Both the position numbers and the translations under genes were made by a program. Under the pieces are notes generated by a model, which saw nothing but the letters and a program-made list of their open reading frames with translations, did no database searches and was not told where the DNA came from. Of a stretch of 64,000 bases of DNA, positions 1 through 64,000 are shown piece after piece. How positions within the stretch are numbered: position 1 is the first letter of the stretch; each line of letters opens with the position of its first letter. The DNA comes from an uncultured delta proteobacterium (GTDB lineage Bacteria; Desulfobacterota; Binatia; UBA9968), in assembly GCA_963804165.1 (NCBI GenBank), contig CAWDPO010000037.1, positions 1 to 64,000 of the forward strand. The letters are read 5' to 3'.

Positions 1-114
1 GAAAGTTTTTACGCGCCGCGATCCAACTGCTTCTCGGTTGAAGGACAGAGCGCCGGCGGGAACGGAGACAGTGCAGATGAAAATGATCTTTGAGGGTTTG
101 GTCCCAGGTGTTAA

Positions 115-1301
115 GGAACCTCTGAATAACTACGTTATTTGGAAGGGGGCGATTATTTAAAACTGTTTCATGTTGACTAAGCGGCTCGGTGATTACATCG
201 GATGGGGTTTGCCTTGATTCCTGGGCGACTCAATGCGTTTGTGGACGGCCCAAGCTCCCTCCCCATCGGACTACGCCAACAAAGCACGGGGCACTCGATA
301 CAGATTGGCCAGCGCAAACAGCGTGTAGATCTGTGCCGTGTTTTTCTTCAATCCTCAATACTGGGTCTCGACGTAGCCGAACTGGCGCTTGACCACCCGA
401 AACGGATGCTCCACCTTGGCCCGTATACTGGACAGTTTTCTGTTTCTGCGCCGCTGCTTATGGCTCAAGCTCTTTTTGCTCTTGGCCTTGTCCAACACGC
501 CCCAGAATAGTCCCGTCTTTCTCGCTGAGTGCTTATCCTGGGCCGCCTAAGTAACCCTTGTCGGCAAACACCGCTTGCTCTTCTCCATGAACAAGCGCTT
601 CCATCTCCTGCTTGTCATGCACACTGGCCGTGGTCACTTTGACCGTGTGCACCAAACCGCTCTGACTGTCCGTTCCCGTGTGCACCTTCATGCCGAAGTG
701 GTAGTTGTTGCCCTTCTTGGTCGGACTCATCTCCCCGTCGCGTTTCTTGTCCTTGTTCTTGGTCGAGGACGGCGCACCGATCAGCGTGGCGTCTACGATC
801 GTGCCTTGTCTGAGCAAAAGCCTTTTCTCGCTCAAATACCCGTTGACCTCTTCCAACAGCTTCTCGGTTAACTGGTGCTTTTCCAGTAAGTGGCGAAAGT
901 TTAAAATCGTGGGTTCATCCGGAATTTCTTCTTCCCCCAACTCTATCCCGGCAGATCGCCTCACCGACTCGATGTCATACAACGCTTCTTCCATCCGGGG
1001 ATCGGACAACCCGTACCACGGCTGCACAAAGTATATCCGTAGCATCCGTTCCAACGGCATCGGTCGCCGTCCACTGCCGGCTTTGGGATAGTGCGCTTCG
1101 ATCAACGCCAGCAATTTCTCCCACGGCACCACTTATCATCTCAGACAAAAACTTCTCTCGCTTGGTCTGCTTTTTCTTTCCCGCCCACGCTAAACTCGCA
1201 AACGTTGTCTGCTCCTTCAATCTGTTTCCTCCTCTACCATTGTCGGTCTTGCTGCTTTTCGATATTAGACGACATTACTGAAGGGCTTGTTCAGAGATTC
1301 C
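115..1301 (-). mobile_element. IS5-family insertion sequence, 1187 bp
   Basis: Imperfect terminal IRs GGAACCTCTGAATAAC (from 115) and GGAATCTCTGAACAAG (reverse complement, ending 1301). TTAA duplicated at 111-114 and 1302-1305, consistent with the IS5 YTAR target. Confidence 0.92.
271..1220 (-). pseudogene. IS5-family DDE transposase, inactivated
   Basis: Pieces MKEQTTFASL..KREKFL (975..1220), PWEKLL..DATLI..FGMKVH..ADKGY (533..1132) and SIRAKVEHPFRVVKRQFGY..Y*GLKKN (to 271). Two frameshifts plus an internal TGA at 355-357. Confidence 0.88.
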
Positions 1302-1783
1302 TTAAGTACTGTGATGATGCCCACCGTTCCGCGAAGCCGGCTTTGGCCAAACTACAATGTTTCACTGACGGCTTTAAACAGAAGCGCTAACACAATCTTT
1401 TTGTGGGCGAGGATCAAGCCGTTGAAAAGGTGGGGCAAAGTAAACACCAGATGGAAGTATCCCACCGGCAAAAGCTCAGTGGTCTGTTTTTCCAACCACT
1501 GGGCCTTGGCCAGCGACTGACACTTCGGGCAGTGGCGATTGCGGCAGGAGTTATAAGCCGGGCGCTCAAAACCGCAAGACTCGCATCGATCCAGATGCCC
1601 TCCCAATTCTGGAGTCCGGCACACCGAAACGGCCCGCATCACTTTGTGCTGGGAAGCCGATAATCGATGCGTTCGTTGATATCGCTCCCCGTACTGACGA
1701 AAGACATCGGCCAGCTCGGGGCGTCCGCTTTTCTCTCCTGCTGCCCGCCCATCAGCGCGAGACAGCACCGCGAAACCGCTTTC

Positions 1784-2620
1784 TTAGCTCGGCAATTTCA
1801 GCAGATCCAAAGGATTGGCCGTGGTGGTGATCTTGTGCTGCCGGATCTGCAAGTAGCGCTCGGTGCTAGCCATCGAGTTATGACCCAACAGCGTCTGAAT
1901 GGTTCTCAGATCTACTCCCGCCTCCAAAAGATGTGTGGCAAAACAGTGTCTGAGAGTATGGATGCCGTGGCCTTTTTGGATGCCGGCCTTCAGCTTGGCA
2001 AGATTGTAGATTCGCTGGGCGTAGTCGATCGATATCGGACCGCCCTTTCGGTTGGGGAACAGGTAAATCGGCGAGCGATGCTCTTTCCAATACGAGCGCA
2101 GCTCAGTGAGCAGCCGCTGGGATAAAATCGTGTAGCGGTCTTTTCTCCCTTTGCCTTGCTCTACTCGCACCATCATCCGTTCGCTGTCGATGGCGCTGAC
2201 TTTGAGCCGAACCAATTCACTGACCCGCAGCCCCGTGGCGTAAGCCGTCATCAACAGACAACGGTCGCGCTGTTTTGCCGCGGCCAACAGCAAACGCTCG
2301 ACTTCCTTCTGGCCTAACACTTCGGGCAGTTGCCAACTGCGCCTTCTCGGCGGAATAAACAACTGCTTGTCGTTCCAGCTCAACATCTGGTGGTAAAAGA
2401 ACCTCATCCCCGAGATCGCCACGTTGCGCGAACTGGGCGACAAACCGCGCTTTTCCAGATGCAAAAGATAAGCGCGAATCTCCTCTTGTGTGAGTTGGTC
2501 CGGCGAGCGTCGATAATGCTTGACCAGTCCGATCACGGCCGCCAGATAGGACTGCTGGGTGCGGGGCGAGAAGTTTCTCAACCTCATCTCCTCGATCATC
2601 CTTGTGCGTAACGCTCCCAT
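1784..2620 (-). CDS. Tyrosine recombinase/integrase with N-terminal SAM-like domain
   Basis: 278 aa; motifs YATGLRVSE, KGRKDR, HTLRHCFATHLLEAG, LLGH, TERY. Confidence 0.95.
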   Translation of the reverse strand: MGALRTRMIEEMRLRNFSPRTQQSYLAAVIGLVKHYRRSPDQLTQEEIRAYLLHLEKRGLSPSSRNVAISGMRFFYHQMLSWNDKQLFIPPRRRSWQLPEVLGQKEVERLLLAAAKQRDRCLLMTAYATGLRVSELVRLKVSAIDSERMMVRVEQGKGRKDRYTILSQRLLTELRSYWKEHRSPIYLFPNRKGGPISIDYAQRIYNLAKLKAGIQKGHGIHTLRHCFATHLLEAGVDLRTIQTLLGHNSMASTERYLQIRQHKITTTANPLDLLKLPS

Positions 2621-3139
2621 AACAAATCCTCCTTGGATTTAAATTTGGGAGCGACGCTATCACGCGAGATAAAAAATGGACGCTGAGTTCGAGCTATGAA
2701 AACTAGGTTCGAAATGAGAACCTGAGGGGAAACCAGAAAACACCGCACGGCATCCGCCACCGCGCAGCGGTTTAGTTCAACCAGTAATATACAGACTGTC
2801 TTTTGTGGATATCAATATCGGCAAAGGCCGCTGACAAGGCGAGGGCCGATTCCGGCTGTGCTCGTTTTGTGCCTGAACCTGGGCAGAACAAGTATCTCCC
2901 ACTGTCGAAGAAAACTAAGTGGGAGTCGAGATGTTTGCCTCGCAGCGGAGGCGCAGAAGAACTTGATTCCTAATCAAGCGAGAGAAAACCTCCCTCTTGT
3001 CAGAAAACTTTGCCGATAATAATATCCGAAGAACCCGACCCGTGTATTACTGGTTCGACCCAGCGTCAGCAGCAAGGTGACGAGAAGGACGAGGCGGGTA
3101 GGGAGAGCTGTCCGCTTTCGGTGCGGAACGGGAGGTCGG

Positions 3140-3628
3140 ATGACCGCGGAAAGCCTGCTGATCACATACATTCAGATCGGTGTCGCGATCTCCGGCTTTT
3201 CCGGCATCGTCGTCTCCCTCGGGAACCGCGGGCAGGGCGCGTGGTCATACCGCGAGCGCCAGCTCCTATATGTCCTGCTTGGGACCAGCGGCGGGTGCAC
3301 TATACTCAGCGCCTTACCCCTGATCCTGGCCTCCACTGGGCTCGCCGAGCCGACCGTGTGGTCCTCCACCAGCGGCTGCTCCGTAGTCCTGCAACTCGTG
3401 CTTATGGTGATCCGGGCGCGGAGCGTCGTCCGCGACGCCGACACGCTCGCCCGAGAGCGGTGGGTGATCGCGGGGGCGTACACCGGCAGCGTGGTGTTCA
3501 TGGCGGCGCAGCTGGTGAACTGCGTCTGGCTAGGTGTCGCCTGGCCGCATCTGGCCACGCTCACGTGGCATCTCGCCCTGTCCTTCCTCGTCTTCGTGCG
3601 GCTCGTCCAACCTGAGGCCCCGCCCTGA
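3140..3628 (+). CDS. Hypothetical integral membrane protein
   Basis: GGAGG at 3131-3135 before ATG 3140; about five hydrophobic segments. Confidence 0.7.
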   Translation: MTAESLLITYIQIGVAISGFSGIVVSLGNRGQGAWSYRERQLLYVLLGTSGGCTILSALPLILASTGLAEPTVWSSTSGCSVVLQLVLMVIRARSVVRDADTLARERWVIAGAYTGSVVFMAAQLVNCVWLGVAWPHLATLTWHLALSFLVFVRLVQPEAPP

Positions 3629-3706
3629 GGCCTCGGCCGTACGGCGATAGCCGCGCAAAGGCATCCGCAATATCGGCTATTCAGGCGAAATGACCTTGAT
3701 ATTGAA

Positions 3707-4417
3707 TCAATTGATCCAGCCGCGGTCCCGAAATCGGATCCTGAGCTGCTCTGCAATTGCGTCGGCGGTCGCTTTGGCTCTCCCCTCAAGCGTATTGCTG
3801 CCGCTCGCCTCGCCATAAATCTTCGTCGCGCCAACCACGATCAGTCCTAGCGGATTGCCAGTCGCAATCGCGACAGCGCCCGGCGCGACAATGCCGGGCG
3901 TCTTGCTTCCAGACGAACTAAGCGTCCCTGATCCAACTTTCTTTAAGCCCTCGGGCGTCATCTCGTAGCCTTCCACCACCGTATACATTTCCGAGCTCCC
4001 GGCGCCGAATCCAACCACAAAACGCTTGGCCCCACTGCCGGCCTGGACCGAGACCAAATAGCCACGCATTACACCCTCGCCAACTTGTGGCGCTGCTCCC
4101 GGACCGGCTTGCACTGCGGGAAGACCCATTGCCTGGATATGCGCAACCAAGCTTTTGGCAATGATGGCGCCAAGCCTACGCCCGGTTTCCAGTTCCTCGG
4201 CGGTCGGAGGCGTGGTCGGCGCACTGAGATCGGCGCTAATATAGGAATCGGCGGGGACCTTGGCCGGGTCGGCGATGAAGTCGTAGACCCAGATTTGATT
4301 GGGGCGGGCGAGCCCCGGGCCCGCCATGGTTGTTTGCTGGGTGACTTTCGTCGAGGCGCATCCGGAGAGCACGGCGAAGGCGAAAAAGATTGATATTGCA
4401 CGATTTCGAGTGATCAT
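3707..4417 (-). CDS. DUF4410-like lipoprotein
   Basis: AGGAGG RBS before MITRN; lipobox VLSGC; GSGAKRFVVGFGAGSS and SSGSKTPG motifs. Confidence 0.78.
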   Translation of the reverse strand: MITRNRAISIFFAFAVLSGCASTKVTQQTTMAGPGLARPNQIWVYDFIADPAKVPADSYISADLSAPTTPPTAEELETGRRLGAIIAKSLVAHIQAMGLPAVQAGPGAAPQVGEGVMRGYLVSVQAGSGAKRFVVGFGAGSSEMYTVVEGYEMTPEGLKKVGSGTLSSSGSKTPGIVAPGAVAIATGNPLGLIVVGATKIYGEASGSNTLEGRAKATADAIAEQLRIRFRDRGWIN

Positions 4418-4485
4418 AGCGAACCTCCTATTGCAGTTTGGTCGGGTCACACGATTCCGTCTCACAAATTTTCCACTTCCGTGAT

Positions 4486-5565
4486 TCAAAACGCGGCGAG
4501 TCTTTCAATCAGCCAGAACATGGCCGTGCCGCCGATCGCGTAAGGTGGCAGCAGCCGAAGCATCGCCAGATGCTGCTGCCGTAGCGGCGATAAGCGCACT
4601 CGATCACGTATCCAGAGGCCAAGCAAAATGGATGCAAGCACGACCGCGATGAAGCCGAAATGACCGACCTCGACGCCGATACTGAACAGCAACAGCGCGA
4701 GCGGGATGTGACCTTCCGGCAATCCCACTTCGCTCAACCCGCCGGCGAATCCCAAACCGTGCAACAACCCGAAAGAGAACGCGACGAGCCACGGCTGGCG
4801 CTCTGTCAGACTGGGCTGGGTGGACGAAGACCTGCCGCGGCTACGCAAGATTTCCTTAGCGACAAACACAATGCTGAGGGCGATCATCGCTTCCACCGGC
4901 GGCGAGGGAGCATGAACAAAACCGAGCGTGGCCAAGGTCAAGGTAACGCTGTGCGCTAGGGTGAAGGCGCTGACAGTTTTCACCAGTCTTCCGAAGCCGC
5001 GCACCAGCAGCAACAGACCAAGCACGAACAGCAGATGGTCCACGCCGGTTAAAATGTGCTCGATTCCGAGAAGCAGATACGTGTTAACGATTTCCGTTCG
5101 GCTGGGGGCGGCCTCGACAACGAGTGAAGACAAAGCGGGCGTGAGGCGTGTCACCTGGGTCGTGCCGTCGCGTCGCTCCAATCGCACCAAAACATCGGTC
5201 AATGTTGCCGAAAGCCCGGCGATGCGGATCGTGCCGCCGCTCAAGCCTCCTGCGCATCTGACACTCCAACGCTCGGCATAAGCGTTGGCGGCGAAAGCAC
5301 CGCGCGGTTGGGTCAGGTTCGAACAGCTCTCCGGCAATTGCACGTAAAGACCCAGGCGCAGATCTTCTCCTTTCCCGGGCACCTTCCACAACAGCTCGTA
5401 AGTCTCGTCGCCGGTTTGCTGCAGCTCCAGATAACCGGGGCGCACTTCGTGAGCGAACAGAGGGAATGCGGAAAAAAGAAACAACAGTAAACACACGCAG
5501 CGTGATGCGAGGAGACCGTTCGCCACTCGCCACTTGCCACTCGTGGCTTTCCACTTCTTGCTCAT
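4486..5565 (-). CDS. HupE/UreJ family membrane protein
   Basis: AHEVRPGYL after signal peptide; GIEHILTGVDHLLF, AFTLAHSVTL and FGLLHGLGFA motifs. Confidence 0.9.
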   Translation of the reverse strand: MSKKWKATSGKWRVANGLLASRCVCLLLFLFSAFPLFAHEVRPGYLELQQTGDETYELLWKVPGKGEDLRLGLYVQLPESCSNLTQPRGAFAANAYAERWSVRCAGGLSGGTIRIAGLSATLTDVLVRLERRDGTTQVTRLTPALSSLVVEAAPSRTEIVNTYLLLGIEHILTGVDHLLFVLGLLLLVRGFGRLVKTVSAFTLAHSVTLTLATLGFVHAPSPPVEAMIALSIVFVAKEILRSRGRSSSTQPSLTERQPWLVAFSFGLLHGLGFAGGLSEVGLPEGHIPLALLLFSIGVEVGHFGFIAVVLASILLGLWIRDRVRLSPLRQQHLAMLRLLPPYAIGGTAMFWLIERLAAF

Positions 5566-6539
5566 CGCCGCGCCTCAGCCACTTGCTTCATATCAGTACC
5601 TTCGGCCACTTCCGGCCGCTCGATGGTCACGACGTAGCGCTTTAGCAAAGTTTGATAGAACTTCTCGTTCGCTTCCAAGCGACGGGCGTTAGTCCACTCT
5701 CGGCGCACCGCGGCGCGCACATCTTCCAGCGCCGGCAGGGAGCCATCGGTGCGCGCGCTCATCAAAACCAGATGGACGCCGAAACCGGATTCAATCGGGC
5801 CTTGCCACTGTCCGGTCGGCATCTCGCCGACTCTGGCTGCGAACTTCTCGCCGAACTGCTTTACCAGTTCGCTGGCGGGAAGGGCCTTAAACTCGTTACC
5901 GAGCATGAGGGAATCGCCCAGGGCTGAGACATCGACCTTGTTTCCGGCTCGCCGCAACTCTGCAAGAGTTTGTGCCGCATCGCGGGTAAGATGCGGGCCG
6001 CGCCGCTGCGGGTCGAGATACACCTGGCTGAAGCTGAACCGGCGATCGCCGCGAAACGTGTCGGGGTGTTCCTTCAAGTACGCGCGCAACTGCTCGTCGG
6101 TGGGCTCCGCTTGAGCGGCGACATCTTCGGAGATGAACTCAATCTTCTGGCGCAGCCGGCGGCGGATGATCGTGTCGTCCTTGTCGAGTCCGAGGGCGAT
6201 GGCTTCGCGGGCGAAAACTTCTTCGCGGATATAGTCGCGGATCAGCCCTTCCAATTCGCTTGCACTGGGTGGCCGCCGCCAGGTTCGACTGAAGGTCGTC
6301 GCGAGCGACTCGATCCGCCCTTGGGTGATGAGAATCTTCCCCGGTTGGCTCGCGTCCGTCGAAATGAATTTGAAGGCGGCGAAAATCAACACGCCGAGCA
6401 GCAAAAAGTGCAGCAGCGGTTCGCGGAGAAGGCGTTCGAGTGTCGAGTGTCGAGTGACGAGGGCCGAAAGGAAGAGTGGTGCTGTCATATTGCTCGTGTC
6501 TCGTAAATTGTCTTTCGACACGGTTTCGTGCGGTTTCAC
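5562..6539 (-). CDS. PpiC-type peptidyl-prolyl cis-trans isomerase domain protein
   Basis: LLREPLLHF, GLDKDDTIIRRRLRQK, WQGPIESGFGVHL. Start uncertain because the N-terminus runs through a heptamer array. Confidence 0.85.
   Translation of the reverse strand: MKPHETVSKDNLRDTSNMTAPLFLSALVTRHSTLERLLREPLLHFLLLGVLIFAAFKFISTDASQPGKILITQGRIESLATTFSRTWRRPPSASELEGLIRDYIREEVFAREAIALGLDKDDTIIRRRLRQKIEFISEDVAAQAEPTDEQLRAYLKEHPDTFRGDRRFSFSQVYLDPQRRGPHLTRDAAQTLAELRRAGNKVDVSALGDSLMLGNEFKALPASELVKQFGEKFAARVGEMPTGQWQGPIESGFGVHLVLMSARTDGSLPALEDVRAAVRREWTNARRLEANEKFYQTLLKRYVVTIERPEVAEGTDMKQVAEARR
6436..6463. repeat. Heptamer tandem array (TCGAGTG)n, left arm
   Basis: tcgagtgtcgagtgtcgagtgacgaggg; inverted relative to 6942..7001. 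Confidence 0.85.
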
Positions 6540-6925
6540 CTTCGTCTCATCCTTTCAATGGAGCTGGTCAATATGCCGATGATCTCATCGAGCAATTCGA
6601 TCCGTGGGCCGGACTACACTTTCGGTTAACCAATGCGTCATCCGCTCGTAGCGCCCGCGGGTTTCGCGGGCGGATCCTCGTGCAATGTCGAGGAATCGAA
6701 CGTCCTCAACTCGGCTCAGTCGACCGAAGAAGTATTCACCACAGAGGCACAGAGTCCACAGAGTTCGGAGTAATATTTATCAAAAGCTCTTTCCTCCGCG
6801 TCCTCAGCGTCTCTGCGGTGCAATCTCCAATTTGTTTTAAGTGTTTCCATGTCCGCTGCGACTAGATCAAACAATTGCCGCGCTTTTCGATATCCCCTAA
6901 AACTGTCAAGTGCGCTCTGACTCAT
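6536..6925 (-). pseudogene. Four-helix-bundle protein (TIGR02436-like), disrupted
   Basis: N-terminus MSQSALDSFRGYRKARQLFDLV; downstream, out of frame, RFLDIARGSARETRGRY and LDEIIGILTSSIERMRRR*. The middle is replaced by the palindrome at 6737..6820. Confidence 0.72.
6737..6820. repeat. Palindromic element CACCACAGAGGCACAGAG...CTCTGCGGTG
   Basis: Imperfect 27-bp arms caccacagaggcacagagtccacagag / ctccgcgtcctcagcgtctctgcggtg. Confidence 0.8.
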
Positions 6926-6941
6926 TGTTCTTGTGGTTCTT

Positions 6942-7001
6942 CACTCGACACTCACTCCTCGACACTCTTTCTTTCCTGACCCTCGACACTCGTCACTCGA
7001 C
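6942..7001. repeat. Heptamer tandem array (CACTCGA)n, right arm
   Basis: cactcgacactcactcctcgacactc...ccctcgacactcgtcactcgac. Confidence 0.85.
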
Positions 7002-7011
7002 CTTCCATGGC

Positions 7012-8994
7012 TCAGGCTACCGGCGTATACCAGATCGGCGAAGTGTAGGCGCGCTCAGTTGTGGTCATGGGAACTTCCTTCGGCATTTTGACGCCGAAAT
7101 ATTTCGCGTCGTAGGCGGTCCAGCGCGGCGTCGGGATCTCGATGACACGGCCGTAGTAAAAGGCGCGCTGCGCCGGATCGAAGTCCGGATCTCTCCACAC
7201 GACGATCAGCTCGGTTGCGCCGATGGTGTTGGTCCAGGTCGCGTTCTCAACGTCCACCGTACTGCCCACTGAAGGCAGCTTACCGGTCTTCGGGTCGGGC
7301 TTGCGACCGCCAGCCCAGGCCACGTCGTAAATCTTCTCGTGAAGCTGGCCCTTGGCATCGAGCCAACCCTTGATGATCTGATAGCGATCCAGGTTGGCGC
7401 CGATCGGGTCTTTCAGAGCGGCGGCGAGAAACGTCGGCGCCTTGCCTTTGGGCGCGTTCGACAGATCGCCGCCCATGGGTACGCCCTTGGTGTAGCCGAT
7501 TTTTGCCGGCAAGCGGGTCTGCGCGTCTCTCGCCTCGAAATCGAATCCGCCGAAGAAGCGCACGATCATGCGCGGGCCGGTGGTGCCATAAACTTCCCTG
7601 CGCTTCATGGCGTCGAAAAGGGCGGCGCGAGTATTTTCCGTGGCCCAGACGGCGGCGTAGCCCGAAGCGGTCTGCTCCCAGCCCATGATCACTGCGCCGC
7701 TGGGCGCTTTGATGAAGGGATGAATAGCGCGGTCCGGGCTCGGCTCCTCGCTCGATACCTTGCCGAAAAAATTGTCCTCTTCCACGGCGGTAAGCCCGGT
7801 GTGGGAGTCGGTGCTGCCGACGAGACCGAATTTATAGGGATTGACGCCGAGCTCTGCTTCCAGCTTGAGGCCGTTCTTGAGCGCCGCGCGAGCGTATTCG
7901 AACTCGAACATCTCGGGCTTCTTCGGTTCGCTGAGATCGAGATTGCCTTTGTCCCAGCGCTCGAAGTTAGCGAACTCATCATTGGGCGAGAGAAACGGAT
8001 GGGTTTCACCGTCGCCTTTGATTTGTGTTATTTCGTAGAGCGGTTCCCATCGCGTGCGGCCGTCGGCGTAGGCGCGGTCAATTCTGTTGCCGGTGAACGA
8101 CTCGATGATGGGAAACATGCGCCCGTTGCTAAGATTGCCGTTATGCGCGAGCGCCAGCACTTCGCTGCCGGTCTTCTTCTCCACAGTGGCCATCCATTTC
8201 CAGAGATCGCGCGGATTATCGCTGCCGAGTGGCGGAAAAACGGTGAATGGCTCGACCAATCGAGCGCGGTCGCCGTTTTCGCGGAAGATGACGTTTCGAT
8301 GCAGATTGTTGCCGGCTGTGTTCGAGGTCCACTCGAACCCGATGAACGCCGTGAACCGGCCGGGGTCGTTGGCATCGTCCGCTGCCTTGATCGTTTCGCG
8401 CCAGGCGCTGCGGTACGCTGACGAACCCGGCAAATAGAGCAGCTTCTTAGGGAAAGTACCCTGGGAAAACGCCACGACGATTTCAAAGGCCGCTTCCGCG
8501 CCCTTGCCCGATTGAATCATGTCATACCACCTGCGCCCCGCCGGATCAGCGAGGACTTCAGGCTTGCCCGCGAAGAGGTCCGGGAAAAATCCCATTTGGT
8601 CCGAATGATCGGTGACGGCCATAAAATCGAGCGGACGGGAAAGCTTGGCGCGCTGGCCGCTGGAGGCGACAATCTCTTGTCCCTTGGCAAACCGATAAGC
8701 ATCGGCGGGACCGATGCGAGCACCGAACGCGCCGGCATCCATCGAGAACGACGTGTGCAGATGCGTATCGCCGAAAAACGGCCGGGTGGGAAAATCCCGT
8801 CCCGCATAAGGCGAGTATGGCGATTTGCTGGGGAAGGCTTTAGCGGCTTGCTCCTTATCGAGCGTGCCGACGTCGGTCTGCATCTGCGCCAGCACTGGTA
8901 CGGCGACGCCGGCAGCGGTCGCCGCGGCGATCTTCATGAAGTCACGGCGCTTGATATTTTTTGCTGAACTTATCAGTAATTTCTTCTTTGCCAT
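7012..8994 (-). CDS. DUF3604 domain protein (PHP-like metallo-hydrolase), Tat signal
   Basis: 660 aa; KRRDFMK twin-arginine; GDTHLHTS, LDFMAVTDHS, NLHRNVIFR, HNGNLSNG, GSTDSH, ERAYTSPIWY. Confidence 0.92.
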   Translation of the reverse strand: MAKKKLLISSAKNIKRRDFMKIAAATAAGVAVPVLAQMQTDVGTLDKEQAAKAFPSKSPYSPYAGRDFPTRPFFGDTHLHTSFSMDAGAFGARIGPADAYRFAKGQEIVASSGQRAKLSRPLDFMAVTDHSDQMGFFPDLFAGKPEVLADPAGRRWYDMIQSGKGAEAAFEIVVAFSQGTFPKKLLYLPGSSAYRSAWRETIKAADDANDPGRFTAFIGFEWTSNTAGNNLHRNVIFRENGDRARLVEPFTVFPPLGSDNPRDLWKWMATVEKKTGSEVLALAHNGNLSNGRMFPIIESFTGNRIDRAYADGRTRWEPLYEITQIKGDGETHPFLSPNDEFANFERWDKGNLDLSEPKKPEMFEFEYARAALKNGLKLEAELGVNPYKFGLVGSTDSHTGLTAVEEDNFFGKVSSEEPSPDRAIHPFIKAPSGAVIMGWEQTASGYAAVWATENTRAALFDAMKRREVYGTTGPRMIVRFFGGFDFEARDAQTRLPAKIGYTKGVPMGGDLSNAPKGKAPTFLAAALKDPIGANLDRYQIIKGWLDAKGQLHEKIYDVAWAGGRKPDPKTGKLPSVGSTVDVENATWTNTIGATELIVVWRDPDFDPAQRAFYYGRVIEIPTPRWTAYDAKYFGVKMPKEVPMTTTERAYTSPIWYTPVA

Positions 8995-9147
8995 GTTCTT
9001 CCTATCCTGAAAGAAAGTGTCGCGTTGAGTCTCCGTCTCCCTCGCGCCAAAGACAAAAACGCTAGAATTGCTGTGAGTCTGTAAGCAAGTGCCGCGCTCA
9101 ACGACCCGGGAGCCTTAATAAAACTACCAGGGAGGAAGTTGCTGGAC

Positions 9148-9167
9148 TATTGGACTTTGGTCCAATA
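9148..9167 (-). promoter_or_regulatory. Palindromic operator copy 1, upstream of the DUF3604 unit
   Basis: TATTGGACTTTGGTCCAATA; minus-strand TAGTTT at 9121-9126, 21 bp away. Confidence 0.82.
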
Positions 9168-9235
9168 CGACGACCCGGGTTGCGGTGAAGCGAAAATCGG
9201 GTGCCAATTCAGTATCTCTTTGCTCCCGTTCGGTT

Positions 9236-9730
9236 TCATTTCAGACGCGCGAAGGCTACCGGAAAGCGCTGGCGTTCGACGGCCTGATAATAGATTCCTT
9301 TGAGCTGATCGCTCTCGGCGTCATAGGTCAGGGAGTAAGTCGAGCCCGGATAGTTCACGTCGCGCAGTTCTATGAACACTTTCGTCGCATCGCCGTCCCG
9401 CGACGCTTCGGCTTTGCCGACGTGAATCGATTTCGGATTGAAATACGCGGCATCCATCGAACCGTTGGCAGCGATGGATTTGATTTCTAGTACATATCCG
9501 CCGTCCTGCCGCTGCCACCGCCCCTTGAGCTTTTGGAAGGTCCGCTCCGACGTGATCGGATTCGCGGCGAGAAAGATATCCGCCGGTTTGAACTCCCACC
9601 ACCAAAACCCCAGCGAGATGACCACCGCAGTCGCCAGAAAGCCCAGCGCCAAGCGAAAGTTTTGTCGCTTGCCAGTTTGCGATGGGATCGGCTGCTTGGC
9701 TCGCCGATTCTTCTTGGATCGCTTGCTCAT
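9236..9730 (-). CDS. Hypothetical membrane-anchored protein
   Basis: 164 aa; basic N-terminus, one TM helix, then GRWQRQDGGY..YFNP..ELRDVNYPGSTY. Confidence 0.75.
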   Translation of the reverse strand: MSKRSKKNRRAKQPIPSQTGKRQNFRLALGFLATAVVISLGFWWWEFKPADIFLAANPITSERTFQKLKGRWQRQDGGYVLEIKSIAANGSMDAAYFNPKSIHVGKAEASRDGDATKVFIELRDVNYPGSTYSLTYDAESDQLKGIYYQAVERQRFPVAFARLK

Positions 9731-11456
9731 GGGCTATTCGGCATTCGAAACTTCAATCTCCCACTCCTCACCTGGTCATTCGCTAGTTGTCCGCCAGCTT
9801 GCGCAGCCGCTCCGCGTACTTCTCCGCCTCTGCGCTCTGGCCGCGCGCGCTATGAAAGCTCACCAAAGCCTCAAGAATTTCACGATTGTTCGGATGGGCA
9901 ACAAGCGCGGCTTTGAGTTTTGTGATCGCCGCTTCTGATTTCCCCGTCGAGTGCAGCGCGACGGCATAGACATAAGCAAAGCGCCCATTGCCGGGTTCGA
10001 GCACTGTCGCGCGCTCGAGTTCGCCGAGCGCGGCATCGGTGCGCTTCAGCCGCACCAAGGCCAGACCGAGCGCGTGATGCAGCATCGGGTTTTTGGGCGT
10101 TACATTGAGTCCGTCGCGCAGAATGTGCTCGCTTTCCGCGTCGCGGCCCCGCGCACGGTAGAGATCCGCGAGATTCACGTATGCCGGAATAAGGCGGGGA
10201 TCGAGACCGATCGCTGCTTTCATTTCTTCTTCCGCCTTCGCCGCATCGCCTCGATTCGCATAGAAGGTACCAAGATTGACGCGCCCTTCCGCCCGATCCG
10301 CATTATATCGTTGGCTCGCGACGTACTCGGCGCCGGCGCGCTCAAACGCCGCGCGCTGCGCCGCATCTTGATCCGGCGGCACGGGCGCGAGGACCCTCAC
10401 CGCCTCGATGCGCACCGCTTTCAACGGATCGGAGAGGAGGGGTGCGGCTAATGACACGCGCACGTTCAACGGCGCTTGGGCGAGTGACTGCAGAGCGGCG
10501 AGGCGGAGCAGGGGATTGGGATCGCGCAAGCCCTCGGCAAATGTTTCGAGCGCGCGTTGGCTGTCTGCAGCATTGAGTTGAGCTAACGCTGTGGCGCGGA
10601 CGATTGCAGGATGGCTGGCATCGGCGGCGATCGCGCGCAGTTGTGCCGGCGCATCGAGCGCGCCGGCATTGGCAGCGGAAAACACGGCGGCAAAGTGTTG
10701 ATAGCCCTGTAGGTCATGGCCATACCATTTCTTCACTTGCGCTGCCGCCCAGCGCGAGTCGCGATTGGTGTGACAGCCGTTGCAGGCATTCGGCGTACCC
10801 AATTGCAGCGACAGATCCGGCCGCGGCACGCGCAGACTGTGGTCATGGCGCGGATCGACGACCATATAAGTCGTCGTCGGCATGTGACACGCCACGCAGG
10901 CGGCGCCGGCGCTGCCGCTCTTGTGACGATGGTGCGCTGGCGCATCGTATTTATCGGCCGAGTGACAGGACGCGCAGACGGTATTGCCTTCGCCACGCAG
11001 CTTGCCGCTGTGGGGATTGTGGCAGTCGCTGCACGTGACGCCGTTCGCGTACATCTTGCTCTGCAAGAACGAACCCCAGATATAGACCTCGTCACGCTGC
11101 TGGCCGTCGGCGTGATAGAGCGGGCTGGTGAGCAGCGCCGGGCGATAGTAATCGAGGAAGGATTTACCCGGCATGTAGCCTTCGGCGATCTGGCTGCGCC
11201 GCGCATGACATTGCGCGCACACTTCGATCTCCCGCTCGCTGGCGCGCACCTGGGACCGCGCCGCGTTGCCGGTCGCCGGGTTGTGATTCCACGTGATGCC
11301 GCGGCGTTCGTCGAGGCTTACGGTCAGCCCCTTGGATGATTCTTCCCCCTTTGAAAAAGGGAAGGTGTGAAAAAATTGCTGCAAAAAATTGGTGACATAG
11401 CTATATGACTAGTGATATGCTCGCCTCCGTCGGCTTCAATGAGGGAGGCGCTTTGC

Positions 11457-11666
11457 ATGGCTTATTTAACCAAACTCCAGGTGATCGAGCGAGCCAATGG
11501 CCAGCAACAGTTTTACCTGATTTGCCCCGCTCCTCTGGCCCAAGCTCTGGAAATGCAGAAAGGCGAGACCATCGAGTGGGTGGTCGAGGACAAATGGACT
11601 CTGAGGATAACCCGCACTGAGGCTCGCTCGGCCCAGGCGTCGCGGAGGTCCCATGCCCGACGATAG
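11457..11666 (+). CDS. Small AbrB/MazE/SpoVT-like DNA-binding protein inside the IS
   Basis: GGAGG at 11444-11448; MAYLTKLQVI..FYLICPAPLAQALEMQKGETIEWVV fits the AbrB pattern. Overlaps the transposase start. Confidence 0.6.
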   Translation: MAYLTKLQVIERANGQQQFYLICPAPLAQALEMQKGETIEWVVEDKWTLRITRTEARSAQASRRSHARR

Positions 11667-13182
11667 ATCCTTGGACAGTTCCAGCACGCCTGAGCAGCCT
11701 GCGGTGCGGTGCAAACCGGTTGAACGAAACCAACTTTTGCTTCGAGCGGTGGATGTGGAGAAGCTTGTGGACGATCAGCATGAGGTGCGCGCGATCTGGG
11801 AGCTGGTCGGGCAGTTGGACTTGAGAGCTTTTTATGCCGAGATTGGCGCGCTCGAAGGGGAAGCGGGTCGGCCAGTCTGGGACCCTAAGGTCCTGATCAG
11901 TTTGTGGCTCTATGCGTATAAGGATGGAGTTAGCTCGGCCCGAGAGATTGCGCGGCTGTGTGAGTATCATCCGGCCTATCAGTGGGTGACGGGGATGGAG
12001 GTGGTCAATTATCACACGCTGGCGGATTTTCGCATCGAGCACAAAGCGGCGCTTGATCAATTGTTGATTGAGGTGCTCGGGGTGCTCACGCACCAGGGAC
12101 TGATCACGCTTGAGCGCGTGATGCACGATGGGACCAAGATCAAAGCCGCGGCATCGGATAGGAGTTTTCATCGCCAAGGGACCCTGAAGGATCACCTGAA
12201 GGAGGCGGAGGAGCAACTTCAGGCGATGGGAGATCCCGACTCGGAAAAACTTAGTCAACGCACGGCTCAAGCCCAACAGCGAGCGCTGCGCGAGAAGCAA
12301 CAGCGGCTTAAAGAGGCGCTCAAGGAGTTGGAGCAGCTTGAGCACAATCGCTCCAAGGAAAAAACCGAAGAAAAGAAAAAACAACCTCGGGCCAGTAGCA
12401 CCGATCCGCAGGCACGCGTGATGTTGGGGGCCAAAGGCGCGTATGCACCGAGCTATAACGTGCAGATTTCCACCGACGCCAACGCCAAGATCATTGTGGG
12501 AGTCGACGTGAACCAGTCTTGCAGTGACGCGGGGCAATTGGAACCAGCGGTAGAACGAATCGAGGCCAACCTGGGGCAAAAGCCCGAGCAGATGGTGGTG
12601 GATGGCGCCTACCCAACGCAGCAGGCCATTGAGGCGATGGCCGACAAAGGCATTGATTTGATCGGACCTCTGCCGCAGAGAAAAAAGCCCTCGTGGGACG
12701 TGTTGAAGCGGAACGGAGTCAGTGGGGAGTTTTATCCGCAGGCCTTCTGTTATGATCCGAGTACTGACTCCTATCGGTGTCCGGCAGGTAAACGGCTCAG
12801 CTTTGAAACCGAGGAACGGCAAGGCGGCTGGGGCAAGCGGCGCTACCGGGCGCGGGTTTCGGATTGTCGAAGCTGTCCGTTTCAGAACCAATGTTGTCCC
12901 GGGACTAAAAAGGGGCGGTCGTTGCTGCGCAGGGAAAAGACCGCTCAACTGGTGGCGTTTGAAGCCAAGATGCAGACTGAACAAGCCCAACAGATCTACA
13001 AGCAGCGAGCCGGGGTGGCAGAGTTTCCCAACGCCTGGATCAAAGAGAAAATCGGGCTTCGGCAGTTTCGGTTGCGCGGTCTTCTCAAGGTCACAGCCGA
13101 GGCCCTGTGGGCTTGCCTGACGTACAACATTTGCCAGTGGATTCGTCTTTGTTGGAGACCCCAAAGGTTGACTCATGCTTAG
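11653..13182 (+). CDS. IS1182-family transposase
   Basis: 509 aa, intact; GRPVWDP..LWLYAY..SSAREI, DGTKIKA, YNVQ, DGAY, Y.CPAG..C..CP...C, YKQR...E...IK. Confidence 0.93.
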   Translation: MPDDRSLDSSSTPEQPAVRCKPVERNQLLLRAVDVEKLVDDQHEVRAIWELVGQLDLRAFYAEIGALEGEAGRPVWDPKVLISLWLYAYKDGVSSAREIARLCEYHPAYQWVTGMEVVNYHTLADFRIEHKAALDQLLIEVLGVLTHQGLITLERVMHDGTKIKAAASDRSFHRQGTLKDHLKEAEEQLQAMGDPDSEKLSQRTAQAQQRALREKQQRLKEALKELEQLEHNRSKEKTEEKKKQPRASSTDPQARVMLGAKGAYAPSYNVQISTDANAKIIVGVDVNQSCSDAGQLEPAVERIEANLGQKPEQMVVDGAYPTQQAIEAMADKGIDLIGPLPQRKKPSWDVLKRNGVSGEFYPQAFCYDPSTDSYRCPAGKRLSFETEERQGGWGKRRYRARVSDCRSCPFQNQCCPGTKKGRSLLRREKTAQLVAFEAKMQTEQAQQIYKQRAGVAEFPNAWIKEKIGLRQFRLRGLLKVTAEALWACLTYNICQWIRLCWRPQRLTHA

Positions 13183-13351
13183 CCAAGAATCAAAAAAACA
13201 ACCCCTGAGGCGGCCATCGTACCTCAAACAAAGAGCCTGTGAGGATCGCAGTGATGATTTAGAACTGTTCATGACAGACACAGTTACTTAGTTCGTAGGA
13301 AAATACTTTGGCAATCCAACTCCCACTACTCCTGAATTTTTTCACACCTTC

Positions 13352-13422
13352 AGGGGGACTGAGGGGGATTTCCGGACGGGATTCAAATCCCCCCTTACCC
13401 CCCTTTTGGAAAGGGGGGATTT
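13352..13422. repeat. CCCCC-TTT-AAA-GGGGG palindrome doublet, in-frame in the cytochrome gene (remainder at 11343..11360)
   Basis: Same family as 59210..59301; after IS removal it translates as QIPPFQKGGKGGFESRPEIPLSPPFSKGE. Confidence 0.85.
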
Positions 13423-14244
13423 GCAAGCCCGCCCAATCAAGATGCCGCGACCCCGGGCCGTGGCAAGCCTCGCAACCAACGCTGATCTCGCTCCATTCAG
13501 TCTTGAAGCGGTCAGCAGCTGAATCGTAATTTTTTCGCAGCTCCGTCGAATGGCAGTCGGCGCACATAAAGTTCCAGTTTTGCGTCGGGCGCGTCCAATG
13601 CAACTCGTCGTCGTGGGTGATCCGCTCCTTGGGATAGAGGTGGAACCAGCGTTGGCCGCCTTGGCTTTTTGAGCGCGCGTCCCAGGCGATCGAGAGCGCC
13701 TGAATACGCCCGTCCGAAAACTCGATCAAATATTGTTGCAGCGGCTTACGCCGAAGGTGTATTTGATCTCGTAGTCATGGAGTTTGCCGTCCGGTCCGTC
13801 CGTGTTGACGAAAAACTTCCCGTCGCGCTTGAAAAAGGTCGACGTGATATTCGCGTAAGTGAACTTGGAGTTGTCGAAGTTGCCTAGAACGCTCTTGTCG
13901 CTCGCTTCCTGCATCGCGAGATCGTGGTGCGACCCGCGCCACGCGTTGTACGCCGCTTCATGGCAGTCTTTGCAGGTCGCCGCGCCAACGTACGTTGCGG
14001 CCTTGACTGTCCCCGCCGGGCGCGCTGTCGTGTCTGAAGTTTTGGGCTGACGATGAAAAGCTAAATAAATAATGATTCCAGCGGAGATCACACTTGCGAC
14101 GCCAAGCAAGATGATCCGTATTTTCGAACCGCTCGATTTACCCGACGTACTCTCTTGTGCTGCCACCGTTTTGTTGTTGTCGGAAGATTTTGCCGCGCGG
14201 CGATGCTTCCTTGGTCTGCGAGCCATAATAACGTCCGGTGTTTC

Positions 14245-15254
14245 TCATTTCTCGAACAGAAAGACCCGCTTCCAATCCCTCTTCATGTCCACGACTGTCC
14301 ATCCTTTCGCCCTGTGCCTCGTCGAGCGCCTTGTCGAGGCGGCCGATGGATGAGGTGCGGTCGTATGCCCACTCGCGTTCGGCATCGGTGTGGTGCACGA
14401 GAAGCCAGAAGCGCGCGCCGCTGCCAGCCGCCGGTCCATGAGCAGCATCTGCAGGTCGCCGTCGGAGTTGCCGAAGGCGAGAATCGGCCGGCGGCCGATG
14501 TGCTGTTGGATGCCGACGGGCTTGCCGGCTTTGTCGTCGATGAAGTTCGATCTCCGGCAGTTTCACGAGCACGGGCTTGCCGTCGCGCAGCTCGAACTTC
14601 AGCTTGCCGCTGCTGCCGATGACTTGCTCGGGCGGGATGCCGTAGACCTTCTCGGTCCACGGCGCGCATGAACTCGATGCCGCCGCCGGAGACGATGAAC
14701 GTCTTGAAGCCATTGCGCGCGCAGGTAGGCGAGCAGATTCGAGCATCGGCTGATAGACCATCTCGGTGTAAGGCCGCCTGGTCTTCGGGATGCTTCGCCG
14801 TGGCGATCCAGTCGCGTCACGGTCTTCTCGAACTCCTCGGTCGTCATGCCCGCATGCGTGGCCATGACGATCTGGAAGATGGCGGGTTCGCCGCCCGCGA
14901 GCGCGCCTTTGAGGTCGCCTTTGAGCAGCGAGGCGAACGGCTCCTTGTCCTTCCACTCCGGGATGCTGCGGGGCGAGCGCCTTCACGCGGTCGAGGGCGA
15001 AGGCGAGCTGGAAATACATCGGCTGCTCGGCCCAGAGCGTGCCGTCGTTGTCGAAGGTGGCGATGCGCTCGGCGGGCTGGGACGAAGTCCTTGCCGCCTT
15101 TCGTGGCGACGCGCTTGACGAAGCTCCATGATGGATTGTTTGGCCTTGCCGTCGTTCCAGGACGGAAGCGGGCCGTTTGGGCATTCGCTTGGGTGATCAC
15201 CAGCGAAAATAAGCACGCGCGCATCATCATTGTGCTTATTATTGTGCACCTCAT
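14245..15254 (-). CDS. Secreted HAD-family hydrolase (multiple frameshifts)
   Basis: ERIATFDNDGTLWAEQPMYFQ, VYQPMLE, YGIPPEQVIGS, VHHTDAEREWAYDR and GWTVVDMKRDW spread over several frames. Confidence 0.82.
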
Positions 15255-15404
15255 AGATTCTCCTTCTCCGCACATCTCGCTCCCGAGATCAGTGTGTACG
15301 GTGGCGGCATCGGCGCACCGGCCGCCGAGTCGGGAGCGGTTCGCATATGCCGAGCCGCTGCCCGTCTTGGCGTGGGTGAAACCCCGCGGATGCCTCGTGC
15401 GGCG

Positions 15405-17001
15405 TCAGTTCCCCGGCCGGCCGAGCGATTCGATCTCTTTGAGCCGCTTCAGCGCGTCCGCGGCCCTGAGCGTCTGGTAGTTGATCCCCGCCGCGTTCAA
15501 GCTACCGCCTTGCTGGAACGGATACTCCGGGATCGTGACGAGGAAGTTCTTCACCTGGGCCTGCACGGGCACGAAGAGCCAGATGTTGTCCGCATACCAG
15601 CGAATATACGAGCCGGAATCGAACGGCATCTTCTCATAGGGGTCGGCGCGGAGGTTCACGATGAGCGGCCAGCCGGTGACATTGCGGACACCGGTCGCGA
15701 TGTTCCCAGCTATCCCGGCGAAGTTGACCTTCCAGTCGTTCCAGCGCACGGCGTTCAGCTCGCCGCCCTGGCCGAAGTACAGGATCTGCTCGCGCGGTCC
15801 TTTCGTGGCTTCCCCCTTGAAGTACGGCAGGAAGTTGTAGCCGTCGGCGTGGATCTTGAAAGTCTTGCCGTTGGCTTTGTGGCCCTTCTTGAGTTTCTCG
15901 ACGATGTTCGGCTCGCCGGCGGCGGCGAGCAGCGTCGGCATCCAGTCTTCCTGCGAGATGATGTCGTTGTAGATGGTGCCAGGCTTGATGACGCCGGGCC
16001 AGCGAACCATGAGCGGCACGCGCATGCCGCCCTCCCAGGTCGTGCCTTTTTCACCGTGGAACGGCGTGATGCCGCCGTCCGGCCAGGTGGCGGTTTCGGC
16101 GCCGTTGTCGGTGGACCACACGACAATGGTGTTGTCGGCGATGCCGAGGTCGTCGAGTTGCTTGAGCACCGCGCCGGTGATGTCATCGAGCTCGGTCATC
16201 CCGTCGGGATAGATGCCGATGCCGGTCTTGCCGTACGTTTCCTTCTTCAGGTGCGTCCAGACGTGCATGCGCGTGGTGTTGAGCCACACGAAGAAGGGCT
16301 TCTTGTCCTTGACCGCCTGGTCGATGAAGCGGGTCGCATGGCCATGGATTTCCTGGTCGATGGTCGGCATCCGGGCACGTGGTCAGTGGGCCGGTGTCCT
16401 GGATGGTTTGCCCGCCCTTGCCATCCGATTTGGTGTGCAGCACGCCGCGCGGGCCGTAATTCTTTTTGAACTCAGGATCCTTCGGATAGTAGTAGGTCTC
16501 CGGCTCTTCCTCGGCATTGAGGTGGTAGAGATTGCCGAAGAACTCGTCGAAGCCGTGCACGGTCGGCAGATGCTTGTCGCGGTCCCCGAGGTGGTTTTTG
16601 CCGAACTGGCCGGTGACGTAGCCCTGCTCCTTCAGCAGGTCCGCGATGGTCGGCGTCCAGTCGGGGATGCCGTGATCGCTGCCGGGCATGCCGATGGTCA
16701 GCAGGCCAGTGCGAAACGGATGCTGCCCGAGAATGAACGACGCGCGCCCCGCCGTGCAGCTTTGCTGCGCATAAGCATCGGTGAACAGCGCGCCTTCCTT
16801 TGCGATGCGGTCAATGTTAGGCGTGCGATAGCCCATGATGCCATGGTTATAGGCGCTGATGTTGTGCACGCCAACATCGTCGCCCCAGAGGACGAGGATG
16901 TTGGGTTTCTTCTGCTGCGCGAAAGCCGGCGTAGATAGCGCTGCAAGTAGAAAAAGACTGCCCAACAGCGCCAAAATTCCGCGTGCTCTTGTCATAGTCA
17001 T
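15405..17001 (-). CDS. Arylsulfatase (Cys-type), one frameshift near 16375
   Basis: Signal peptide; [47 protein letters not shown]. Confidence 0.9.
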
Positions 17002-17056
17002 GTTTCCTCCCCTTTTGACGATTGAGTTTTTTCTAGCGAAAAGTGGCCACGCCGTA

Positions 17057-17076
17057 TATTGGACCTTGGTCCAATA
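17057..17076 (-). promoter_or_regulatory. Palindromic operator copy 2, upstream of the arylsulfatase unit
   Basis: TATTGGACCTTGGTCCAATA, extending to 13-bp arms at 17052..17081; TAGAAA at 17030-17035, 21 bp away. Confidence 0.85.
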
Positions 17077-17147
17077 TACGGGGAGACTGGGATGGAGCGC
17101 GAAGAAGCTAAGCCGCGGATTAGTGATGAGCGCGTACTGGCGCTCGC

Positions 17148-17370
17148 CTATCGCGCCCAGAGGGACTCCTTGGGCGAGGTCGTACCTGACCACGGCGCGG
17201 ATTTTGTTCTCAATTTGCAGATAGCGCGTAACTGCTTTTCAGATTGGCCTCGGCCTGTTCGATCGCTCAGCGACTCATCGCTGAGCTTTTTCGCCTTCTC
17301 GTCGGTCAGCGATTTGCTGTGAAAGTCGGCGGCGTAGCGGTCGAGCAAGCTCGCGATGCGGCGATTAGTT
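17148..17370 (-). pseudogene. Remnant of a helical hypothetical protein
   Basis: Fragments IASLLDRYAADFHSKSLTDEKAKKLSDE and [20 protein letters not shown] lie in different frames; no intact N-terminus. Confidence 0.5.
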
Positions 17371-17393
17371 TTTGGCAGATCCTGCGACCGCAT

Positions 17394-17413
17394 ATTTGGA
17401 CTTTGGTCCAAAA
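17394..17413 (-). promoter_or_regulatory. Degenerate operator copy
   Basis: ATTTGGACTTTGGTCCAAAA; no TAG box at the matching spacing. Confidence 0.6.
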
Positions 17414-17512
17414 TGAAGTTCCATATTCTAGCTTGTGGAATGATCCCAGTAAGACGAACGCCGCGCATGATTGGCTCCGTTGGCGCGCAGCGTCAACCTG
17501 ATCTGATCCCGC

Positions 17513-18583
17513 CTATTCTCCGGTCGGCGCTTGAGACTCGGTCGCGTGCTCCGTTTTAGGCTCCGCATCGATCCATGCGTTGAGCAGCGTGTCGGCCACC
17601 GCAAGCACCACCGGACCGACGAAGATGCCGATCAGACCGAAAGCGAGCAGCCCGCCGATCACGCCCGCGAAAATAAGTAGCAACGGCAAGTCGGCGCCCT
17701 GGCGGATCAGGATCGGGCGCAGAAAATTATCCATGGTACCCGCGATCACTGTCCAGACGAGCAAAAATGTTCCCCAAGCCGTGTCGCCGGTCCAGTAGAG
17801 CCAAGCCGTCGCAGCTCCGAGCACCGGGACAACGCCGATCTGCGCAATCGCCAGAAGCAGCATCGCGGCGGTAAGCACGCCGGCAAAAGGCACTCCCGCG
17901 ATCATCACACCGAGTCCGCTGAAGACCGTTTGCGCCACGGCGGTCACGACGACGCCGAGGGCAACGCCGCGAATCGTTTGGCCGGCGAGATAGACCGCAT
18001 TCTCACCGCCCGAGCCCGCCAGACGGTGGCCGAAGCGCACGAGGCGCGCGCTCGCCAGCTCGCCGTTGGCGTACATGGCAGCGGCGAGAATCACGGTTAG
18101 CAAAAATTCCACTAACAATACGCCGACGCCGCCCAACTGCGCCACAAACCATTCAATAAATCCACCGGCGTAGGGCGCCGCTCTCATGGCAGCTTCCTGG
18201 ATGCCCACTGCGGCGACGCGTTCCCACAACTCAACCGCTTTCGGACCGACCAGTGGCAGATCGGCTATCCACTGCGGCACAGAAGGTACCTTGAACGCTG
18301 CTAGTGATTTTACCCATACGACAATCTCATCGACGTTCGAGACGATCGTGCCGATGGCGAACGTCAGGGGCACGACCAACACGCACAAGAGCAAAAGTGT
18401 CATCAACGTCACGGCCAGTGCGCGCTTGCCCCAGAGCCACGCCTGCGCGGCGATCATGAGTGGCCATGTGGCCACGACGATCGTCGTCGCCCACACGATC
18501 GCGCCGAGGAACGGCCGCAAGATCCAGATGGAAGATCCGATCAGAGCGACGATAAAGAGGACCGCCAGCACGCCGCGTGTCAT
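17513..18583 (-). CDS. ydiK: AI-2E family transporter, YdiK-like
   Basis: 356 aa polytopic; LRPFLGAIVWATTIVVATWP, IRGVALGVVVTA, MDNFLRPILIRQGADLP, GVIGGLLAFGLIGIFVGPV. Confidence 0.88.
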   Translation of the reverse strand: MTRGVLAVLFIVALIGSSIWILRPFLGAIVWATTIVVATWPLMIAAQAWLWGKRALAVTLMTLLLLCVLVVPLTFAIGTIVSNVDEIVVWVKSLAAFKVPSVPQWIADLPLVGPKAVELWERVAAVGIQEAAMRAAPYAGGFIEWFVAQLGGVGVLLVEFLLTVILAAAMYANGELASARLVRFGHRLAGSGGENAVYLAGQTIRGVALGVVVTAVAQTVFSGLGVMIAGVPFAGVLTAAMLLLAIAQIGVVPVLGAATAWLYWTGDTAWGTFLLVWTVIAGTMDNFLRPILIRQGADLPLLLIFAGVIGGLLAFGLIGIFVGPVVLAVADTLLNAWIDAEPKTEHATESQAPTGE

Positions 18584-18618
18584 ATCCCTCTGTCATAGCG
18601 AGAGTCTCCGAACGTCCA

Positions 18619-19407
18619 TTAAACGGGTTTTGCTTGGTTTAGCGGATAGCCCTCGTTTAAAGCGCGGGAAGCTTCCGGCGCGGACACGGCTTTGCTCCAA
18701 AACCAACCTTGACCGCAATCGACACCGGCAGCGCGAAGAAAAAAAGCTTCTTCCCAGGTTTCCACTCCTTCAGCCACCGTGCGCAGGCGGAGCGCAGCCG
18801 CCAGGGCGACGATGCCGCGCAGCATTCTCGCCGCAGTTTGATCCGTGAGAATCGTGTCGATCAACGAATGGTCGATCTTGAGGATATCAAAACTAAGCCC
18901 GACGATTTGCATCAAGCCGCTGTGACCGGTGCCGAAATCATCGATCGCGACCTTCATTCCCGCTTGCCGTGCCCGCTGCAGCGCCGCACGGCCGACGGAG
19001 GTCAACGCTTGCCGTTCCGTCACCTCGCAGGCGATCCTGCTGAGATAAGGTGTGAGCTTCAAGTCCTCGACGATCGCCAATACTTCGCCGCTGCCCAGTA
19101 TGACCGGGGGAATATTCACGCTGACGTAGAAGTGTTGGTGGCGCTCGAACAGGGGCACCATGTCGCGTTGGATGGATACCAAAATAGTCCGGATCAACGC
19201 TTTGAGAGCGTCCGGCTGCCCCTCGATCTCGTCGATGACCGCACCGGCAGTGGCTATCGAGCCATCGGCTTGAACGACGCGCGCAAGCGCCTCAAAACCC
19301 GCGACGGCACCGGTGTTCAGGTCAACGATCGGCTGATAATGAGCAGTAAACTGCTTGGCGATTTCATCAGGCGTTGGGGCAGCCACGAGAACTCCTGTGG
19401 ATTTCAA
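18619..19407 (-). CDS. Stand-alone EAL-domain c-di-GMP phosphodiesterase
   Basis: YQPIVD, FEALAR, SVNI, EVTE, IDDFGTGHS, LKID, AEGVET, GQG. Start uncertain. Confidence 0.88.
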   Translation of the reverse strand: MKSTGVLVAAPTPDEIAKQFTAHYQPIVDLNTGAVAGFEALARVVQADGSIATAGAVIDEIEGQPDALKALIRTILVSIQRDMVPLFERHQHFYVSVNIPPVILGSGEVLAIVEDLKLTPYLSRIACEVTERQALTSVGRAALQRARQAGMKVAIDDFGTGHSGLMQIVGLSFDILKIDHSLIDTILTDQTAARMLRGIVALAAALRLRTVAEGVETWEEAFFLRAAGVDCGQGWFWSKAVSAPEASRALNEGYPLNQAKPV

Positions 19408-19492
19408 ACTTTCTTAAAGCGAACGCTATGCCTTGAAACTTTTTGAGCGTCCCCGTTTACGTGCTCATCCGGGGCTCTCTTTCTTTGGGTAA

Positions 19493-19608
19493 GAGGGGCG
19501 AGGGTCGGGTGTCGAGGGGGAAGAAATTCCTTCCCTCGTTATCGTGCTCGACCTCCGAAACTCGTGCGTCGCCACTCGCCTCTCGACACTTCCTCGTCCC
19601 TCGACACT
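19493..19608. repeat. Inverted heptamer arrays
   Basis: gaggggcgagggtcgggtgtcgagggg ... ctcgacacttcctcgtccctcgacac. Confidence 0.75.
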
Positions 19609-19610
19609 TT

Positions 19611-20984
19611 CTAGAACACCATCTGCATCCGCATGCCCAGGATCGTCGCCGTGCCGATACTTTTACGGCTGGCGATGAACGGAACCCCAAGCAGCCCTTG
19701 GCCAATCGTGAACTTTTCCTTCTGTGCTCCTCGGACGACTTGTATGTCCGGCGTCAGCATGAGCCACGGCGTTATCGCAATATTGTAAAACGCTTCAAAC
19801 CCATACTCGTCGCGCAATAATTTTGTGCCCCGAAATAGACCTTGGAGTTCCGGATTGCTGACATCGATGTAGTAAAAGCCAAAGCCGTAGCGGTCGCGTT
19901 CGCGGTTGGGAATAAACCCTTTGCCGCCGATGCCGAGACTATAGAAAAAGTGCATGAAGTTGGGATTGCCGTCCGAAGCCCCGAAGCGACCGAACACGCC
20001 GATGCCCTCGCCCGAACCTTTCTTGGGCTCGTAGAGATACTGGTCGAAGTTGTAGGAAACATTCCACGAGCCTTTCTTCCCCTCGAGCGCCCCGTTCTCG
20101 AAGATAAATCGAGCGTTCTGGTCGATCGATGAAAACTTTCGGTTGGAATACGACGCGCCCAAGAGTTGGTGCCCGGTGAGGCCGAAGAAATTCGTCGTCA
20201 CCCTGCCCTCGCCGACAAAAGTCAAATTGTCGTCGCTCAAGTCATCGAAGCCGCTGGTGCTGGCTTTGCCGGTCGAGGACATCACAAAAAAGGTTACCAC
20301 CGCCTGCTTGGGATCCTTCGTCGGCAACACAACCAACCCCGTGCCCAGAGTGGAGTACGGCACAGTTAGAGCCACGATCGGATTGAAGTTCAGTGCCATG
20401 TTCATGAATTGGCTGTCGCCTTTGCCGTGGGCAAATTCATTCATGTCGCCGGAAGTCGATGTAATCGTCGCGAACTTGCCGATCGCCAAGCCGAAGTACG
20501 GCGACAGAAATTGCGTAAAATTCAACGCCGGCAGATTGAAGTTATCGCCGGCGGGCGTCGGAACACTTTGGCTGCTATTGACGAACATGAGCGCGCCGCT
20601 CCTGCCGTTTACCGATTTGAAAAGGTTATCTTCGGGAATGAAGTTGCCTTCCGCTTCCACGTTCAAGAACCCGCCGGGCCAAAGGCCGAGTTTCTGGGTG
20701 TCCAAATTGAATATGATGTCGCCGCGTCCACCGCCGTATTGCCAGCCCGTGTCTTTGCCGCCGTGGATGATGCCTTGCGCCGCCTGGGTCAGGCTCATGT
20801 CGATAGTCACGCCCTTTTCGGCAAGCTGATTGCGAAATCCCGACCAGTCGCCGCTCAGGGTCGAACGTGTCCAGAGATCACCTGAGTAGGGAGTTGCAGG
20901 CGGCGCATCCGCCGCCTCAGCCGGCGCGAGGAGAAATATCCCAAGTAAAACTACGATCGTTGCAAAAATCCTCGACGTCTTCAT
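19611..20984 (-). CDS. Carbohydrate-selective porin, OprB family
   Basis: Signal peptide; TLSGDWSGFRNQLAEKG, YNFDQY, EAFYN..TPDIQ; C-terminal Phe. Confidence 0.88.
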   Translation of the reverse strand: MKTSRIFATIVVLLGIFLLAPAEAADAPPATPYSGDLWTRSTLSGDWSGFRNQLAEKGVTIDMSLTQAAQGIIHGGKDTGWQYGGGRGDIIFNLDTQKLGLWPGGFLNVEAEGNFIPEDNLFKSVNGRSGALMFVNSSQSVPTPAGDNFNLPALNFTQFLSPYFGLAIGKFATITSTSGDMNEFAHGKGDSQFMNMALNFNPIVALTVPYSTLGTGLVVLPTKDPKQAVVTFFVMSSTGKASTSGFDDLSDDNLTFVGEGRVTTNFFGLTGHQLLGASYSNRKFSSIDQNARFIFENGALEGKKGSWNVSYNFDQYLYEPKKGSGEGIGVFGRFGASDGNPNFMHFFYSLGIGGKGFIPNRERDRYGFGFYYIDVSNPELQGLFRGTKLLRDEYGFEAFYNIAITPWLMLTPDIQVVRGAQKEKFTIGQGLLGVPFIASRKSIGTATILGMRMQMVF

Positions 20985-21010
20985 TACTGTTACTCCGGTT
21001 TGTCGGCTTT

Positions 21011-21263
21011 CAGGGGTCAGGTTTCGGGTGTCACGCAGTAACAGAGGGACGAGGGTCGGGTGTCGAGGGGAAGACTCGGCAGATCTTCTCCGAAATCTCG
21101 TCTAACTCTCCTGCTGACTCGTCCCTTGACACTCGACACTCGGTCTTCCCTCGCTTCACTTCGGAAAAAGGAATTGTATTTGAAAACGCAACTGCCAATC
21201 CGGGCCGAACTCCGGCTTGGCCACGTTGAACGGAACTTCCCTGACACCTGAACACTGAAACCC
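21011..21263. repeat. Two nested pairs of inverted heptamer arrays
   Basis: Outer pair caggggtcaggtttcgggtgtca / cctgacacctgaacactgaaacc; inner pair gagggacgagggtcgggtgtcgaggg / ctcgtcccttgacactcgacactcg. Confidence 0.75.
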
Positions 21264-21377
21264 TGCTCATCTCTCGCTCTGGGAAATGATTGAGCACTTT
21301 CCGTTCGTGCCGAGCATGCCGGACCACTCCGAACTATTTTCCGCAACCTGCTACGGTGGAGTTTGAAGAACATGGGT

Positions 21378-23113
21378 TCACTGCTTCATCGTGATCTTCA
21401 TGCCCGCGGGGCCGATGCTCAATTGCGTGCCGGACTCTTGGCCTTCGTTTTTCAGAATGACGATGGTCACACCCTTGTCTTGTTCATCGACATGGCGGTG
21501 GCCCCTCCGGCGATAGCGAATGTCGCCTGGCCTGCTCCATAGGTGCCGGCGAGAGCCTGCGGATTCTGCAGATCATAAACTTTTCCCGCGCCGGTAAAAT
21601 TCGATATGCCGACGTCCACTAGACTCAGACCGGAGATCGAGAAGGGATAGCTCTTTCCCTGATGAGTTGAGAATCCCATCGCCCTGAGTCGTTCCCACAC
21701 CTAGGGCGACCGATTTCAATATTCAACGTTACCAGCTCCCGCTGCCACTCTTTCTTCGGGCCTCTTGTAATCCGGAAGGCTCGACCTCAATTCATCAGCT
21801 GCGCCTCGGTGCGATCGTGAATCTGCCAGCCGCGGCTCTCGATTTCCTTTCTTGCCCGCGGGGCTCAGTGAGCCGGTGAGCCAGAGTTGTTTTTCCTTGG
21901 TTCCGGGTATTTCGCTTACCAACTGATTCCCCGCCGTCGATCCCATCTGCGCCATGGGTTCGGTCCAGACCACGTAGTCGCCCGGGAAATTCACGACCAA
22001 CGCGCCATTGACGGTCCGGCTCACGGCAAATTGTCCGAGGGATATAAACCTCTCCAGGGGCGTCACCGACTTGTTGTAGCCGACATACATCTGCGCTTGG
22101 CGCTGGCGGAATCAAGTGCTATCGTCGGGTTCTTACGCTCGACAAAGACTAATCGGACCAAGGCGCCGTCGATCGGCCACGCCGTTCATCTCACCCATTG
22201 CATGGACGAAAAGGGTCTGCTCGCGGGGAGAAAAAATCGAGTTGTTGATAAATGCGTCGGTGATCTCCGGATGGACTGCCATGGCGTTGAGCTTCTCGGT
22301 ATTCATTTTTCGCAGCTCCACCGGTGGAGTGTTTTGGAAGACCTGATTTAATAGTTTGTTGGTGCCAACGACGGTCATGGCGACACCCGCCCCTCCCGGC
22401 ACCGCCGCCATGGCTTGGCGGACCAGGTCAAGAACCCGCGTAGCCGGCCCATGAAATCTTATTCAGCATGTCCTGAAGTTTTTGGTTTTCCGAGTAAACA
22501 TCGACGTCGAACTGGAAAGGCATACTGTCGTTTCGCCGTCGAGAAGCCGATTACGTCTTTGACCTTGCGGGAATCCTCGGACTGGCTGCGCTTGGCGCCA
22601 GTAATGCTTTCGCCACTCTTGAAAAGGCCGCGCCCAAACCCTGCAGGGCGCTCCGGTCAATGTCTTCACTGGGCTGGTCATCAGACTCAGAGCGCTGGTC
22701 ATCGCGTCGAGTCCGCCCTCTTTTATGGAATCGATGTATTCCTTGCTGCCCTGGACCTTCTCCATCACGACCATCGCGTTAATCTCGCCGATCCGTTTTC
22801 TCAACACCGCGGTGGAGACCGCTGTGAAGGTGCCGAACTTGGAGTCGACCTGGTAGGTGTTTAAGTAGCCATCGTTAGTCACTCTCTCCTGGACCCGATG
22901 ATTCGGTCCCGATAAGAGTTCCGGCGGCAATATCTTCGACGCGCTGAGCACCGGGGCCGTCTCGTATCCCTGCTGAGCAAAGGCGGGGAGGACAACTCCC
23001 AGAAGCGCTACCATCAGTAGGGCGCTGACAAATCTCCCCAGCGGTTCACGCAGCGAAGCCTCGATTCCGTTTTCTTGATTTTCATATGTTTTCTTCTTTT
23101 TTCCTCTCTTCAA
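21378..23113 (-). CDS. Secreted hypothetical protein with probable C-terminal DUF1134-like domain (heavily frameshifted)
   Basis: Signal peptide then QQGYETAPVLSASKILPPELLSGPN. Continues via ORFs 22133..22411 and 21716..22090, then GKSYPFSISGLSLVDVG..GKVYDL..GTY..TQLSIGPAGMKITMKQ*. Could be two genes. Confidence 0.6.
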
Positions 23114-23291
23114 TTCTTTACTTTCGTTCGGGACCTTTAGCGGAAATCGTCACATGTCGAGCATCCACCAGTTTGCCCAGCACCTTGACAGGCCGATCAC
23201 CGCTAATTTGCGCGAGAGTCAGATGCATCCGTAGACGCAGGTCTGACGATTAAATACTCAAATGGTTCTAGCGAACAGTTGATGGGCTGTA

Positions 23292-23311
23292 TATTGGACC
23301 TTGGTCCAATA
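23292..23311 (-). promoter_or_regulatory. Palindromic operator copy 3
   Basis: TATTGGACCTTGGTCCAATA; TAGAAC at 23265-23270, 21 bp away. Confidence 0.85.
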
Positions 23312-23341
23312 AGGGGAGTCAGAGTCTCAAAAGGAATTTCG

Positions 23342-23502
23342 AAATCCGAAGCAAGCGCAAAGCGTTAAATCCAAAGTTCGAATGGCGAAATTCAAAACAA
23401 AGACTTGGGTCTGGAATACGACATGAGAGATGTCGGACGGTGGATTTGAGGTGTCAGGTTTTAGGGTTCGGACTTCAAACCTTGCATACGACGTTGCGAA
23501 AT
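23342..23502 (+). repeat. ~160-bp direct repeat, copy 1 (copy 2 at 24318..24477)
   Basis: Shared core gttcgaatggcgaaattcaaaacaaagact..ggtctggaatacg..ggtggatttgaggtgtcag..gcatacg.cgttgcgaaat. Confidence 0.88.
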
Positions 23503-23873
23503 AAAGAATCTTACGCGAATACGGCTATCCGCCGGACAAGCAAGAAAAGGCGACACAAACGCTGTCGGAGCAAGTGGAATTGCTTGGGGGGGGGGAATTG
23601 GCGGCGTAGTGAGAAAGTTGCGTAGAGAGATATGGAGACAGCGAAAACGGAGTCACTTTTGAAATTCATCTCTGTTCTCTCAGTTGTCTCCTGTAAGTTT
23701 TATAGTGCCTTGCTCGTCGCTTATCCCCCCGGCACCCCAGAGCGAAGGCTCCGGCGCTTGCCGTGCCAATGGCCACGACCACCAGGAAAAAGGGCAGGAC
23801 AACGCATAAGGTAACTGCGAGCAAAACAATTCCGCTCAAATGAAGCACCGCAAGACGAAAAAAAGAATATCTC

Positions 23874-24006
23874 GCAGGTTGCTGAAATACCCACCGTTCA
23901 CCCTTCGAGAGCCTCAAGGCGAACGGTGCAGAGTTTGAAATGATTGAGCATTTTCCGTTCGTGCCGAGCTTGTCGAACCACGCCGAACCATTTTTCCGCA
24001 AGCTGC
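23874..24006. mobile_element. MITE-like element with IS-type ends enclosing REP-like palindromes (partial copy at 21283..21352)
   Basis: Ends GCAGGTTGCTGAAA / TTTCCGCAAGCTGC; inside, ccgttcacccttcgagagcctcaaggcgaacgg and ccgttcgtgccgagcttgtcgaaccac. Confidence 0.6.
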
Positions 24007-24317
24007 TACGGTGGAGTTGGAAAAACATGGCCTCACTATTTCATCGCGATCTTCATGCCCGCAGATTCCATGCTCAATTGCGTCCTTGGTCACTTACAGT
24101 GGCTGTCAAATGCCGCCATCAATTTTCCGGCAGTATCGCCAAACTCCGGCTTCGGTTTCTGTTCAATATTAGACATGATTCGGAAAACAATTGAGGACTC
24201 TAAGGGGCCAAGGGCTTAAAATGAATCAAGCCCATTTGTGCGCACTCCTCGCACTTGGGGGGCTCAATCATCATCTCTGCCTCATCCGTCCTCAATAACC
24301 GTCGCTTCGGAAGGTCC

Positions 24318-24477
24318 AAATCCGAAACAAACACGAGCGTCTAAATCCGCAGTTCGAATGGCGAAATTCAAAACAAAGACTGGGTCTGGAATACGGTATG
24401 AGAGATGTGGGATGGTGGATTTGAGGTGTCAGTTTTTAGGGTCCGGACTTCAAGCCGTGCATACGGCGTTGCGAAAT
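24318..24477 (+). repeat. ~160-bp direct repeat, copy 2
   Basis: Aligns by eye with 23342..23502. Confidence 0.88.
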
Positions 24478-24540
24478 TCGGAGTTCGAGTTTTTTCAGTG
24501 CTTGCTATTCTTTCGGGCACTTTGCGCTTGTCACTCCACT

Positions 24541-24715
24541 CTAGCGTGGCGGCTCTGAAGTTCGCAACATAATTCAATCGTCATTCCGGGCAGGTTGGCA
24601 ATAGCTAGCGCGACCCGGAATCCAGGATTCTCAAAGAGCTCTGGATAACGGTCTTCACCGGCATGACGGTCAAAGCCAAATGATTATTCAATGACCTTCT
24701 GGCCCAGGACATTAG
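24541..24715. mobile_element. MITE-like element with CTAG/CTAA-type ends and an internal CGTCATTCCGG...GCATGACG palindrome
   Basis: Ends ctagcgtggcggctctgaagttcg / reverse complement ctaatgtcctgggccagaaggtc; related to 39270..39464. Confidence 0.55.
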
Positions 24716-24720
24716 CGCGC

Positions 24721-24918
24721 TTACTGCGCCTTGAGTTGCTGGATCTCTCTATTTGCCCGTTCGATTTCAGCTTGCTGTGCCTGCATCTGCCGTTGCACGT
24801 CTTGTTCCTGCTTTTCCCGTGCCTGCATTTGATCACCGATCACGGCGGAGACCGCCGCGGCCATGAACAACACAATCGTCAACATGCCGCTTGCCGATCT
24901 AAAAAATTTGCAGTTCAC
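24721..24918 (-). CDS. Small secreted coiled-coil protein (possibly an internally deleted remnant)
   Basis: AGGAGGT RBS; hydrophobic N-terminus followed by a Gln/Glu-rich helix. Confidence 0.55.
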   Translation of the reverse strand: MNCKFFRSASGMLTIVLFMAAAVSAVIGDQMQAREKQEQDVQRQMQAQQAEIERANREIQQLKAQ

Positions 24919-24983
24919 GCGATCTACCTCCTTTGAAACGAAATATGTCCGGCAATTGGACGGTGGTGGATCAGCACTCTATT

Positions 24984-25667
24984 TTAACGTTGAGGAGCCG
25001 CCGGTGCGGCGGCGCCAACGCTAATGGTGTCCCGGTAAACAAGGATCTCGACCCGGCGATTTTTCGCACGCCCCGCTTCCGTGGCATTGTCCGCCACTGG
25101 CGAGTTCTCCCCGTAGGACATTACCAGCGTGCGCCCGGGCTCGATCTTCTTGTCGGTCGTAAGATAACTGGCCGCATTTACTGCCCTGAGCAATGCCAAT
25201 TCGTAGTTGTATTTCGCACCGCCTGTGTTGTCGGTATAGCCGGCCACAACAAACATAAGGCCACTCATACCACCGGCATCTCCGCTCAGGTCACTCAAAA
25301 AACTGTCTATCTCTTTTTTGGACTGGTCCGTAAGCACGGTTGAATTGGAGGAAAACGATGCGCCTTGCCTTAAGTCGAGTACCAGCTTTCTATCGAGCTT
25401 GAGCCGTTGGAGATGATCCAAGGCTTGATCTGCCTTGGCCGTGGTCTGGTTGAGTCGGCTGTCAAGATCCGCGATCTGCTTGGACATCGTTTGGACTTGG
25501 CCCCCCAACTGGGTCACATTAGCCTCGGTGTCAGAGACTCTCTTGTTCACCGGGAACAGTTGCTCCGGGACATAGGTTTTGACCCAATCCTGAGTCGCCA
25601 CACAGCCGGAGCTCAGCGACATAGAAAGAAATACCAAAGCGAGCTTTTTTTGCACTGAATGTTTCAT
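24984..25667 (-). CDS. OmpA-family lipoprotein
   Basis: Lipobox LSSGC; coiled coil; AGYTDNTG..YNYELALLRA, SYGE..P..DN.T..GRAKNRRVEI. Confidence 0.9.
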   Translation of the reverse strand: MKHSVQKKLALVFLSMSLSSGCVATQDWVKTYVPEQLFPVNKRVSDTEANVTQLGGQVQTMSKQIADLDSRLNQTTAKADQALDHLQRLKLDRKLVLDLRQGASFSSNSTVLTDQSKKEIDSFLSDLSGDAGGMSGLMFVVAGYTDNTGGAKYNYELALLRAVNAASYLTTDKKIEPGRTLVMSYGENSPVADNATEAGRAKNRRVEILVYRDTISVGAAAPAAPQR

Positions 25668-25752
25668 GCTTATCTCCTTATCGAAATGACTATTTTGAAT
25701 GCGCCGACTTTCGCTAACGGAACGAAGCTATCAAACCGACGGTATGCGCGAC

Positions 25753-25772
25753 TATTGGACCTTGGTCCAATA
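25753..25772 (-). promoter_or_regulatory. Palindromic operator copy 4, upstream of the OmpA gene
   Basis: TATTGGACCTTGGTCCAATA; TAGCTT at 25725-25730, 22 bp away. Confidence 0.85.
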
Positions 25773-26005
25773 GAGCGAAAATCAGAAGCAGGTATAAAAT
25801 TTCGAAATCCGCAACGAACGCGTAACTCAGGTTTCAGGTGTCGGGTGTCAGGGCTGAAATCTGAGCACTGACAAACTTTCTCCTGACTCATTTCACCTCG
25901 TCCCTCGCACACTGATCACCTATTCGTCCGTCTTTTCGGATTGCGGGTAGATCGTGTTGTAGATAACTGTACGCGCCGCCATGCTGCAGCGCGGAAAGAT
26001 CTACG

Positions 26006-26635
26006 CTACTTTCCCCTGCCGTCCATAGCTTCAATCGCCTCCGCGATCTCCCGGCTAAAATCGCCCAAGGCTTCGCTGAGCGCCGCCACGGAAGCGTCCG
26101 TAGAGCGAGCCTTGGCCGGCCGTGACAGACGCGTTTCGCGGTACCGGATTACGTCTTTTTTGCCGGAATTTCGCACCGCCCAACGCGCTGACAACTGGAC
26201 CTCTTGGGTAGCGTCGGCCTCGAATCGAAGCACTTCGACTTCCACTTGATAGACTGGCTTCTTGTCGATGGGCCAGGGATAGGCATTGATTCGTTCGGCA
26301 CGGAGAATCGCTGCAACGTTTTGTGACAGCACCCGGGAAAAATTTTCTTCCAGCGGCTCAGCCCAACGGTCGTTCTCAGAAAGATTGATTTGGTTCTGCG
26401 CAACGCGGATGACGATCTCTTGTCGGTCGAGATATCCGGGCAAAGTGATTGGGCCGATGCCCAGAGAAATTCCCGGCGAGTCATTTGCCGGTTTTGGCGA
26501 AATATTCTCCGCCTGCGAGAGCGCCGACAAGGTAAAGAACCTCGAAGAATCTGGCTTGGCGGAAAAGCTGCCACACCCTGCAAGCAACAACGCCCAAACT
26601 GCCAAAGCTGCGGCGATGTTGATTGAGTTTTTCAT
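26006..26635 (-). CDS. PqiC-like ABC-transport auxiliary lipoprotein
   Basis: Lipobox LAGC; GIGPITLPGYLDRQEIV, RWAEPLE. Confidence 0.88.
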   Translation of the reverse strand: MKNSINIAAALAVWALLLAGCGSFSAKPDSSRFFTLSALSQAENISPKPANDSPGISLGIGPITLPGYLDRQEIVIRVAQNQINLSENDRWAEPLEENFSRVLSQNVAAILRAERINAYPWPIDKKPVYQVEVEVLRFEADATQEVQLSARWAVRNSGKKDVIRYRETRLSRPAKARSTDASVAALSEALGDFSREIAEAIEAMDGRGK

Positions 26636-27642
26636 CGCGCCTCCGTATTTTCTGGCTTGCCGAAAATGAGCGCTCTCGGGTTTCTTTCGATGTAGCCGCT
26701 GAGCAGCCGGAGCGTGCGCGCCGCGGCCGATACCTCGCGCAGACTTTTCCTGAATTCGTAGATTGTCGGGGAATCCTGATCCATGACGCCGTTGATATTC
26801 GTCATCACCCCCTCCGCGGCCTGGAGCGTCGCATCGGTTTGCTTCATCGCGACCGTAGCCTGCTCCATCGCCTTCCGCGCGGCTTCGGAGGTCTTCGCCA
26901 AGTCCGTTGAAAGGCGATCGATACTGCCATCGAGGTTCGTCGTCAGTTTGCTGATATCGCTGATCGCTCGATCGGCCTTGGGCATGGTTTGATCGAGTCC
27001 GCGAAGCGCCGACCGCAAATCCGGTGAGTTGACCAGGTGGTCGACCCCTTCGATGGTCTTGATGACCGAGTTCATGAGTCCTTTGAAGTCGACCTCTTCG
27101 AATTTGGCAACGATGCGTGTCGCTGCGTCCTCGATCTGCTGTAGGTCCGTAGGTGTCGTTGGAATCTCCTGATATTTGTGTTCGGTATTTGCTTTCTGCA
27201 CTAGAGTGAGTGGAGCGCCTGGAAAGAAATCGAAGCCCACGTAAAGCACGCCGGTAACCATACTTTCGGTTCGGAGCTGGGCTCGGAGGGACTGTTCGAC
27301 AACTGCCTTTTGAAAGGCCTCATGTTTTTCCACGATGACCCCCGTCGCTCCTCTAGCGGTCAGTTTTTTAAGATCGATCTCGATGATGACAGGGATCTTG
27401 TTGACTCCCGAATCGCCATCCAATTGCAACAAGATATCTTTGACCGAGCCGATTTCGACACCTTTAAACTTGACCGGCGCGCCGATGTGAAGCCCATTCA
27501 CCGTGCCATCGAAGTAGAGAACGAATTCCTTGGTTTGCCGAAATAGCCGACCCGAACCGAAAGCGATTACGGCGATCACCAACAGCGCCATGGCGCCGAC
27601 GACAAAGGCGCCGATAAGTGTGGGGCTGATCTTTTTGTTCAT
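26632..27642 (-). CDS. MCE/MlaD-family protein (PqiB C-terminal-like)
   Basis: IGAFVVGA, FDGTVNGLHIGAPVKFKGVEIGSV; helical tail ending IERNPRALIFGK. Confidence 0.9.
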   Translation of the reverse strand: MNKKISPTLIGAFVVGAMALLVIAVIAFGSGRLFRQTKEFVLYFDGTVNGLHIGAPVKFKGVEIGSVKDILLQLDGDSGVNKIPVIIEIDLKKLTARGATGVIVEKHEAFQKAVVEQSLRAQLRTESMVTGVLYVGFDFFPGAPLTLVQKANTEHKYQEIPTTPTDLQQIEDAATRIVAKFEEVDFKGLMNSVIKTIEGVDHLVNSPDLRSALRGLDQTMPKADRAISDISKLTTNLDGSIDRLSTDLAKTSEAARKAMEQATVAMKQTDATLQAAEGVMTNINGVMDQDSPTIYEFRKSLREVSAAARTLRLLSGYIERNPRALIFGKPENTEAR

Positions 27643-28397
27643 ACTCTTTCCTCTTCTCCCCGGGTCAGGAAACGACGCACCGTGGCATGCTGGGAATGCG
27701 CTAGAAGTTCCTTGGGATCGCCGCCGGCGATCATCGTCCTGCTTTCCGTATCCAGGAACACGCTGTTGTTGCCGATGGTAAAAATGCTCGCCAGCTCGTG
27801 CGTGACCACGACGACGGTGGCGCCCAGACTGTCGCGCAATTCGAGAATCAGATCATCGAGCAAGCGGGAGCTGATCGGATCGAGGCCCGCCGACGGTTCA
27901 TCGAAAAATAGGATCTCCGGATCCAGCGCCATGGCGCGCGCCAGGCCGGCGCGTTTCTGCATGCCGCCGCTGATCTGGGACGGATAGTAATCTTCGAAAC
28001 CTTTCAAACCGACCAGAGCGAGCTTCAGCGATGCCACGTCGCGAATTTCCGCGGGAGTCAAATCCGTATATTCTCCGAGCGATAAACCGACATTTTCGGC
28101 AAGCGTCATCGAGCTCCACAGCGCGCCGCTCTGAAACAGCACGCCCATACGTCGGACCATCTCCTGTCTTTTGGCCGGATCGGCGTGGGTGAAGTTTTCC
28201 TCGCCATAGAAGATGTTTCCCTTGGCCGGTTCGTTAAGACCGATCAGGTGCCGGAGAAGCGTGCTCTTGCCGCAGCCGCTGCCGCCCATGATGATAAAGA
28301 CGTCGCCGTGGTTGATGGTAAAATTAAGGTCCCGCATCAAAACAAAACTGCCGTAGGCCATCGTCAGGTGACTCACGGTGATATGCGCTGTCACCAT
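27639..28397 (-). CDS. MlaF-like ABC ATPase
   Basis: GGSGCGKST, ISGGMQKRAGLARA, FFDEPSAGLDP, VVTHEL. Start re-assigned to MVTAH at 28397. Confidence 0.9.
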   Translation of the reverse strand: MVTAHITVSHLTMAYGSFVLMRDLNFTINHGDVFIIMGGSGCGKSTLLRHLIGLNEPAKGNIFYGEENFTHADPAKRQEMVRRMGVLFQSGALWSSMTLAENVGLSLGEYTDLTPAEIRDVASLKLALVGLKGFEDYYPSQISGGMQKRAGLARAMALDPEILFFDEPSAGLDPISSRLLDDLILELRDSLGATVVVVTHELASIFTIGNNSVFLDTESRTMIAGGDPKELLAHSQHATVRRFLTRGEEERV

Positions 28398-28452
28398 GGT
28401 TGGCAATTGCGTTACTGTGGCTTCGCAACTTACTCCCAAATGAACCTTGAAG

Positions 28453-28521
28453 TTGGAGTATTTGAGTAATCCGCATGGAGCTTTCAGCAGCATTCCATCA
28501 CTCCAGTACTCCAACACTCCA
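28453..28521. repeat. Inverted octamer arrays (TGGAGTA. / .ACTCCA)
   Basis: ttggagtatttgagtaat ... ttccatcactccagtactccaacactcca; same family as 54912..54954. Confidence 0.7.
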
Positions 28522-28534
28522 TTTGCCCAATCCG

Positions 28535-29674
28535 TCAGATCCCCAGGACGTAGAAAACGACGGCGAACACGCCGCAGGCCAAAACGATGGCAACGATACC
28601 GGTGACTACCGCCGAGGTGGCCGCATCGCCGACTGCCGACGAGCTGTTGCCGCACTGAATACCCCGCAAACAACCCGCAAGAGCGATTAGCACGCCGTAG
28701 ACGGAACTTTTGAACACCCCGCCAAAAACGTCGGTCAGGTTGATCGCGTTCGAGGTTTCCCGAAAATAGGTCGTCCAGGAGAGATCGAGCATCCCCACGC
28801 CGATCGCGGCCCCACCCATGACGCCGACGAAGTCGGAATAGAGGCACAGCAAAGGCATCATCAAAATCAATGCGATCACGCGCGGCAAGACCAAAAATTC
28901 CAAAGGAGAAAAGCCCATGGTCGTGAAAGCGTCGATTTCTTGAGTCACCTTCATCGTACCTAGCTGAGCGGCGAAAGCCGCACCGGTGCGCCCGGCCATG
29001 ATAATTCCGGTCATCATGGCTCCCATCTCGCGAATCATCGCGATGCCGACCAGATCGGCGACGTAGATTTGCGCGCCGAACTGTTTTAACTGCACGGCGC
29101 CGACGAAGGCGAGAATCACGCCCACCAAAAAACTGATCAATGTAACGATCGGCAGCGCTTGGGCGCCGCATTGCTGAATTAGAAGAAAAAGGTCCACGGC
29201 CCGAAAGCGCACCTTCATGCGGAAGAGTTTCGCAAAGGTCAGGGTCATGTCGCCGAGAAAAGCGAGCATCTCGGTAAGAGACGAGCCGGCGCCAACAGCG
29301 CTATTGCCCAGCCGTTCGAGGAACGATATTTCGACTTCTTCTTTGCGCGCGCCTTTTTTTTCAGGCACCGCTTCGGCCAACTCTAGCAGCCGTCGCACTC
29401 CGGCGGGCAGGCCGGCGCGATCCATGTTGATGCCACGGCGGCGGCAGAGCTCTGAGACTTCCACGAGAAAAGTTAGAACGCTGCTGTCCCAGGAGCTCAG
29501 CTCGCCGGATTCGAATGCGACGTTTTTGACTTTCGGTGCCGATTCCAGCTCGCGCTGGAGCAAGGACGCGGAAGGAAGGCCTCCGCGCAAACGCCACGCG
29601 CCGGCGAGCCGAACTTCAAGTGCGGCATCGCCCGTAAGCGTGAATGAAAGAACGCTTTCGACCGCCGAGCTCAT
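28535..29674 (-). CDS. MlaE-family permease with N-terminal STAS-like domain
   Basis: WDSS, REMGAMMTGIIMAGRTGAAFAAQLGTMKVTQEIDA, VGDAATSAVV. Confidence 0.9.
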   Translation of the reverse strand: MSSAVESVLSFTLTGDAALEVRLAGAWRLRGGLPSASLLQRELESAPKVKNVAFESGELSSWDSSVLTFLVEVSELCRRRGINMDRAGLPAGVRRLLELAEAVPEKKGARKEEVEISFLERLGNSAVGAGSSLTEMLAFLGDMTLTFAKLFRMKVRFRAVDLFLLIQQCGAQALPIVTLISFLVGVILAFVGAVQLKQFGAQIYVADLVGIAMIREMGAMMTGIIMAGRTGAAFAAQLGTMKVTQEIDAFTTMGFSPLEFLVLPRVIALILMMPLLCLYSDFVGVMGGAAIGVGMLDLSWTTYFRETSNAINLTDVFGGVFKSSVYGVLIALAGCLRGIQCGNSSSAVGDAATSAVVTGIVAIVLACGVFAVVFYVLGI

Positions 29675-29738
29675 CTGCAATCTCTGCGGGTCTGATTCCC
29701 CACAGCTTGCTGTGCAGAACGAATCCTGTCCCAAAGCA

Positions 29739-29831
29739 TGTCATTCCCGCGTGTTTTTAGCGGTGACTCGACTGGGCTCGCCACAGGGGAAATTCTGACC
29801 GGATCTCCGATTAAAAAATTTGGGGGTGACA
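29739..29831. repeat. REP-like palindrome TGTCATTCCCGCG...GGGGTGACA
   Basis: Complementary ends, with internal ttttagcgg/ccgattaaaaa pairing. Confidence 0.6.
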
Positions 29832-29944
29832 ACTTTCGAAAAATTCTCATGAGGTCTCTTGATACGAGCCTGCTGCGTGTAGTTCATTCGTTAAACAGCC
29901 TTCATTCCACTATTCCAGAATTCAAAGGTTAGAGTTCCGCGCTA

Positions 29945-30358
29945 TCAAACATGCCCTGCCGGCGGCTTCCCGTCTGTGCCGCGCTTGAGGGCTTCGCGCA
30001 TCGTTTTGATCAACAACTCGTCGTTGACCGGTTTGCGCAGAAACGCCACAGCCCCGCCCGCCAGCGCTTTCTGCTGGACTCCGATGTCATCGTGGGCCGT
30101 GATAAAAATGACGGGAAGCGGATTGCCATTCCTCGTCAAGCGCTCCTGAAGCTCTAGGCCGTTGAATCCCGGCATCTGCACATCGAGAACCACACAGTCC
30201 GGGTGAAACGACGGCATCGCTTCGATGAGATCGAGGAACTCTTGCCCCGAGGCGAACGTTTCTCCATCCATCCCGAGGGAGCGCACCAGCCGCTTCAATG
30301 CGCGACAGACAGATTCATCGTCATCGACAATGGCGATCAATGGTTTGGCATTGCTCAT
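29945..30358 (-). CDS. Single-domain response regulator
   Basis: IAIVDDDESV, VLDVQMPG, IFITAH, FLRKP; no output domain. Confidence 0.92.
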   Translation of the reverse strand: MSNAKPLIAIVDDDESVCRALKRLVRSLGMDGETFASGQEFLDLIEAMPSFHPDCVVLDVQMPGFNGLELQERLTRNGNPLPVIFITAHDDIGVQQKALAGGAVAFLRKPVNDELLIKTMREALKRGTDGKPPAGHV

Positions 30359-30448
30359 TAGGTTCGCGCTCCGCGGCGACCGCCATAGAAAGTATTAACC
30401 GCGTAGATTGCGCTACGACAGAAACTAGCGTAGCGCGATGGAGCTGTA

Positions 30449-30468
30449 TATTGGACCTTAGTCCAATA
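30449..30468 (-). promoter_or_regulatory. Palindromic operator copy 5, upstream of the receiver-MCE unit
   Basis: TATTGGACCTTAGTCCAATA; TAGTTT at 30422-30427, 21 bp away. Confidence 0.85.
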
Positions 30469-30505
30469 CGGATGGGAGAGAACAGAAGTAGTCAGTAAGT
30501 GATTG

Positions 30506-30601
30506 GGTTTCGGATTTCGGTGTTCAGGTTTCGGATGTCGGTGTTCAGCATGGGAAGTCCTTTTTAATCCGACCTGAAACCCGATGACACCTGAAACCTG
30601 A
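30506..30601. repeat. Inverted heptamer arrays
   Basis: gtttcggatttcggtgttcaggtttcggatgtcggtgttcag ... cctgaaacccgatgacacctgaaacctga. Confidence 0.75.
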
Positions 30602-30607
30602 TATCTG

Positions 30608-31224
30608 CTACGCTTTGCCGATTCCTGCGCGTTCGGCGACGCGGACCAGTTCGGCGATCGAATCCACGCCCATCTTATCCATAACGCGGGCGCGGTGAAC
30701 CTTGATGGTCTTTTCCCCGGTGCCGAGCTTGAAAGCAATCTGCTTATTCAACATTCCGGTTACGACCAGAGCCATGACCTCGAGTTCGCGCGGGGTGAGA
30801 CTCTCGACGCGCTTTTGAATCTGATCGATTTCTTCACGCTGGGACTGGTCCTTGGCGGCTCGAGCGAGAGATTGTTCGATGGCCTTGAGCAGATCTTTAT
30901 CCTTCACAGGCTTCTGTAGGAAATCCACGGCGCCGGCCTTCATCGCATTGACGCCCATCGGGATGTTACCGTGGCCGGTGATGAATACGATCGGGAGATT
31001 GCGGTTCATGGTCCGTAATTCGCGCTGGAGGTCGATGCCAGTAAGACCGGGCATACGAACGTCGAGGACGAGACAGCTTGCTTCTTGGCTACCGGGTTTC
31101 GTGCCGAGGAACTCCCGCGCCGATGCGAAAGTTTGCACAGTATGTCCCGCAGACTTGATGAGACGCGCCAAAGCTCGTCGCACCGAAGCATCGTCGTCGA
31201 TGAGAAAAACAGTGTTTCAAGCAT
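30608..31224 (-). CDS. FixJ/NodW/StyR-type response regulator (receiver + LuxR HTH)
   Basis: Adding one A in GAAAC restores MLENTVFLIDDDASVRR; LDVRMPG, FITGHG, DFLQKP, LTPRELEV, NKQIA..TIKVHRARVMDKM. Confidence 0.92.
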
Positions 31225-31850
31225 GTAATCAGTTTGCGGTTATCAGGTGACTCAGAGTGATGATCGGCCAGCCAGAGTCGATAATCCAGTAACGACACTG
31301 TAGGCTCAGTGGTCTGCGCCCACCAACGTAGTCGGCCTCCTCGTCGCGGACCATATATGGGTTCTGATTGCAGAAGAGATGGGATTTCTCCATCATAGAG
31401 TTAAGCATACGGCCGCATTTGCTCGTGTTCGGCCTGCCAAGGATGCCTCGACTTCTGCCGCGCCATATACTCTCAGTCGCTGGCCTCGCATAGCCGGTGT
31501 ATGGGTTTCCAGCTGCCTGCACCAGCGACTGAAAGTTCGCTAATGCAACTTGTTGCGTACATAGCGATCGTCATTGGTCTCCAAGCGTGCGGCGAACTCG
31601 TTCCGATTGACCGAACGGACTCGTCGAATTTGATCGGTCAAGTAAAAGTTTCTCTTCTGGTGGCCATCCTTGGCTCAAATCGCAAAAATCAATATGCGAG
31701 ACGGCATAGCCTTTTGATAGACAAGTAAATCCCGAAAGCCTCGGCATCCTATAGCTTATTCATCTCCCACCTCACCTGCCGTCGCAATTACCGTCCACTG
31801 TAGACCTGATACCAGTCACTCACGTCTGTTCACTGATTACCGTTCACCGA

Positions 31851-33929
31851 TTACTCCTTCTCCCCCTCCACCGGCACCGTGAAGCAAATCGTCGCACCCC
31901 GGTCGGGATTGTTCTGAGCCCACAACCGCCCGCCGTGAGCCTCGATGATCGAGCGGCTGATGGCGAGCCCCAGGCCGAGGCCATTATTTTTGGTCGTATA
32001 GAAAGGTTGAAAAATCTTTTCGAGCTGGTCGTCTTTCAGCCCCTCGCCCCAATCCCGCACTGCGACGATCGCCATGTGACTAGCCAATTCGGTCCGCACG
32101 GTCACCTGGCGCTCGATCAGCGGGCAATCTTTCATCGCCTGGAAAGCGTTCAGCAACAGATTTAAGATCACCTGTTGCAACTGCACCTTATCACCGTGAA
32201 CTATCGGCGCGGCCGGATCCATTTGGAGCAGGATATTGACCTTGTGCAGGATCGCGTCGCTGTGAATCAGCATAACGACGTCGCGCACGATCGTTTCAAG
32301 ATCCAGTGGCGCAGTTTCGAGATCCCCTTTTCTGACCAATTCACGGACCCGGCGGATGATCTCACCCGCCCGGCTATCGTCCGCCACAATGTCCCGCAGG
32401 ATCGCCTGGAGCTCTCCGATATTCGCCGGGTCGGCAGCAAGGAAACGCTGCGCGGCCTGGGCGTTGCTGAGGATCGCCGTGAGCGGTTGATTCAATTCAT
32501 GCGCCAGCGATGCCGCGAGCTCGCCCATCGTGGTGATTCTTGCTACGTGCGCGAGTTCGTCGCGTTGCCGCTGCACCGTCAATGCACTCTCTTTCTCTTC
32601 GGTAATGTCCACCGCGGCGCCGATCCATTCGTGCACCGCGCCGTTGGGGGCAATGATCGGCACTGCTTGAACATGAAAATGCCGATAGCTCCGATCGCGA
32701 GCGCGTACTTGAAACTCGTTCTCGTACACACGCTTTTGCGTCATTGCCTGCTTCCATAATCGTTCGCTGTGCTCCTGGTCCTTGGGATGAACCGCCGTAA
32801 GCCAACCGAAGTTCCTCACCTCATCTTCGCTCTGACCCGTGAGCTCGTGCCAGCGCGGGGTTGCCAAGAATCCTTCACCATTTGCATCCGCCCGCCAGAC
32901 GATATTCGCGCTCGCCATCACCAAAGCTCTGTAGCGCGCCTCGCTCTCGCGCAAAGCATTTTCTTTGTCGCGCCGCTCGCTCAGCGATGCCGTCAGGAAC
33001 ATCAGCGGAAGAAAAGCCGTGATCAAAAAAAGCTGCAGCGATAGCGCGTTTTCGGCCGCCGACTGCATCGCGAAGGGACCTAATCCAGTCCAGGTACTCA
33101 AGAACGCAAGGTAGGCGGCAACCAGGAGAGAAACACACAAGACGCCTACTTCAAATCGTACCGCTGCCCACAACAGAAACGGAAGCGGCGCGTAGAGTAA
33201 CGCCGGAACCGCAGTTTGCTTGCCGAAGGCATTATACCCCGCGATAATCAGCCCGGCCGTGAGCAGACCAAATTCGACGAAACGCGAAATCGGCGGAGTT
33301 GGCTTTTTTGCCGCTCCGGATCTGAAAGCCATCAATAGCGGTGGGATGATCGTAAGCGTCGACAACGTGTTGGATAAAACCCGAGCGCGAAAAACGTACC
33401 CATATTCCTGTTCCCAGCCGCTCAATACGTAGAGATATGCGGCAATAGCAGATACCAGAAAAGGCGCGAGAAGGACCGCACACAGCACAAATACCGTGAC
33501 GGTACGGAAGCTATCGAGCTGTAGCGGGCCCTTGACGAAGTGGCGCACGCTCATGGCTGCCACGAGCGCCTGACTAAAGTTACCAACGAGCTGACTGAAG
33601 ATGCCCAAAACCGGCACGCCGTCTTTCAGTTGCACAAGGATATGCACCGGGGCGACGGCAAGGAGAAAGATCCACCATTGTCGCGGCGGCGCGAGCAGCA
33701 GCGCCGCCAACAAAATTGCGGTAGGCGGCCAGATGAGCGAAAGATGCGAGTTTGGAAATCTAAGAGATTGGCCGATCAAAGCTCCGGCATAGTAGCCGAT
33801 ACAGACCAAAGACACGAAGAGGGCAGAACGAAACAGGAAGGACGTTCTGCCAAAAATCTCTCTGTCCACGTCGTATGCCGAAACTAGCACGGGCTGGGCC
33901 CATTTCGTCTCCGGATAACTTTCCATCAC
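31851..33929 (-). CDS. Sensor histidine kinase, MASE1 + PAS
   Basis: Multi-TM N-terminus (SLIWPPTAILLA, PFLLWAAVRF); PAS; AHELNQPL, NLLLNA, FYTTK, GLGLGL. Confidence 0.93.
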   Translation of the reverse strand: MMESYPETKWAQPVLVSAYDVDREIFGRTSFLFRSALFVSLVCIGYYAGALIGQSLRFPNSHLSLIWPPTAILLAALLLAPPRQWWIFLLAVAPVHILVQLKDGVPVLGIFSQLVGNFSQALVAAMSVRHFVKGPLQLDSFRTVTVFVLCAVLLAPFLVSAIAAYLYVLSGWEQEYGYVFRARVLSNTLSTLTIIPPLLMAFRSGAAKKPTPPISRFVEFGLLTAGLIIAGYNAFGKQTAVPALLYAPLPFLLWAAVRFEVGVLCVSLLVAAYLAFLSTWTGLGPFAMQSAAENALSLQLFLITAFLPLMFLTASLSERRDKENALRESEARYRALVMASANIVWRADANGEGFLATPRWHELTGQSEDEVRNFGWLTAVHPKDQEHSERLWKQAMTQKRVYENEFQVRARDRSYRHFHVQAVPIIAPNGAVHEWIGAAVDITEEKESALTVQRQRDELAHVARITTMGELAASLAHELNQPLTAILSNAQAAQRFLAADPANIGELQAILRDIVADDSRAGEIIRRVRELVRKGDLETAPLDLETIVRDVVMLIHSDAILHKVNILLQMDPAAPIVHGDKVQLQQVILNLLLNAFQAMKDCPLIERQVTVRTELASHMAIVAVRDWGEGLKDDQLEKIFQPFYTTKNNGLGLGLAISRSIIEAHGGRLWAQNNPDRGATICFTVPVEGEKE

Positions 33930-34023
33930 TGATTTACGGGAAACTATACGATGGCAGATCCTACCTAGCTAAGTGTAACAGCGCAAGCCGGAACCAGCAG
34001 GTTTGAATGATTTAACCAAATGA

Positions 34024-37000
34024 TTACCGCTCCGCAGATAGCAGCGAAGGTTGACTGACAAATGACGTCGGCAGCGTGAAGTAAAACGTCGCGCCCCGGT
34101 CCTGGTTGTTTTCCGCCCACAGGCGCCCGCCGTGAGCCTCGACGATGGACCGGCTGATGGAAAGACCCATACCAAGGCCGTCCGGCTTGGTGGTGTAGAA
34201 AGGTTGAAAAATATTAGCGCCCTCGCCGTTCAGGCCCGTGCCACGGTCACGCACCGAGATCTTGAGCATGCTCGCCCCATCGAGGTCCGCCAGCACTGCG
34301 ACCGAGCGCTCATCCGCGGGTGAATTTTTCAGGGCGTCAAAAGCGTTAAGCAGAAGATTCAACAAGACCTGCTGTAACTGTACTTTGTCCCCCCGCACCA
34401 CCGGCAGGCCTGAGTTAATTTCGAGTAAGACGCGGATGTTATGCAACGTGGCGTCGCTATGAGTCAGCAGCACAACGTCGCTCACGACATTCCCCAAATC
34501 AAGCGGAGCGAACTCGAGTTCTTCCTTTTTCACCAATGTCCGCATCCGCCGGATCACCTCACCCGCGCGACTGTCGTCCTGGACAATGTCCTTCAGGATC
34601 TCCTGTAGTTCCTCCAGATCGGGCGGCTTGACGGCAAGGAAACGCTGGGCCGCCTGCGCATTGCTGAGTATTGCCGTAAGCGGCTGATTCAATTCGTGTG
34701 CGAGCGAGGCCGCTAGCTCTCCCATCGTGGACACGCGAGCGATATGCGCCAGTTCGGCGCGCTGTTGCACCGCTTCCAGTTCTCCCCGCTTGCGCTCGGC
34801 AATGTCAATTGCACAGCCGATGTACCCGAGAAACTCGCCATCGGCTTCAGAGCGCGGCACTGCATGATCCAAGACCCAAGAATATTCACCGTCGAACCTG
34901 CGCAAGCGGTATTCCATCGTAAACTCTTGCCGCGAGTTAAAAGCGTTATTGTAGGTTTCCAGACAGCCAGCTAAATCTTCGCGGTGCACGCCCTCTGCCC
35001 ACCCATTACCAAGCGCCTGTTCCAGCGTGCGGCCGGTAAAGTCGAGCCAACCTTTGTTGAAAAAGGTACAGAGCTTGTCCGTGCCTGACATCCAGATCAT
35101 CACCGGCGCCGTGTCGGCCATGGTACGAAAGCGCGCCTCACTCTCGCGCAACGACTCTTCAGCCCGTTTGCGGTCGGTGATGTCGAGCATCAGACCGCGA
35201 AGCTGCTTTGGCTTGCCATTGTGATGTTGACAATTGACGATATCGTGCACCCAGACGATATCGCCCGACGCTTTGATCATTCGATAATGGAATTCGAATT
35301 CTTCAGCGGTCTGGCTCATCGTCAAACAAGTATCGACCGCCCGCGCCCTGTCGTCGGGATGGATATGAGAGCCCCAAAAATCTTTTTCGTACCACTGCTC
35401 CAGCGGATAACCGAGGAGCTTGACGGCCTGTGGACCGACATAGGTAAATAGCCAAGTCTCGATATCGGCTTCCCAAATAACGGCCGTCGTGGACTCCACC
35501 AGCCGGCGAAAATTCTCCTCGCTTTCGCGTAATCTCTCTTCGGCTTGTTTGCGCTCGGTAATATCCAACACCACGCCCATCCTGCGTGCGCCTCGGCCGC
35601 GCGGGTCATCAACATTTCGGCCCCGTGCCGCGATCCATCGCTCCCTGCCATCGAGTAAGACCACGCGAAACTCCCCTTCATAGGGAAGTCCAATTTGTTC
35701 CGCGCGCTCAATCTCAGCAGCGATACGCGCTCGGTCATCCGGATGGATGCGGTTGACGACGTCTTCGAATCTCAGGGCATCATTTGTGCCGGGACCCAAC
35801 AGCGAACGAAATTGCGGGTTGGCCCAAAAATCGCCGCGCTTCGGGTCGCGCATCCAAAGGCCCAACTCGCCGGCGCTAGCTGCCAGCTCCATGATTTCCT
35901 GAGTTTCCCGTTGCTTGCTCTCAGCGCGGCGCCGGCGCCCCCGTTGCACTAGCAATTCAGCGATCATCGCCGCTTGCAGCGCGATAATAATAAGCGCGCC
36001 GATAATGTACCATTTGTAAAGTTCCCACACCGAGAGGGAACGGAAGCGTAAGACACTGTTCGGAGGCAAGCGGCTTTCGCTGATACCCCAGCGTTTCAAG
36101 GCACGCCAGTCGAACATCGGCACACCGTCAGTGCGAATTTCAAATGGTAATGAGCTTGGCGCAGCCCCCGTCAGAATATGATGCGCCAGTTCGCCGGCGC
36201 GCATTCCTAAAGACGCGACATCCGCAACCGCTCCGCCGACGGCGCCCGTGCCTAGCATCGAGTCCGCCATGACATAGACGGGAACATTGGTCGCCTTGGC
36301 GATCGACTGAGCCGCCTGGGAGGAAATAATCGCGCGGCCCGCGCCATCTCGAAACATCCTGGTGAACAGGATCGCGGTTTGCGGCGGCAACGATGTAACG
36401 GCTTTAAGTATCTCCGGCATGGAGCGCTTGTCCCAGACCTCGACCTCGAGCCGATTGGCAAACGCACGTGCTGCCTGCTGCGCGCGACTCATGACCTGTC
36501 GATCCACTTCCGCGCTGCCGCCGATGAGCACAAGACGCCGTAGATCGGGCTGCAATCGGAGGAGCAGCTCTATCGTTGCGCTTGGATCCGAGCGTTGAGC
36601 GATGCCGCTGACACGGCTATCGATCCGGCCCGCGGGAAACTCCTCTTCGGTCAAGCCAACGGCAACTGCCGGAGTCCCTGGAAATATTTGCTCAAGAAGT
36701 TTTTCTGCAAGGCCCAGGTTACCGACGTAAATCAGTATGACCAGATCCGGAATATCGTCAGCGTATTTGTCGCGCAGGTAGTCGCGGAAAACCCGATGAT
36801 AGCTTTTGCTCGGAAACCTAACGATATCGAGATATTCGGAGTAAAACTCCAGGTCACTCGAATGAAGCTGCCGGAGCTTGTCAACGGCGTTCTGCTCGAC
36901 GACCGGAAAACCGACTGAGAATCGGCTTCCCGTGGAAATCATCAACACGCGTTTGGCGCGCACCCCATCTGCGGCGTGCAGCTCAATCGTCGCCGTCAGG

Positions 37001-37122
37001 CAAACCATCGCGCAGAGCACATAGAGAACCAAATAACGGGAGAGTCGACGTACGCCGTTCGTGATCGCGCTTGGGTGTAAGTGATCCACAGTCGTCGTGA
37101 TACTACGACCGCACCGCAGCAA
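34024..37122 (-). CDS. Sensor histidine kinase with periplasmic binding-protein-like sensor and three PAS domains
   Basis: 1032 aa; signal/TM, FDWRALKRWGI, TM, three HP(D)D/HRED PAS repeats, AHELNQPL, GLGMGL. True start probably further inside. Confidence 0.92.
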   Translation of the reverse strand: MLRCGRSITTTVDHLHPSAITNGVRRLSRYLVLYVLCAMVCLTATIELHAADGVRAKRVLMISTGSRFSVGFPVVEQNAVDKLRQLHSSDLEFYSEYLDIVRFPSKSYHRVFRDYLRDKYADDIPDLVILIYVGNLGLAEKLLEQIFPGTPAVAVGLTEEEFPAGRIDSRVSGIAQRSDPSATIELLLRLQPDLRRLVLIGGSAEVDRQVMSRAQQAARAFANRLEVEVWDKRSMPEILKAVTSLPPQTAILFTRMFRDGAGRAIISSQAAQSIAKATNVPVYVMADSMLGTGAVGGAVADVASLGMRAGELAHHILTGAAPSSLPFEIRTDGVPMFDWRALKRWGISESRLPPNSVLRFRSLSVWELYKWYIIGALIIIALQAAMIAELLVQRGRRRRAESKQRETQEIMELAASAGELGLWMRDPKRGDFWANPQFRSLLGPGTNDALRFEDVVNRIHPDDRARIAAEIERAEQIGLPYEGEFRVVLLDGRERWIAARGRNVDDPRGRGARRMGVVLDITERKQAEERLRESEENFRRLVESTTAVIWEADIETWLFTYVGPQAVKLLGYPLEQWYEKDFWGSHIHPDDRARAVDTCLTMSQTAEEFEFHYRMIKASGDIVWVHDIVNCQHHNGKPKQLRGLMLDITDRKRAEESLRESEARFRTMADTAPVMIWMSGTDKLCTFFNKGWLDFTGRTLEQALGNGWAEGVHREDLAGCLETYNNAFNSRQEFTMEYRLRRFDGEYSWVLDHAVPRSEADGEFLGYIGCAIDIAERKRGELEAVQQRAELAHIARVSTMGELAASLAHELNQPLTAILSNAQAAQRFLAVKPPDLEELQEILKDIVQDDSRAGEVIRRMRTLVKKEELEFAPLDLGNVVSDVVLLTHSDATLHNIRVLLEINSGLPVVRGDKVQLQQVLLNLLLNAFDALKNSPADERSVAVLADLDGASMLKISVRDRGTGLNGEGANIFQPFYTTKPDGLGMGLSISRSIVEAHGGRLWAENNQDRGATFYFTLPTSFVSQPSLLSAER

Positions 37123-37734
37123 AAATCAACCTGTTGGACCTGCTTGATGTCCATGTTCGGTTCCTTGAAGCAGGTCGAGATGGCGGTTTGACTTCCCTGG
37201 GAGTTCCAGCTTTATCGCCAGCGAACGCAACTACGCAGGCCAAAGGTCGTGCTGAGCGTGAATATTCAATTAAATTTCCCTGGGCTCGCATCCGGGTGTC
37301 TCTCCAGGTGCAACTAGAGACTTGCTGAAAGGGAAAATGTCTTTATAGCAAATGCCGGACGGAGAAATTGCCGGTCGTCTGAGACTTTTGCGGGTTTTTC
37401 TTGCCGTCCTTTCGCTCTTATTTCTGAGTAACGTATCGCAGGGCGCTTGTTGGGGGGAGACGCTCTGGATACTGTGGTTTCCGCTTTCTCGGATTACCGT
37501 TTGCGATCAGACTGTTACGTAGGCGGCGAAATGGTGACTTACTTCGAGGTCAGGCATGAGGACGCGACGCAGATGGTCCCGGCAACGAGAGAACGTTAAT
37601 TCTATATTTCAAGGCGACGGCGCGGCTGGAAAGAGAGAGCTAACCGCGCTGAGATTTGACTTCACGCCAAATGCGCGATTGAAGAATGAAATGATGCCGC
37701 GACGCAGTGATCCGGGCCGGCCGTTCAAGAAAGA

Positions 37735-38121
37735 TTAGTTTTGACAGGACAGCCAATCGATCGCCGTTTTTGTGTTGGTGAAAACGGCGATTTTTAGGCC
37801 CCGTTGAGCAAGGTCGGTTCTCAATTGGACAAGTGTCGATAGTTGCGGTAAATGAGGCGGAACGATCAAAGCAACCTTATTACCTGATGGCCAGGGATCG
37901 TGCTTGAGGCCCGCGATAAAAGCATTGACTTCCGCAAGATCGAGGCTCACCTTTGCGTCGTTCAAATCTAGCAAGACTTTGCAGTACAGGAGCGACTGGG
38001 TGCCCTTGGCGATCTCGTTAAAAAGTGTTGTGATCCCTGCGATGTCCATAAGCCCATGGGCGATCATGAACAGATAAGTCCCCTCGGTGTGCAAGCGAAA
38101 CAATCTAACTTGTAGATCCAT
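37735..38121 (-). CDS. Hypothetical protein (SpoIIAA/STAS-like)
   Basis: GGAGGT before MDLQV; VLLDL, KVALIV and F.....AIDWL pattern. Confidence 0.6.
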   Translation of the reverse strand: MDLQVRLFRLHTEGTYLFMIAHGLMDIAGITTLFNEIAKGTQSLLYCKVLLDLNDAKVSLDLAEVNAFIAGLKHDPWPSGNKVALIVPPHLPQLSTLVQLRTDLAQRGLKIAVFTNTKTAIDWLSCQN

Positions 38122-38233
38122 AGCGACCTCCGTCAGCAAAATTAAGGCTGACGGCGCTAGTTTTCTTGACATTCGGCGACACTTGTTTGACAGCTGTGGT
38201 ATGACCCGGCAAAGAGATTTCAGGGTTTAATCC

Positions 38234-39241
38234 ATGCGCGCACGACCAATGATCGCCGCGACAGTGGCGACCGGTTTGCTTGATGCCGTTAGATCGGCAG
38301 GCGCCGATCCCGAGCAACTCATTCGCAAGGTCGGTTTGGACAATTCGGTTATTTCTAATGCGGACGGATTTTTGCCTTGTTCGGTGTATGCCCGCACGCT
38401 GGAAGAGGCTGCCAGCCTAACATCCGACAGTTGCTTCGGATTGCATTTTGGCGAGCGCGCCAATCCCAAAAGGATTGGTCCGCTCGCTTATGCCGTGTTG
38501 AATTCCCCGACCATCGCCGCCGCTTGTGAAACCGCGGGACGTTATCTGCACGTCCATAACGAAGCGGCCCAGGTTAGCTTCGGCGCCGAAGGTAACCTGG
38601 CCTATCTGCGTTATACGCTGTCTAACTTAGGCTTGGAGGAACCGCGCCAATTCAATGAATACAGCATGGCCGTCGTTCTCAACACGCTGCGCATCATGGC
38701 GGGGAGCCACTGGGTTCCGCGTGAAGTTCACTTTGCCCACAAGACGCCGGAGCAAACGACGGAGCACGCGAGGATTTTCAAGGCGCCGGTGGTTTTCAAT
38801 TGCGCCGACAATGCTCTGGTTATGGAGAGCGAGTTCTGCGCCCAGCCGGTTCCAGCCGCCGACCCGAATCTGTTTAAAATTTTACGCCATTATCTCGACG
38901 ACGTGCTGAGCCATGCGCCACGAGAAGACGAGTTATTGGCTTCGATCCGGAAGACGATTGCGGAGCTGATGAAAGATGGCAGCCCTGATATCGGGCGGGT
39001 GGCGAAAAGACTGGCGCTGAGCCCGCGCACGCTGCAACGACGATTAAATGACTGCGGTCTTGAATATAAAGCGCTGGTCGACGACACGCGTCGACGGTTT
39101 GCTGTCGAATACTTGAAAGATTCCGAAAACACGCTGACGGAGATTGCGTTTCTTTTGGGTTATTCTGAAGTCAGCGCGTTCAGCAGAGCCTTCAAGCGCT
39201 GGACCGGCACTACGCCGTTGGACCATCGTCGCAGGTCATGA
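38234..39241 (+). CDS. AraC-family regulator (OruR/VqsM-like)
   Basis: FGLHFG, GPLAYA..NSPT; LSPRTLQRRL, IAFLLGYSEVSAFSRAFKRWTGTTP. Confidence 0.93.
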   Translation: MRARPMIAATVATGLLDAVRSAGADPEQLIRKVGLDNSVISNADGFLPCSVYARTLEEAASLTSDSCFGLHFGERANPKRIGPLAYAVLNSPTIAAACETAGRYLHVHNEAAQVSFGAEGNLAYLRYTLSNLGLEEPRQFNEYSMAVVLNTLRIMAGSHWVPREVHFAHKTPEQTTEHARIFKAPVVFNCADNALVMESEFCAQPVPAADPNLFKILRHYLDDVLSHAPREDELLASIRKTIAELMKDGSPDIGRVAKRLALSPRTLQRRLNDCGLEYKALVDDTRRRFAVEYLKDSENTLTEIAFLLGYSEVSAFSRAFKRWTGTTPLDHRRRS

Positions 39242-39269
39242 ACTCGATGGTTGCTGCTCGCGCCCTGAT

Positions 39270-39464
39270 CTAGTGTCCTTATCCGAAGTTCGTTAATATC
39301 TCGTGCACCTCATTTCCGTCATACCGGCGAGAGCCGGTAGGGGCGGGTTTCAAACCCGCCCCTACAAATCCTTGGATTTCAGGTCGTGCAACCCCGGACT
39401 GTGATCAGGGGTTGCACGGAATGACGATCGACTAGTGTAACGAACCTTAGTTACGAGATAGTAG
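39270..39464. mobile_element. MITE-like element with nested palindromes
   Basis: Imperfect ends ctagtgtccttatccgaagttcgtta / reverse complement ctactatctcgtaactaaggttcgtta. Inside: cgtcataccgg..ggaatgacg, a GTAG REP and an 11-bp hairpin (39385..39418). Confidence 0.6.
39337..39365. repeat. GTAG-type REP palindrome
   Basis: GTAGGGGCGGGTTT-C-AAACCCGCCCCTAC, perfect 14-bp arms. Confidence 0.85.
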
Positions 39465-39494
39465 AGGGTCTTCGCTGTCGCGATAATCCAACCG

Positions 39495-39917
39495 TCAGCG
39501 ATCCGTGGTTTTCTTGGGCGGGAGGCTGTAGAGACTGCTGGATGGATTGAAAAAATGGTCGAGCGCCAGCCAGAGACTTCTGGCGTGGTGAAAAAAGGCC
39601 AATGGAAAGATCACCGCGAACGGAACCCAAAGCGCGAGTTGTCCGCCGATCGTCATACTCGTGAGAGTGTCCAATAGCAAGTATCCGGGTATGGCGATTG
39701 CCACTGTCGCGGCATAGTTGATGTAGATGGCGCCGATGAAATAGCCCTGTTCGCGCTCGAACTTGAGGTTGCAGGTCGGGCAATGGTCAAACATCTTGAA
39801 TGGTTTTGCGTAAAGCCGCCCAACGCCGCAGCGCGGGCAGCGCAAGCGGATGCCGGATCCGAATATGCTAAGAAGCTTCGTCGCCAATTTAAGCGATGGC
39901 CTGCTGGTGCGATTCAA
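39495..39917 (-). CDS. DUF983-family membrane protein
   Basis: CPRCGVGRLY..CPTC..FEREQGYFIGAIY plus two TM helices. Confidence 0.82.
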   Translation of the reverse strand: MNRTSRPSLKLATKLLSIFGSGIRLRCPRCGVGRLYAKPFKMFDHCPTCNLKFEREQGYFIGAIYINYAATVAIAIPGYLLLDTLTSMTIGGQLALWVPFAVIFPLAFFHHARSLWLALDHFFNPSSSLYSLPPKKTTDR

Positions 39918-42900
39918 TGCGCGCGGGCCGCGCGGCGCCGTTATTCAAATATTCGTGCAGGAAACGCGCGGTGTGAGAGCCTTTGCCGTCCTGCGCGACT
40001 TCAAAAGGCGAGCCGCAGGCGACGACTTTGCCGCCCTGTTCGCCGCCCTCTGGGCCCAGATCGACAAGATAGTCCGCATCTTTGACGATATCCAAATTAT
40101 GCTCGATGGTGATCACGGTGTTGCCCATGTCGACCAAACGGTGGAGTATTTGAATTAATTTTTCGACGTCGACGAAGTGCAGACCGGTGGTCGGCTCGTC
40201 GAGCACGTAAAGCGTCTTGCCGTGAGATTCTTTGCCCAACTCGTAAGCGAGCTTGATGCGTTGAGCTTCACCGCCGGAGAGCGTGTTGCTGGCCTGCCCA
40301 AGCGCAATGTAGCCCATGCCGATATCATCAAGAATCTTGAGCGGCCGGGCGATCTTCGGAAACGCATGAAAGACCGGCACCGCCTCCTCGACCGTCATGC
40401 GGAAAACATCACCGATGCTTTTGTCGTTGAAGCGGATGCTCAAGGTTTCTTCGTTGAAGCGCTCGCCGCCGCACTCCTCGCAGTCGATGAACACGTCGGG
40501 CAAGAAATTCATTTCCTTGCGAATCTTGCCTTGACCGGCGCAAGCTTCGCAACGCCCGCCTTTGACGTTGAACGAGAACCGGCTCGGCGTATAGCCGCGC
40601 AGGCGCGCCTCGGGGGCGAGCGCATAGAGTTTTCTGATTTCGTCGAGCAGACCGACGTAGGACGCCGGCACCGAACGCGGCGTCTTGCCGATGGGAGTTT
40701 GGTCGACCTCGACGACACGTTCTAGAGTTTTCCAACCGGCGATTTCCTTGTGCGCGCCGGGCCGGCCGGCAAACTGACCGAGGTGGAGCTTGAGACCTTT
40801 GTAGAGAACTTCCCTGACCAGAGTGCTTTTGCCTGATCCCGAGATGCCGGTCACGCAGGTCCACATGCCGAGCGGTATTTTCACATCGATGTTTTTCAAG
40901 TTATGCGCTTTGGCGCCGCGAATCGTCAGCCAACCGGCTTTGGTCAACTCGCGCTTCGGGCCGAGACGTTTTTTCTCCGAGCGCAGATAGGCGCCAGTCG
41001 GGGAGTCCGGATTATTCTTGATTTCATCCGGCGTGCCGATCGAAACCACGTTGCCGCCGCGGACGCCCGCTCCCGGGCCCAAGTCGACGATCAAGTCCGC
41101 CGCCTGAATAGTCGCCTCATCGTGTTCGACGACGAGCACGCTGTTGCCCAACTGCTCGAGCCGGCGCAAGGTGCCGAACAACATATTATTGTCGCGCGGG
41201 TGAAGGCCGATGGTCGGCTCGTCGAGGATGTAGCAGACGCCGCGCAGATTAGATCCCAACTGCGCGGCCAGGCGAATGCGTTGCGCCTCGCCGCCGGAAA
41301 GGGTGTCGGCGCGACGATCGAGAGTCAGATAGGGGAGGCCGACTTCGGATAAGAAATTCAGACGCTGCTGTATCTCCCGTAAAATTTTGTCCGCCACCGC
41401 CTGATCGCGCACGGCGTTGCCATTCTCGGCGTGAGAAAGATCGAGCTGGCTAAAATAGGATTTTCGCATCGTCGACGGAGAGCTCCGTAACCTGCCAGAT
41501 CGTCTTGCCCTCGACTTTAACGGCCTGAGCGCGTTGATTGAGCCGCCGGCCTTTGCAGGCAGGACAAGGGGTTTCCGTCATCAGCTCATCGAGCTCGCTG
41601 CTGGAATTCACATCGCTCGCCTCCCAGAGTTCCTTGAGATAAGGCACGAGACCGACAAAGGCGCCGCGTCCCCGGCCGCCGTAAAGAATTTCCTCCTGGA
41701 GTTTCTTTGCTTGTTTCGCGAAGGGCTTATCGGTATCGACGTCGTGATCGTTCTCTAATTGCTCGAGCAAGCGCTGCATCGCGCGCTCGACCTCGGAGCC
41801 ATTCACCGACGATCCCGGCGATATGCCGCTTAGCGCGTCCCTCAGCGGCCGGCGCGGATCGGCGAAGATCAAGTTAGGATCGAAGTCCCAGGCGAAGCCC
41901 ATGCCGGCGCATTGGCCGCAAGCGCCTTGCTGGCTGTTGAAAGAAAACAGCCGGGGATCGAGCGGTTCATAGCCGATGCCGCAGCTCAGGCAGAAAAGCC
42001 GCTGATTGAATATTTGCTCGCCGCGCTCGGAGATCAGATGGATCACCCCGTTGCCTAAACGCAGGCCTTGATCGATCATCGCTTCGACCTCGCGGCCGCC
42101 GGCTTTGGTTTTACCGATGATGATGTCGATATTGTGTTCCTTGAAGCGTTCCAAGCCGTTGGTCAGCTCCGGTGCCCGCAGATCCACCAATTTCCCGTCG
42201 ATGCGCGCGCGTCGATAACCCAGACGGCGCGCGCCGGCGATGACTTCTTTGTGGAAACCCTTGCGGCCGCGCACGATGGGACTCAGGACCATGACTTCTT
42301 TGCCGCGATAGGAACGGCCGATCCGATCGAGGATTTGGCTTCGCGACAGCGAATGAATCTGCCGGCCGCATTGAACGCAATGCTGCTTGCCGATTTTCGA
42401 ATAGAGCAGGCGAAGGTAATGATAAATTTCCGTGACCGTGGCGACGGTGGATTTTTTGCCGCCCTGGCTGAGCCGTTGCTCGATGGCGACGGTCGGCGGG
42501 ATGCCCGCGACGTAGTCGACGTTGGGGCGCGCCATCACTTCGAGAAACTGGCGCGCATAAGCCGACAGACTGTCGATGTAACGGCGCTGTCCTTCGGCGT
42601 AGATGATGTCGAAGGCGAGCGAGGATTTCCCCGAGCCGCTAGTCCGGTAAAGACCACGAAGCGATCGCGTGGAATATTCAAACTGATATTTTTTAAATTA
42701 TGTTCCTTGGCGCCGACGATGGCGATGGCATTCTCGTCTGGCGTTGGACCCTTGAACGTTTGAACGCTTGACGTTTGTCCAGCACAGGCGTGAACGGCGA
42801 CGTGCTATCCTTTAGGTACGGCCGCAGATAGACCCCGGTATGCGACTGCGCGACCTTGGTGATTTGCTCCGGTGTGCCCTTCGCGACGATTTCTCCGCCG

Positions 42901-45564
42901 GCGCCGCCGCCCTCCGGTCCGAGATCGATGATATAATCGGCGCATTTCACCACTTCCAAATTGTGCTCGATGACGACGACGGAATGGCCCTGGTCGAGCA
43001 ATTCATTAAAAGCCCAAAGCAGCCGTTCGATGTCGTGGAAGTGCAAGCCGGTGGTCGGCTCATCGAAGATAAAAAGCGTTCCCGCTTTTCTCGCCTTCGC
43101 CATATGCGCGGCTAGTTTTAAGCGTTGTGACTCGCCGCCCGAGAGCGTCGTCAGCGGCTGGCCGAGGCGGACGTATTCCAGTCCCACCGCCCACAGCGGC
43201 GTGATGGCGTTTTTGATTTCCGCCGTGTCTTTGAAAAATTCCAAGCCTTCGGCGACCGTGAGATCGAGGATCTGGCGAATATTCTTGCCCCGGTAGGCGA
43301 CTTCCAGAACTTCTTCACGGAAGCGGCTGCCGTGGCATTCAGCACATGAAGTGTACACGTCGGAGAGAAACTGCATCTCGACTTTTTCATAGCCTTCGCC
43401 GCGGCAGGTCTCACAGCGCCCGCCTTCGACGTTGAACGAAAAGGTCGACGGCGTGTAGCCGCGCAGGCGTGACAGATCGGCGGCGGCAAACAAACGACGA
43501 ACACCGTCGAACGCTTTCATATATGTCGCCGGGTTGGAACGCGGCGTGGTGCCGACCGGCGATTGATCGACCAGCACCACTTCGGAAATTTTGTCGACGC
43601 CCTCGATGCTCGCGCAATCGGTCACGCTGGCGGTCGGAGCTTCTTTGAGCTTTTTCAAATTGCGATAAATAACTTCGTCGACCAGACTCGATTTTCCCGA
43701 GCCCGACACGCCGGTGATGCAGACGAACAGCCCCAAGCGGAATTTCCACATCGATGTTTTTGAGATTGTTAGCGCGGGCGCCTTTGATCTTGATCGACCG
43801 CTGCAACAGCGGCTTGCGGTTGCGCGCGGGAAACGGAATGATCTTTCGCTGGCTCAGATAGGCGGCGGTTAGCGATTGTTCGTCTTTGAGCAGAGCATCG
43901 TAAGAGCCGCGAACATCACTTCGCCGCCTTGTTCGCCGGCTTTCGGGCCGAGATCGATGATGTGATCGCATTCTTTGATGATCTCGGGATCATGCTCGAC
44001 GACGACCACGGTGTTCTGATTGGCGCGCAAGCGCTGAAGAATTTCGACCAGTCGGCGGCTGTCGCGCGGATGAAGACCGATGGAGGGCTCGTCGAGGACG
44101 TAAAGGGTATTGACCAGCGACGAGCCGATGGCGGTCGTCAGATCGACGCGCTCCAATTCGCCGCCGGAAAGGGTGCGCGATTGGCGGTCCAAGGTGAGAT
44201 ATTCCAGTCCGACACCGACGAGATAACCCAAGCGGCGGCGAATTTCGTCGAGAATTAAACTCGCCACTTGATCCATGCGCGCCGGCCGGCTTGAGCTCTT
44301 GAAAAAAGCGCTGCGCGTCACCGACGCTCATGGCGCTCACCTGCGCGATGTCTTTGCCGACGATTCGATAATTCAGCGCGTCGGCTTTGAGGCGGGTGCC
44401 CTGGCACTCGGGACACATCAAATAGGCGCGGTAGCGCGCCAGCAGCACGCGCACGTGCATGCGATAGCTCTTCCGCTCGAGGCGGCGAAACCAGCCGCGG
44501 ATGCCTTTGTATTCGCCGTCGCCGTCAATGACGAGATTTTTTTGTCCGTCGGTCAGTTCGCCCCAGGGTTTTTTCGTCGGTACTTTTTTGCGCTCGCAGA
44601 AATCGAGCAAGCGGCGCGTGCGGCGGGTGCGGTTGAGCCACGGTTTGATGGCGCCGTCACTCAGCGACTTGCCGGGGTCGGGAATCACCAGATCGAGGTC
44701 GATATCGATCACCCGGCCGAAACCGCGGCAGGTCTCGCAGGCGCCGAGCGGACTGTTGAAGGAAAATAGATTGGGCACGGGATCGCGGTAGGAGATATCG
44801 CAGTGCGGGCAATGCAAATGATTGCTGAACGGCTCGCAGCGCCACTCTTGCTGCGGCAAAAACAAATTCAGTCGGCCTTTGCCGTAATGAAACGCTTGTT
44901 CGAGCGAATCCAAGATGCGTTTTTTGTTGGTTCCTCGCAGCGCGAGGCGGTCGACGACGACTTGTAAAGCTCCGTCACCGGACGGGCGCGCGGCGAGCTC
45001 ATCAAGCTCGCGAACCGATTGGTCGACCAGCAAGCGGTGAAACCCGGCTTGACCCAGGCCGCTGCGTATTTCGTCCCAATTCACCGACGACGGCGGCAGT
45101 GGAAACGTCAAGACCACAGGCGAGCCTTCCGCCGTTGCGCTCAGTTTGGCGTAAACCGACTGGGCGGAGTCGCGTTCGACCGGGCGACCGCAGCCTCGGC
45201 AGAGAAGCACAGCGATCTTGGAAAAGAGCAGCTTGAAGTGATCGTGCAGCTCCGTCATCGTGCCGACGGTGGAGCGCGACGTCCTTACGGGTCGGCTCTG
45301 ATCGATGGCGATGGTCGGCGGGATGCCCTCGATGCTCTCGACGTCCGGCTTATCCATGCGGTCGAGAAACTGGCGGGCATAGGCAGAGAAGCTTTCGACA
45401 TAGCGGCGCTGCCCCTCGGCGTAAAGAATGTCGAAAGCGAGCGTCGACTTGCCCGAGCCGCTCACCCCGGTGACGACCGTCAGGGCATTGAGCGGGATCT
45501 TGATGTCGAGGTTCTTTAAATTGTTTTGCTTGGCACCGCGGATGTGGATGAATTTACCGTCCAT
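39889..45564 (-). CDS. uvrA: Double-length excinuclease ABC subunit A (two UvrA units fused), several frameshifts
   Basis: Four Walker A regions ([18 protein letters not shown], ..[20 protein letters not shown] at ~42580-42650, GISGSGKST), four LSGGE signatures, Zn fingers, FSFN motifs. Span equals about 1890 codons. Confidence 0.9.
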
Positions 45565-45621
45565 GGCTGCTTTCAGAATTAACGTTAGGACTTGCGTGTT
45601 GCCGATCGCCGGGAAACAATT

Positions 45622-45844
45622 TCACTGCAAGCGATATTTTTCCACGAGAATGCGGCGAAAACGCGAGCCGTAGATCAGATCGAAAGTTTCCTCTTTGTCG
45701 GGAAAGAGTTGCAACGCCGTGTGTTTGGCGTGGTTGACGACATCCTGCGCCTCTTCCAGGGTAAGATCGACGCGCCAAAGCAGCGCGGCCGCAACATCCA
45801 TCGCCCGGCCGCAGGCGGCGCAACTTGCGCTCTTCGGCGTGCAA
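45622..45844 (-). CDS. Small conserved hypothetical protein (frameshift near the N-terminus)
   Basis: MHAEERKLRRLR + AMDVAAALLW..LFPDKEETFDLIYGSRFRR. Confidence 0.6.
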
Positions 45845-46003
45845 CGCCGCTTATCTGCCGCCATCTGAATATCGGATTTCACGTGCCCATATTGAGAGAT
45901 TTTTCCTCCCGCGCCAACCTTTAACATCTATCACACGGCACATTCGATGCAAGATTACTGCGAGCCTTTCAAGGTCGACATTGCGCTTTGCTAATTTGAT
46001 CGG

Positions 46004-46686
46004 GTGCGCATCAGTGAAATCTTTTATTCGATCCAAGGCGAAGGCCGGCTGATCGGCATTCCGTCGGTATTCGTCAGGACCTCCGGTTGCAACCTCCGCT
46101 GCGCCTGGTGCGACACGCCTTACACTTCATGGCAGCCGGAAGGGCAGTCTTATACTGTTGCTAAAATTCTCCGCGAACTCGAAAAGTACCCGGCTCGCCA
46201 TGTCGTCATCACCGGCGGCGAACCGTTGTTGGCGCGAGAGATCGAGGAGCTCACCGCCGAGCTAAACGCGGCGGCCGCACATCACCATCGAAACTGCCGC
46301 GACCGTTTTAAAACCGTTGACCGGCGACTTGATATCGATGAGTCCGAAACTGGCGAATTCCACGCCGTGGAAAAAGGCCGGCGGCAAATTCGCCGCCACA
46401 CGAGGCGCGCCGCCTGAATTTTGCAGTGATCCAGCACTATCTCGACAATTACGACTATCAGTTAAAATTCGTCGTCGAGCAAAAACACGACTTTGACGAG
46501 ATTGGCCGGCTGCTCGACCACCTTGCGGGCGTCGATCGATCCCGCGTCTTCATCATGGCGCAGGGGACGACGAGAAAGCAGCTGAGCACGAAGGCGCGCT
46601 GGATGGTCGAATTGTGCAAGCGTTACGGCTACGGATTTACGCCGCGACTGCATATCGAACTATTCGGCAACCGCCGTGGCACGTGA
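46004..46686 (+). CDS. queE: 7-carboxy-7-deazaguanine synthase, radical SAM (frameshifted)
   Basis: ISEIFYSIQGEG, FVRTSGCNLRCAWCDT, VITGGEP, LKFVV, TPRLHIELFGNRRGT. Confidence 0.9.
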
Positions 46687-49600
46687 TCCGCGCGGGGCCC
46701 GGAACCAAGCCTTGTTCGACGGCTCGTCTGCCGTGCTCTGCACCTTCGCCGTGAACTGATGAGTTTTCGGATGTGCTGAGGTTAATTGAAGCGTGCGCCG
46801 GCGTCAGCGTGAGCGCGGGTTGGAAAATGGATGAGACGTTCGTGCTTGTCTTGGGCTGGCAGGTGTCTAAAGCCGCCGGCGGCTCCTTGAAGTTTTTGTC
46901 CAGTTTCGCGAGCAAGGTTGGCGCCAGCATCTTTAGCAGTGTCACCGGAAGCGAGCTGGTAAAATGATAGTTATCCGCCTCCTTGCCTTGGACGTAAGCG
47001 GTGATGACGCCGAAATAGCGCTCACCGATGTAAAAAACGAAAGTTGCCGTTCTGTTAGTCGCGCGCGACGTGAGCACGGCGCCGGAGCGGCTGAAAGTCT
47101 CAAACCGGTTGTCGCCCGAGCCGGTTTTGCCACCGACGGTGATAACTTTCCCATCGGATGTTTTAAAAACTCCGTTTAAGCGGCGCGCGGTGCCTTGCTC
47201 GACGACATCGGCCATGGATCTGCGCACGGTGGCCGCGACTTCGGGAGCGAGCACCCGCTCAGACTTTTCCGGGGCGCGTTCGAGCACGGTTTCATACGGT
47301 GTTCCGCTCGCAAAGTCTACGGTCCTGAGGCTCACCGAAGAGCGGCGCATGCCGTCGTTAACGAGAATGCCGACTAGGTCAGCAAGGGCTACGGGGCGGT
47401 CCGATGAGCTGCCTATGGCCGAGGCGTAAGTCGGCACCATCGTCTTGAAAGGAAACCCGAGCTTTTGCCAATAGGGGGTCATGCGGATGAAGGCCTCTCG
47501 CTCCATCCGGATGCGTAAACGAAGATCTTGAGCGCGGCGGTTGCGGCTGCTGAGCAGCCATGCCGAGCCGATCTGGCGCGCTTCGGTGCTTGCCGCGTAG
47601 AGATTTTCCCAGGAAAGACTGGGGCTTTTCGAAACTCTCCGGCGCACCAAAGATCGAGCGGGTGCAAAGCGAGAAGATAAGCGTAGTCGGTCAAGGTCAA
47701 GCGCGGATTCTTGTAGGCGCGAAACAATTTATCCAAATCCACATCTTTGGTCGGAACTTGGTTTTTTTCGAGCCACGCTTTGAGATCGCTCTCGCTCGTG
47801 CCGATGCGCCAGTTAAAAAACAATATGGTCAAGCGGCGCTCGATGTTTCCCTTTGTTCTGAGCAGACGGGCGACGATTTCTTCCGGACGACTGCTTGGCG
47901 TAGTTCTGATAAGCCCGGCGCAGCACCTGGCGCGATTCTTCGTCGGCGATTTCCTGGAGCATCTTCTGGCGTTGCGTATTCGCGGGATTCTCCAGCACAT
48001 CGGTGTAATCGTAAGGCAGCCGCGCGCGATGATAGCTCACCAGATCGCGCATCAGCCGGATGAACACCAAATTGATCGAATTACGAAACGCATCGCGCAG
48101 TGGCAAGATCCGTTCGTTGTCTTCCTTGTCAAAGTTCTCGAAGCGAAGAACTCCGCCGCCGGTAAAGAAATCTTCATAGGGACTGGCTGAGTAACGTCGT
48201 TCCATGGCGAGATCGAGAAACGGCTGTAAGGCGAGATTTTTCTCGTTCCGCAGCGTTTCGCCGGCCCATTTGGTCAACGGATCACGCGCGGTCTGTGCCG
48301 TTTGGGCCAACTGTTTCTCGTCCAATCCCGCCAGCTCGCCATACAGACCGGCCATCACTTCCAGATAATGGGTTATCGTGCGCAACTTGGCGGTGCTGCC
48401 GAACTCCAACTTTACGCTCTTATTGAAATCGAAAGGCGCGGCAAAGTTATCGGCCTGAACGCGGACGAAATTACCGCCAGGGGTCGCTTCCACCAACAGC
48501 AACGAGTAAATCACCTTGGCGGGATCGGCATTTTCCAAGAGCCGCTCACCGTTGAGCCCGCGAGCCCGGACGAAATCCGGGTCGGCAAGCCGGCCGAGAA
48601 ACTCGGTCACTTTCTTTTGCAGCGAGACGTCGAAAGTGCTGTCGACTTGCAAGTGAAGCCGGTTGAGATCGTAGAGATTGGTGACGCCGAGCGCCTCCAT
48701 CATGCTGTTGCGAATTGCGTTGGCGGCTTTGTTCTTACTCGACGAAGGTTGTGGCGGCAATGGCGCGGCCGGAAGAAAGTGGATGGGAGTGTCCTCGAGT
48801 TCCGCCGCGAACTCTCCATCGATGATGCTTTCGCGCGCCATCAGGCGCGTGAACTGGCCGACTTTTGCTTCCAATGACTCTCGTTCTTCGACCAGGAACA
48901 CCGACGGCGCGCGCACTGAAATGAGCAGCGTCAAAACATGTTTGAAGGCCCGGACTTTCGCCGGTGTCCGAGTGGGAGAATTCAATGCCGCCACGACATC
49001 ATCGAGGCGCATACCGAACCAGGCGTGCAGGCCTTCGCCGAGACCATGGATCTCGCCGTAGCTGGGCGCGGCGGCCAGCGGCACGGTGTTGAGATAATCG
49101 ACAATAATCCGCTCACGCCTGGCCCGGGTATTGGCGCCTTCGCGGTAGGCTTTCAGGCTTGCGCCGATGATCTGGCGGAGTTTTTCCATAGGCGTGTCCG
49201 TGCGGCCGTGGGGTGAATGGCGAAATTTTTCCAGCTGTACCGCGAGCGTGCTGCCGCCCTGCACCGATACCTGAAGGTGCAGCTTAGCGCCGATATACAT
49301 CACCGCTGCTTTGAGAATTCGATCCCATTCAATAACCGGATTTTGCCAGGGTGTAGCGGGACGATCGAGGTCCCGGTTCTCGAGAAAAAGCAGCGTTTTG
49401 ACCAGAAGCGGTGGAATGTCGCTCGACTTTGTCAAACAGAAATTCCGATTGGCCGTAGCGAAACAGCGACGCGCCATCAAGGCCGCGGATTTCGAGACCG
49501 GCATCGGGACGTTCCGGATAGGGCGGCGAAATTCCGTGCTCAAAAAGCGACAGCATGGTTTCCGATTGGCGAACTTGTTGCGTGAGCCGATATCCTTGGG

Positions 49601-49913
49601 ATTCCAAGCGGGATTGAAGGAACGGCACCTTCGAATAACCGCGCCGCTCATCGAAGGGTCCAGCGCGCGGAAACGCGATTTCCCTGCTGGGTCCGTCCTG
49701 CAGCTTGAAATACAGGCGCTCGTTGGTGCTCGTGAAAAACCATGACTGCAGGACCGACGTCTCAAATTCAATAAAAACGCAGAATAGCAGTATGAAAAAT
49801 ACTCCAAGCCCGCAGAGCCAAAGTTTGACACGGCGGTGGAAGACAAAGGCGCGGAGCCGAGATGCGAAGGTCGTTGTCCGCGGGAACTCAGACGGGACCG
49901 ATTTTCCGTTCAT
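46637..49913 (-). CDS. Large transglycosylase/penicillin-binding protein (frameshifted)
   Basis: N-terminal TM; LFLENRD, QGGSTLAVQLEK, GSTAK, SINLVF, GGKTGSGD across four ORF pieces. Confidence 0.85.
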
Positions 49914-50116
49914 GATGGTATTTGCCCAAGATTACCATAAATAAGGAGTAAAACTAAGAAAAAGTTGCGTTCAGCGCACTGCGTTGGACCGGCAATTATT
50001 TCGTTGGCAAATAAGCTCAACGGGGAATTATAATCCGCGCCAATGGCGAATCGTCATGAATTGGCAGCTTTTTTCCGAAAAAAGGACAATTGATCGGTGC
50101 GCGCTAATCTTGCTGG

Positions 50117-50845
50117 ATGGACATTAAGATGATGAACATTGAAGAACTTCACGCTTTGGTTGAAAGACGGCGCAGCACTCGGGGGTACGACGAAAGCCGG
50201 CATGTTTCCGACGAAATCGTCAGAACCATTCTCGACTGCGCGCGCTGGGCTCCTTCAGGCGGCAACGGACAGCCATGGGAGTTCATTGTCGTACGTGAGC
50301 AAGCGGCCCGACATCAGATCGCCGATTATTACATGAAACAGATGGAACAAAAGCGTGAAATGGATCTCGCCGTGCGCGGCACGGCGAAAATGACCGGCGA
50401 CGGCTTCCGCCATGCGCCGGTGCACATCGTTGTGCTTGGCGATCCGCGAGTCAAAGAAGCTTATCCGATTCGCACCAAGCTCGAAAAAGCCGAGTCGCAT
50501 TTCATCACCGGTTTGGCCAATGCGACGTTGCTGATTCATCTGGCGGCGACGTCCCTCGGCTTGGCGTCGCAGTATGTCAGTGACGCCAATTCGCCTTATA
50601 TGGAAACAATGCTCAAAGTTTTGCTGAAAATTCCCGAGCCATTGCGCATCTACCACTTGGTTCCGATCGGTTACGGCAAGGGAAACGTCGTCGCGCCGCC
50701 GCGCCGGAGCCTGGAGGAAGTTATCCATCACGAAACCTATGATATGAAGAAATTTCGCAACGACGATCAGCTGGCGGGTTTCGTCAGGACGCGCACATTG
50801 CAAGGAGCCTATGGCCGAAAGGGCGGCGCCCAAGGCGAACCATAA
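50117..50845 (+). CDS. Nitroreductase family protein
   Basis: RRRSTRGY, ARWAPSGGNGQPWEFIVV, LAATSLGL. Confidence 0.9.
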   Translation: MDIKMMNIEELHALVERRRSTRGYDESRHVSDEIVRTILDCARWAPSGGNGQPWEFIVVREQAARHQIADYYMKQMEQKREMDLAVRGTAKMTGDGFRHAPVHIVVLGDPRVKEAYPIRTKLEKAESHFITGLANATLLIHLAATSLGLASQYVSDANSPYMETMLKVLLKIPEPLRIYHLVPIGYGKGNVVAPPRRSLEEVIHHETYDMKKFRNDDQLAGFVRTRTLQGAYGRKGGAQGEP

Positions 50846-51015
50846 ATTGACAGCGTGGCAGATCCTAACGCGGCTGGTGCGAGCGACTCAGCGAAAGTTC
50901 TGGGAAAGTGACCAACAGACCGAGCTTGTTTTCCATGGTTGGCGGGTTGGCATGCTTCTACGGTTCGCGCGTGCTATTTTAGAGTAAACAATAATTGTTT
51001 GAGTAGGAGCGATCT

Positions 51016-52125
51016 ATGTTGGCAACAAGAGTGCTGCAAAAGGAAGGCACGTTTTACTTTATCGCCTATAAGGCGACGGAGCTGCTCGACCGGGTAAGTT
51101 TTTCGAGCCGCTATTATTTCGAAGGCGAGCAGATTGACGCCGATGAACCCGGCGACGATGAGGTTGCCAAGTTCATCGCCGGAATCGAGAAAAGCGAAAA
51201 ATCATTTCAACGTCTGCTTAACCGGCGAAAGATCGGCCAGATCGTTAATTTCTACGAGACGGCGGTCAGCCAGCCGCTGATTCCGGGCACGATTTTGCTC
51301 TTCACCGATGAGACGCTGCGCTTCCGGCGCTCGGACGCTTCGGAAAGCGTGGGTTTTCTAAGCGAGCCCAACGGCAAGTATCTTATTATCGACGGTCAGC
51401 ATCGTCTTGCGGCGCTGCATTTCTTCCGCCAAAGACATCCCGAACAGATCGATCGCATCGAGGTTCCCTGTGTGCTGTTTGACGGCAAGAGCGCCGACTT
51501 CGCCACCGAGATGTTCGTGATCATCAATTCGACCCACACCAGGATCAATAAATCCCATTTGGTAGATCTCTACGAACGGGTCTCCTGGGAAACACCGGAA
51601 AAGAAGTTTGCCGCCAAACTGGTCAACCTGCTTTACGAAGAATCCGACTCGCCCATGCGCTACCGCATCAATCGGCTGGGTGGGCGAAGCCGGCAGGAAA
51701 AATGGATTTTACAGTCGGAAGTGTTCAATGAGGTCTTCAAAGTCGTACAGCGAAACCGCCGCTTCTTCGACGACCACTTCGGTATGCGCGCGGACCGCGC
51801 CTACGCTCTCCTGCGAGATTATCTCAAAGCGGTGCGGGACGTCATGGATGCCGTTTGGGGCGACAATGAGAAATTCATGTTCACCCGAGACGTAACTCTG
51901 AAGGCGCTCTTTCGCGTGTTCGGTGATCTCATTCGCGACCGCAAGATCGTTCAGGCCTGGGATGACGAACGTTCACCCAAGGTTTTTACGAACGTCATCA
52001 AACCCTGGGCCGATTTAGCGCGGGAATTTCGCGCCGACGGCTTCTATGAACGTTTCGCGGCCAAGGGACAAGTGGAGCGCGTCCGGCGCATTCATACCCG
52101 GCTCGGTCAAAACCTAAACCAGTGA
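51016..52125 (+). CDS. DGQHR-domain (DndB-like) protein
   Basis: FQRLLN, IIDGQHRL, F.IINST; AGGAG RBS. Confidence 0.9.
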   Translation: MLATRVLQKEGTFYFIAYKATELLDRVSFSSRYYFEGEQIDADEPGDDEVAKFIAGIEKSEKSFQRLLNRRKIGQIVNFYETAVSQPLIPGTILLFTDETLRFRRSDASESVGFLSEPNGKYLIIDGQHRLAALHFFRQRHPEQIDRIEVPCVLFDGKSADFATEMFVIINSTHTRINKSHLVDLYERVSWETPEKKFAAKLVNLLYEESDSPMRYRINRLGGRSRQEKWILQSEVFNEVFKVVQRNRRFFDDHFGMRADRAYALLRDYLKAVRDVMDAVWGDNEKFMFTRDVTLKALFRVFGDLIRDRKIVQAWDDERSPKVFTNVIKPWADLAREFRADGFYERFAAKGQVERVRRIHTRLGQNLNQ

Positions 52126-52245
52126 TGAAACAGACACTGATGGATGAGAATTGGCATACCTGACGGCGGCTGTGAACGCGCGTACAGCGCCTTGACTTGC
52201 AGTGACAGTGATCGGTTCGGTTTCTTTCCGGAATCGTAAAAAAGT

Positions 52246-52281
52246 AAAAGCCCGGCTGGGTTACCCCCAGACCGGGCTTTA
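52246..52281. terminator. Probable bidirectional intrinsic terminator
   Basis: AAAAGCCCGG-CTGGG..CCCAG-A-CCGGGCTTT between convergent genes. Confidence 0.6.
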
Positions 52282-52312
52282 TGAAATTGGTCAAAAAATC
52301 TGTTGTGATCGT

Positions 52313-52738
52313 CTAGTCCGCCAGCACGCCCATATCTTGGCCGCCCCCGTGTTGAAAAATGACGCGCTTGCCGGTCTTCTCATCAATCTCGTTGCGCTGA
52401 CCGCCGGCTTTGGCGACATCTTCCGGCGTCGCCTTGTGGCTATTGCCCAGCAGAACCATCGGCTCATCGTGCGGATTGGACCCTTCATAAAATTCATGCG
52501 CCGGGATGCTGATGATCTGCCCTGGAGACAGCTCGTGCGATTCGTTCAGGCCTTTCATGATGCCGCGTCCGGTGAGCACGTAGTAGGTCCGGTCCGACGG
52601 GTGGTTGTGCATTTTCTGCACGTCGCCCGGGGGAAAAATCAACACCCAGGTTTCCAGGTTTTCCCGCCGGTAAAGATCGATGCGGCGCTGGCCTTTCTTT
52701 CTCTCCTTGGCGATTTCAGAAATATCCTTGACTTCCAT
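52313..52738 (-). CDS. Cupin-domain protein
   Basis: AGGAGGT before MEVKD; HNHP..YYVLTGRG..IPAHEFY. Confidence 0.85.
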   Translation of the reverse strand: MEVKDISEIAKERKKGQRRIDLYRRENLETWVLIFPPGDVQKMHNHPSDRTYYVLTGRGIMKGLNESHELSPGQIISIPAHEFYEGSNPHDEPMVLLGNSHKATPEDVAKAGGQRNEIDEKTGKRVIFQHGGGQDMGVLAD

Positions 52739-52892
52739 GCTGACCTCCTTTTGTTTTAGTCGACGAAACCGTTTCCTCTCCCGCTGCAATGAATCTATTC
52801 CCGTTGTCGAGGTTTTGTCAACGATAGGTTTGTTTGCCTTGGCAAGGCGTACTATAGAAAAGAGACCGTAGTTCAATGAAAGGAGAGTCGCG

Positions 52893-53792
52893 ATGAGCCT
52901 GGTTAATCTTAACGTCATGTACGGCCATCTTGAAGGCGCGGGGGGTGATTTCGCTCGCGATCCCACGGGACATTTATCGATTGAAGCAGGAATATTTGAA
53001 AAGCATGGCCTTAATGTTTCGTGGAATCATGTTCAAGGTACGGAAGAGCGTTATCGCAGACTTGAAAACGGCAGCGCGCAGATCTCTCTGGTCGTCGGCC
53101 GGGCTTCACTGCAACACTTCCTCACTTCGAGAACTACGAGGATTCTTGGTTGCGCGATGAATAGCTGTCCTTACTATCTGATTGCGGCGCCAACGATCAC
53201 GAAGCTGGCGGATCTTAAAAATAAGGCGGTGGCTTGCCGCGAAGGGCCGTTACGCAATACACCCATCGCAGAGACATTTCGAAACCTTGCTCAACTCGAT
53301 GTCGGCAAGAATCTCACGTTACAAATGCCCAAAGGCGACCAAGACGCTTTCAATTTGCTGATCGATGGCAAAGTCGACGGTGCATTCCTACCACGGCCTT
53401 TCGGTTTTATCGCTGAAGAGAGGGGATTTAATAGCATCTCCGAGTGGCCGGATGTGGTCGATGACCCATTGCCCATCACCATCGAAACCAGCGAGAAACT
53501 TTGGCGGGAAAGCGCCGACGATTTTAGAAAGTTCCTGGCAGCACACCAGGAAGGTATTCGCCATTTCAAGAGCCATCGCGACGACGCTATCCGGATCCTG
53601 ACTAAACGCTTCGGGCACTCCGAATCATTGGCGAAAAAAACCTGCAACGACTACATCATCTGCATGGACGAGACGCTGAAAGTGGATTTCAAACAGTTTG
53701 AGAAGCTTCTGGCTCAAGTCGCGCCTGAGAAAGCAATTGACGCCCGCAAGGTGGCGTCCGAGTGGATCGCCACCGGGGCAGTGAAAGAATGA
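52893..53792 (+). CDS. NMT1/SsuA/THI5-type binding protein, no obvious signal peptide
   Basis: AGIFEKHGLNV, LADLKNKAVA, LIDGKVDG. Confidence 0.8.
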   Translation: MSLVNLNVMYGHLEGAGGDFARDPTGHLSIEAGIFEKHGLNVSWNHVQGTEERYRRLENGSAQISLVVGRASLQHFLTSRTTRILGCAMNSCPYYLIAAPTITKLADLKNKAVACREGPLRNTPIAETFRNLAQLDVGKNLTLQMPKGDQDAFNLLIDGKVDGAFLPRPFGFIAEERGFNSISEWPDVVDDPLPITIETSEKLWRESADDFRKFLAAHQEGIRHFKSHRDDAIRILTKRFGHSESLAKKTCNDYIICMDETLKVDFKQFEKLLAQVAPEKAIDARKVASEWIATGAVKE

Positions 53793-53891
53793 GTTCTCGC
53801 CAAGGGTTCTTTCACGGAACCGGGTGGTTTTGATATAGCTCGGCTGAACAATAGTAACTTCATAGCGACAGGACTAGAGGAGGCTGAGCGA

Positions 53892-54905
53892 ATGTGGACG
53901 TTGGGCAGGCCTCACAATGCGAGTTTTTCAACCGATCGAAAGGTGACGGTCTGCGGTCTTTGTGCGTTGGCGATCCTGGCTCTGCTGGCGCAATTTGCCT
54001 CCGCAGCTGAGGTCATGATCGCGTTACCGACGAAAAGTTTTCAGCAGATTATTTTTCCCCTGGCGCTGGAGCGCGGCTACATGAAGGAAGAGGGCATCGA
54101 TCTCAAGATCACCTTCATGGAGCCCACGCCGAGCATCCAAGCCCTGGTCGCCGATAGCATTCAACTCACAGCTTCCGGCGGTAGCGCGTTGGTTGCCATT
54201 GCCAGGGGCGGCATACCGGCGAAAGTTGTGCTCGCCGTAAACGACCGGGTGCACCAGTGGATTCTCAGCCGGCCGAACATCACTAGCATCAAGGATTTGA
54301 AAGGCAGGAAAATCGCCACTACCGGCGTCGCTTCGGTGGCGACGTTCATGTTTAAAAACCTCTTGCCGAAGTATGGCATCGACGGTACCAAAGACGTCGT
54401 CTTTACCGATCCCGGGGTCGGCAATCAAGCTGTGGCGCTGATATCGGGAGCGGTGGACGCCGCTATTGTCAGCGTGGAGCAGCGCTATGCCGGCATCGAT
54501 AACGGCATGAAGGAGCTCATGTATCTTGGCAACGAGGTTAAAAACTCCTGGGGTACAACCGCGGCCTCGGAGAAATTCATGAAGGAGCAGTCAAAGCTAA
54601 TGGCCGGTTTCACGCGTGCGACGCTCAAAGCGCTGCGTTTGATACGCAAGGACCGTGACGGAACGATCGCCGCGTATGTTAAGTTCTCTGGATTGTCTGT
54701 GGCGACTGTGGCGCGTCTATACGACGATTTGATCGGTACCTTCACTGCCAACGGCGCAGTCAACGAAGACACACAGAAGAACGACCTGGCGGTCATCCGG
54801 CAGGTGCTCGATGCCAAAGAGACTCTCGCGCCGGGGCGCGCGTTCGACTTCAGTTTCGCGTTGGAGGCCGACCGCCAGTTGAGCAAGAGTGGCTGGAAGC
54901 CATAG
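53892..54905 (+). CDS. NMT1/SsuA-type ABC substrate-binding protein
   Basis: Signal peptide; ERGYMKEEGID, DLKGRKIA, GNEVKNSWGT. Confidence 0.88.
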   Translation: MWTLGRPHNASFSTDRKVTVCGLCALAILALLAQFASAAEVMIALPTKSFQQIIFPLALERGYMKEEGIDLKITFMEPTPSIQALVADSIQLTASGGSALVAIARGGIPAKVVLAVNDRVHQWILSRPNITSIKDLKGRKIATTGVASVATFMFKNLLPKYGIDGTKDVVFTDPGVGNQAVALISGAVDAAIVSVEQRYAGIDNGMKELMYLGNEVKNSWGTTAASEKFMKEQSKLMAGFTRATLKALRLIRKDRDGTIAAYVKFSGLSVATVARLYDDLIGTFTANGAVNEDTQKNDLAVIRQVLDAKETLAPGRAFDFSFALEADRQLSKSGWKP

Positions 54906-54911
54906 AAGCAA

Positions 54912-54954
54912 TTGGGGTGGTGTGTTGGTGTGATGGAGGAATGGAGTGTTGGGG
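54912..54954. repeat. Octamer tandem array
   Basis: ttggggtggtgtgttggtgtgatggaggaatggagtgttgggg. Confidence 0.65.
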
Positions 54955-55009
54955 CCGATTTGGTACATTTGGATTTATTCAATTAAGATCATTTTGAAGG
55001 AGGATTTAT

Positions 55010-56104
55010 ATGGCAGGGATAATCGATGCGGATACGCATATAGCGGAAGGCGAAGCGATGTGGGCGATGATGGACAAGGAAATGTACCCCCGCCGGCCGG
55101 TGTTGCTCAAATGTCCTGACGATACGCTTTACGGCCCGCGCAACGCGTTTTGGTTGATCGACGGTAATATTTTCCCCAAACCCAACGGCAAGGGCAGTTT
55201 TCGTCTGATCACTCCTTCGGCAACAAAGCTGGAAACGGCGCGCGGCGATATTCACCTCCCATATCGTGAGATGACGGATATTCCTGGCCGGCTGAACGAC
55301 ATGGATAAGTTAGGTGTACAGACGCAGGTGGTGTTTCCGACGCTGTTCTTGATTTACATCACCGATGACACCGTTTTGGACGTCGCGATGGCGCGCGCCT
55401 ACAATCGATTTCTCGCCCAGGCCTGCGCTAAATCCGGCGGCCGGATGAAATGGGTCGTGGTGCCGCCGTTGCATTCAGTGGAAGAGTCGGTGAAAGAAAT
55501 CAAATGGGGCAAAGACAACGGCGCGGTGGGAGTTTTCTTTCGCGGCATCGAGGGGCAACGGACGTTGGATAACCCTTACTTCAACCCGATCTACCAGGCA
55601 GCGAGCGATACGGATCTGCCGATCCTTATTCACACCGGCGCGGGATGTCCGCTGTTCTTGAATCTCTTCGATGTCGAGCGAAACCACACTTTCGGTCACA
55701 GCCGCGTGCAGCCGCTGTTCGCGTTCCGCGACCTGATCGCCAATAAAATTCCAGAACAGTTTCCGCGTCTAAGATTCGGTTTCATCGAAGCTTCGGCGGG
55801 TTGGGTGCCGTTTATGATGCATATTGTGAAAAGACTGTTCCGCGAGAAGTGGAAATTCTCCTCGGACAAAGACATGTTTCGCGAATACCGAATTTTTGTC
55901 GCCTGCGAAGCGGACGAGGACGTCAAGTATATTTCCGAATATACAGGTGAAGATCACTTGATCATCGGCTCGGACTACGGTCATCAAGATCCGTCCGAAG
56001 AGCGCCAGCTCGTCGCCGCCATGCGCGCGCGCGAAGACATTCCACCGGCGCTCACGGATAAAATATTCTTCGACAATCCGAAGCTTCTCTATCCGCTTAA
56101 CTGA
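55010..56104 (+). CDS. Amidohydrolase_2 family protein
   Basis: IDADTH, VFPT, IHTG, FIEAS, GSDYGH. Confidence 0.9.
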   Translation: MAGIIDADTHIAEGEAMWAMMDKEMYPRRPVLLKCPDDTLYGPRNAFWLIDGNIFPKPNGKGSFRLITPSATKLETARGDIHLPYREMTDIPGRLNDMDKLGVQTQVVFPTLFLIYITDDTVLDVAMARAYNRFLAQACAKSGGRMKWVVVPPLHSVEESVKEIKWGKDNGAVGVFFRGIEGQRTLDNPYFNPIYQAASDTDLPILIHTGAGCPLFLNLFDVERNHTFGHSRVQPLFAFRDLIANKIPEQFPRLRFGFIEASAGWVPFMMHIVKRLFREKWKFSSDKDMFREYRIFVACEADEDVKYISEYTGEDHLIIGSDYGHQDPSEERQLVAAMRAREDIPPALTDKIFFDNPKLLYPLN

Positions 56105-56145
56105 GACTCATGCGACACGTTCTCTATCTCATCTATTTTTTCTGA

Positions 56146-56180
56146 CCCCTCTCCCTCGTCATGAGGGAAGGGTGAGGGTG
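56146..56180. repeat. Palindrome CCCCTCTCCCTC..GAGGGAAGGGTGAGGG
   Basis: Intergenic hairpin with pyrimidine/purine arms. Confidence 0.6.
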
Positions 56181-56204
56181 TGAAGCACAGAGTGGAGAAC
56201 TCCG

Positions 56205-57221
56205 ATGAAAAAATCGCTGGTTGAATCACGGTTCCCGCAACCGTCGGGTCAAATCTCGGTCATCGTCATAATTCTATTTTTGCTCTTGCTCGACCAGAAT
56301 TTCGGAATCGCTCAGTCACTTCAGACCATCAACATGGCGGTCCCGGCGAAAAGCTTCCAGATGGTGCTCTATCCCGTCGCTCAACAGAAGGGCTACATGA
56401 AGGAAGAAGGGCTCGATCAAAGGGTGATCTTCGTGGCGCCGACAACGAGCATCCAGGCGATGCTCGGCGGCGATATTCAGTTCACCGGCGCAGGCACGAG
56501 CGCGCTGGTGAGCATCGCTCGGGGGAGTGCGCCGCTAAAAGTAGTGGCCGCGACCAACGATCGGGTTCTTCAATGGCTGGTCACCCGCCCTGAGATCACC
56601 AGTCCTAAAGAGCTCAAGGGCAAGAAAATCGCCACCACCGGCGTCGGCGCCGTCGCAACCTTTATGGTGAAACAGGTCCTGACCAAGCACGGCCTGGATG
56701 GCAACAAAGACGTGACGTATCTCGACGTCGGGCAAGGGAATCAGCTTGCGGCGCTCCTTGGCGGTGGATTCGACGCGGCGGTACTGAGCGTCGAGCAGCG
56801 CTACGTGGCAATGGATAAAGGCATGCGCGAAATGTTTTTCATGGGCAACGAGGTGAAAAACTCATGGGGAACCCTCGCGACCACGGACAAGCTCATTAAG
56901 GAAAACCCGAAGATGGTTGGCGGCTTCGTGCGTGCGACGATCAAGGCATTGCGCTATCTGCGCCAGGACAAGGAGGGCACGATCTCCGCCATGGTTAAAT
57001 TCTCCGGCGTCTCGCGCCAGCAATCTACCCGTGTCTATGACGACATTATCGGCACCTTCACGCGCAGCGGCGTCGTCGACGATGAAACACAAAGAAACGA
57101 TCTCGCGATTATTCGCCAAGTCGTCAGCGGGAATGAAACCGTGGCTAACAACAAAGCCTACGATTTCAGCTTTGCCGTCGACGCCGATCAACAGTTGAAT
57201 AAGACCGGGTGGAAGCCATAG
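56205..57221 (+). CDS. NMT1/SsuA-type ABC substrate-binding protein
   Basis: Paralogue of 53892..54905 (GYMKEEG, GNEVKNSWGT, GWKP end). Confidence 0.88.
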   Translation: MKKSLVESRFPQPSGQISVIVIILFLLLLDQNFGIAQSLQTINMAVPAKSFQMVLYPVAQQKGYMKEEGLDQRVIFVAPTTSIQAMLGGDIQFTGAGTSALVSIARGSAPLKVVAATNDRVLQWLVTRPEITSPKELKGKKIATTGVGAVATFMVKQVLTKHGLDGNKDVTYLDVGQGNQLAALLGGGFDAAVLSVEQRYVAMDKGMREMFFMGNEVKNSWGTLATTDKLIKENPKMVGGFVRATIKALRYLRQDKEGTISAMVKFSGVSRQQSTRVYDDIIGTFTRSGVVDDETQRNDLAIIRQVVSGNETVANNKAYDFSFAVDADQQLNKTGWKP

Positions 57222-57274
57222 TTTTGCGCATGGAAGTGCGGTCCAGACTCCAACCGGCTATAGGAGAGACGAGG

Positions 57275-58030
57275 ATGGAGCAGGAGATTAATCAGAAAAA
57301 GCTAGCCGTGCTGATCGACGCGGAAAATACTCAAGCCTCGATCATTGATGCCTTGTTGGCAGAAATAGCAAAATACGGCATTGCGAGCGTCAGGCGCATC
57401 TACGGCGACTGGACCACGACTTTGTTAAGAGGGTGGAAGGATGTTCTGTTGGAACATGCCGTCCAGCCGATTCAACAATTTCGCTATACCGTCGGAAAGA
57501 ACGCTAGCGATAGTGCGTTGATCATTGATGCAATGGACTTGCTTTATACGGAGAAAATGGATGGCTTCTGTATCGTTTCGAGCGATAGTGACTTTACGCG
57601 TTTGGCATCGCGGATTCGAGAGGCGGGTCTGGCCGTGTATGGTTTTGGTGAAAAAAAGACTCCCAAAGCATTTGTCGGAGCTTGCGATAAGTTTGTCTAT
57701 ACCGAGATACTTCGGGAGGATGAGCCGGCCGGCTCCCCAACAAAGAAAACCACTACGGACCTGAACCAGGATACGACGCTAGTTAATCTTTTGAAAAACG
57801 CCGTTGAACACTCTGCGAGTGAAGATGGCTGGGCGTATTTAGGGCAGATTGGACAACACATCGCAAAGCAGGCTCCGGAGTTTGATCCCCGCAACTATGG
57901 ATACAAGAAACTTGGCGACTTGGTTAGAGTCACTCAACTTTTCGAAATAGATGAACGGCGTTCTCCCGACTCTCCGGGGATATCCATATACGTGCGGGAT
58001 AAACGCAAGAAATTGGCAACTGGAGTTTAA
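57275..58030 (+). CDS. NYN-domain protein (LabA/DUF88) with OST-HTH domain
   Basis: LIDAEN, IYGDW, GKNASDSALIIDAMD, VSSDSDF, FDPRNYGYKKL. Confidence 0.92.
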   Translation: MEQEINQKKLAVLIDAENTQASIIDALLAEIAKYGIASVRRIYGDWTTTLLRGWKDVLLEHAVQPIQQFRYTVGKNASDSALIIDAMDLLYTEKMDGFCIVSSDSDFTRLASRIREAGLAVYGFGEKKTPKAFVGACDKFVYTEILREDEPAGSPTKKTTTDLNQDTTLVNLLKNAVEHSASEDGWAYLGQIGQHIAKQAPEFDPRNYGYKKLGDLVRVTQLFEIDERRSPDSPGISIYVRDKRKKLATGV

Positions 58031-58107
58031 AGGTTTACGTTTGCCGGCGATTTTTCTGAACGAATCAGAGTGAGATGACGCGCATGATTCGGACACGGTA
58101 GGGCTAT

Positions 58108-58201
58108 TCTAATTTGCGTCAGCTCGGTCTTCGCTAACTCCTCGACGAACTTCACCAGACCGGAATGATTGAGATCGCGGTTGCCCATGCTTTTCATGGC
58201 C
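58108..58201 (-). pseudogene. Remnant copy of the 3' end of the garR-like gene
   Basis: Translates AMKSMGNRDLNHSGLVKFVEELAKTELTQI*, versus AMKGMGNGDLDHSGLVKLVEELAKSELTAKP* at 60588..60683. Confidence 0.8.
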
Positions 58202-58204
58202 TCT

Positions 58205-59347
58205 TTACGGCCGCCAGCCGGATTGTGTCAATTGGCGGTCGGCGTCGCGGGCGAAGCGGAAGTCGTAGGCCCTCTGAACCGGAATGGTATCGGGAGTCTT
58301 CAAGATCTGCCGGATAACTTCAATGTCGTTGCGCTGAGTTTCTTCGTCGACCATGCCGGTTTGATTAAAGGTGCCGACGAGATCGTCGTACATGCGCGTG
58401 GCGACATTTTTGTCTAGACTCGCGAACTTCATGGCGACCGCGATGGTCGCGTCGCGCTCCTTACGAATGAAGCGCAGCGCCTTCAACGACGCCTTGATCA
58501 TGCCGGCTACGAGCTTCGGCTTTTCTTGAATCAATTGATCGGTCGTCGCCATCGTGCCCCAGGAATTCTTCACTTCATTGCCGATGAACGACAATTCTCG
58601 GAAACCGGCAGGAACACCGATGTAACGTTCCGCCGTGGATGCGACGACGCCGTCGACCGCACCCGCCATCAAAGCGCGCACGCCGTTGCTGCCGCCGCCG
58701 GTGTTGATGAAATTAATATCCCGATCGGGATCGATGCCGTGTTTTTGCATGACTTGCTTGGCCATGATCAGGGTCACATTGGCCACGCCGCTGGTGGCGA
58801 CGCGCTTGCCCTTGAGCTCTTTGAGGCTCGTGATTTCCGGTTTGCTCAAAATCCAGGACAGAACTTTATCGTTGGTGGCGAGAATCACTTTGAACGGCGC
58901 GCCGCCTTTCATGACGTTTACCACCGCCATGGTGCCGGCCATGTTAAACTGAAAGCTGCCCGCCATCGTCGCCTGCACACTCAGCTCGGCGCGGGCGAGG
59001 ATCACGCGCAGGTCGATGCCTTCTTCCTGCATATAGCCGCGCTCTTGCGCGATCGGATAGAGGATCATCTGAAAGTTTTTGTTGCTCAGAGCCATGTTGA
59101 CGGTCTCGAGGGCAGCGGCATTGGCGGCGAGTAGTTTGAATGACGCCGCGACAGTGACTAGAGTCCTGAGCCAGAAGTTTTTTGAACCGATCGAAGCATT
59201 AAATTGGCCAATCCCCCCTTTAAAAAAGGGGGGAAGGGGGGATTTTCTCAAGCACACAGATTTCGAAATCCCCCTCAGTCCCCCTTTTTCAAAGGGGGAA
59301 GTGATGATGGAGTTAGCAAACATATTTTCGGGACAAGGTATTCGCAA
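58205..59347 (-). CDS. NMT1/SsuA-type ABC substrate-binding protein
   Basis: Third paralogue (GNEVKNSWGT). Start uncertain because a palindromic repeat lies in the 5' region. Confidence 0.86.
   Translation of the reverse strand: MRIPCPENMFANSIITSPFEKGGLRGISKSVCLRKSPLPPFFKGGIGQFNASIGSKNFWLRTLVTVAASFKLLAANAAALETVNMALSNKNFQMILYPIAQERGYMQEEGIDLRVILARAELSVQATMAGSFQFNMAGTMAVVNVMKGGAPFKVILATNDKVLSWILSKPEITSLKELKGKRVATSGVANVTLIMAKQVMQKHGIDPDRDINFINTGGGSNGVRALMAGAVDGVVASTAERYIGVPAGFRELSFIGNEVKNSWGTMATTDQLIQEKPKLVAGMIKASLKALRFIRKERDATIAVAMKFASLDKNVATRMYDDLVGTFNQTGMVDEETQRNDIEVIRQILKTPDTIPVQRAYDFRFARDADRQLTQSGWRP
59210..59301. repeat. Intact CCCCC-TTT-AAA-GGGGG palindrome doublet
   Basis: aatcccccctttaaaaaaggggggaaggggggatt...aaatccccctcagtccccctttttcaaagggggaag. 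Confidence 0.88.
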
Positions 59348-59395
59348 CGGTTATAGTGCATCAATCACTGAGCTGGTCAGTGGCCTGTATTCAAG

Positions 59396-60499
59396 TCAGA
59401 GACCGTACAACCGGCAGGGATTGTCCCGCACCATTTTGTCGACGACGCGTTTCGGTATGGTGGTCAACGAATTGAGCGTCGGCAGCAGGTTGCGTTGTTC
59501 AAAGGGATCGTTGTGGCCGTAATCCGAGCCGATCACCAGATTATCCTCACCGATGCAGTCCACGATGACGGGAAGGTTTTCGCTGGTTTCACAAGCGATA
59601 AAAATGCGAAACTCGCGAAAAAGATCTTGGGTCGAAGAGAATTTCCATTGCTCGCGGAATTGCCTTTTAAAGGAGTGCAACAGATACGGCACCCACGTCG
59701 CATAGGATTCGATGAAGCCGATTCTGAGCTTGGGAAACTTTTCAGGGATCCTGTTGTTGACGATGTCATTAAAGGCGAACAGCGGCAGGATCGCCGAGTG
59801 AGACCACTGGCGATTGCGCTCCAGGTCGAAGAAGTTGATGAGCGTCGGGCAACCCGAGCCTTGATGAACGCAGATCGGCAGATCGAGATCGCTCGCTTCC
59901 TGATAGACCGGGAAAAAGTACGGATCATCCAGCGTTCGAGTGCCCTCGATGCCGCGAAAAAAAACTCCCACCGCGCCATGTTCTTTTGCCCAACGCAATT
60001 CTTTGAGCGACTCTTCAATGGAGTGGAGCGGTGGAATCACCACCCATTTCAAGCGATCGTTTCCTTTCGCGCACGCCTCGGCCATCCAACGGTTGTAGGC
60101 GCGGCACAACGCGACCTCAAGAGCGACGTCGTCAGTTAAGTAAATTAAAAATAGCGTCGGGTAAATCACCTGTACGTCGAAACCAGACTTGTCCATGTCG
60201 CGCAAACGCGCTTCGGGGTCGGTGATCTCCCGACAACCGGTGCTGATGTCCGTGCGGGTTTGCTGTTTCTTCGCCGCTGACGGCGTGATCAGCGCGAAGC
60301 CGCCTTTGCCGGCAGGCTTGGGGAAAATATTGCCGTCGATCAGCCACATGGCGTTTCGGTCGCCATAGAGAGTATTCTCCGGCACGGATATCAACACCGG
60401 CCGGCGGTGATACATCTCACGCTCGAAATGCTCCCACATCTGGTCATTCTCGGAAACGTGGGTATCGGCGTCGACGAGTTTGGCGGCGGTTCCAGACAT
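59396..60499 (-). CDS. Amidohydrolase_2 family protein
   Basis: VDADTH, IYPT, VHQG, GSDYGH; paralogue of 55010..56104. Confidence 0.9.
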   Translation of the reverse strand: MSGTAAKLVDADTHVSENDQMWEHFEREMYHRRPVLISVPENTLYGDRNAMWLIDGNIFPKPAGKGGFALITPSAAKKQQTRTDISTGCREITDPEARLRDMDKSGFDVQVIYPTLFLIYLTDDVALEVALCRAYNRWMAEACAKGNDRLKWVVIPPLHSIEESLKELRWAKEHGAVGVFFRGIEGTRTLDDPYFFPVYQEASDLDLPICVHQGSGCPTLINFFDLERNRQWSHSAILPLFAFNDIVNNRIPEKFPKLRIGFIESYATWVPYLLHSFKRQFREQWKFSSTQDLFREFRIFIACETSENLPVIVDCIGEDNLVIGSDYGHNDPFEQRNLLPTLNSLTTIPKRVVDKMVRDNPCRLYGL

Positions 60500-60587
60500 A
60501 AGTTCCTCCAGTGCGTGGGTCGTTTTGCGGCCAAGCTAGTCGAGTGGGGACAAGCTTGTCAATCTTGCGAGGGCGGCGTTACTGGTT

Positions 60588-61487
60588 TCATGGTTTCGCA
60601 GTCAATTCAGACTTCGCCAACTCCTCTACGAGCTTGACCAAACCGGAATGATCGAGGTCGCCGTTGCCCATGCCTTTCATGGCGGTCATCATCTGACCGA
60701 CGACGCCGGTCACCATTAATGGCACGCCATACTCCGACCCCGTCGCCAGCGCGATCTTCATGTCTTTTTCGTGCAAGCGAATGCGAAAGCCAGGTTTGAA
60801 ATTGCGATCGAGCATCTTCTGCCCATGCGCTTCAAGTATTTTTGATTGTGCAAAGCCGCCCAACAACGCTTCGCGCACTTTCGCCGGATCGACGCCGGCT
60901 TTCTTGGCTAGCACCAAAGCTTCGCTGACGATCGCGATGGTCGTGCCGACGACCATTTGATTGGCGGCTTTCGTCACCTGGCCGGCGCCGGCTTCGCCGA
61001 CGTGTACAATATTCTTTCCGAGCGCCTGAAAGATCGGCATCGCCCTTTCCACGCCCGACGCCTTGCCGCCGATCATGATCGACAAGGACGCGCCGATCGC
61101 GCCGGCTTCGCCGCCGCTTACCGGCGCGTCGAGCATGTCGCAGCCGCGCTTCTCGGCCTCGGCCGCGAGCTTGCGCGCCACGATCGGTGAGATGCTCGAC
61201 ATGTCGACCAGTAACGTGCCGGATTTTAAGTTGGAGAAGATTCCCTGCTCGCCGGCGTAGACGAGTTCGACATCGGGAGAATCAGGCAGCATAGTAATTA
61301 TGACTTCGCTGCGTGCGGCGACTTCTTGGGAATTGGCTGCAGACTGCGCGCCTTCTTTGCTCAGTTCATCCATCGCCGCGCGGCTGCGGTTGTGAACGAC
61401 CAACGTATATCCGGCCTTCAGTAAATTTCGCGCCATGGGTTTGCCCATGATGCCGAGACCGATGAACCCGATGACTGGATTACTCAT
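60588..61487 (-). CDS. garR: 2-hydroxy-3-oxopropionate (tartronate semialdehyde) reductase
   Basis: GFIGLGIMGKPMARNL, DAPVSGGE, GQVTKAANQ, FKPGFRI.LH.KD. Confidence 0.88.
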   Translation of the reverse strand: MSNPVIGFIGLGIMGKPMARNLLKAGYTLVVHNRSRAAMDELSKEGAQSAANSQEVAARSEVIITMLPDSPDVELVYAGEQGIFSNLKSGTLLVDMSSISPIVARKLAAEAEKRGCDMLDAPVSGGEAGAIGASLSIMIGGKASGVERAMPIFQALGKNIVHVGEAGAGQVTKAANQMVVGTTIAIVSEALVLAKKAGVDPAKVREALLGGFAQSKILEAHGQKMLDRNFKPGFRIRLHEKDMKIALATGSEYGVPLMVTGVVGQMMTAMKGMGNGDLDHSGLVKLVEELAKSELTAKP

Positions 61488-61509
61488 CTTAACGTCTCCG
61501 TCCTTAGTT

Positions 61510-61911
61510 TTATTGATGCTCGGCTCGCCATGTGAACAACGTCCAAAGAAAGCTGCCGAAATCCTGTATCGAAAAAATAAGAGCCAGTGGTCCGGGAATA
61601 ATGTTCAGATACCAAAGGATCGCCATTGCAAAGGGCACCAGCGGCCGATCGAGCATCGAGGCGAAAACAAATCCTTCCGCGTTCAAGCGTCCGCTGGCGA
61701 TATAGAGCATGCCGAGTCCGCTCACGAGCAGCCCGACGAGTCGATAATAGTTTGCGCTTTGTTCGGAGAGCGGCGGTATGCCGATCAGAGAAGCCGAGAA
61801 ATGCGGCGCGAATAGCACGATGGTTCCCTCGATCAGAATCAACCAGCCGAAAACCTCTACGGTCTTGGCTGAGCGGCTTTGCCCTTCGGCGCTGAGTAAA
61901 CGGTGGAACAT
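61510..61911 (-). CDS. Hypothetical four-TM membrane protein
   Basis: 133 aa, four hydrophobic segments. Confidence 0.72.
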   Translation of the reverse strand: MFHRLLSAEGQSRSAKTVEVFGWLILIEGTIVLFAPHFSASLIGIPPLSEQSANYYRLVGLLVSGLGMLYIASGRLNAEGFVFASMLDRPLVPFAMAILWYLNIIPGPLALIFSIQDFGSFLWTLFTWRAEHQ

Positions 61912-62069
61912 ACAACGACAGCGGTTCCTCTCGATTACGGGTGAGATTTGCTCCGGCTAATGAACCACATATGCAAATGTGTTCGTAAAGGCAAGTTACG
62001 AAATGCCTCGGCGGGGCATGATGAAAGAGTCTTTTCATGGCGATACAAGTTGCGATAAAGTCGCGCATT

Positions 62070-62756
62070 ATGAAGACGACATTATTTAATTGGCTCGGTC
62101 GCGAGTTCGTCGAAATTATTGGCGAGGGAAAGGCCGGGGCGCCGCCGGAGATCGCGGCCAATGAATTGTTCCAGCAATTCGAGGCGGAGCTCAAGTCGCA
62201 CGGTTTGTCACTCGATAACACCGCGCGTATCCGTGTGTGGGGCCGAGATAGGGACGCGCGGACATTGGCGACCGCGGCGCGGTCAAAGACTCTCACCGGT
62301 AATCGCAAGGCGGCAAGCTCGAGCTTCATTTCAAGAGAATGGTTTGATTCAGACGCAACTGCCGGTTTGGAGCTGCTGGCGATGCGACCCATTGGTCCGG
62401 CCGCTGAGCGGCGACCGGTCGACTTCGAGCCGGCGAGAAATTATCTCTGTTATTTGCGTTACGACTCGTGGCTGTTCTACTCAGGCTTCACGTCGGATGT
62501 TCCGACTCTGGACGAACAGGTGCCGGACGTTTTGCGGACTCTCGCCAATGCCTTCGCGGTGTCAGGCGCAAGCTGGAGCAAAGTCGTGAAGCTCTCGATG
62601 TTGCTTGATCGAACTCAGAAACTTGAGACATTGCGCAATCTTCTCGCCCAGGAGCCCCAATCGAACATTCCTGAAGTGGAAGTCATTTTCGTCGACGGCT
62701 TTGCCGGGGAAAAGTATTTGATAGAGATCGAAGCGACGGCGCTGATCAATTGGTAG
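62070..62756 (+). CDS. RidA/YjgF-like protein with tandem domains
   Basis: LFYSG, SWSKVVKL, LIEIEATA; the N-terminal half repeats the fold pattern. Confidence 0.72.
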   Translation: MKTTLFNWLGREFVEIIGEGKAGAPPEIAANELFQQFEAELKSHGLSLDNTARIRVWGRDRDARTLATAARSKTLTGNRKAASSSFISREWFDSDATAGLELLAMRPIGPAAERRPVDFEPARNYLCYLRYDSWLFYSGFTSDVPTLDEQVPDVLRTLANAFAVSGASWSKVVKLSMLLDRTQKLETLRNLLAQEPQSNIPEVEVIFVDGFAGEKYLIEIEATALINW

Positions 62757-62840
62757 AGTTCAAGGTTCAACGTTCCGGAGTTCAAGGGGCCGAATCGGGA
62801 ATCGCCAAACTTTGAACCTGGAACATTGAGCGCTTAAACC
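62757..62840. repeat. Inverted heptamer arrays (GTTCAAG / TTGAACC)
   Basis: agttcaaggttcaacgttcc ... tttgaacctggaacattgagc, between convergent genes. Confidence 0.75.
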
Positions 62841-62857
62841 GGCGTAGCCGTCTTCGG

Positions 62858-63526
62858 CTACGAGTATTCCCGGTAGAGTCCGTCGAACTTGCCGAGCTTG
62901 ATGCGCACCATGTACTGGGCGCTTTCGCGCACCAAGCGCTCTTCGCGAGGCGTCTTGACCATGCGGGCAATCAGCTCCGCGGACTGCGCCGTGTGTTCGA
63001 TGTCAGCGACCATGTGGGTGGTGAAAAATATCAGGTCATGATCGCTGAGTCCGTAATGCTTGCGCCCTGCGTTCAAAAACTCTTCCGAGTAGCGGCACAC
63101 CATGCTTTCGCTGGTCATCGCCGACGCGCGATTTTGCGGTGCGATGCCCGTGAGCGTGTTGTAGACCGTGCGCGCGGAATGAATCTGGCATTCAAAAATC
63201 TGCGTCGCCTCGGTGAAGTCTTCTTCTTTGAGCCCCAAGGCAAGGCCGAAGCGTTTCGCCAGGTCCGGATGGGACTGCTCTTCATTGAGCTGGTAAATGA
63301 AATAATCGAACATCGTCTGGTCCTGAGCGTTTTTCACCATGCCCAAGGCGAACGATTTGAGGATCGCCTTGTTATGCAGATAATGCTGGATCGCCCAACC
63401 TTGCATGCGTTTGATCGAGAGCTTGCCGCTGCGTAATTCGGAAAAGTAAGGCGTCTCCATCAAACGTTGTATGCCGGGTTCGATAACTTCTTTCTTAACT
63501 AAGTCAACTAGCGCTTTGCCGTCCAT
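62858..63526 (-). CDS. Haem-oxygenase-like (TenA/PqqC/CADD) protein
   Basis: AAGGAG before MDGKA; NEEQSH and FFTTHMVADIEH metal-ligand pattern. Confidence 0.8.
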   Translation of the reverse strand: MDGKALVDLVKKEVIEPGIQRLMETPYFSELRSGKLSIKRMQGWAIQHYLHNKAILKSFALGMVKNAQDQTMFDYFIYQLNEEQSHPDLAKRFGLALGLKEEDFTEATQIFECQIHSARTVYNTLTGIAPQNRASAMTSESMVCRYSEEFLNAGRKHYGLSDHDLIFFTTHMVADIEHTAQSAELIARMVKTPREERLVRESAQYMVRIKLGKFDGLYREYS

Positions 63527-63547
63527 TTTTCGCTCCTTCGTCGCTTC

Positions 63548-63607
63548 AGAGTCTAGAGTCCCGAGTCTAGAGCTCGGGGTTGACTGACAACTGAATACTG
63601 ACAACTG
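63548..63607. repeat. Two adjacent heptamer arrays
   Basis: agagtctagagtcccgagtctagag, then actgacaactgaatactgacaactg. Confidence 0.75.
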
Positions 63608-64000
63608 TTACTTTCCCGCGAGTACCTGATCGAGCAGCGTGTAATCCGTCACCGCGGCGACATTGATCGGCGCGGGTATCTGTTTTTGGCTGTACGCCAG
63701 ATCGAAATATTCTTGCATGTCTTTGATGCTGATCTTGCCGTCCGGGGTGAGAATCGATAGCCATTGATCGTACACGGTCTCGGCGGTTTTCGGCTCTAGT
63801 TTCCAGCGATCTTTAATGTAATTGACCACCCAGTTTTTTTCTTTGCGGCAAAAAGCCGTGGCGTCGAGCATGACGCGGATCACGTTTTTAATGCGCGGTG
63901 CATCGCTCTTGAGCTTGGTCTCGTTCACCACGAGCCCACTCGTTGGAAAATGCGTCGGCAATTCATCGGCGGCGCCGATTGACCGAAAACCTTTTTGCGC
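63608..64000 (-). CDS. NMT1/SsuA-type binding protein, C-terminal part
   Basis: Frame open to the window edge; FPTSGLVV..LTPDG..DYTLLDQV tail. Confidence 0.7.
   Translation of the reverse strand, partial: AQKGFRSIGAADELPTHFPTSGLVVNETKLKSDAPRIKNVIRVMLDATAFCRKEKNWVVNYIKDRWKLEPKTAETVYDQWLSILTPDGKISIKDMQEYFDLAYSQKQIPAPINVAAVTDYTLLDQVLAGK

Follow-up and report, generated by a model that had tools for sequence, protein, structure and literature searches.

Six copies of a 20-bp palindrome, TATTGGACYTTRGTCCAATA, in the 64-kb stretch of DNA analysed here (the window) are probably the operators of an adjacent response regulator with receiver and GerE-type DNA-binding domains (REC+GerE), which, fed by two sensor kinases, would activate five blocks of genes. 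The palindrome most likely serves as the docking site of this two-component regulator. Since the site-and-promoter design recurs in many phyla, the regulon appears, on sequence comparison, to be real and widespread and to work in an ordinary way, the window system being seemingly one local copy of it. Activation by a response regulator from about -43 is a textbook mechanism.

Palindrome copies, promoter geometry and gene blocks

Exact matches to TATTGGACYTTRGTCCAATA were found at five places in the window (operators 1 to 5; Table 1, plus-strand coordinates), confirming the positions given in an initial annotation, and none occurred in 100 shuffles (0 expected, against five exact copies and one near copy). 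The sixth copy, originally described as degenerate, does carry three mismatches to TATTGGACYTTRGTCCAATA, but because the 16-bp core TTGGAC-N4-GTCCAA is perfect in 6/6 copies it differs in its outer flanks only. Allowing up to three mismatches, the window holds 22 matches against 23.1 expected; the 16 beyond these six are at chance level, so there is no seventh copy, as the annotation had also stated. The gene-strand core of all six reads GGACY-AA-RGTCC.

On the gene strand, a TAGNNN box follows every full copy after 21–22 nt (minus-strand spacers of 21, 21, 21, 22 and 21 nt for operators 1 to 5). At the hexamer position 17 nt before the box, three copies carry TATACG, TATACA and TATACA, and the remaining two TAGTCC and AGTCGC; spacers, boxes and the three TATACA/TATACG hexamers came out on re-measurement as first annotated. 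The 17394 copy has AAAACT in place of the box. From the palindrome centre to the first base of the -10-like box is 31.5 bp (32.5 bp where the spacer is 22 nt), which puts the centre at about -43.5 from the predicted start, taking the box to occupy -12 to -7. A generic sigma-70 consensus scan (9-of-12 threshold) picks up 0/5 of these promoters, as activator-dependent promoters would lead one to expect, and they are predicted to be weak core promoters without an activator. These measurements support the palindrome as a putative promoter-proximal operator with fixed geometry.

Because the palindrome overlaps the -35 position, repression would on that ground be an equally possible role: the regulator could bind as a repressor, the palindrome over -35 blocking RNA polymerase until a signal releases it. 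There is a precedent in EL222, which, in the excerpted text of PMC5001607, acts as a repressor from a site within a strong core promoter, between -35 and -10. The window sites, however, are 21 nt upstream of the -10-like box, their centre-to-box distance is fixed where LuxR-type and EL222 sites activate according to the same excerpts, and there are no consensus-like -35/-10 pairs to block, with 0/5 promoters passing the scan. Repression is thus unlikely.

Table 1. Positions of predicted operators, genes and gene blocks in the window
Feature	Position	Strand	Remarks
Predicted operator 1	9148..9167	-	TATTGGACCAAAGTCCAATA on gene strand; -10-like TAGTTT 9121-9126
Predicted operator 2	17057..17076	-	-10-like TAGAAA 17030-17035; -35 position TATACG
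Predicted operator 3	23292..23311	-	-10-like TAGAAC 23265-23270; -35 position TATACA
Predicted operator 4	25753..25772	-	22-nt spacer; -10-like TAGCTT 25725-25730
Predicted operator 5	30449..30468	-	-10-like TAGTTT 30422-30427; -35 position TATACA
Sixth copy	17394..17413	-	16-bp core intact, outer flanks changed, TA box missing from usual distance
Unit 1, whole	3707..8994	-	Pfam
Unit 1, DUF3604 with TAT signal	7012-8994	-	Pfam
Unit 1, PpiC-type rotamase (Rotamase_2)	5562-6539	-	Pfam
Unit 1, HupE/UreJ	4486-5565	-	Pfam
Unit 1, DUF4410	3707-4489	-	Pfam
Unit 2, whole	9236..17002	-	
Unit 2, sulfatase	ATG 17002; C-terminal part ends 15405	-	frameshift near 16380
Unit 2, ORF without assigned family	14138-15184	-	initially called 'HAD'
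Unit 2, cytochrome-c-like ORFs	13726-14226, 13259-13729	-	
Unit 2, ORF without assigned family	11401-13281	-	
Unit 2, multihaem/TPR protein	9783-11384	-	
Unit 2, ORF	9236-9730	-	
Gene remnant headed by 17394 copy	17148..17468	-	decayed; family of ~160-aa secreted proteins
Unit 3, whole	17513..23113	-	
Unit 3, hypotheticals	22463-23113, 21716-22090, 21467-21700, 21017-21373	-	
Unit 3, OprB porin	19611-20984	-	Pfam
Unit 3, EAL	18619-19407	-	Pfam
Unit 3, AI-2E transporter	17513-18583	-	Pfam
Unit 4, OmpA-family protein	24984..25667	-	Pfam
Unit 5, whole	26006..30358	-	
Unit 5, receiver-only protein	29945-30358	-	44% identical to receiver of REC+GerE regulator
Unit 5, STAS-MlaE	28535-29734	-	Pfam
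Unit 5, MlaF-type ATPase	within 27639-29171	-	Pfam
Unit 5, MlaD/MCE	26632-27642	-	Pfam
Unit 5, ABC_trans_aux lipoprotein	26006-26635	-	Pfam
REC+GerE response regulator	30608..31224	-	open frame 30611-31216 without start codon
Histidine kinase 1	31851..33929	-	MASE1-PAS-HisKA-HATPase
Histidine kinase 2	34024..37122	-	periplasmic-binding-protein-like domain, three PAS, HisKA-HATPase

Operators 1 to 5 stand just ahead of units 1 to 5 respectively. Most gene labels first given to the blocks agree with Pfam; the exception is the ORF called 'HAD', which has no Pfam family even at E<=1. Relatives of the first three unit 3 hypotheticals adjoin the motif in other loci, and OmpA genes lie downstream of it in two more (L027, L050). 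The sulfatase gene is split by its frameshift. The remnant headed by the sixth copy lacks its N-terminal third and has its C-terminus in another frame, and its family adjoins the motif in eight other loci. Transposase and integrase genes are present at 533-2620.

The motif in other genomes

A scan of reference genomes, which retrieved exact palindromes only, returned at least 124 unique sites in many phyla. Among the matches listed, 93/124 have a YAAR/YTTR centre, against 3% by chance (8/256 centres). Taking the AA strand as forward, TA stands at offset 20–22 in 86 of these 93 listed sites in the forward direction and in 13 backward, and a TAnnn[TA] box in 75 versus 8; the 31 of the 124 listed sites with other centres have a TA box on either side in 12 cases. 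The palindrome thus has the marks of a conserved promoter element. It would be extremely improbable for the copies to be a dispersed REP/MITE-type repeat devoid of any regulatory role: the 20-mers do not differ over 22 kb, and three of them have imperfect hairpins 40–130 bp upstream, but comparison of the window copies found no similarity outside the palindrome and the fixed -10 box, and the 20-mer precedes unrelated genes in many phyla, coupled to gene direction. The same 20-mer and -10 spacing in many phyla, and distances of up to about 90 kb between exact sites in those relatives that have long contigs, are also at odds with the original description of the regulon as self-contained.

The genes beside these sites overlap in family with the gene content of the window. 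For sites among the matches listed, 43/80 first ORFs in the predicted direction have a Pfam family, including 10 receiver-only proteins, 4 sulfatases, 2 OmpA and 2 HdeA, as well as MlaE, PqiA, OmpW and others. When 460 flank ORFs were clustered all-against-all, the largest cluster was REC/regulator (16 ORFs from 14 loci, including one unrelated OmpR-type) and the second largest histidine kinase (11 ORFs in 10 loci), again among the matches listed, where orthologues of the window's REC+GerE regulator, kinase and receiver-only protein are the commonest motif neighbours. No other recurrent transcription-factor family was found in the flanks of the 123 motif loci among these matches.

Full-length regulator orthologues (47–85% identical) end 29–139 bp upstream of the site, on the same strand, in six loci: L068 and L076 (Binatia), L074 (Caballeronia), L043 (Rokubacteria), L017 (gammaproteobacterium) and L034 (Desulfatiglandales). 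In L001 (Verrucomicrobiae) the distance is 758 bp, and L103 and L104 contain C-terminal regulator fragments. Orthologues therefore adjoin the motif in at least seven lineages, and the residues invariant among them are concentrated in the HTH (NKQ...LG..EKT.KVHR). In L068, L076, L074, L043 and L017 the gene immediately before the orthologous regulator codes for a kinase, the one in L068 being 84% identical over 405 aa to kinase 1 of the window. Around the phospho-His helix, kinases 1 and 2 are identical over 32 consecutive residues.

The candidate regulator and its likeness to known systems

The adjacent REC+GerE regulator, fed by the two paralogous kinases, is the best candidate binder because of orthologue adjacency, the fit of its EL222-like domain and of the consensus, and the association of helix type with motif. 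To this extent the original proposal of a FixJ-type regulator with two kinases stands, but the interval 30608..31224 cannot be read as a single gene as assembled: the ATG at 31224 is shifted by one base relative to the receiver-domain frame, and two in-frame stops lie just upstream of it. The receiver (Pfam Response_reg, 8.4e-24) has DDD and LDVRMPG in the open frame, and there is no in-frame start ahead of these acidic-pocket residues; the closest relatives have intact N-termini, so the window regulator may be a pseudogene in this genome. That raises the reading of a decaying relic, in which the operators persist while the island, with regulator, sulfatase and one target gene all broken, is no longer one controlled system; the frame problem at 31216-31224, the sulfatase frameshift, the truncated, frame-broken gene headed by the 17394 copy, and the transposase and integrase genes would all fit. 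Nevertheless, the regulator break sits in a short A run, single-base breaks in short homopolymer runs being a common long-read assembly error; the remainder of the regulator is 85–93% identical to intact relatives, and all five operators and boxes are intact. We regard decay as somewhat unlikely.

The C-terminal HTH of the regulator (Pfam GerE, 1.2e-19) matches the solved structures of EL222, StyR, FixJ and NarL, and its DNA-binding domain best matches EL222 (8a5r, 3.5e-15). Over the full length, the closest homologues are of the StyR, FixJ and TodT/TmoT type (StyR, 1yio, 5.8e-56; FixJ, 5xso, 2.1e-46); they share the REC+GerE architecture but have EVT or PRT recognition helices, against EKT in the window subfamily. 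FixJ proper was rejected: the best NCBIfam match, FixJ, scores 218.2 bits, below the curated cut-off of 255 for the NF006900 equivalog. No FixK or fixNOQP context was found in the 64-kb window. Regulator relatives number at least 7836 at E<=1e-40, and the best 120 of these are 75–93% identical and bear generic names only.

The motif, described at first as unlike any recognised regulon, is a putative operator of the DosR/EL222 class. All six window cores fit the EL222 consensus RGNCYWWRGNCY given in the excerpted text of PMC10521638, and the recognition helix SEKTVKMHRG of EL222, a LOV-HTH photoreceptor of Erythrobacter litoralis (C120 operator), aligns with GEKTIKVHRA of the window regulator. 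EL222 is, however, a one-component protein that senses light through a LOV domain and lacks a receiver, and its consensus as excerpted is looser (N at the third position, a direct-repeat reading) than the strict 20-bp palindrome with conserved TATT/AATA flanks in the window. DosR/DevR is, like the window regulator, a NarL/FixJ-family response regulator, and its box TTSGGGACTWWAGTCCCSAA is a 20-bp palindrome with core GGAC-YWWR-GTCC (excerpts of PMC2275270), but with flanks TTSG...CSAA in place of TATT...AATA. The DosR C-terminal domain does match that of the window regulator (1zlj, 2.3e-5), yet far more weakly than EL222, StyR and FixJ. Membership of the DosR dormancy regulon was rejected, DosR ranking just 16th among solved matches to the DNA-binding domain, and DosR controlling hypoxia and dormancy whereas the window targets are envelope proteins. 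In Mycobacterium tuberculosis, DosR is served by two sensor kinases. The lux box is likewise a 20-bp inverted repeat overlapping -35, at which a GerE-type HTH dimer recruits sigma-70 polymerase, and an EL222 site put in its place, again overlapping -35, gave sigma-70-dependent activation in Escherichia coli (both from excerpts of PMC5001607), although LuxR senses acyl-homoserine lactone, has no receiver domain and has an unrelated operator sequence.

We also considered 13 plasmid loci picked solely by regulator homology (50–60% identity). A Lys-type recognition helix (EKT or VKT) occurs in 3/13, the only ones with sites, a sorting against E[IV]T-type helices that was made post hoc, after the sites had been seen (n = 13). 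L124 has three sites, one of them 95 bp past the regulator, and L125 four; L126 has no palindrome, just a variant located between regulator and receiver and set the same 21 nt from TAGCCT. No YWWR-centred sites were found in the ten plasmid loci with an E[IV]T helix, where L131 holds one loose consensus-plus-box match and L132 one 1-mismatch match with centre TGTC, inside a kinase gene. The motif is absent from the loci with EVT/PRT-like helices, including L129 (toluene-monooxygenase-linked) and L127 (near fixNOQP-type genes).

Another EL222- or DosR-like HTH protein encoded elsewhere (a LOV-HTH protein or LuxR-type solo) could bind instead, with the regulator, kinases and receiver mere frequent targets or neighbours. 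The EL222 consensus is, in the excerpts, defined for a one-component LOV-HTH protein and not a response regulator, and DosR-type proteins bind the same GGAC-N4-GTCC core (excerpts of PMC2275270); in addition, the window regulator is frameshifted as assembled. Operator 5, starting 139 bp past the regulator's stop codon, would by its position drive the downstream receiver gene and not the regulator, so the adjacency is not classic autoregulation, which also favours another binder. Against this, the flanks of the listed motif loci contain no competing factor family, the regulator adjoins the motif across lineages with invariant HTH residues, and the motif follows helix type in the homology-selected loci. 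Binding by such a protein is quite unlikely, and the adjacent regulator is retained as the candidate.

Proposed activation and wider meaning

In the mechanism we infer, some signal would lead the two paralogous sensor kinases upstream to phosphorylate the regulator, provided that it works in this genome, and the phosphorylated dimer would bind GGACY-AA-RGTCC. With its centre about 43 bp ahead of the predicted start, the site overlaps a weak -35, and the bound dimer is proposed to activate rather than repress, drawing in sigma-70 RNA polymerase by the class II route that LuxR takes at the lux box. This would switch on five blocks of genes for mostly secreted or membrane proteins, and the receiver-only paralogue, whose gene opens the block next to the regulator, may drain phosphate from the kinases as negative feedback.

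More tentatively, the near-invariant 20-bp operator and its Lys-type FixJ-family regulator could define an undescribed envelope or periplasmic stress regulon in which the AA/TT centre, the only asymmetric part of the palindrome, encodes the direction of activation. Its members would possibly include receiver-only feedback proteins, sulfatases, OmpA/OmpW, HdeA, Spy/CpxP-like proteins and MCE/Mla/Pqi lipid transporters, and it may be common to Binatia, Thermodesulfobacteriota, Acidobacteriota, Verrucomicrobiota, Planctomycetota, Rokubacteria and Burkholderiaceae. The data point to a palindromic operator whose centre is coupled to direction, and if the AA/TT centre does set direction, an EL222-type dimer would sit on it in a polar, direct-repeat-like manner and not symmetrically. 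The finding would give the EL222 operator, widely used in optogenetics, a natural context, provide a large unnamed subfamily of FixJ-type regulators with an operator and promoter design open to testing, and bring together, as one co-regulated set, dozens of 'domain of unknown function' envelope genes in soil and sediment bacteria that are mostly uncultured.

Copies of the palindrome in the window and across genomes

The five full copies of the palindrome reported in the initial annotation were recovered as exact matches to TATTGGACYTTRGTCCAATA, a sequence that matched in none of 100 dinucleotide-preserving shuffles. The sixth, degenerate copy has three mismatches to it, and the 16-bp core (TTGGAC-N4-GTCCAA) is intact in all six. 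A looser search for further copies in the window, allowing up to three mismatches in this core, gave 22 matches against 23.1 expected, which is chance level, so the earlier statement that the window holds no other copy stands. The boxes and spacers (Table) were also as described, lying on the minus strand, which is the gene strand, as was the TATACA or TATACG at the -35 position of three copies; at the degenerate copy, the expected box position reads AAAACT. Scanning the window with the consensus plus box added a single match, located on the opposite strand within the porin gene; we judged this match to be due to chance. At two operators, a second TA box occurs at an offset of 20 in the opposite direction, which could reflect chance or weak divergent promoters.

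Exact palindromes of the pattern TATTGGAC-N4-GTCCAATA were sought in bacteria and archaea, using one genome per species, and at least 123 loci were found, with 124 unique sites among the matches listed. The four central bases, left free in the pattern, were YAAR at 46 and YTTR at 47 of these listed sites (93/124, where chance is 8/256). With the 93 sites oriented by their AA, TA occurs 20–22 nt downstream in 86, versus 13 on the opposite side, and a TAnnn[TA] box in 75 versus 8. The palindrome is asymmetric only in its centre, which, on these counts, predicts on which side a -10-like box lies at a fixed distance. The orientation rule is obeyed by each of the six copies in the window, and the five full ones also have the box. 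Of the 31 listed sites with other centres, 12 likewise have a TA box to one side, and the others look like background. Four loci combine exact arms with a CGTG or CACG centre (L031 and L070, both Bradyrhizobium, L090 and L092), with a TA box 21 nt off on one side in the first three and none in L092; this centre may represent a lineage-specific form of the operator.

Carriers of the motif are labeled as Binatia, "delta proteobacterium", Thermodesulfobacteriota, Syntrophobacteraceae, Desulfobacterales, Rokubacteria and Methylomirabilis; Acidobacteria (Blastocatellia, Bryobacteraceae, Vicinamibacteraceae), Verrucomicrobia and Planctomycetes (Gemmataceae, Tepidisphaeraceae); and Gammaproteobacteria, Dongiaceae, Paraburkholderia, Caballeronia and Burkholderiaceae. 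Where relatives have long contigs, exact sites fall at ~402, 428, 458 and 460 kb on one contig, and in pairs ~80 and ~91 kb apart on others, so the regulon is not generally confined to one island. The original observation is thus confirmed and much strengthened, while the description of the regulon as self-contained does not survive the occurrence of the motif in many phyla and at sites tens of kilobases apart.

Features in the window and in two comparison loci (positions in the window unless a locus is named)
Feature	Position	Details
Full copy 1	9148	21-nt spacer, TAGTTT
Full copy 2	17057	21-nt spacer, TAGAAA
Full copy 3	23292	21-nt spacer, TAGAAC
Full copy 4	25753	22-nt spacer, TAGCTT
Full copy 5	30449	21-nt spacer, TAGTTT
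Degenerate copy	17394	
Opposite-direction TA box	25773-25800	TATAAA, + strand
Opposite-direction TA box	30469-30496	TAGTCA, + strand
Inverted repeats	23334-23393; 25826-25898; 30509-30584	Imperfect, with TTCGGATTTCG-like words
Mobile-element genes	533-2620	Left window edge; DDE transposase fragment (DUF772/DDE_Tnp_1), IS91-type zinc-binding transposase domain, tyrosine integrase
"HAD" ORF	14138-15184	
Sulfatase frame change	16340-16420	Near 16380
Decayed remnant	17148-17468	
Relatives of second unnamed family	22463-23113/21716-22090	
MlaF-type ATPase ORF	27639-29171	510 aa
Receiver-only protein	29945-30358	
Regulator	30608-31224	- strand
Regulator frame break	31183-31226	As assembled
Kinase 1-regulator gap	31217-31850	~630 bp
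ORF in gap	31229-31522	97 aa
Kinase 1	31851-33929	
Kinase 2	34024-37122	
UvrA-like ORFs	39889-45564	Four consecutive, - strand; ABC_tran, UvrA_inter, UvrA_DNA-bind
Tandem sites, L076	2001-2316	296 bp apart
Sites, L126	20660-20720; ~18164	

The adjacent regulator as predicted binder

Four independent lines point to the adjacent REC+GerE response regulator as the predicted binder of the palindrome. Clustering of the 460 ORFs flanking sites placed REC/regulator (16 ORFs in 14 loci, the L030 member being an unrelated OmpR-type regulator) and histidine kinase (11 ORFs in 10 loci) as the largest clusters, with no other recurrent transcription-factor family among these ORFs. In six loci (L068, L076, L074, L043, L017 and L034), a site lies 29–139 bp past the end of a full-length regulator orthologue (47%–85% identical), on the same strand, and the window order kinase-regulator-site-receiver is repeated in L068, L074 and L076. 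The orthologue in L001 is 758 bp from its site, L103 and L104 hold C-terminal fragments, and the kinase-regulator pairs of L047 and L052 are transcribed divergently from the site. Across ten aligned regulators, invariant columns are concentrated in the HTH (NKQ...LG..EKT.KVHR). Between the regulator and receiver-only gene of L076 are two tandem sites, of which the one closer to the regulator has the atypical centre CTGG.

Plasmid loci were chosen by regulator homology alone, irrespective of the motif: tblastn gave 835 records, all below 60% identity, and 13 of the 60 records listed were taken with 20-kb flanks. Sites occur, with a variant counted, in all three loci whose regulator carries Lys in the first turn of its recognition helix, and a YWWR-centred site occurs in none of the ten E[IV]T-helix loci, among them those of a regulator linked to toluene monooxygenase and of another next to cbb3-oxidase genes. 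Three sites are present in Paraburkholderia sp. PREW-6R (EKT), one of them 95 bp past the regulator, and P. phenoliruptrix pSYMBR3459 (EKT) has four, whose positions and centre orientations point them towards a cation:proton antiporter, a TrkA-C permease, a small hypothetical gene before DUF3300-DUF2950 and another before glycogen phosphorylase-GlgX. The Caballeronia insecticola locus (L126; helix VKTIKVHRG) is without the palindrome; between its regulator and receiver lies CATAAGTCCACGGTCCCATA, with TAGCCT downstream of it after a 21-nt spacer. Two sites in this locus have the promoter-proximal half GGTCCCATA in common, 21 nt from a TA box, and in one the distal half is in direct orientation (AGTCC-AC-GGTCC); helix and operator may co-vary here. 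Among the ten E[IV]T-helix loci, L132 has a single one-mismatch match (centre TGTC) within a kinase gene and L131 a single loose consensus-plus-box match. The split of 3/3 versus 0/10 is one arrangement in 286, with classes drawn post hoc, and the apparent association of helix type and site in these 13 loci is supportive rather than a clean test.

Its domains place the regulator in the NarL/FixJ family. Its closest matches over the whole protein are StyR (5.8e-56) and FixJ (2.1e-46), and assignment to FixJ proper was rejected (218.2 bits against a cut-off of 255). At least 7836 relatives were found at E ≤ 1e-40, of which the best 120 are 75%–93% identical and carry generic names only, several being from Binatia; on this basis, a Binatia-like bacterium is the probable source of the window. 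For the DNA-binding domain alone, the closest match is EL222 (3.5e-15), whose recognition helix (SEKTVKMHRG) resembles that of the window regulator (GEKTIKVHRA). The 12-bp EL222 consensus RGNCYWWRGNCY and C120 operator TAGGTAGCCTTTAGTCCATG are given in the available passages of PMC10521638, the only one of the articles searched in which the literal consensus string was found, and the window cores (GGACY-AA-RGTCC) agree with this quoted consensus at every position. An EL222 site replacing the lux box and overlapping the luxI -35 gave sigma-70-dependent ~5-fold activation in Escherichia coli, according to the excerpt of PMC5001607. The DosR box, quoted as TTSGGGACTWWAGTCCCSAA in the accessible text of PMC2275270, has the core GGAC-YWWR-GTCC in common with the window operator, although the DosR DNA-binding domain is a far weaker match to the regulator (2.3e-5) than EL222 and the DosR regulon differs in content. 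Judged from these quoted sites, the window operator belongs to the same class as the EL222 and DosR box operators. In the earlier interpretation, the proposed binder and geometry hold, whereas the motif can no longer be called unrecognized from described regulons. A search of article text with literal sequence strings did not find this operator described for a response regulator; the matches listed were in unrelated articles, including primer and aptamer sequences.

Proposed promoter mechanism and putative cognate kinases

From the palindrome centre to the first base of the box, the distance is 31.5 bp, or 32.5 bp where the spacer is 22 nt. Assuming that the box occupies -12 to -7, the centre would fall at about -43.5, with the site overlapping -35. 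None of the five operator promoters passed a generic sigma-70 scan, which fits activator dependence, and sigma-70 and terminator scans of 3000–38500 gave no excess and no match at the sites. In the proposed mechanism, the regulator would bind the palindrome and activate transcription from the predicted start sites in response to a putative signal, and would be active in this genome despite its frameshift.

Kinases 1 and 2 are 51% identical over 380 residues, and around the phospho-acceptor helix 32 residues in a row are identical. A matching phospho-acceptor helix region is associated with a common partner, which suggests, at the sequence level, that both kinases have one. The two differ in their sensor parts, with MASE1-PAS in kinase 1, and three PAS plus a periplasmic-binding-protein-like domain in kinase 2. 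The receiver-only protein, which shares 44% identity with the receiver of the regulator, is the commonest first target across genomes (listed loci) and is predicted to act as a phosphate-sink feedback loop. The gap between kinase 1 and regulator compares with ~70 bp in L068, and the ORF within it has no family match.

Words resembling TTCGGATTTCG matched eight times in the window (3.2 expected), and three operators have imperfect inverted repeats containing them 40–130 bp upstream. In L014, L030, L032, L094 and L117, the motif is also preceded by similar words. The repeats could act as terminators for the units before them or represent a REP-like element. Rfam, at gathering thresholds, had no match in the window.

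Assembly breaks and site-linked gene content

Most gene labels of the initial annotation were supported by Pfam, the exceptions being the regulator interval, the sulfatase, the "HAD" ORF and the gene headed by the degenerate copy. In the assembly, the regulator is not a single open frame: relative to the receiver domain, the ATG at 31224 is out of frame by one base, it is preceded by two in-frame stops, and the break is beside a short A run. The first in-frame start, a GTG at 31183, would cost the first strand and the acidic-pocket Asp residues, and the N-termini of the closest relatives are intact. A single frame change splits the sulfatase, both halves of which are well conserved (44%–63% identical to the L053 and L017 sulfatases, which are intact). 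Even at E ≤ 1, Pfam had no family for the "HAD" ORF and nothing usable for 11 unassigned window ORFs, and NCBIfam at E ≤ 0.001 gave no match for the DUF3604 protein and eight unassigned ORFs submitted. The degenerate copy is at the 5' end of a decayed remnant of a secreted protein family of ~160 aa with LT..E/Q-like repeats; its N-terminal third is missing and its C-terminus is in another frame. Similarly, in L118 the motif is directly 5' of a shortened family copy.

The MlaF-type ORF, whose ABC domain begins at residue 280 and whose first ~210 codons overlap the MlaE ORF in a different frame, is probably over-extended and not a fusion. The UvrA-like ORFs could be two paralogues or contain further frame breaks. 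The mobile-element cluster raises the possibility that the island was acquired or underwent rearrangement.

At 81 sites, the nearest ORF of reasonable size was called in the predicted direction, and 80 were sent to Pfam (the 60-aa ORF of L082 was excluded), with a family match for 43 of the 80 in the listed loci. These include receiver-only proteins (10), sulfatases (4), and OmpA, HdeA and family-3 solute-binding proteins (2 each), with single cases such as MlaE, PqiA, OmpW, ecotin, Fe/Mn superoxide dismutase, carbonic anhydrase, aquaporin, a PLD-type enzyme, DUF3300, DUF4136, DUF308, EipA and Asp-Al_Ex permease. Clustering of the flank ORFs also gave two unnamed families that recur, one with 10 ORFs in 8 loci and the other with 9 ORFs in 9 loci; each has window relatives, the decayed remnant belonging to the first, which has weak, below-cut-off Pfam matches to Metal_resist (E ~0.004). 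Exported and membrane proteins dominate the site-linked gene content, which, on family names, fits an envelope or periplasmic stress programme. The interest of the system rests on its conservation across phyla, its relation to EL222 and an operator centre that is coupled to direction.
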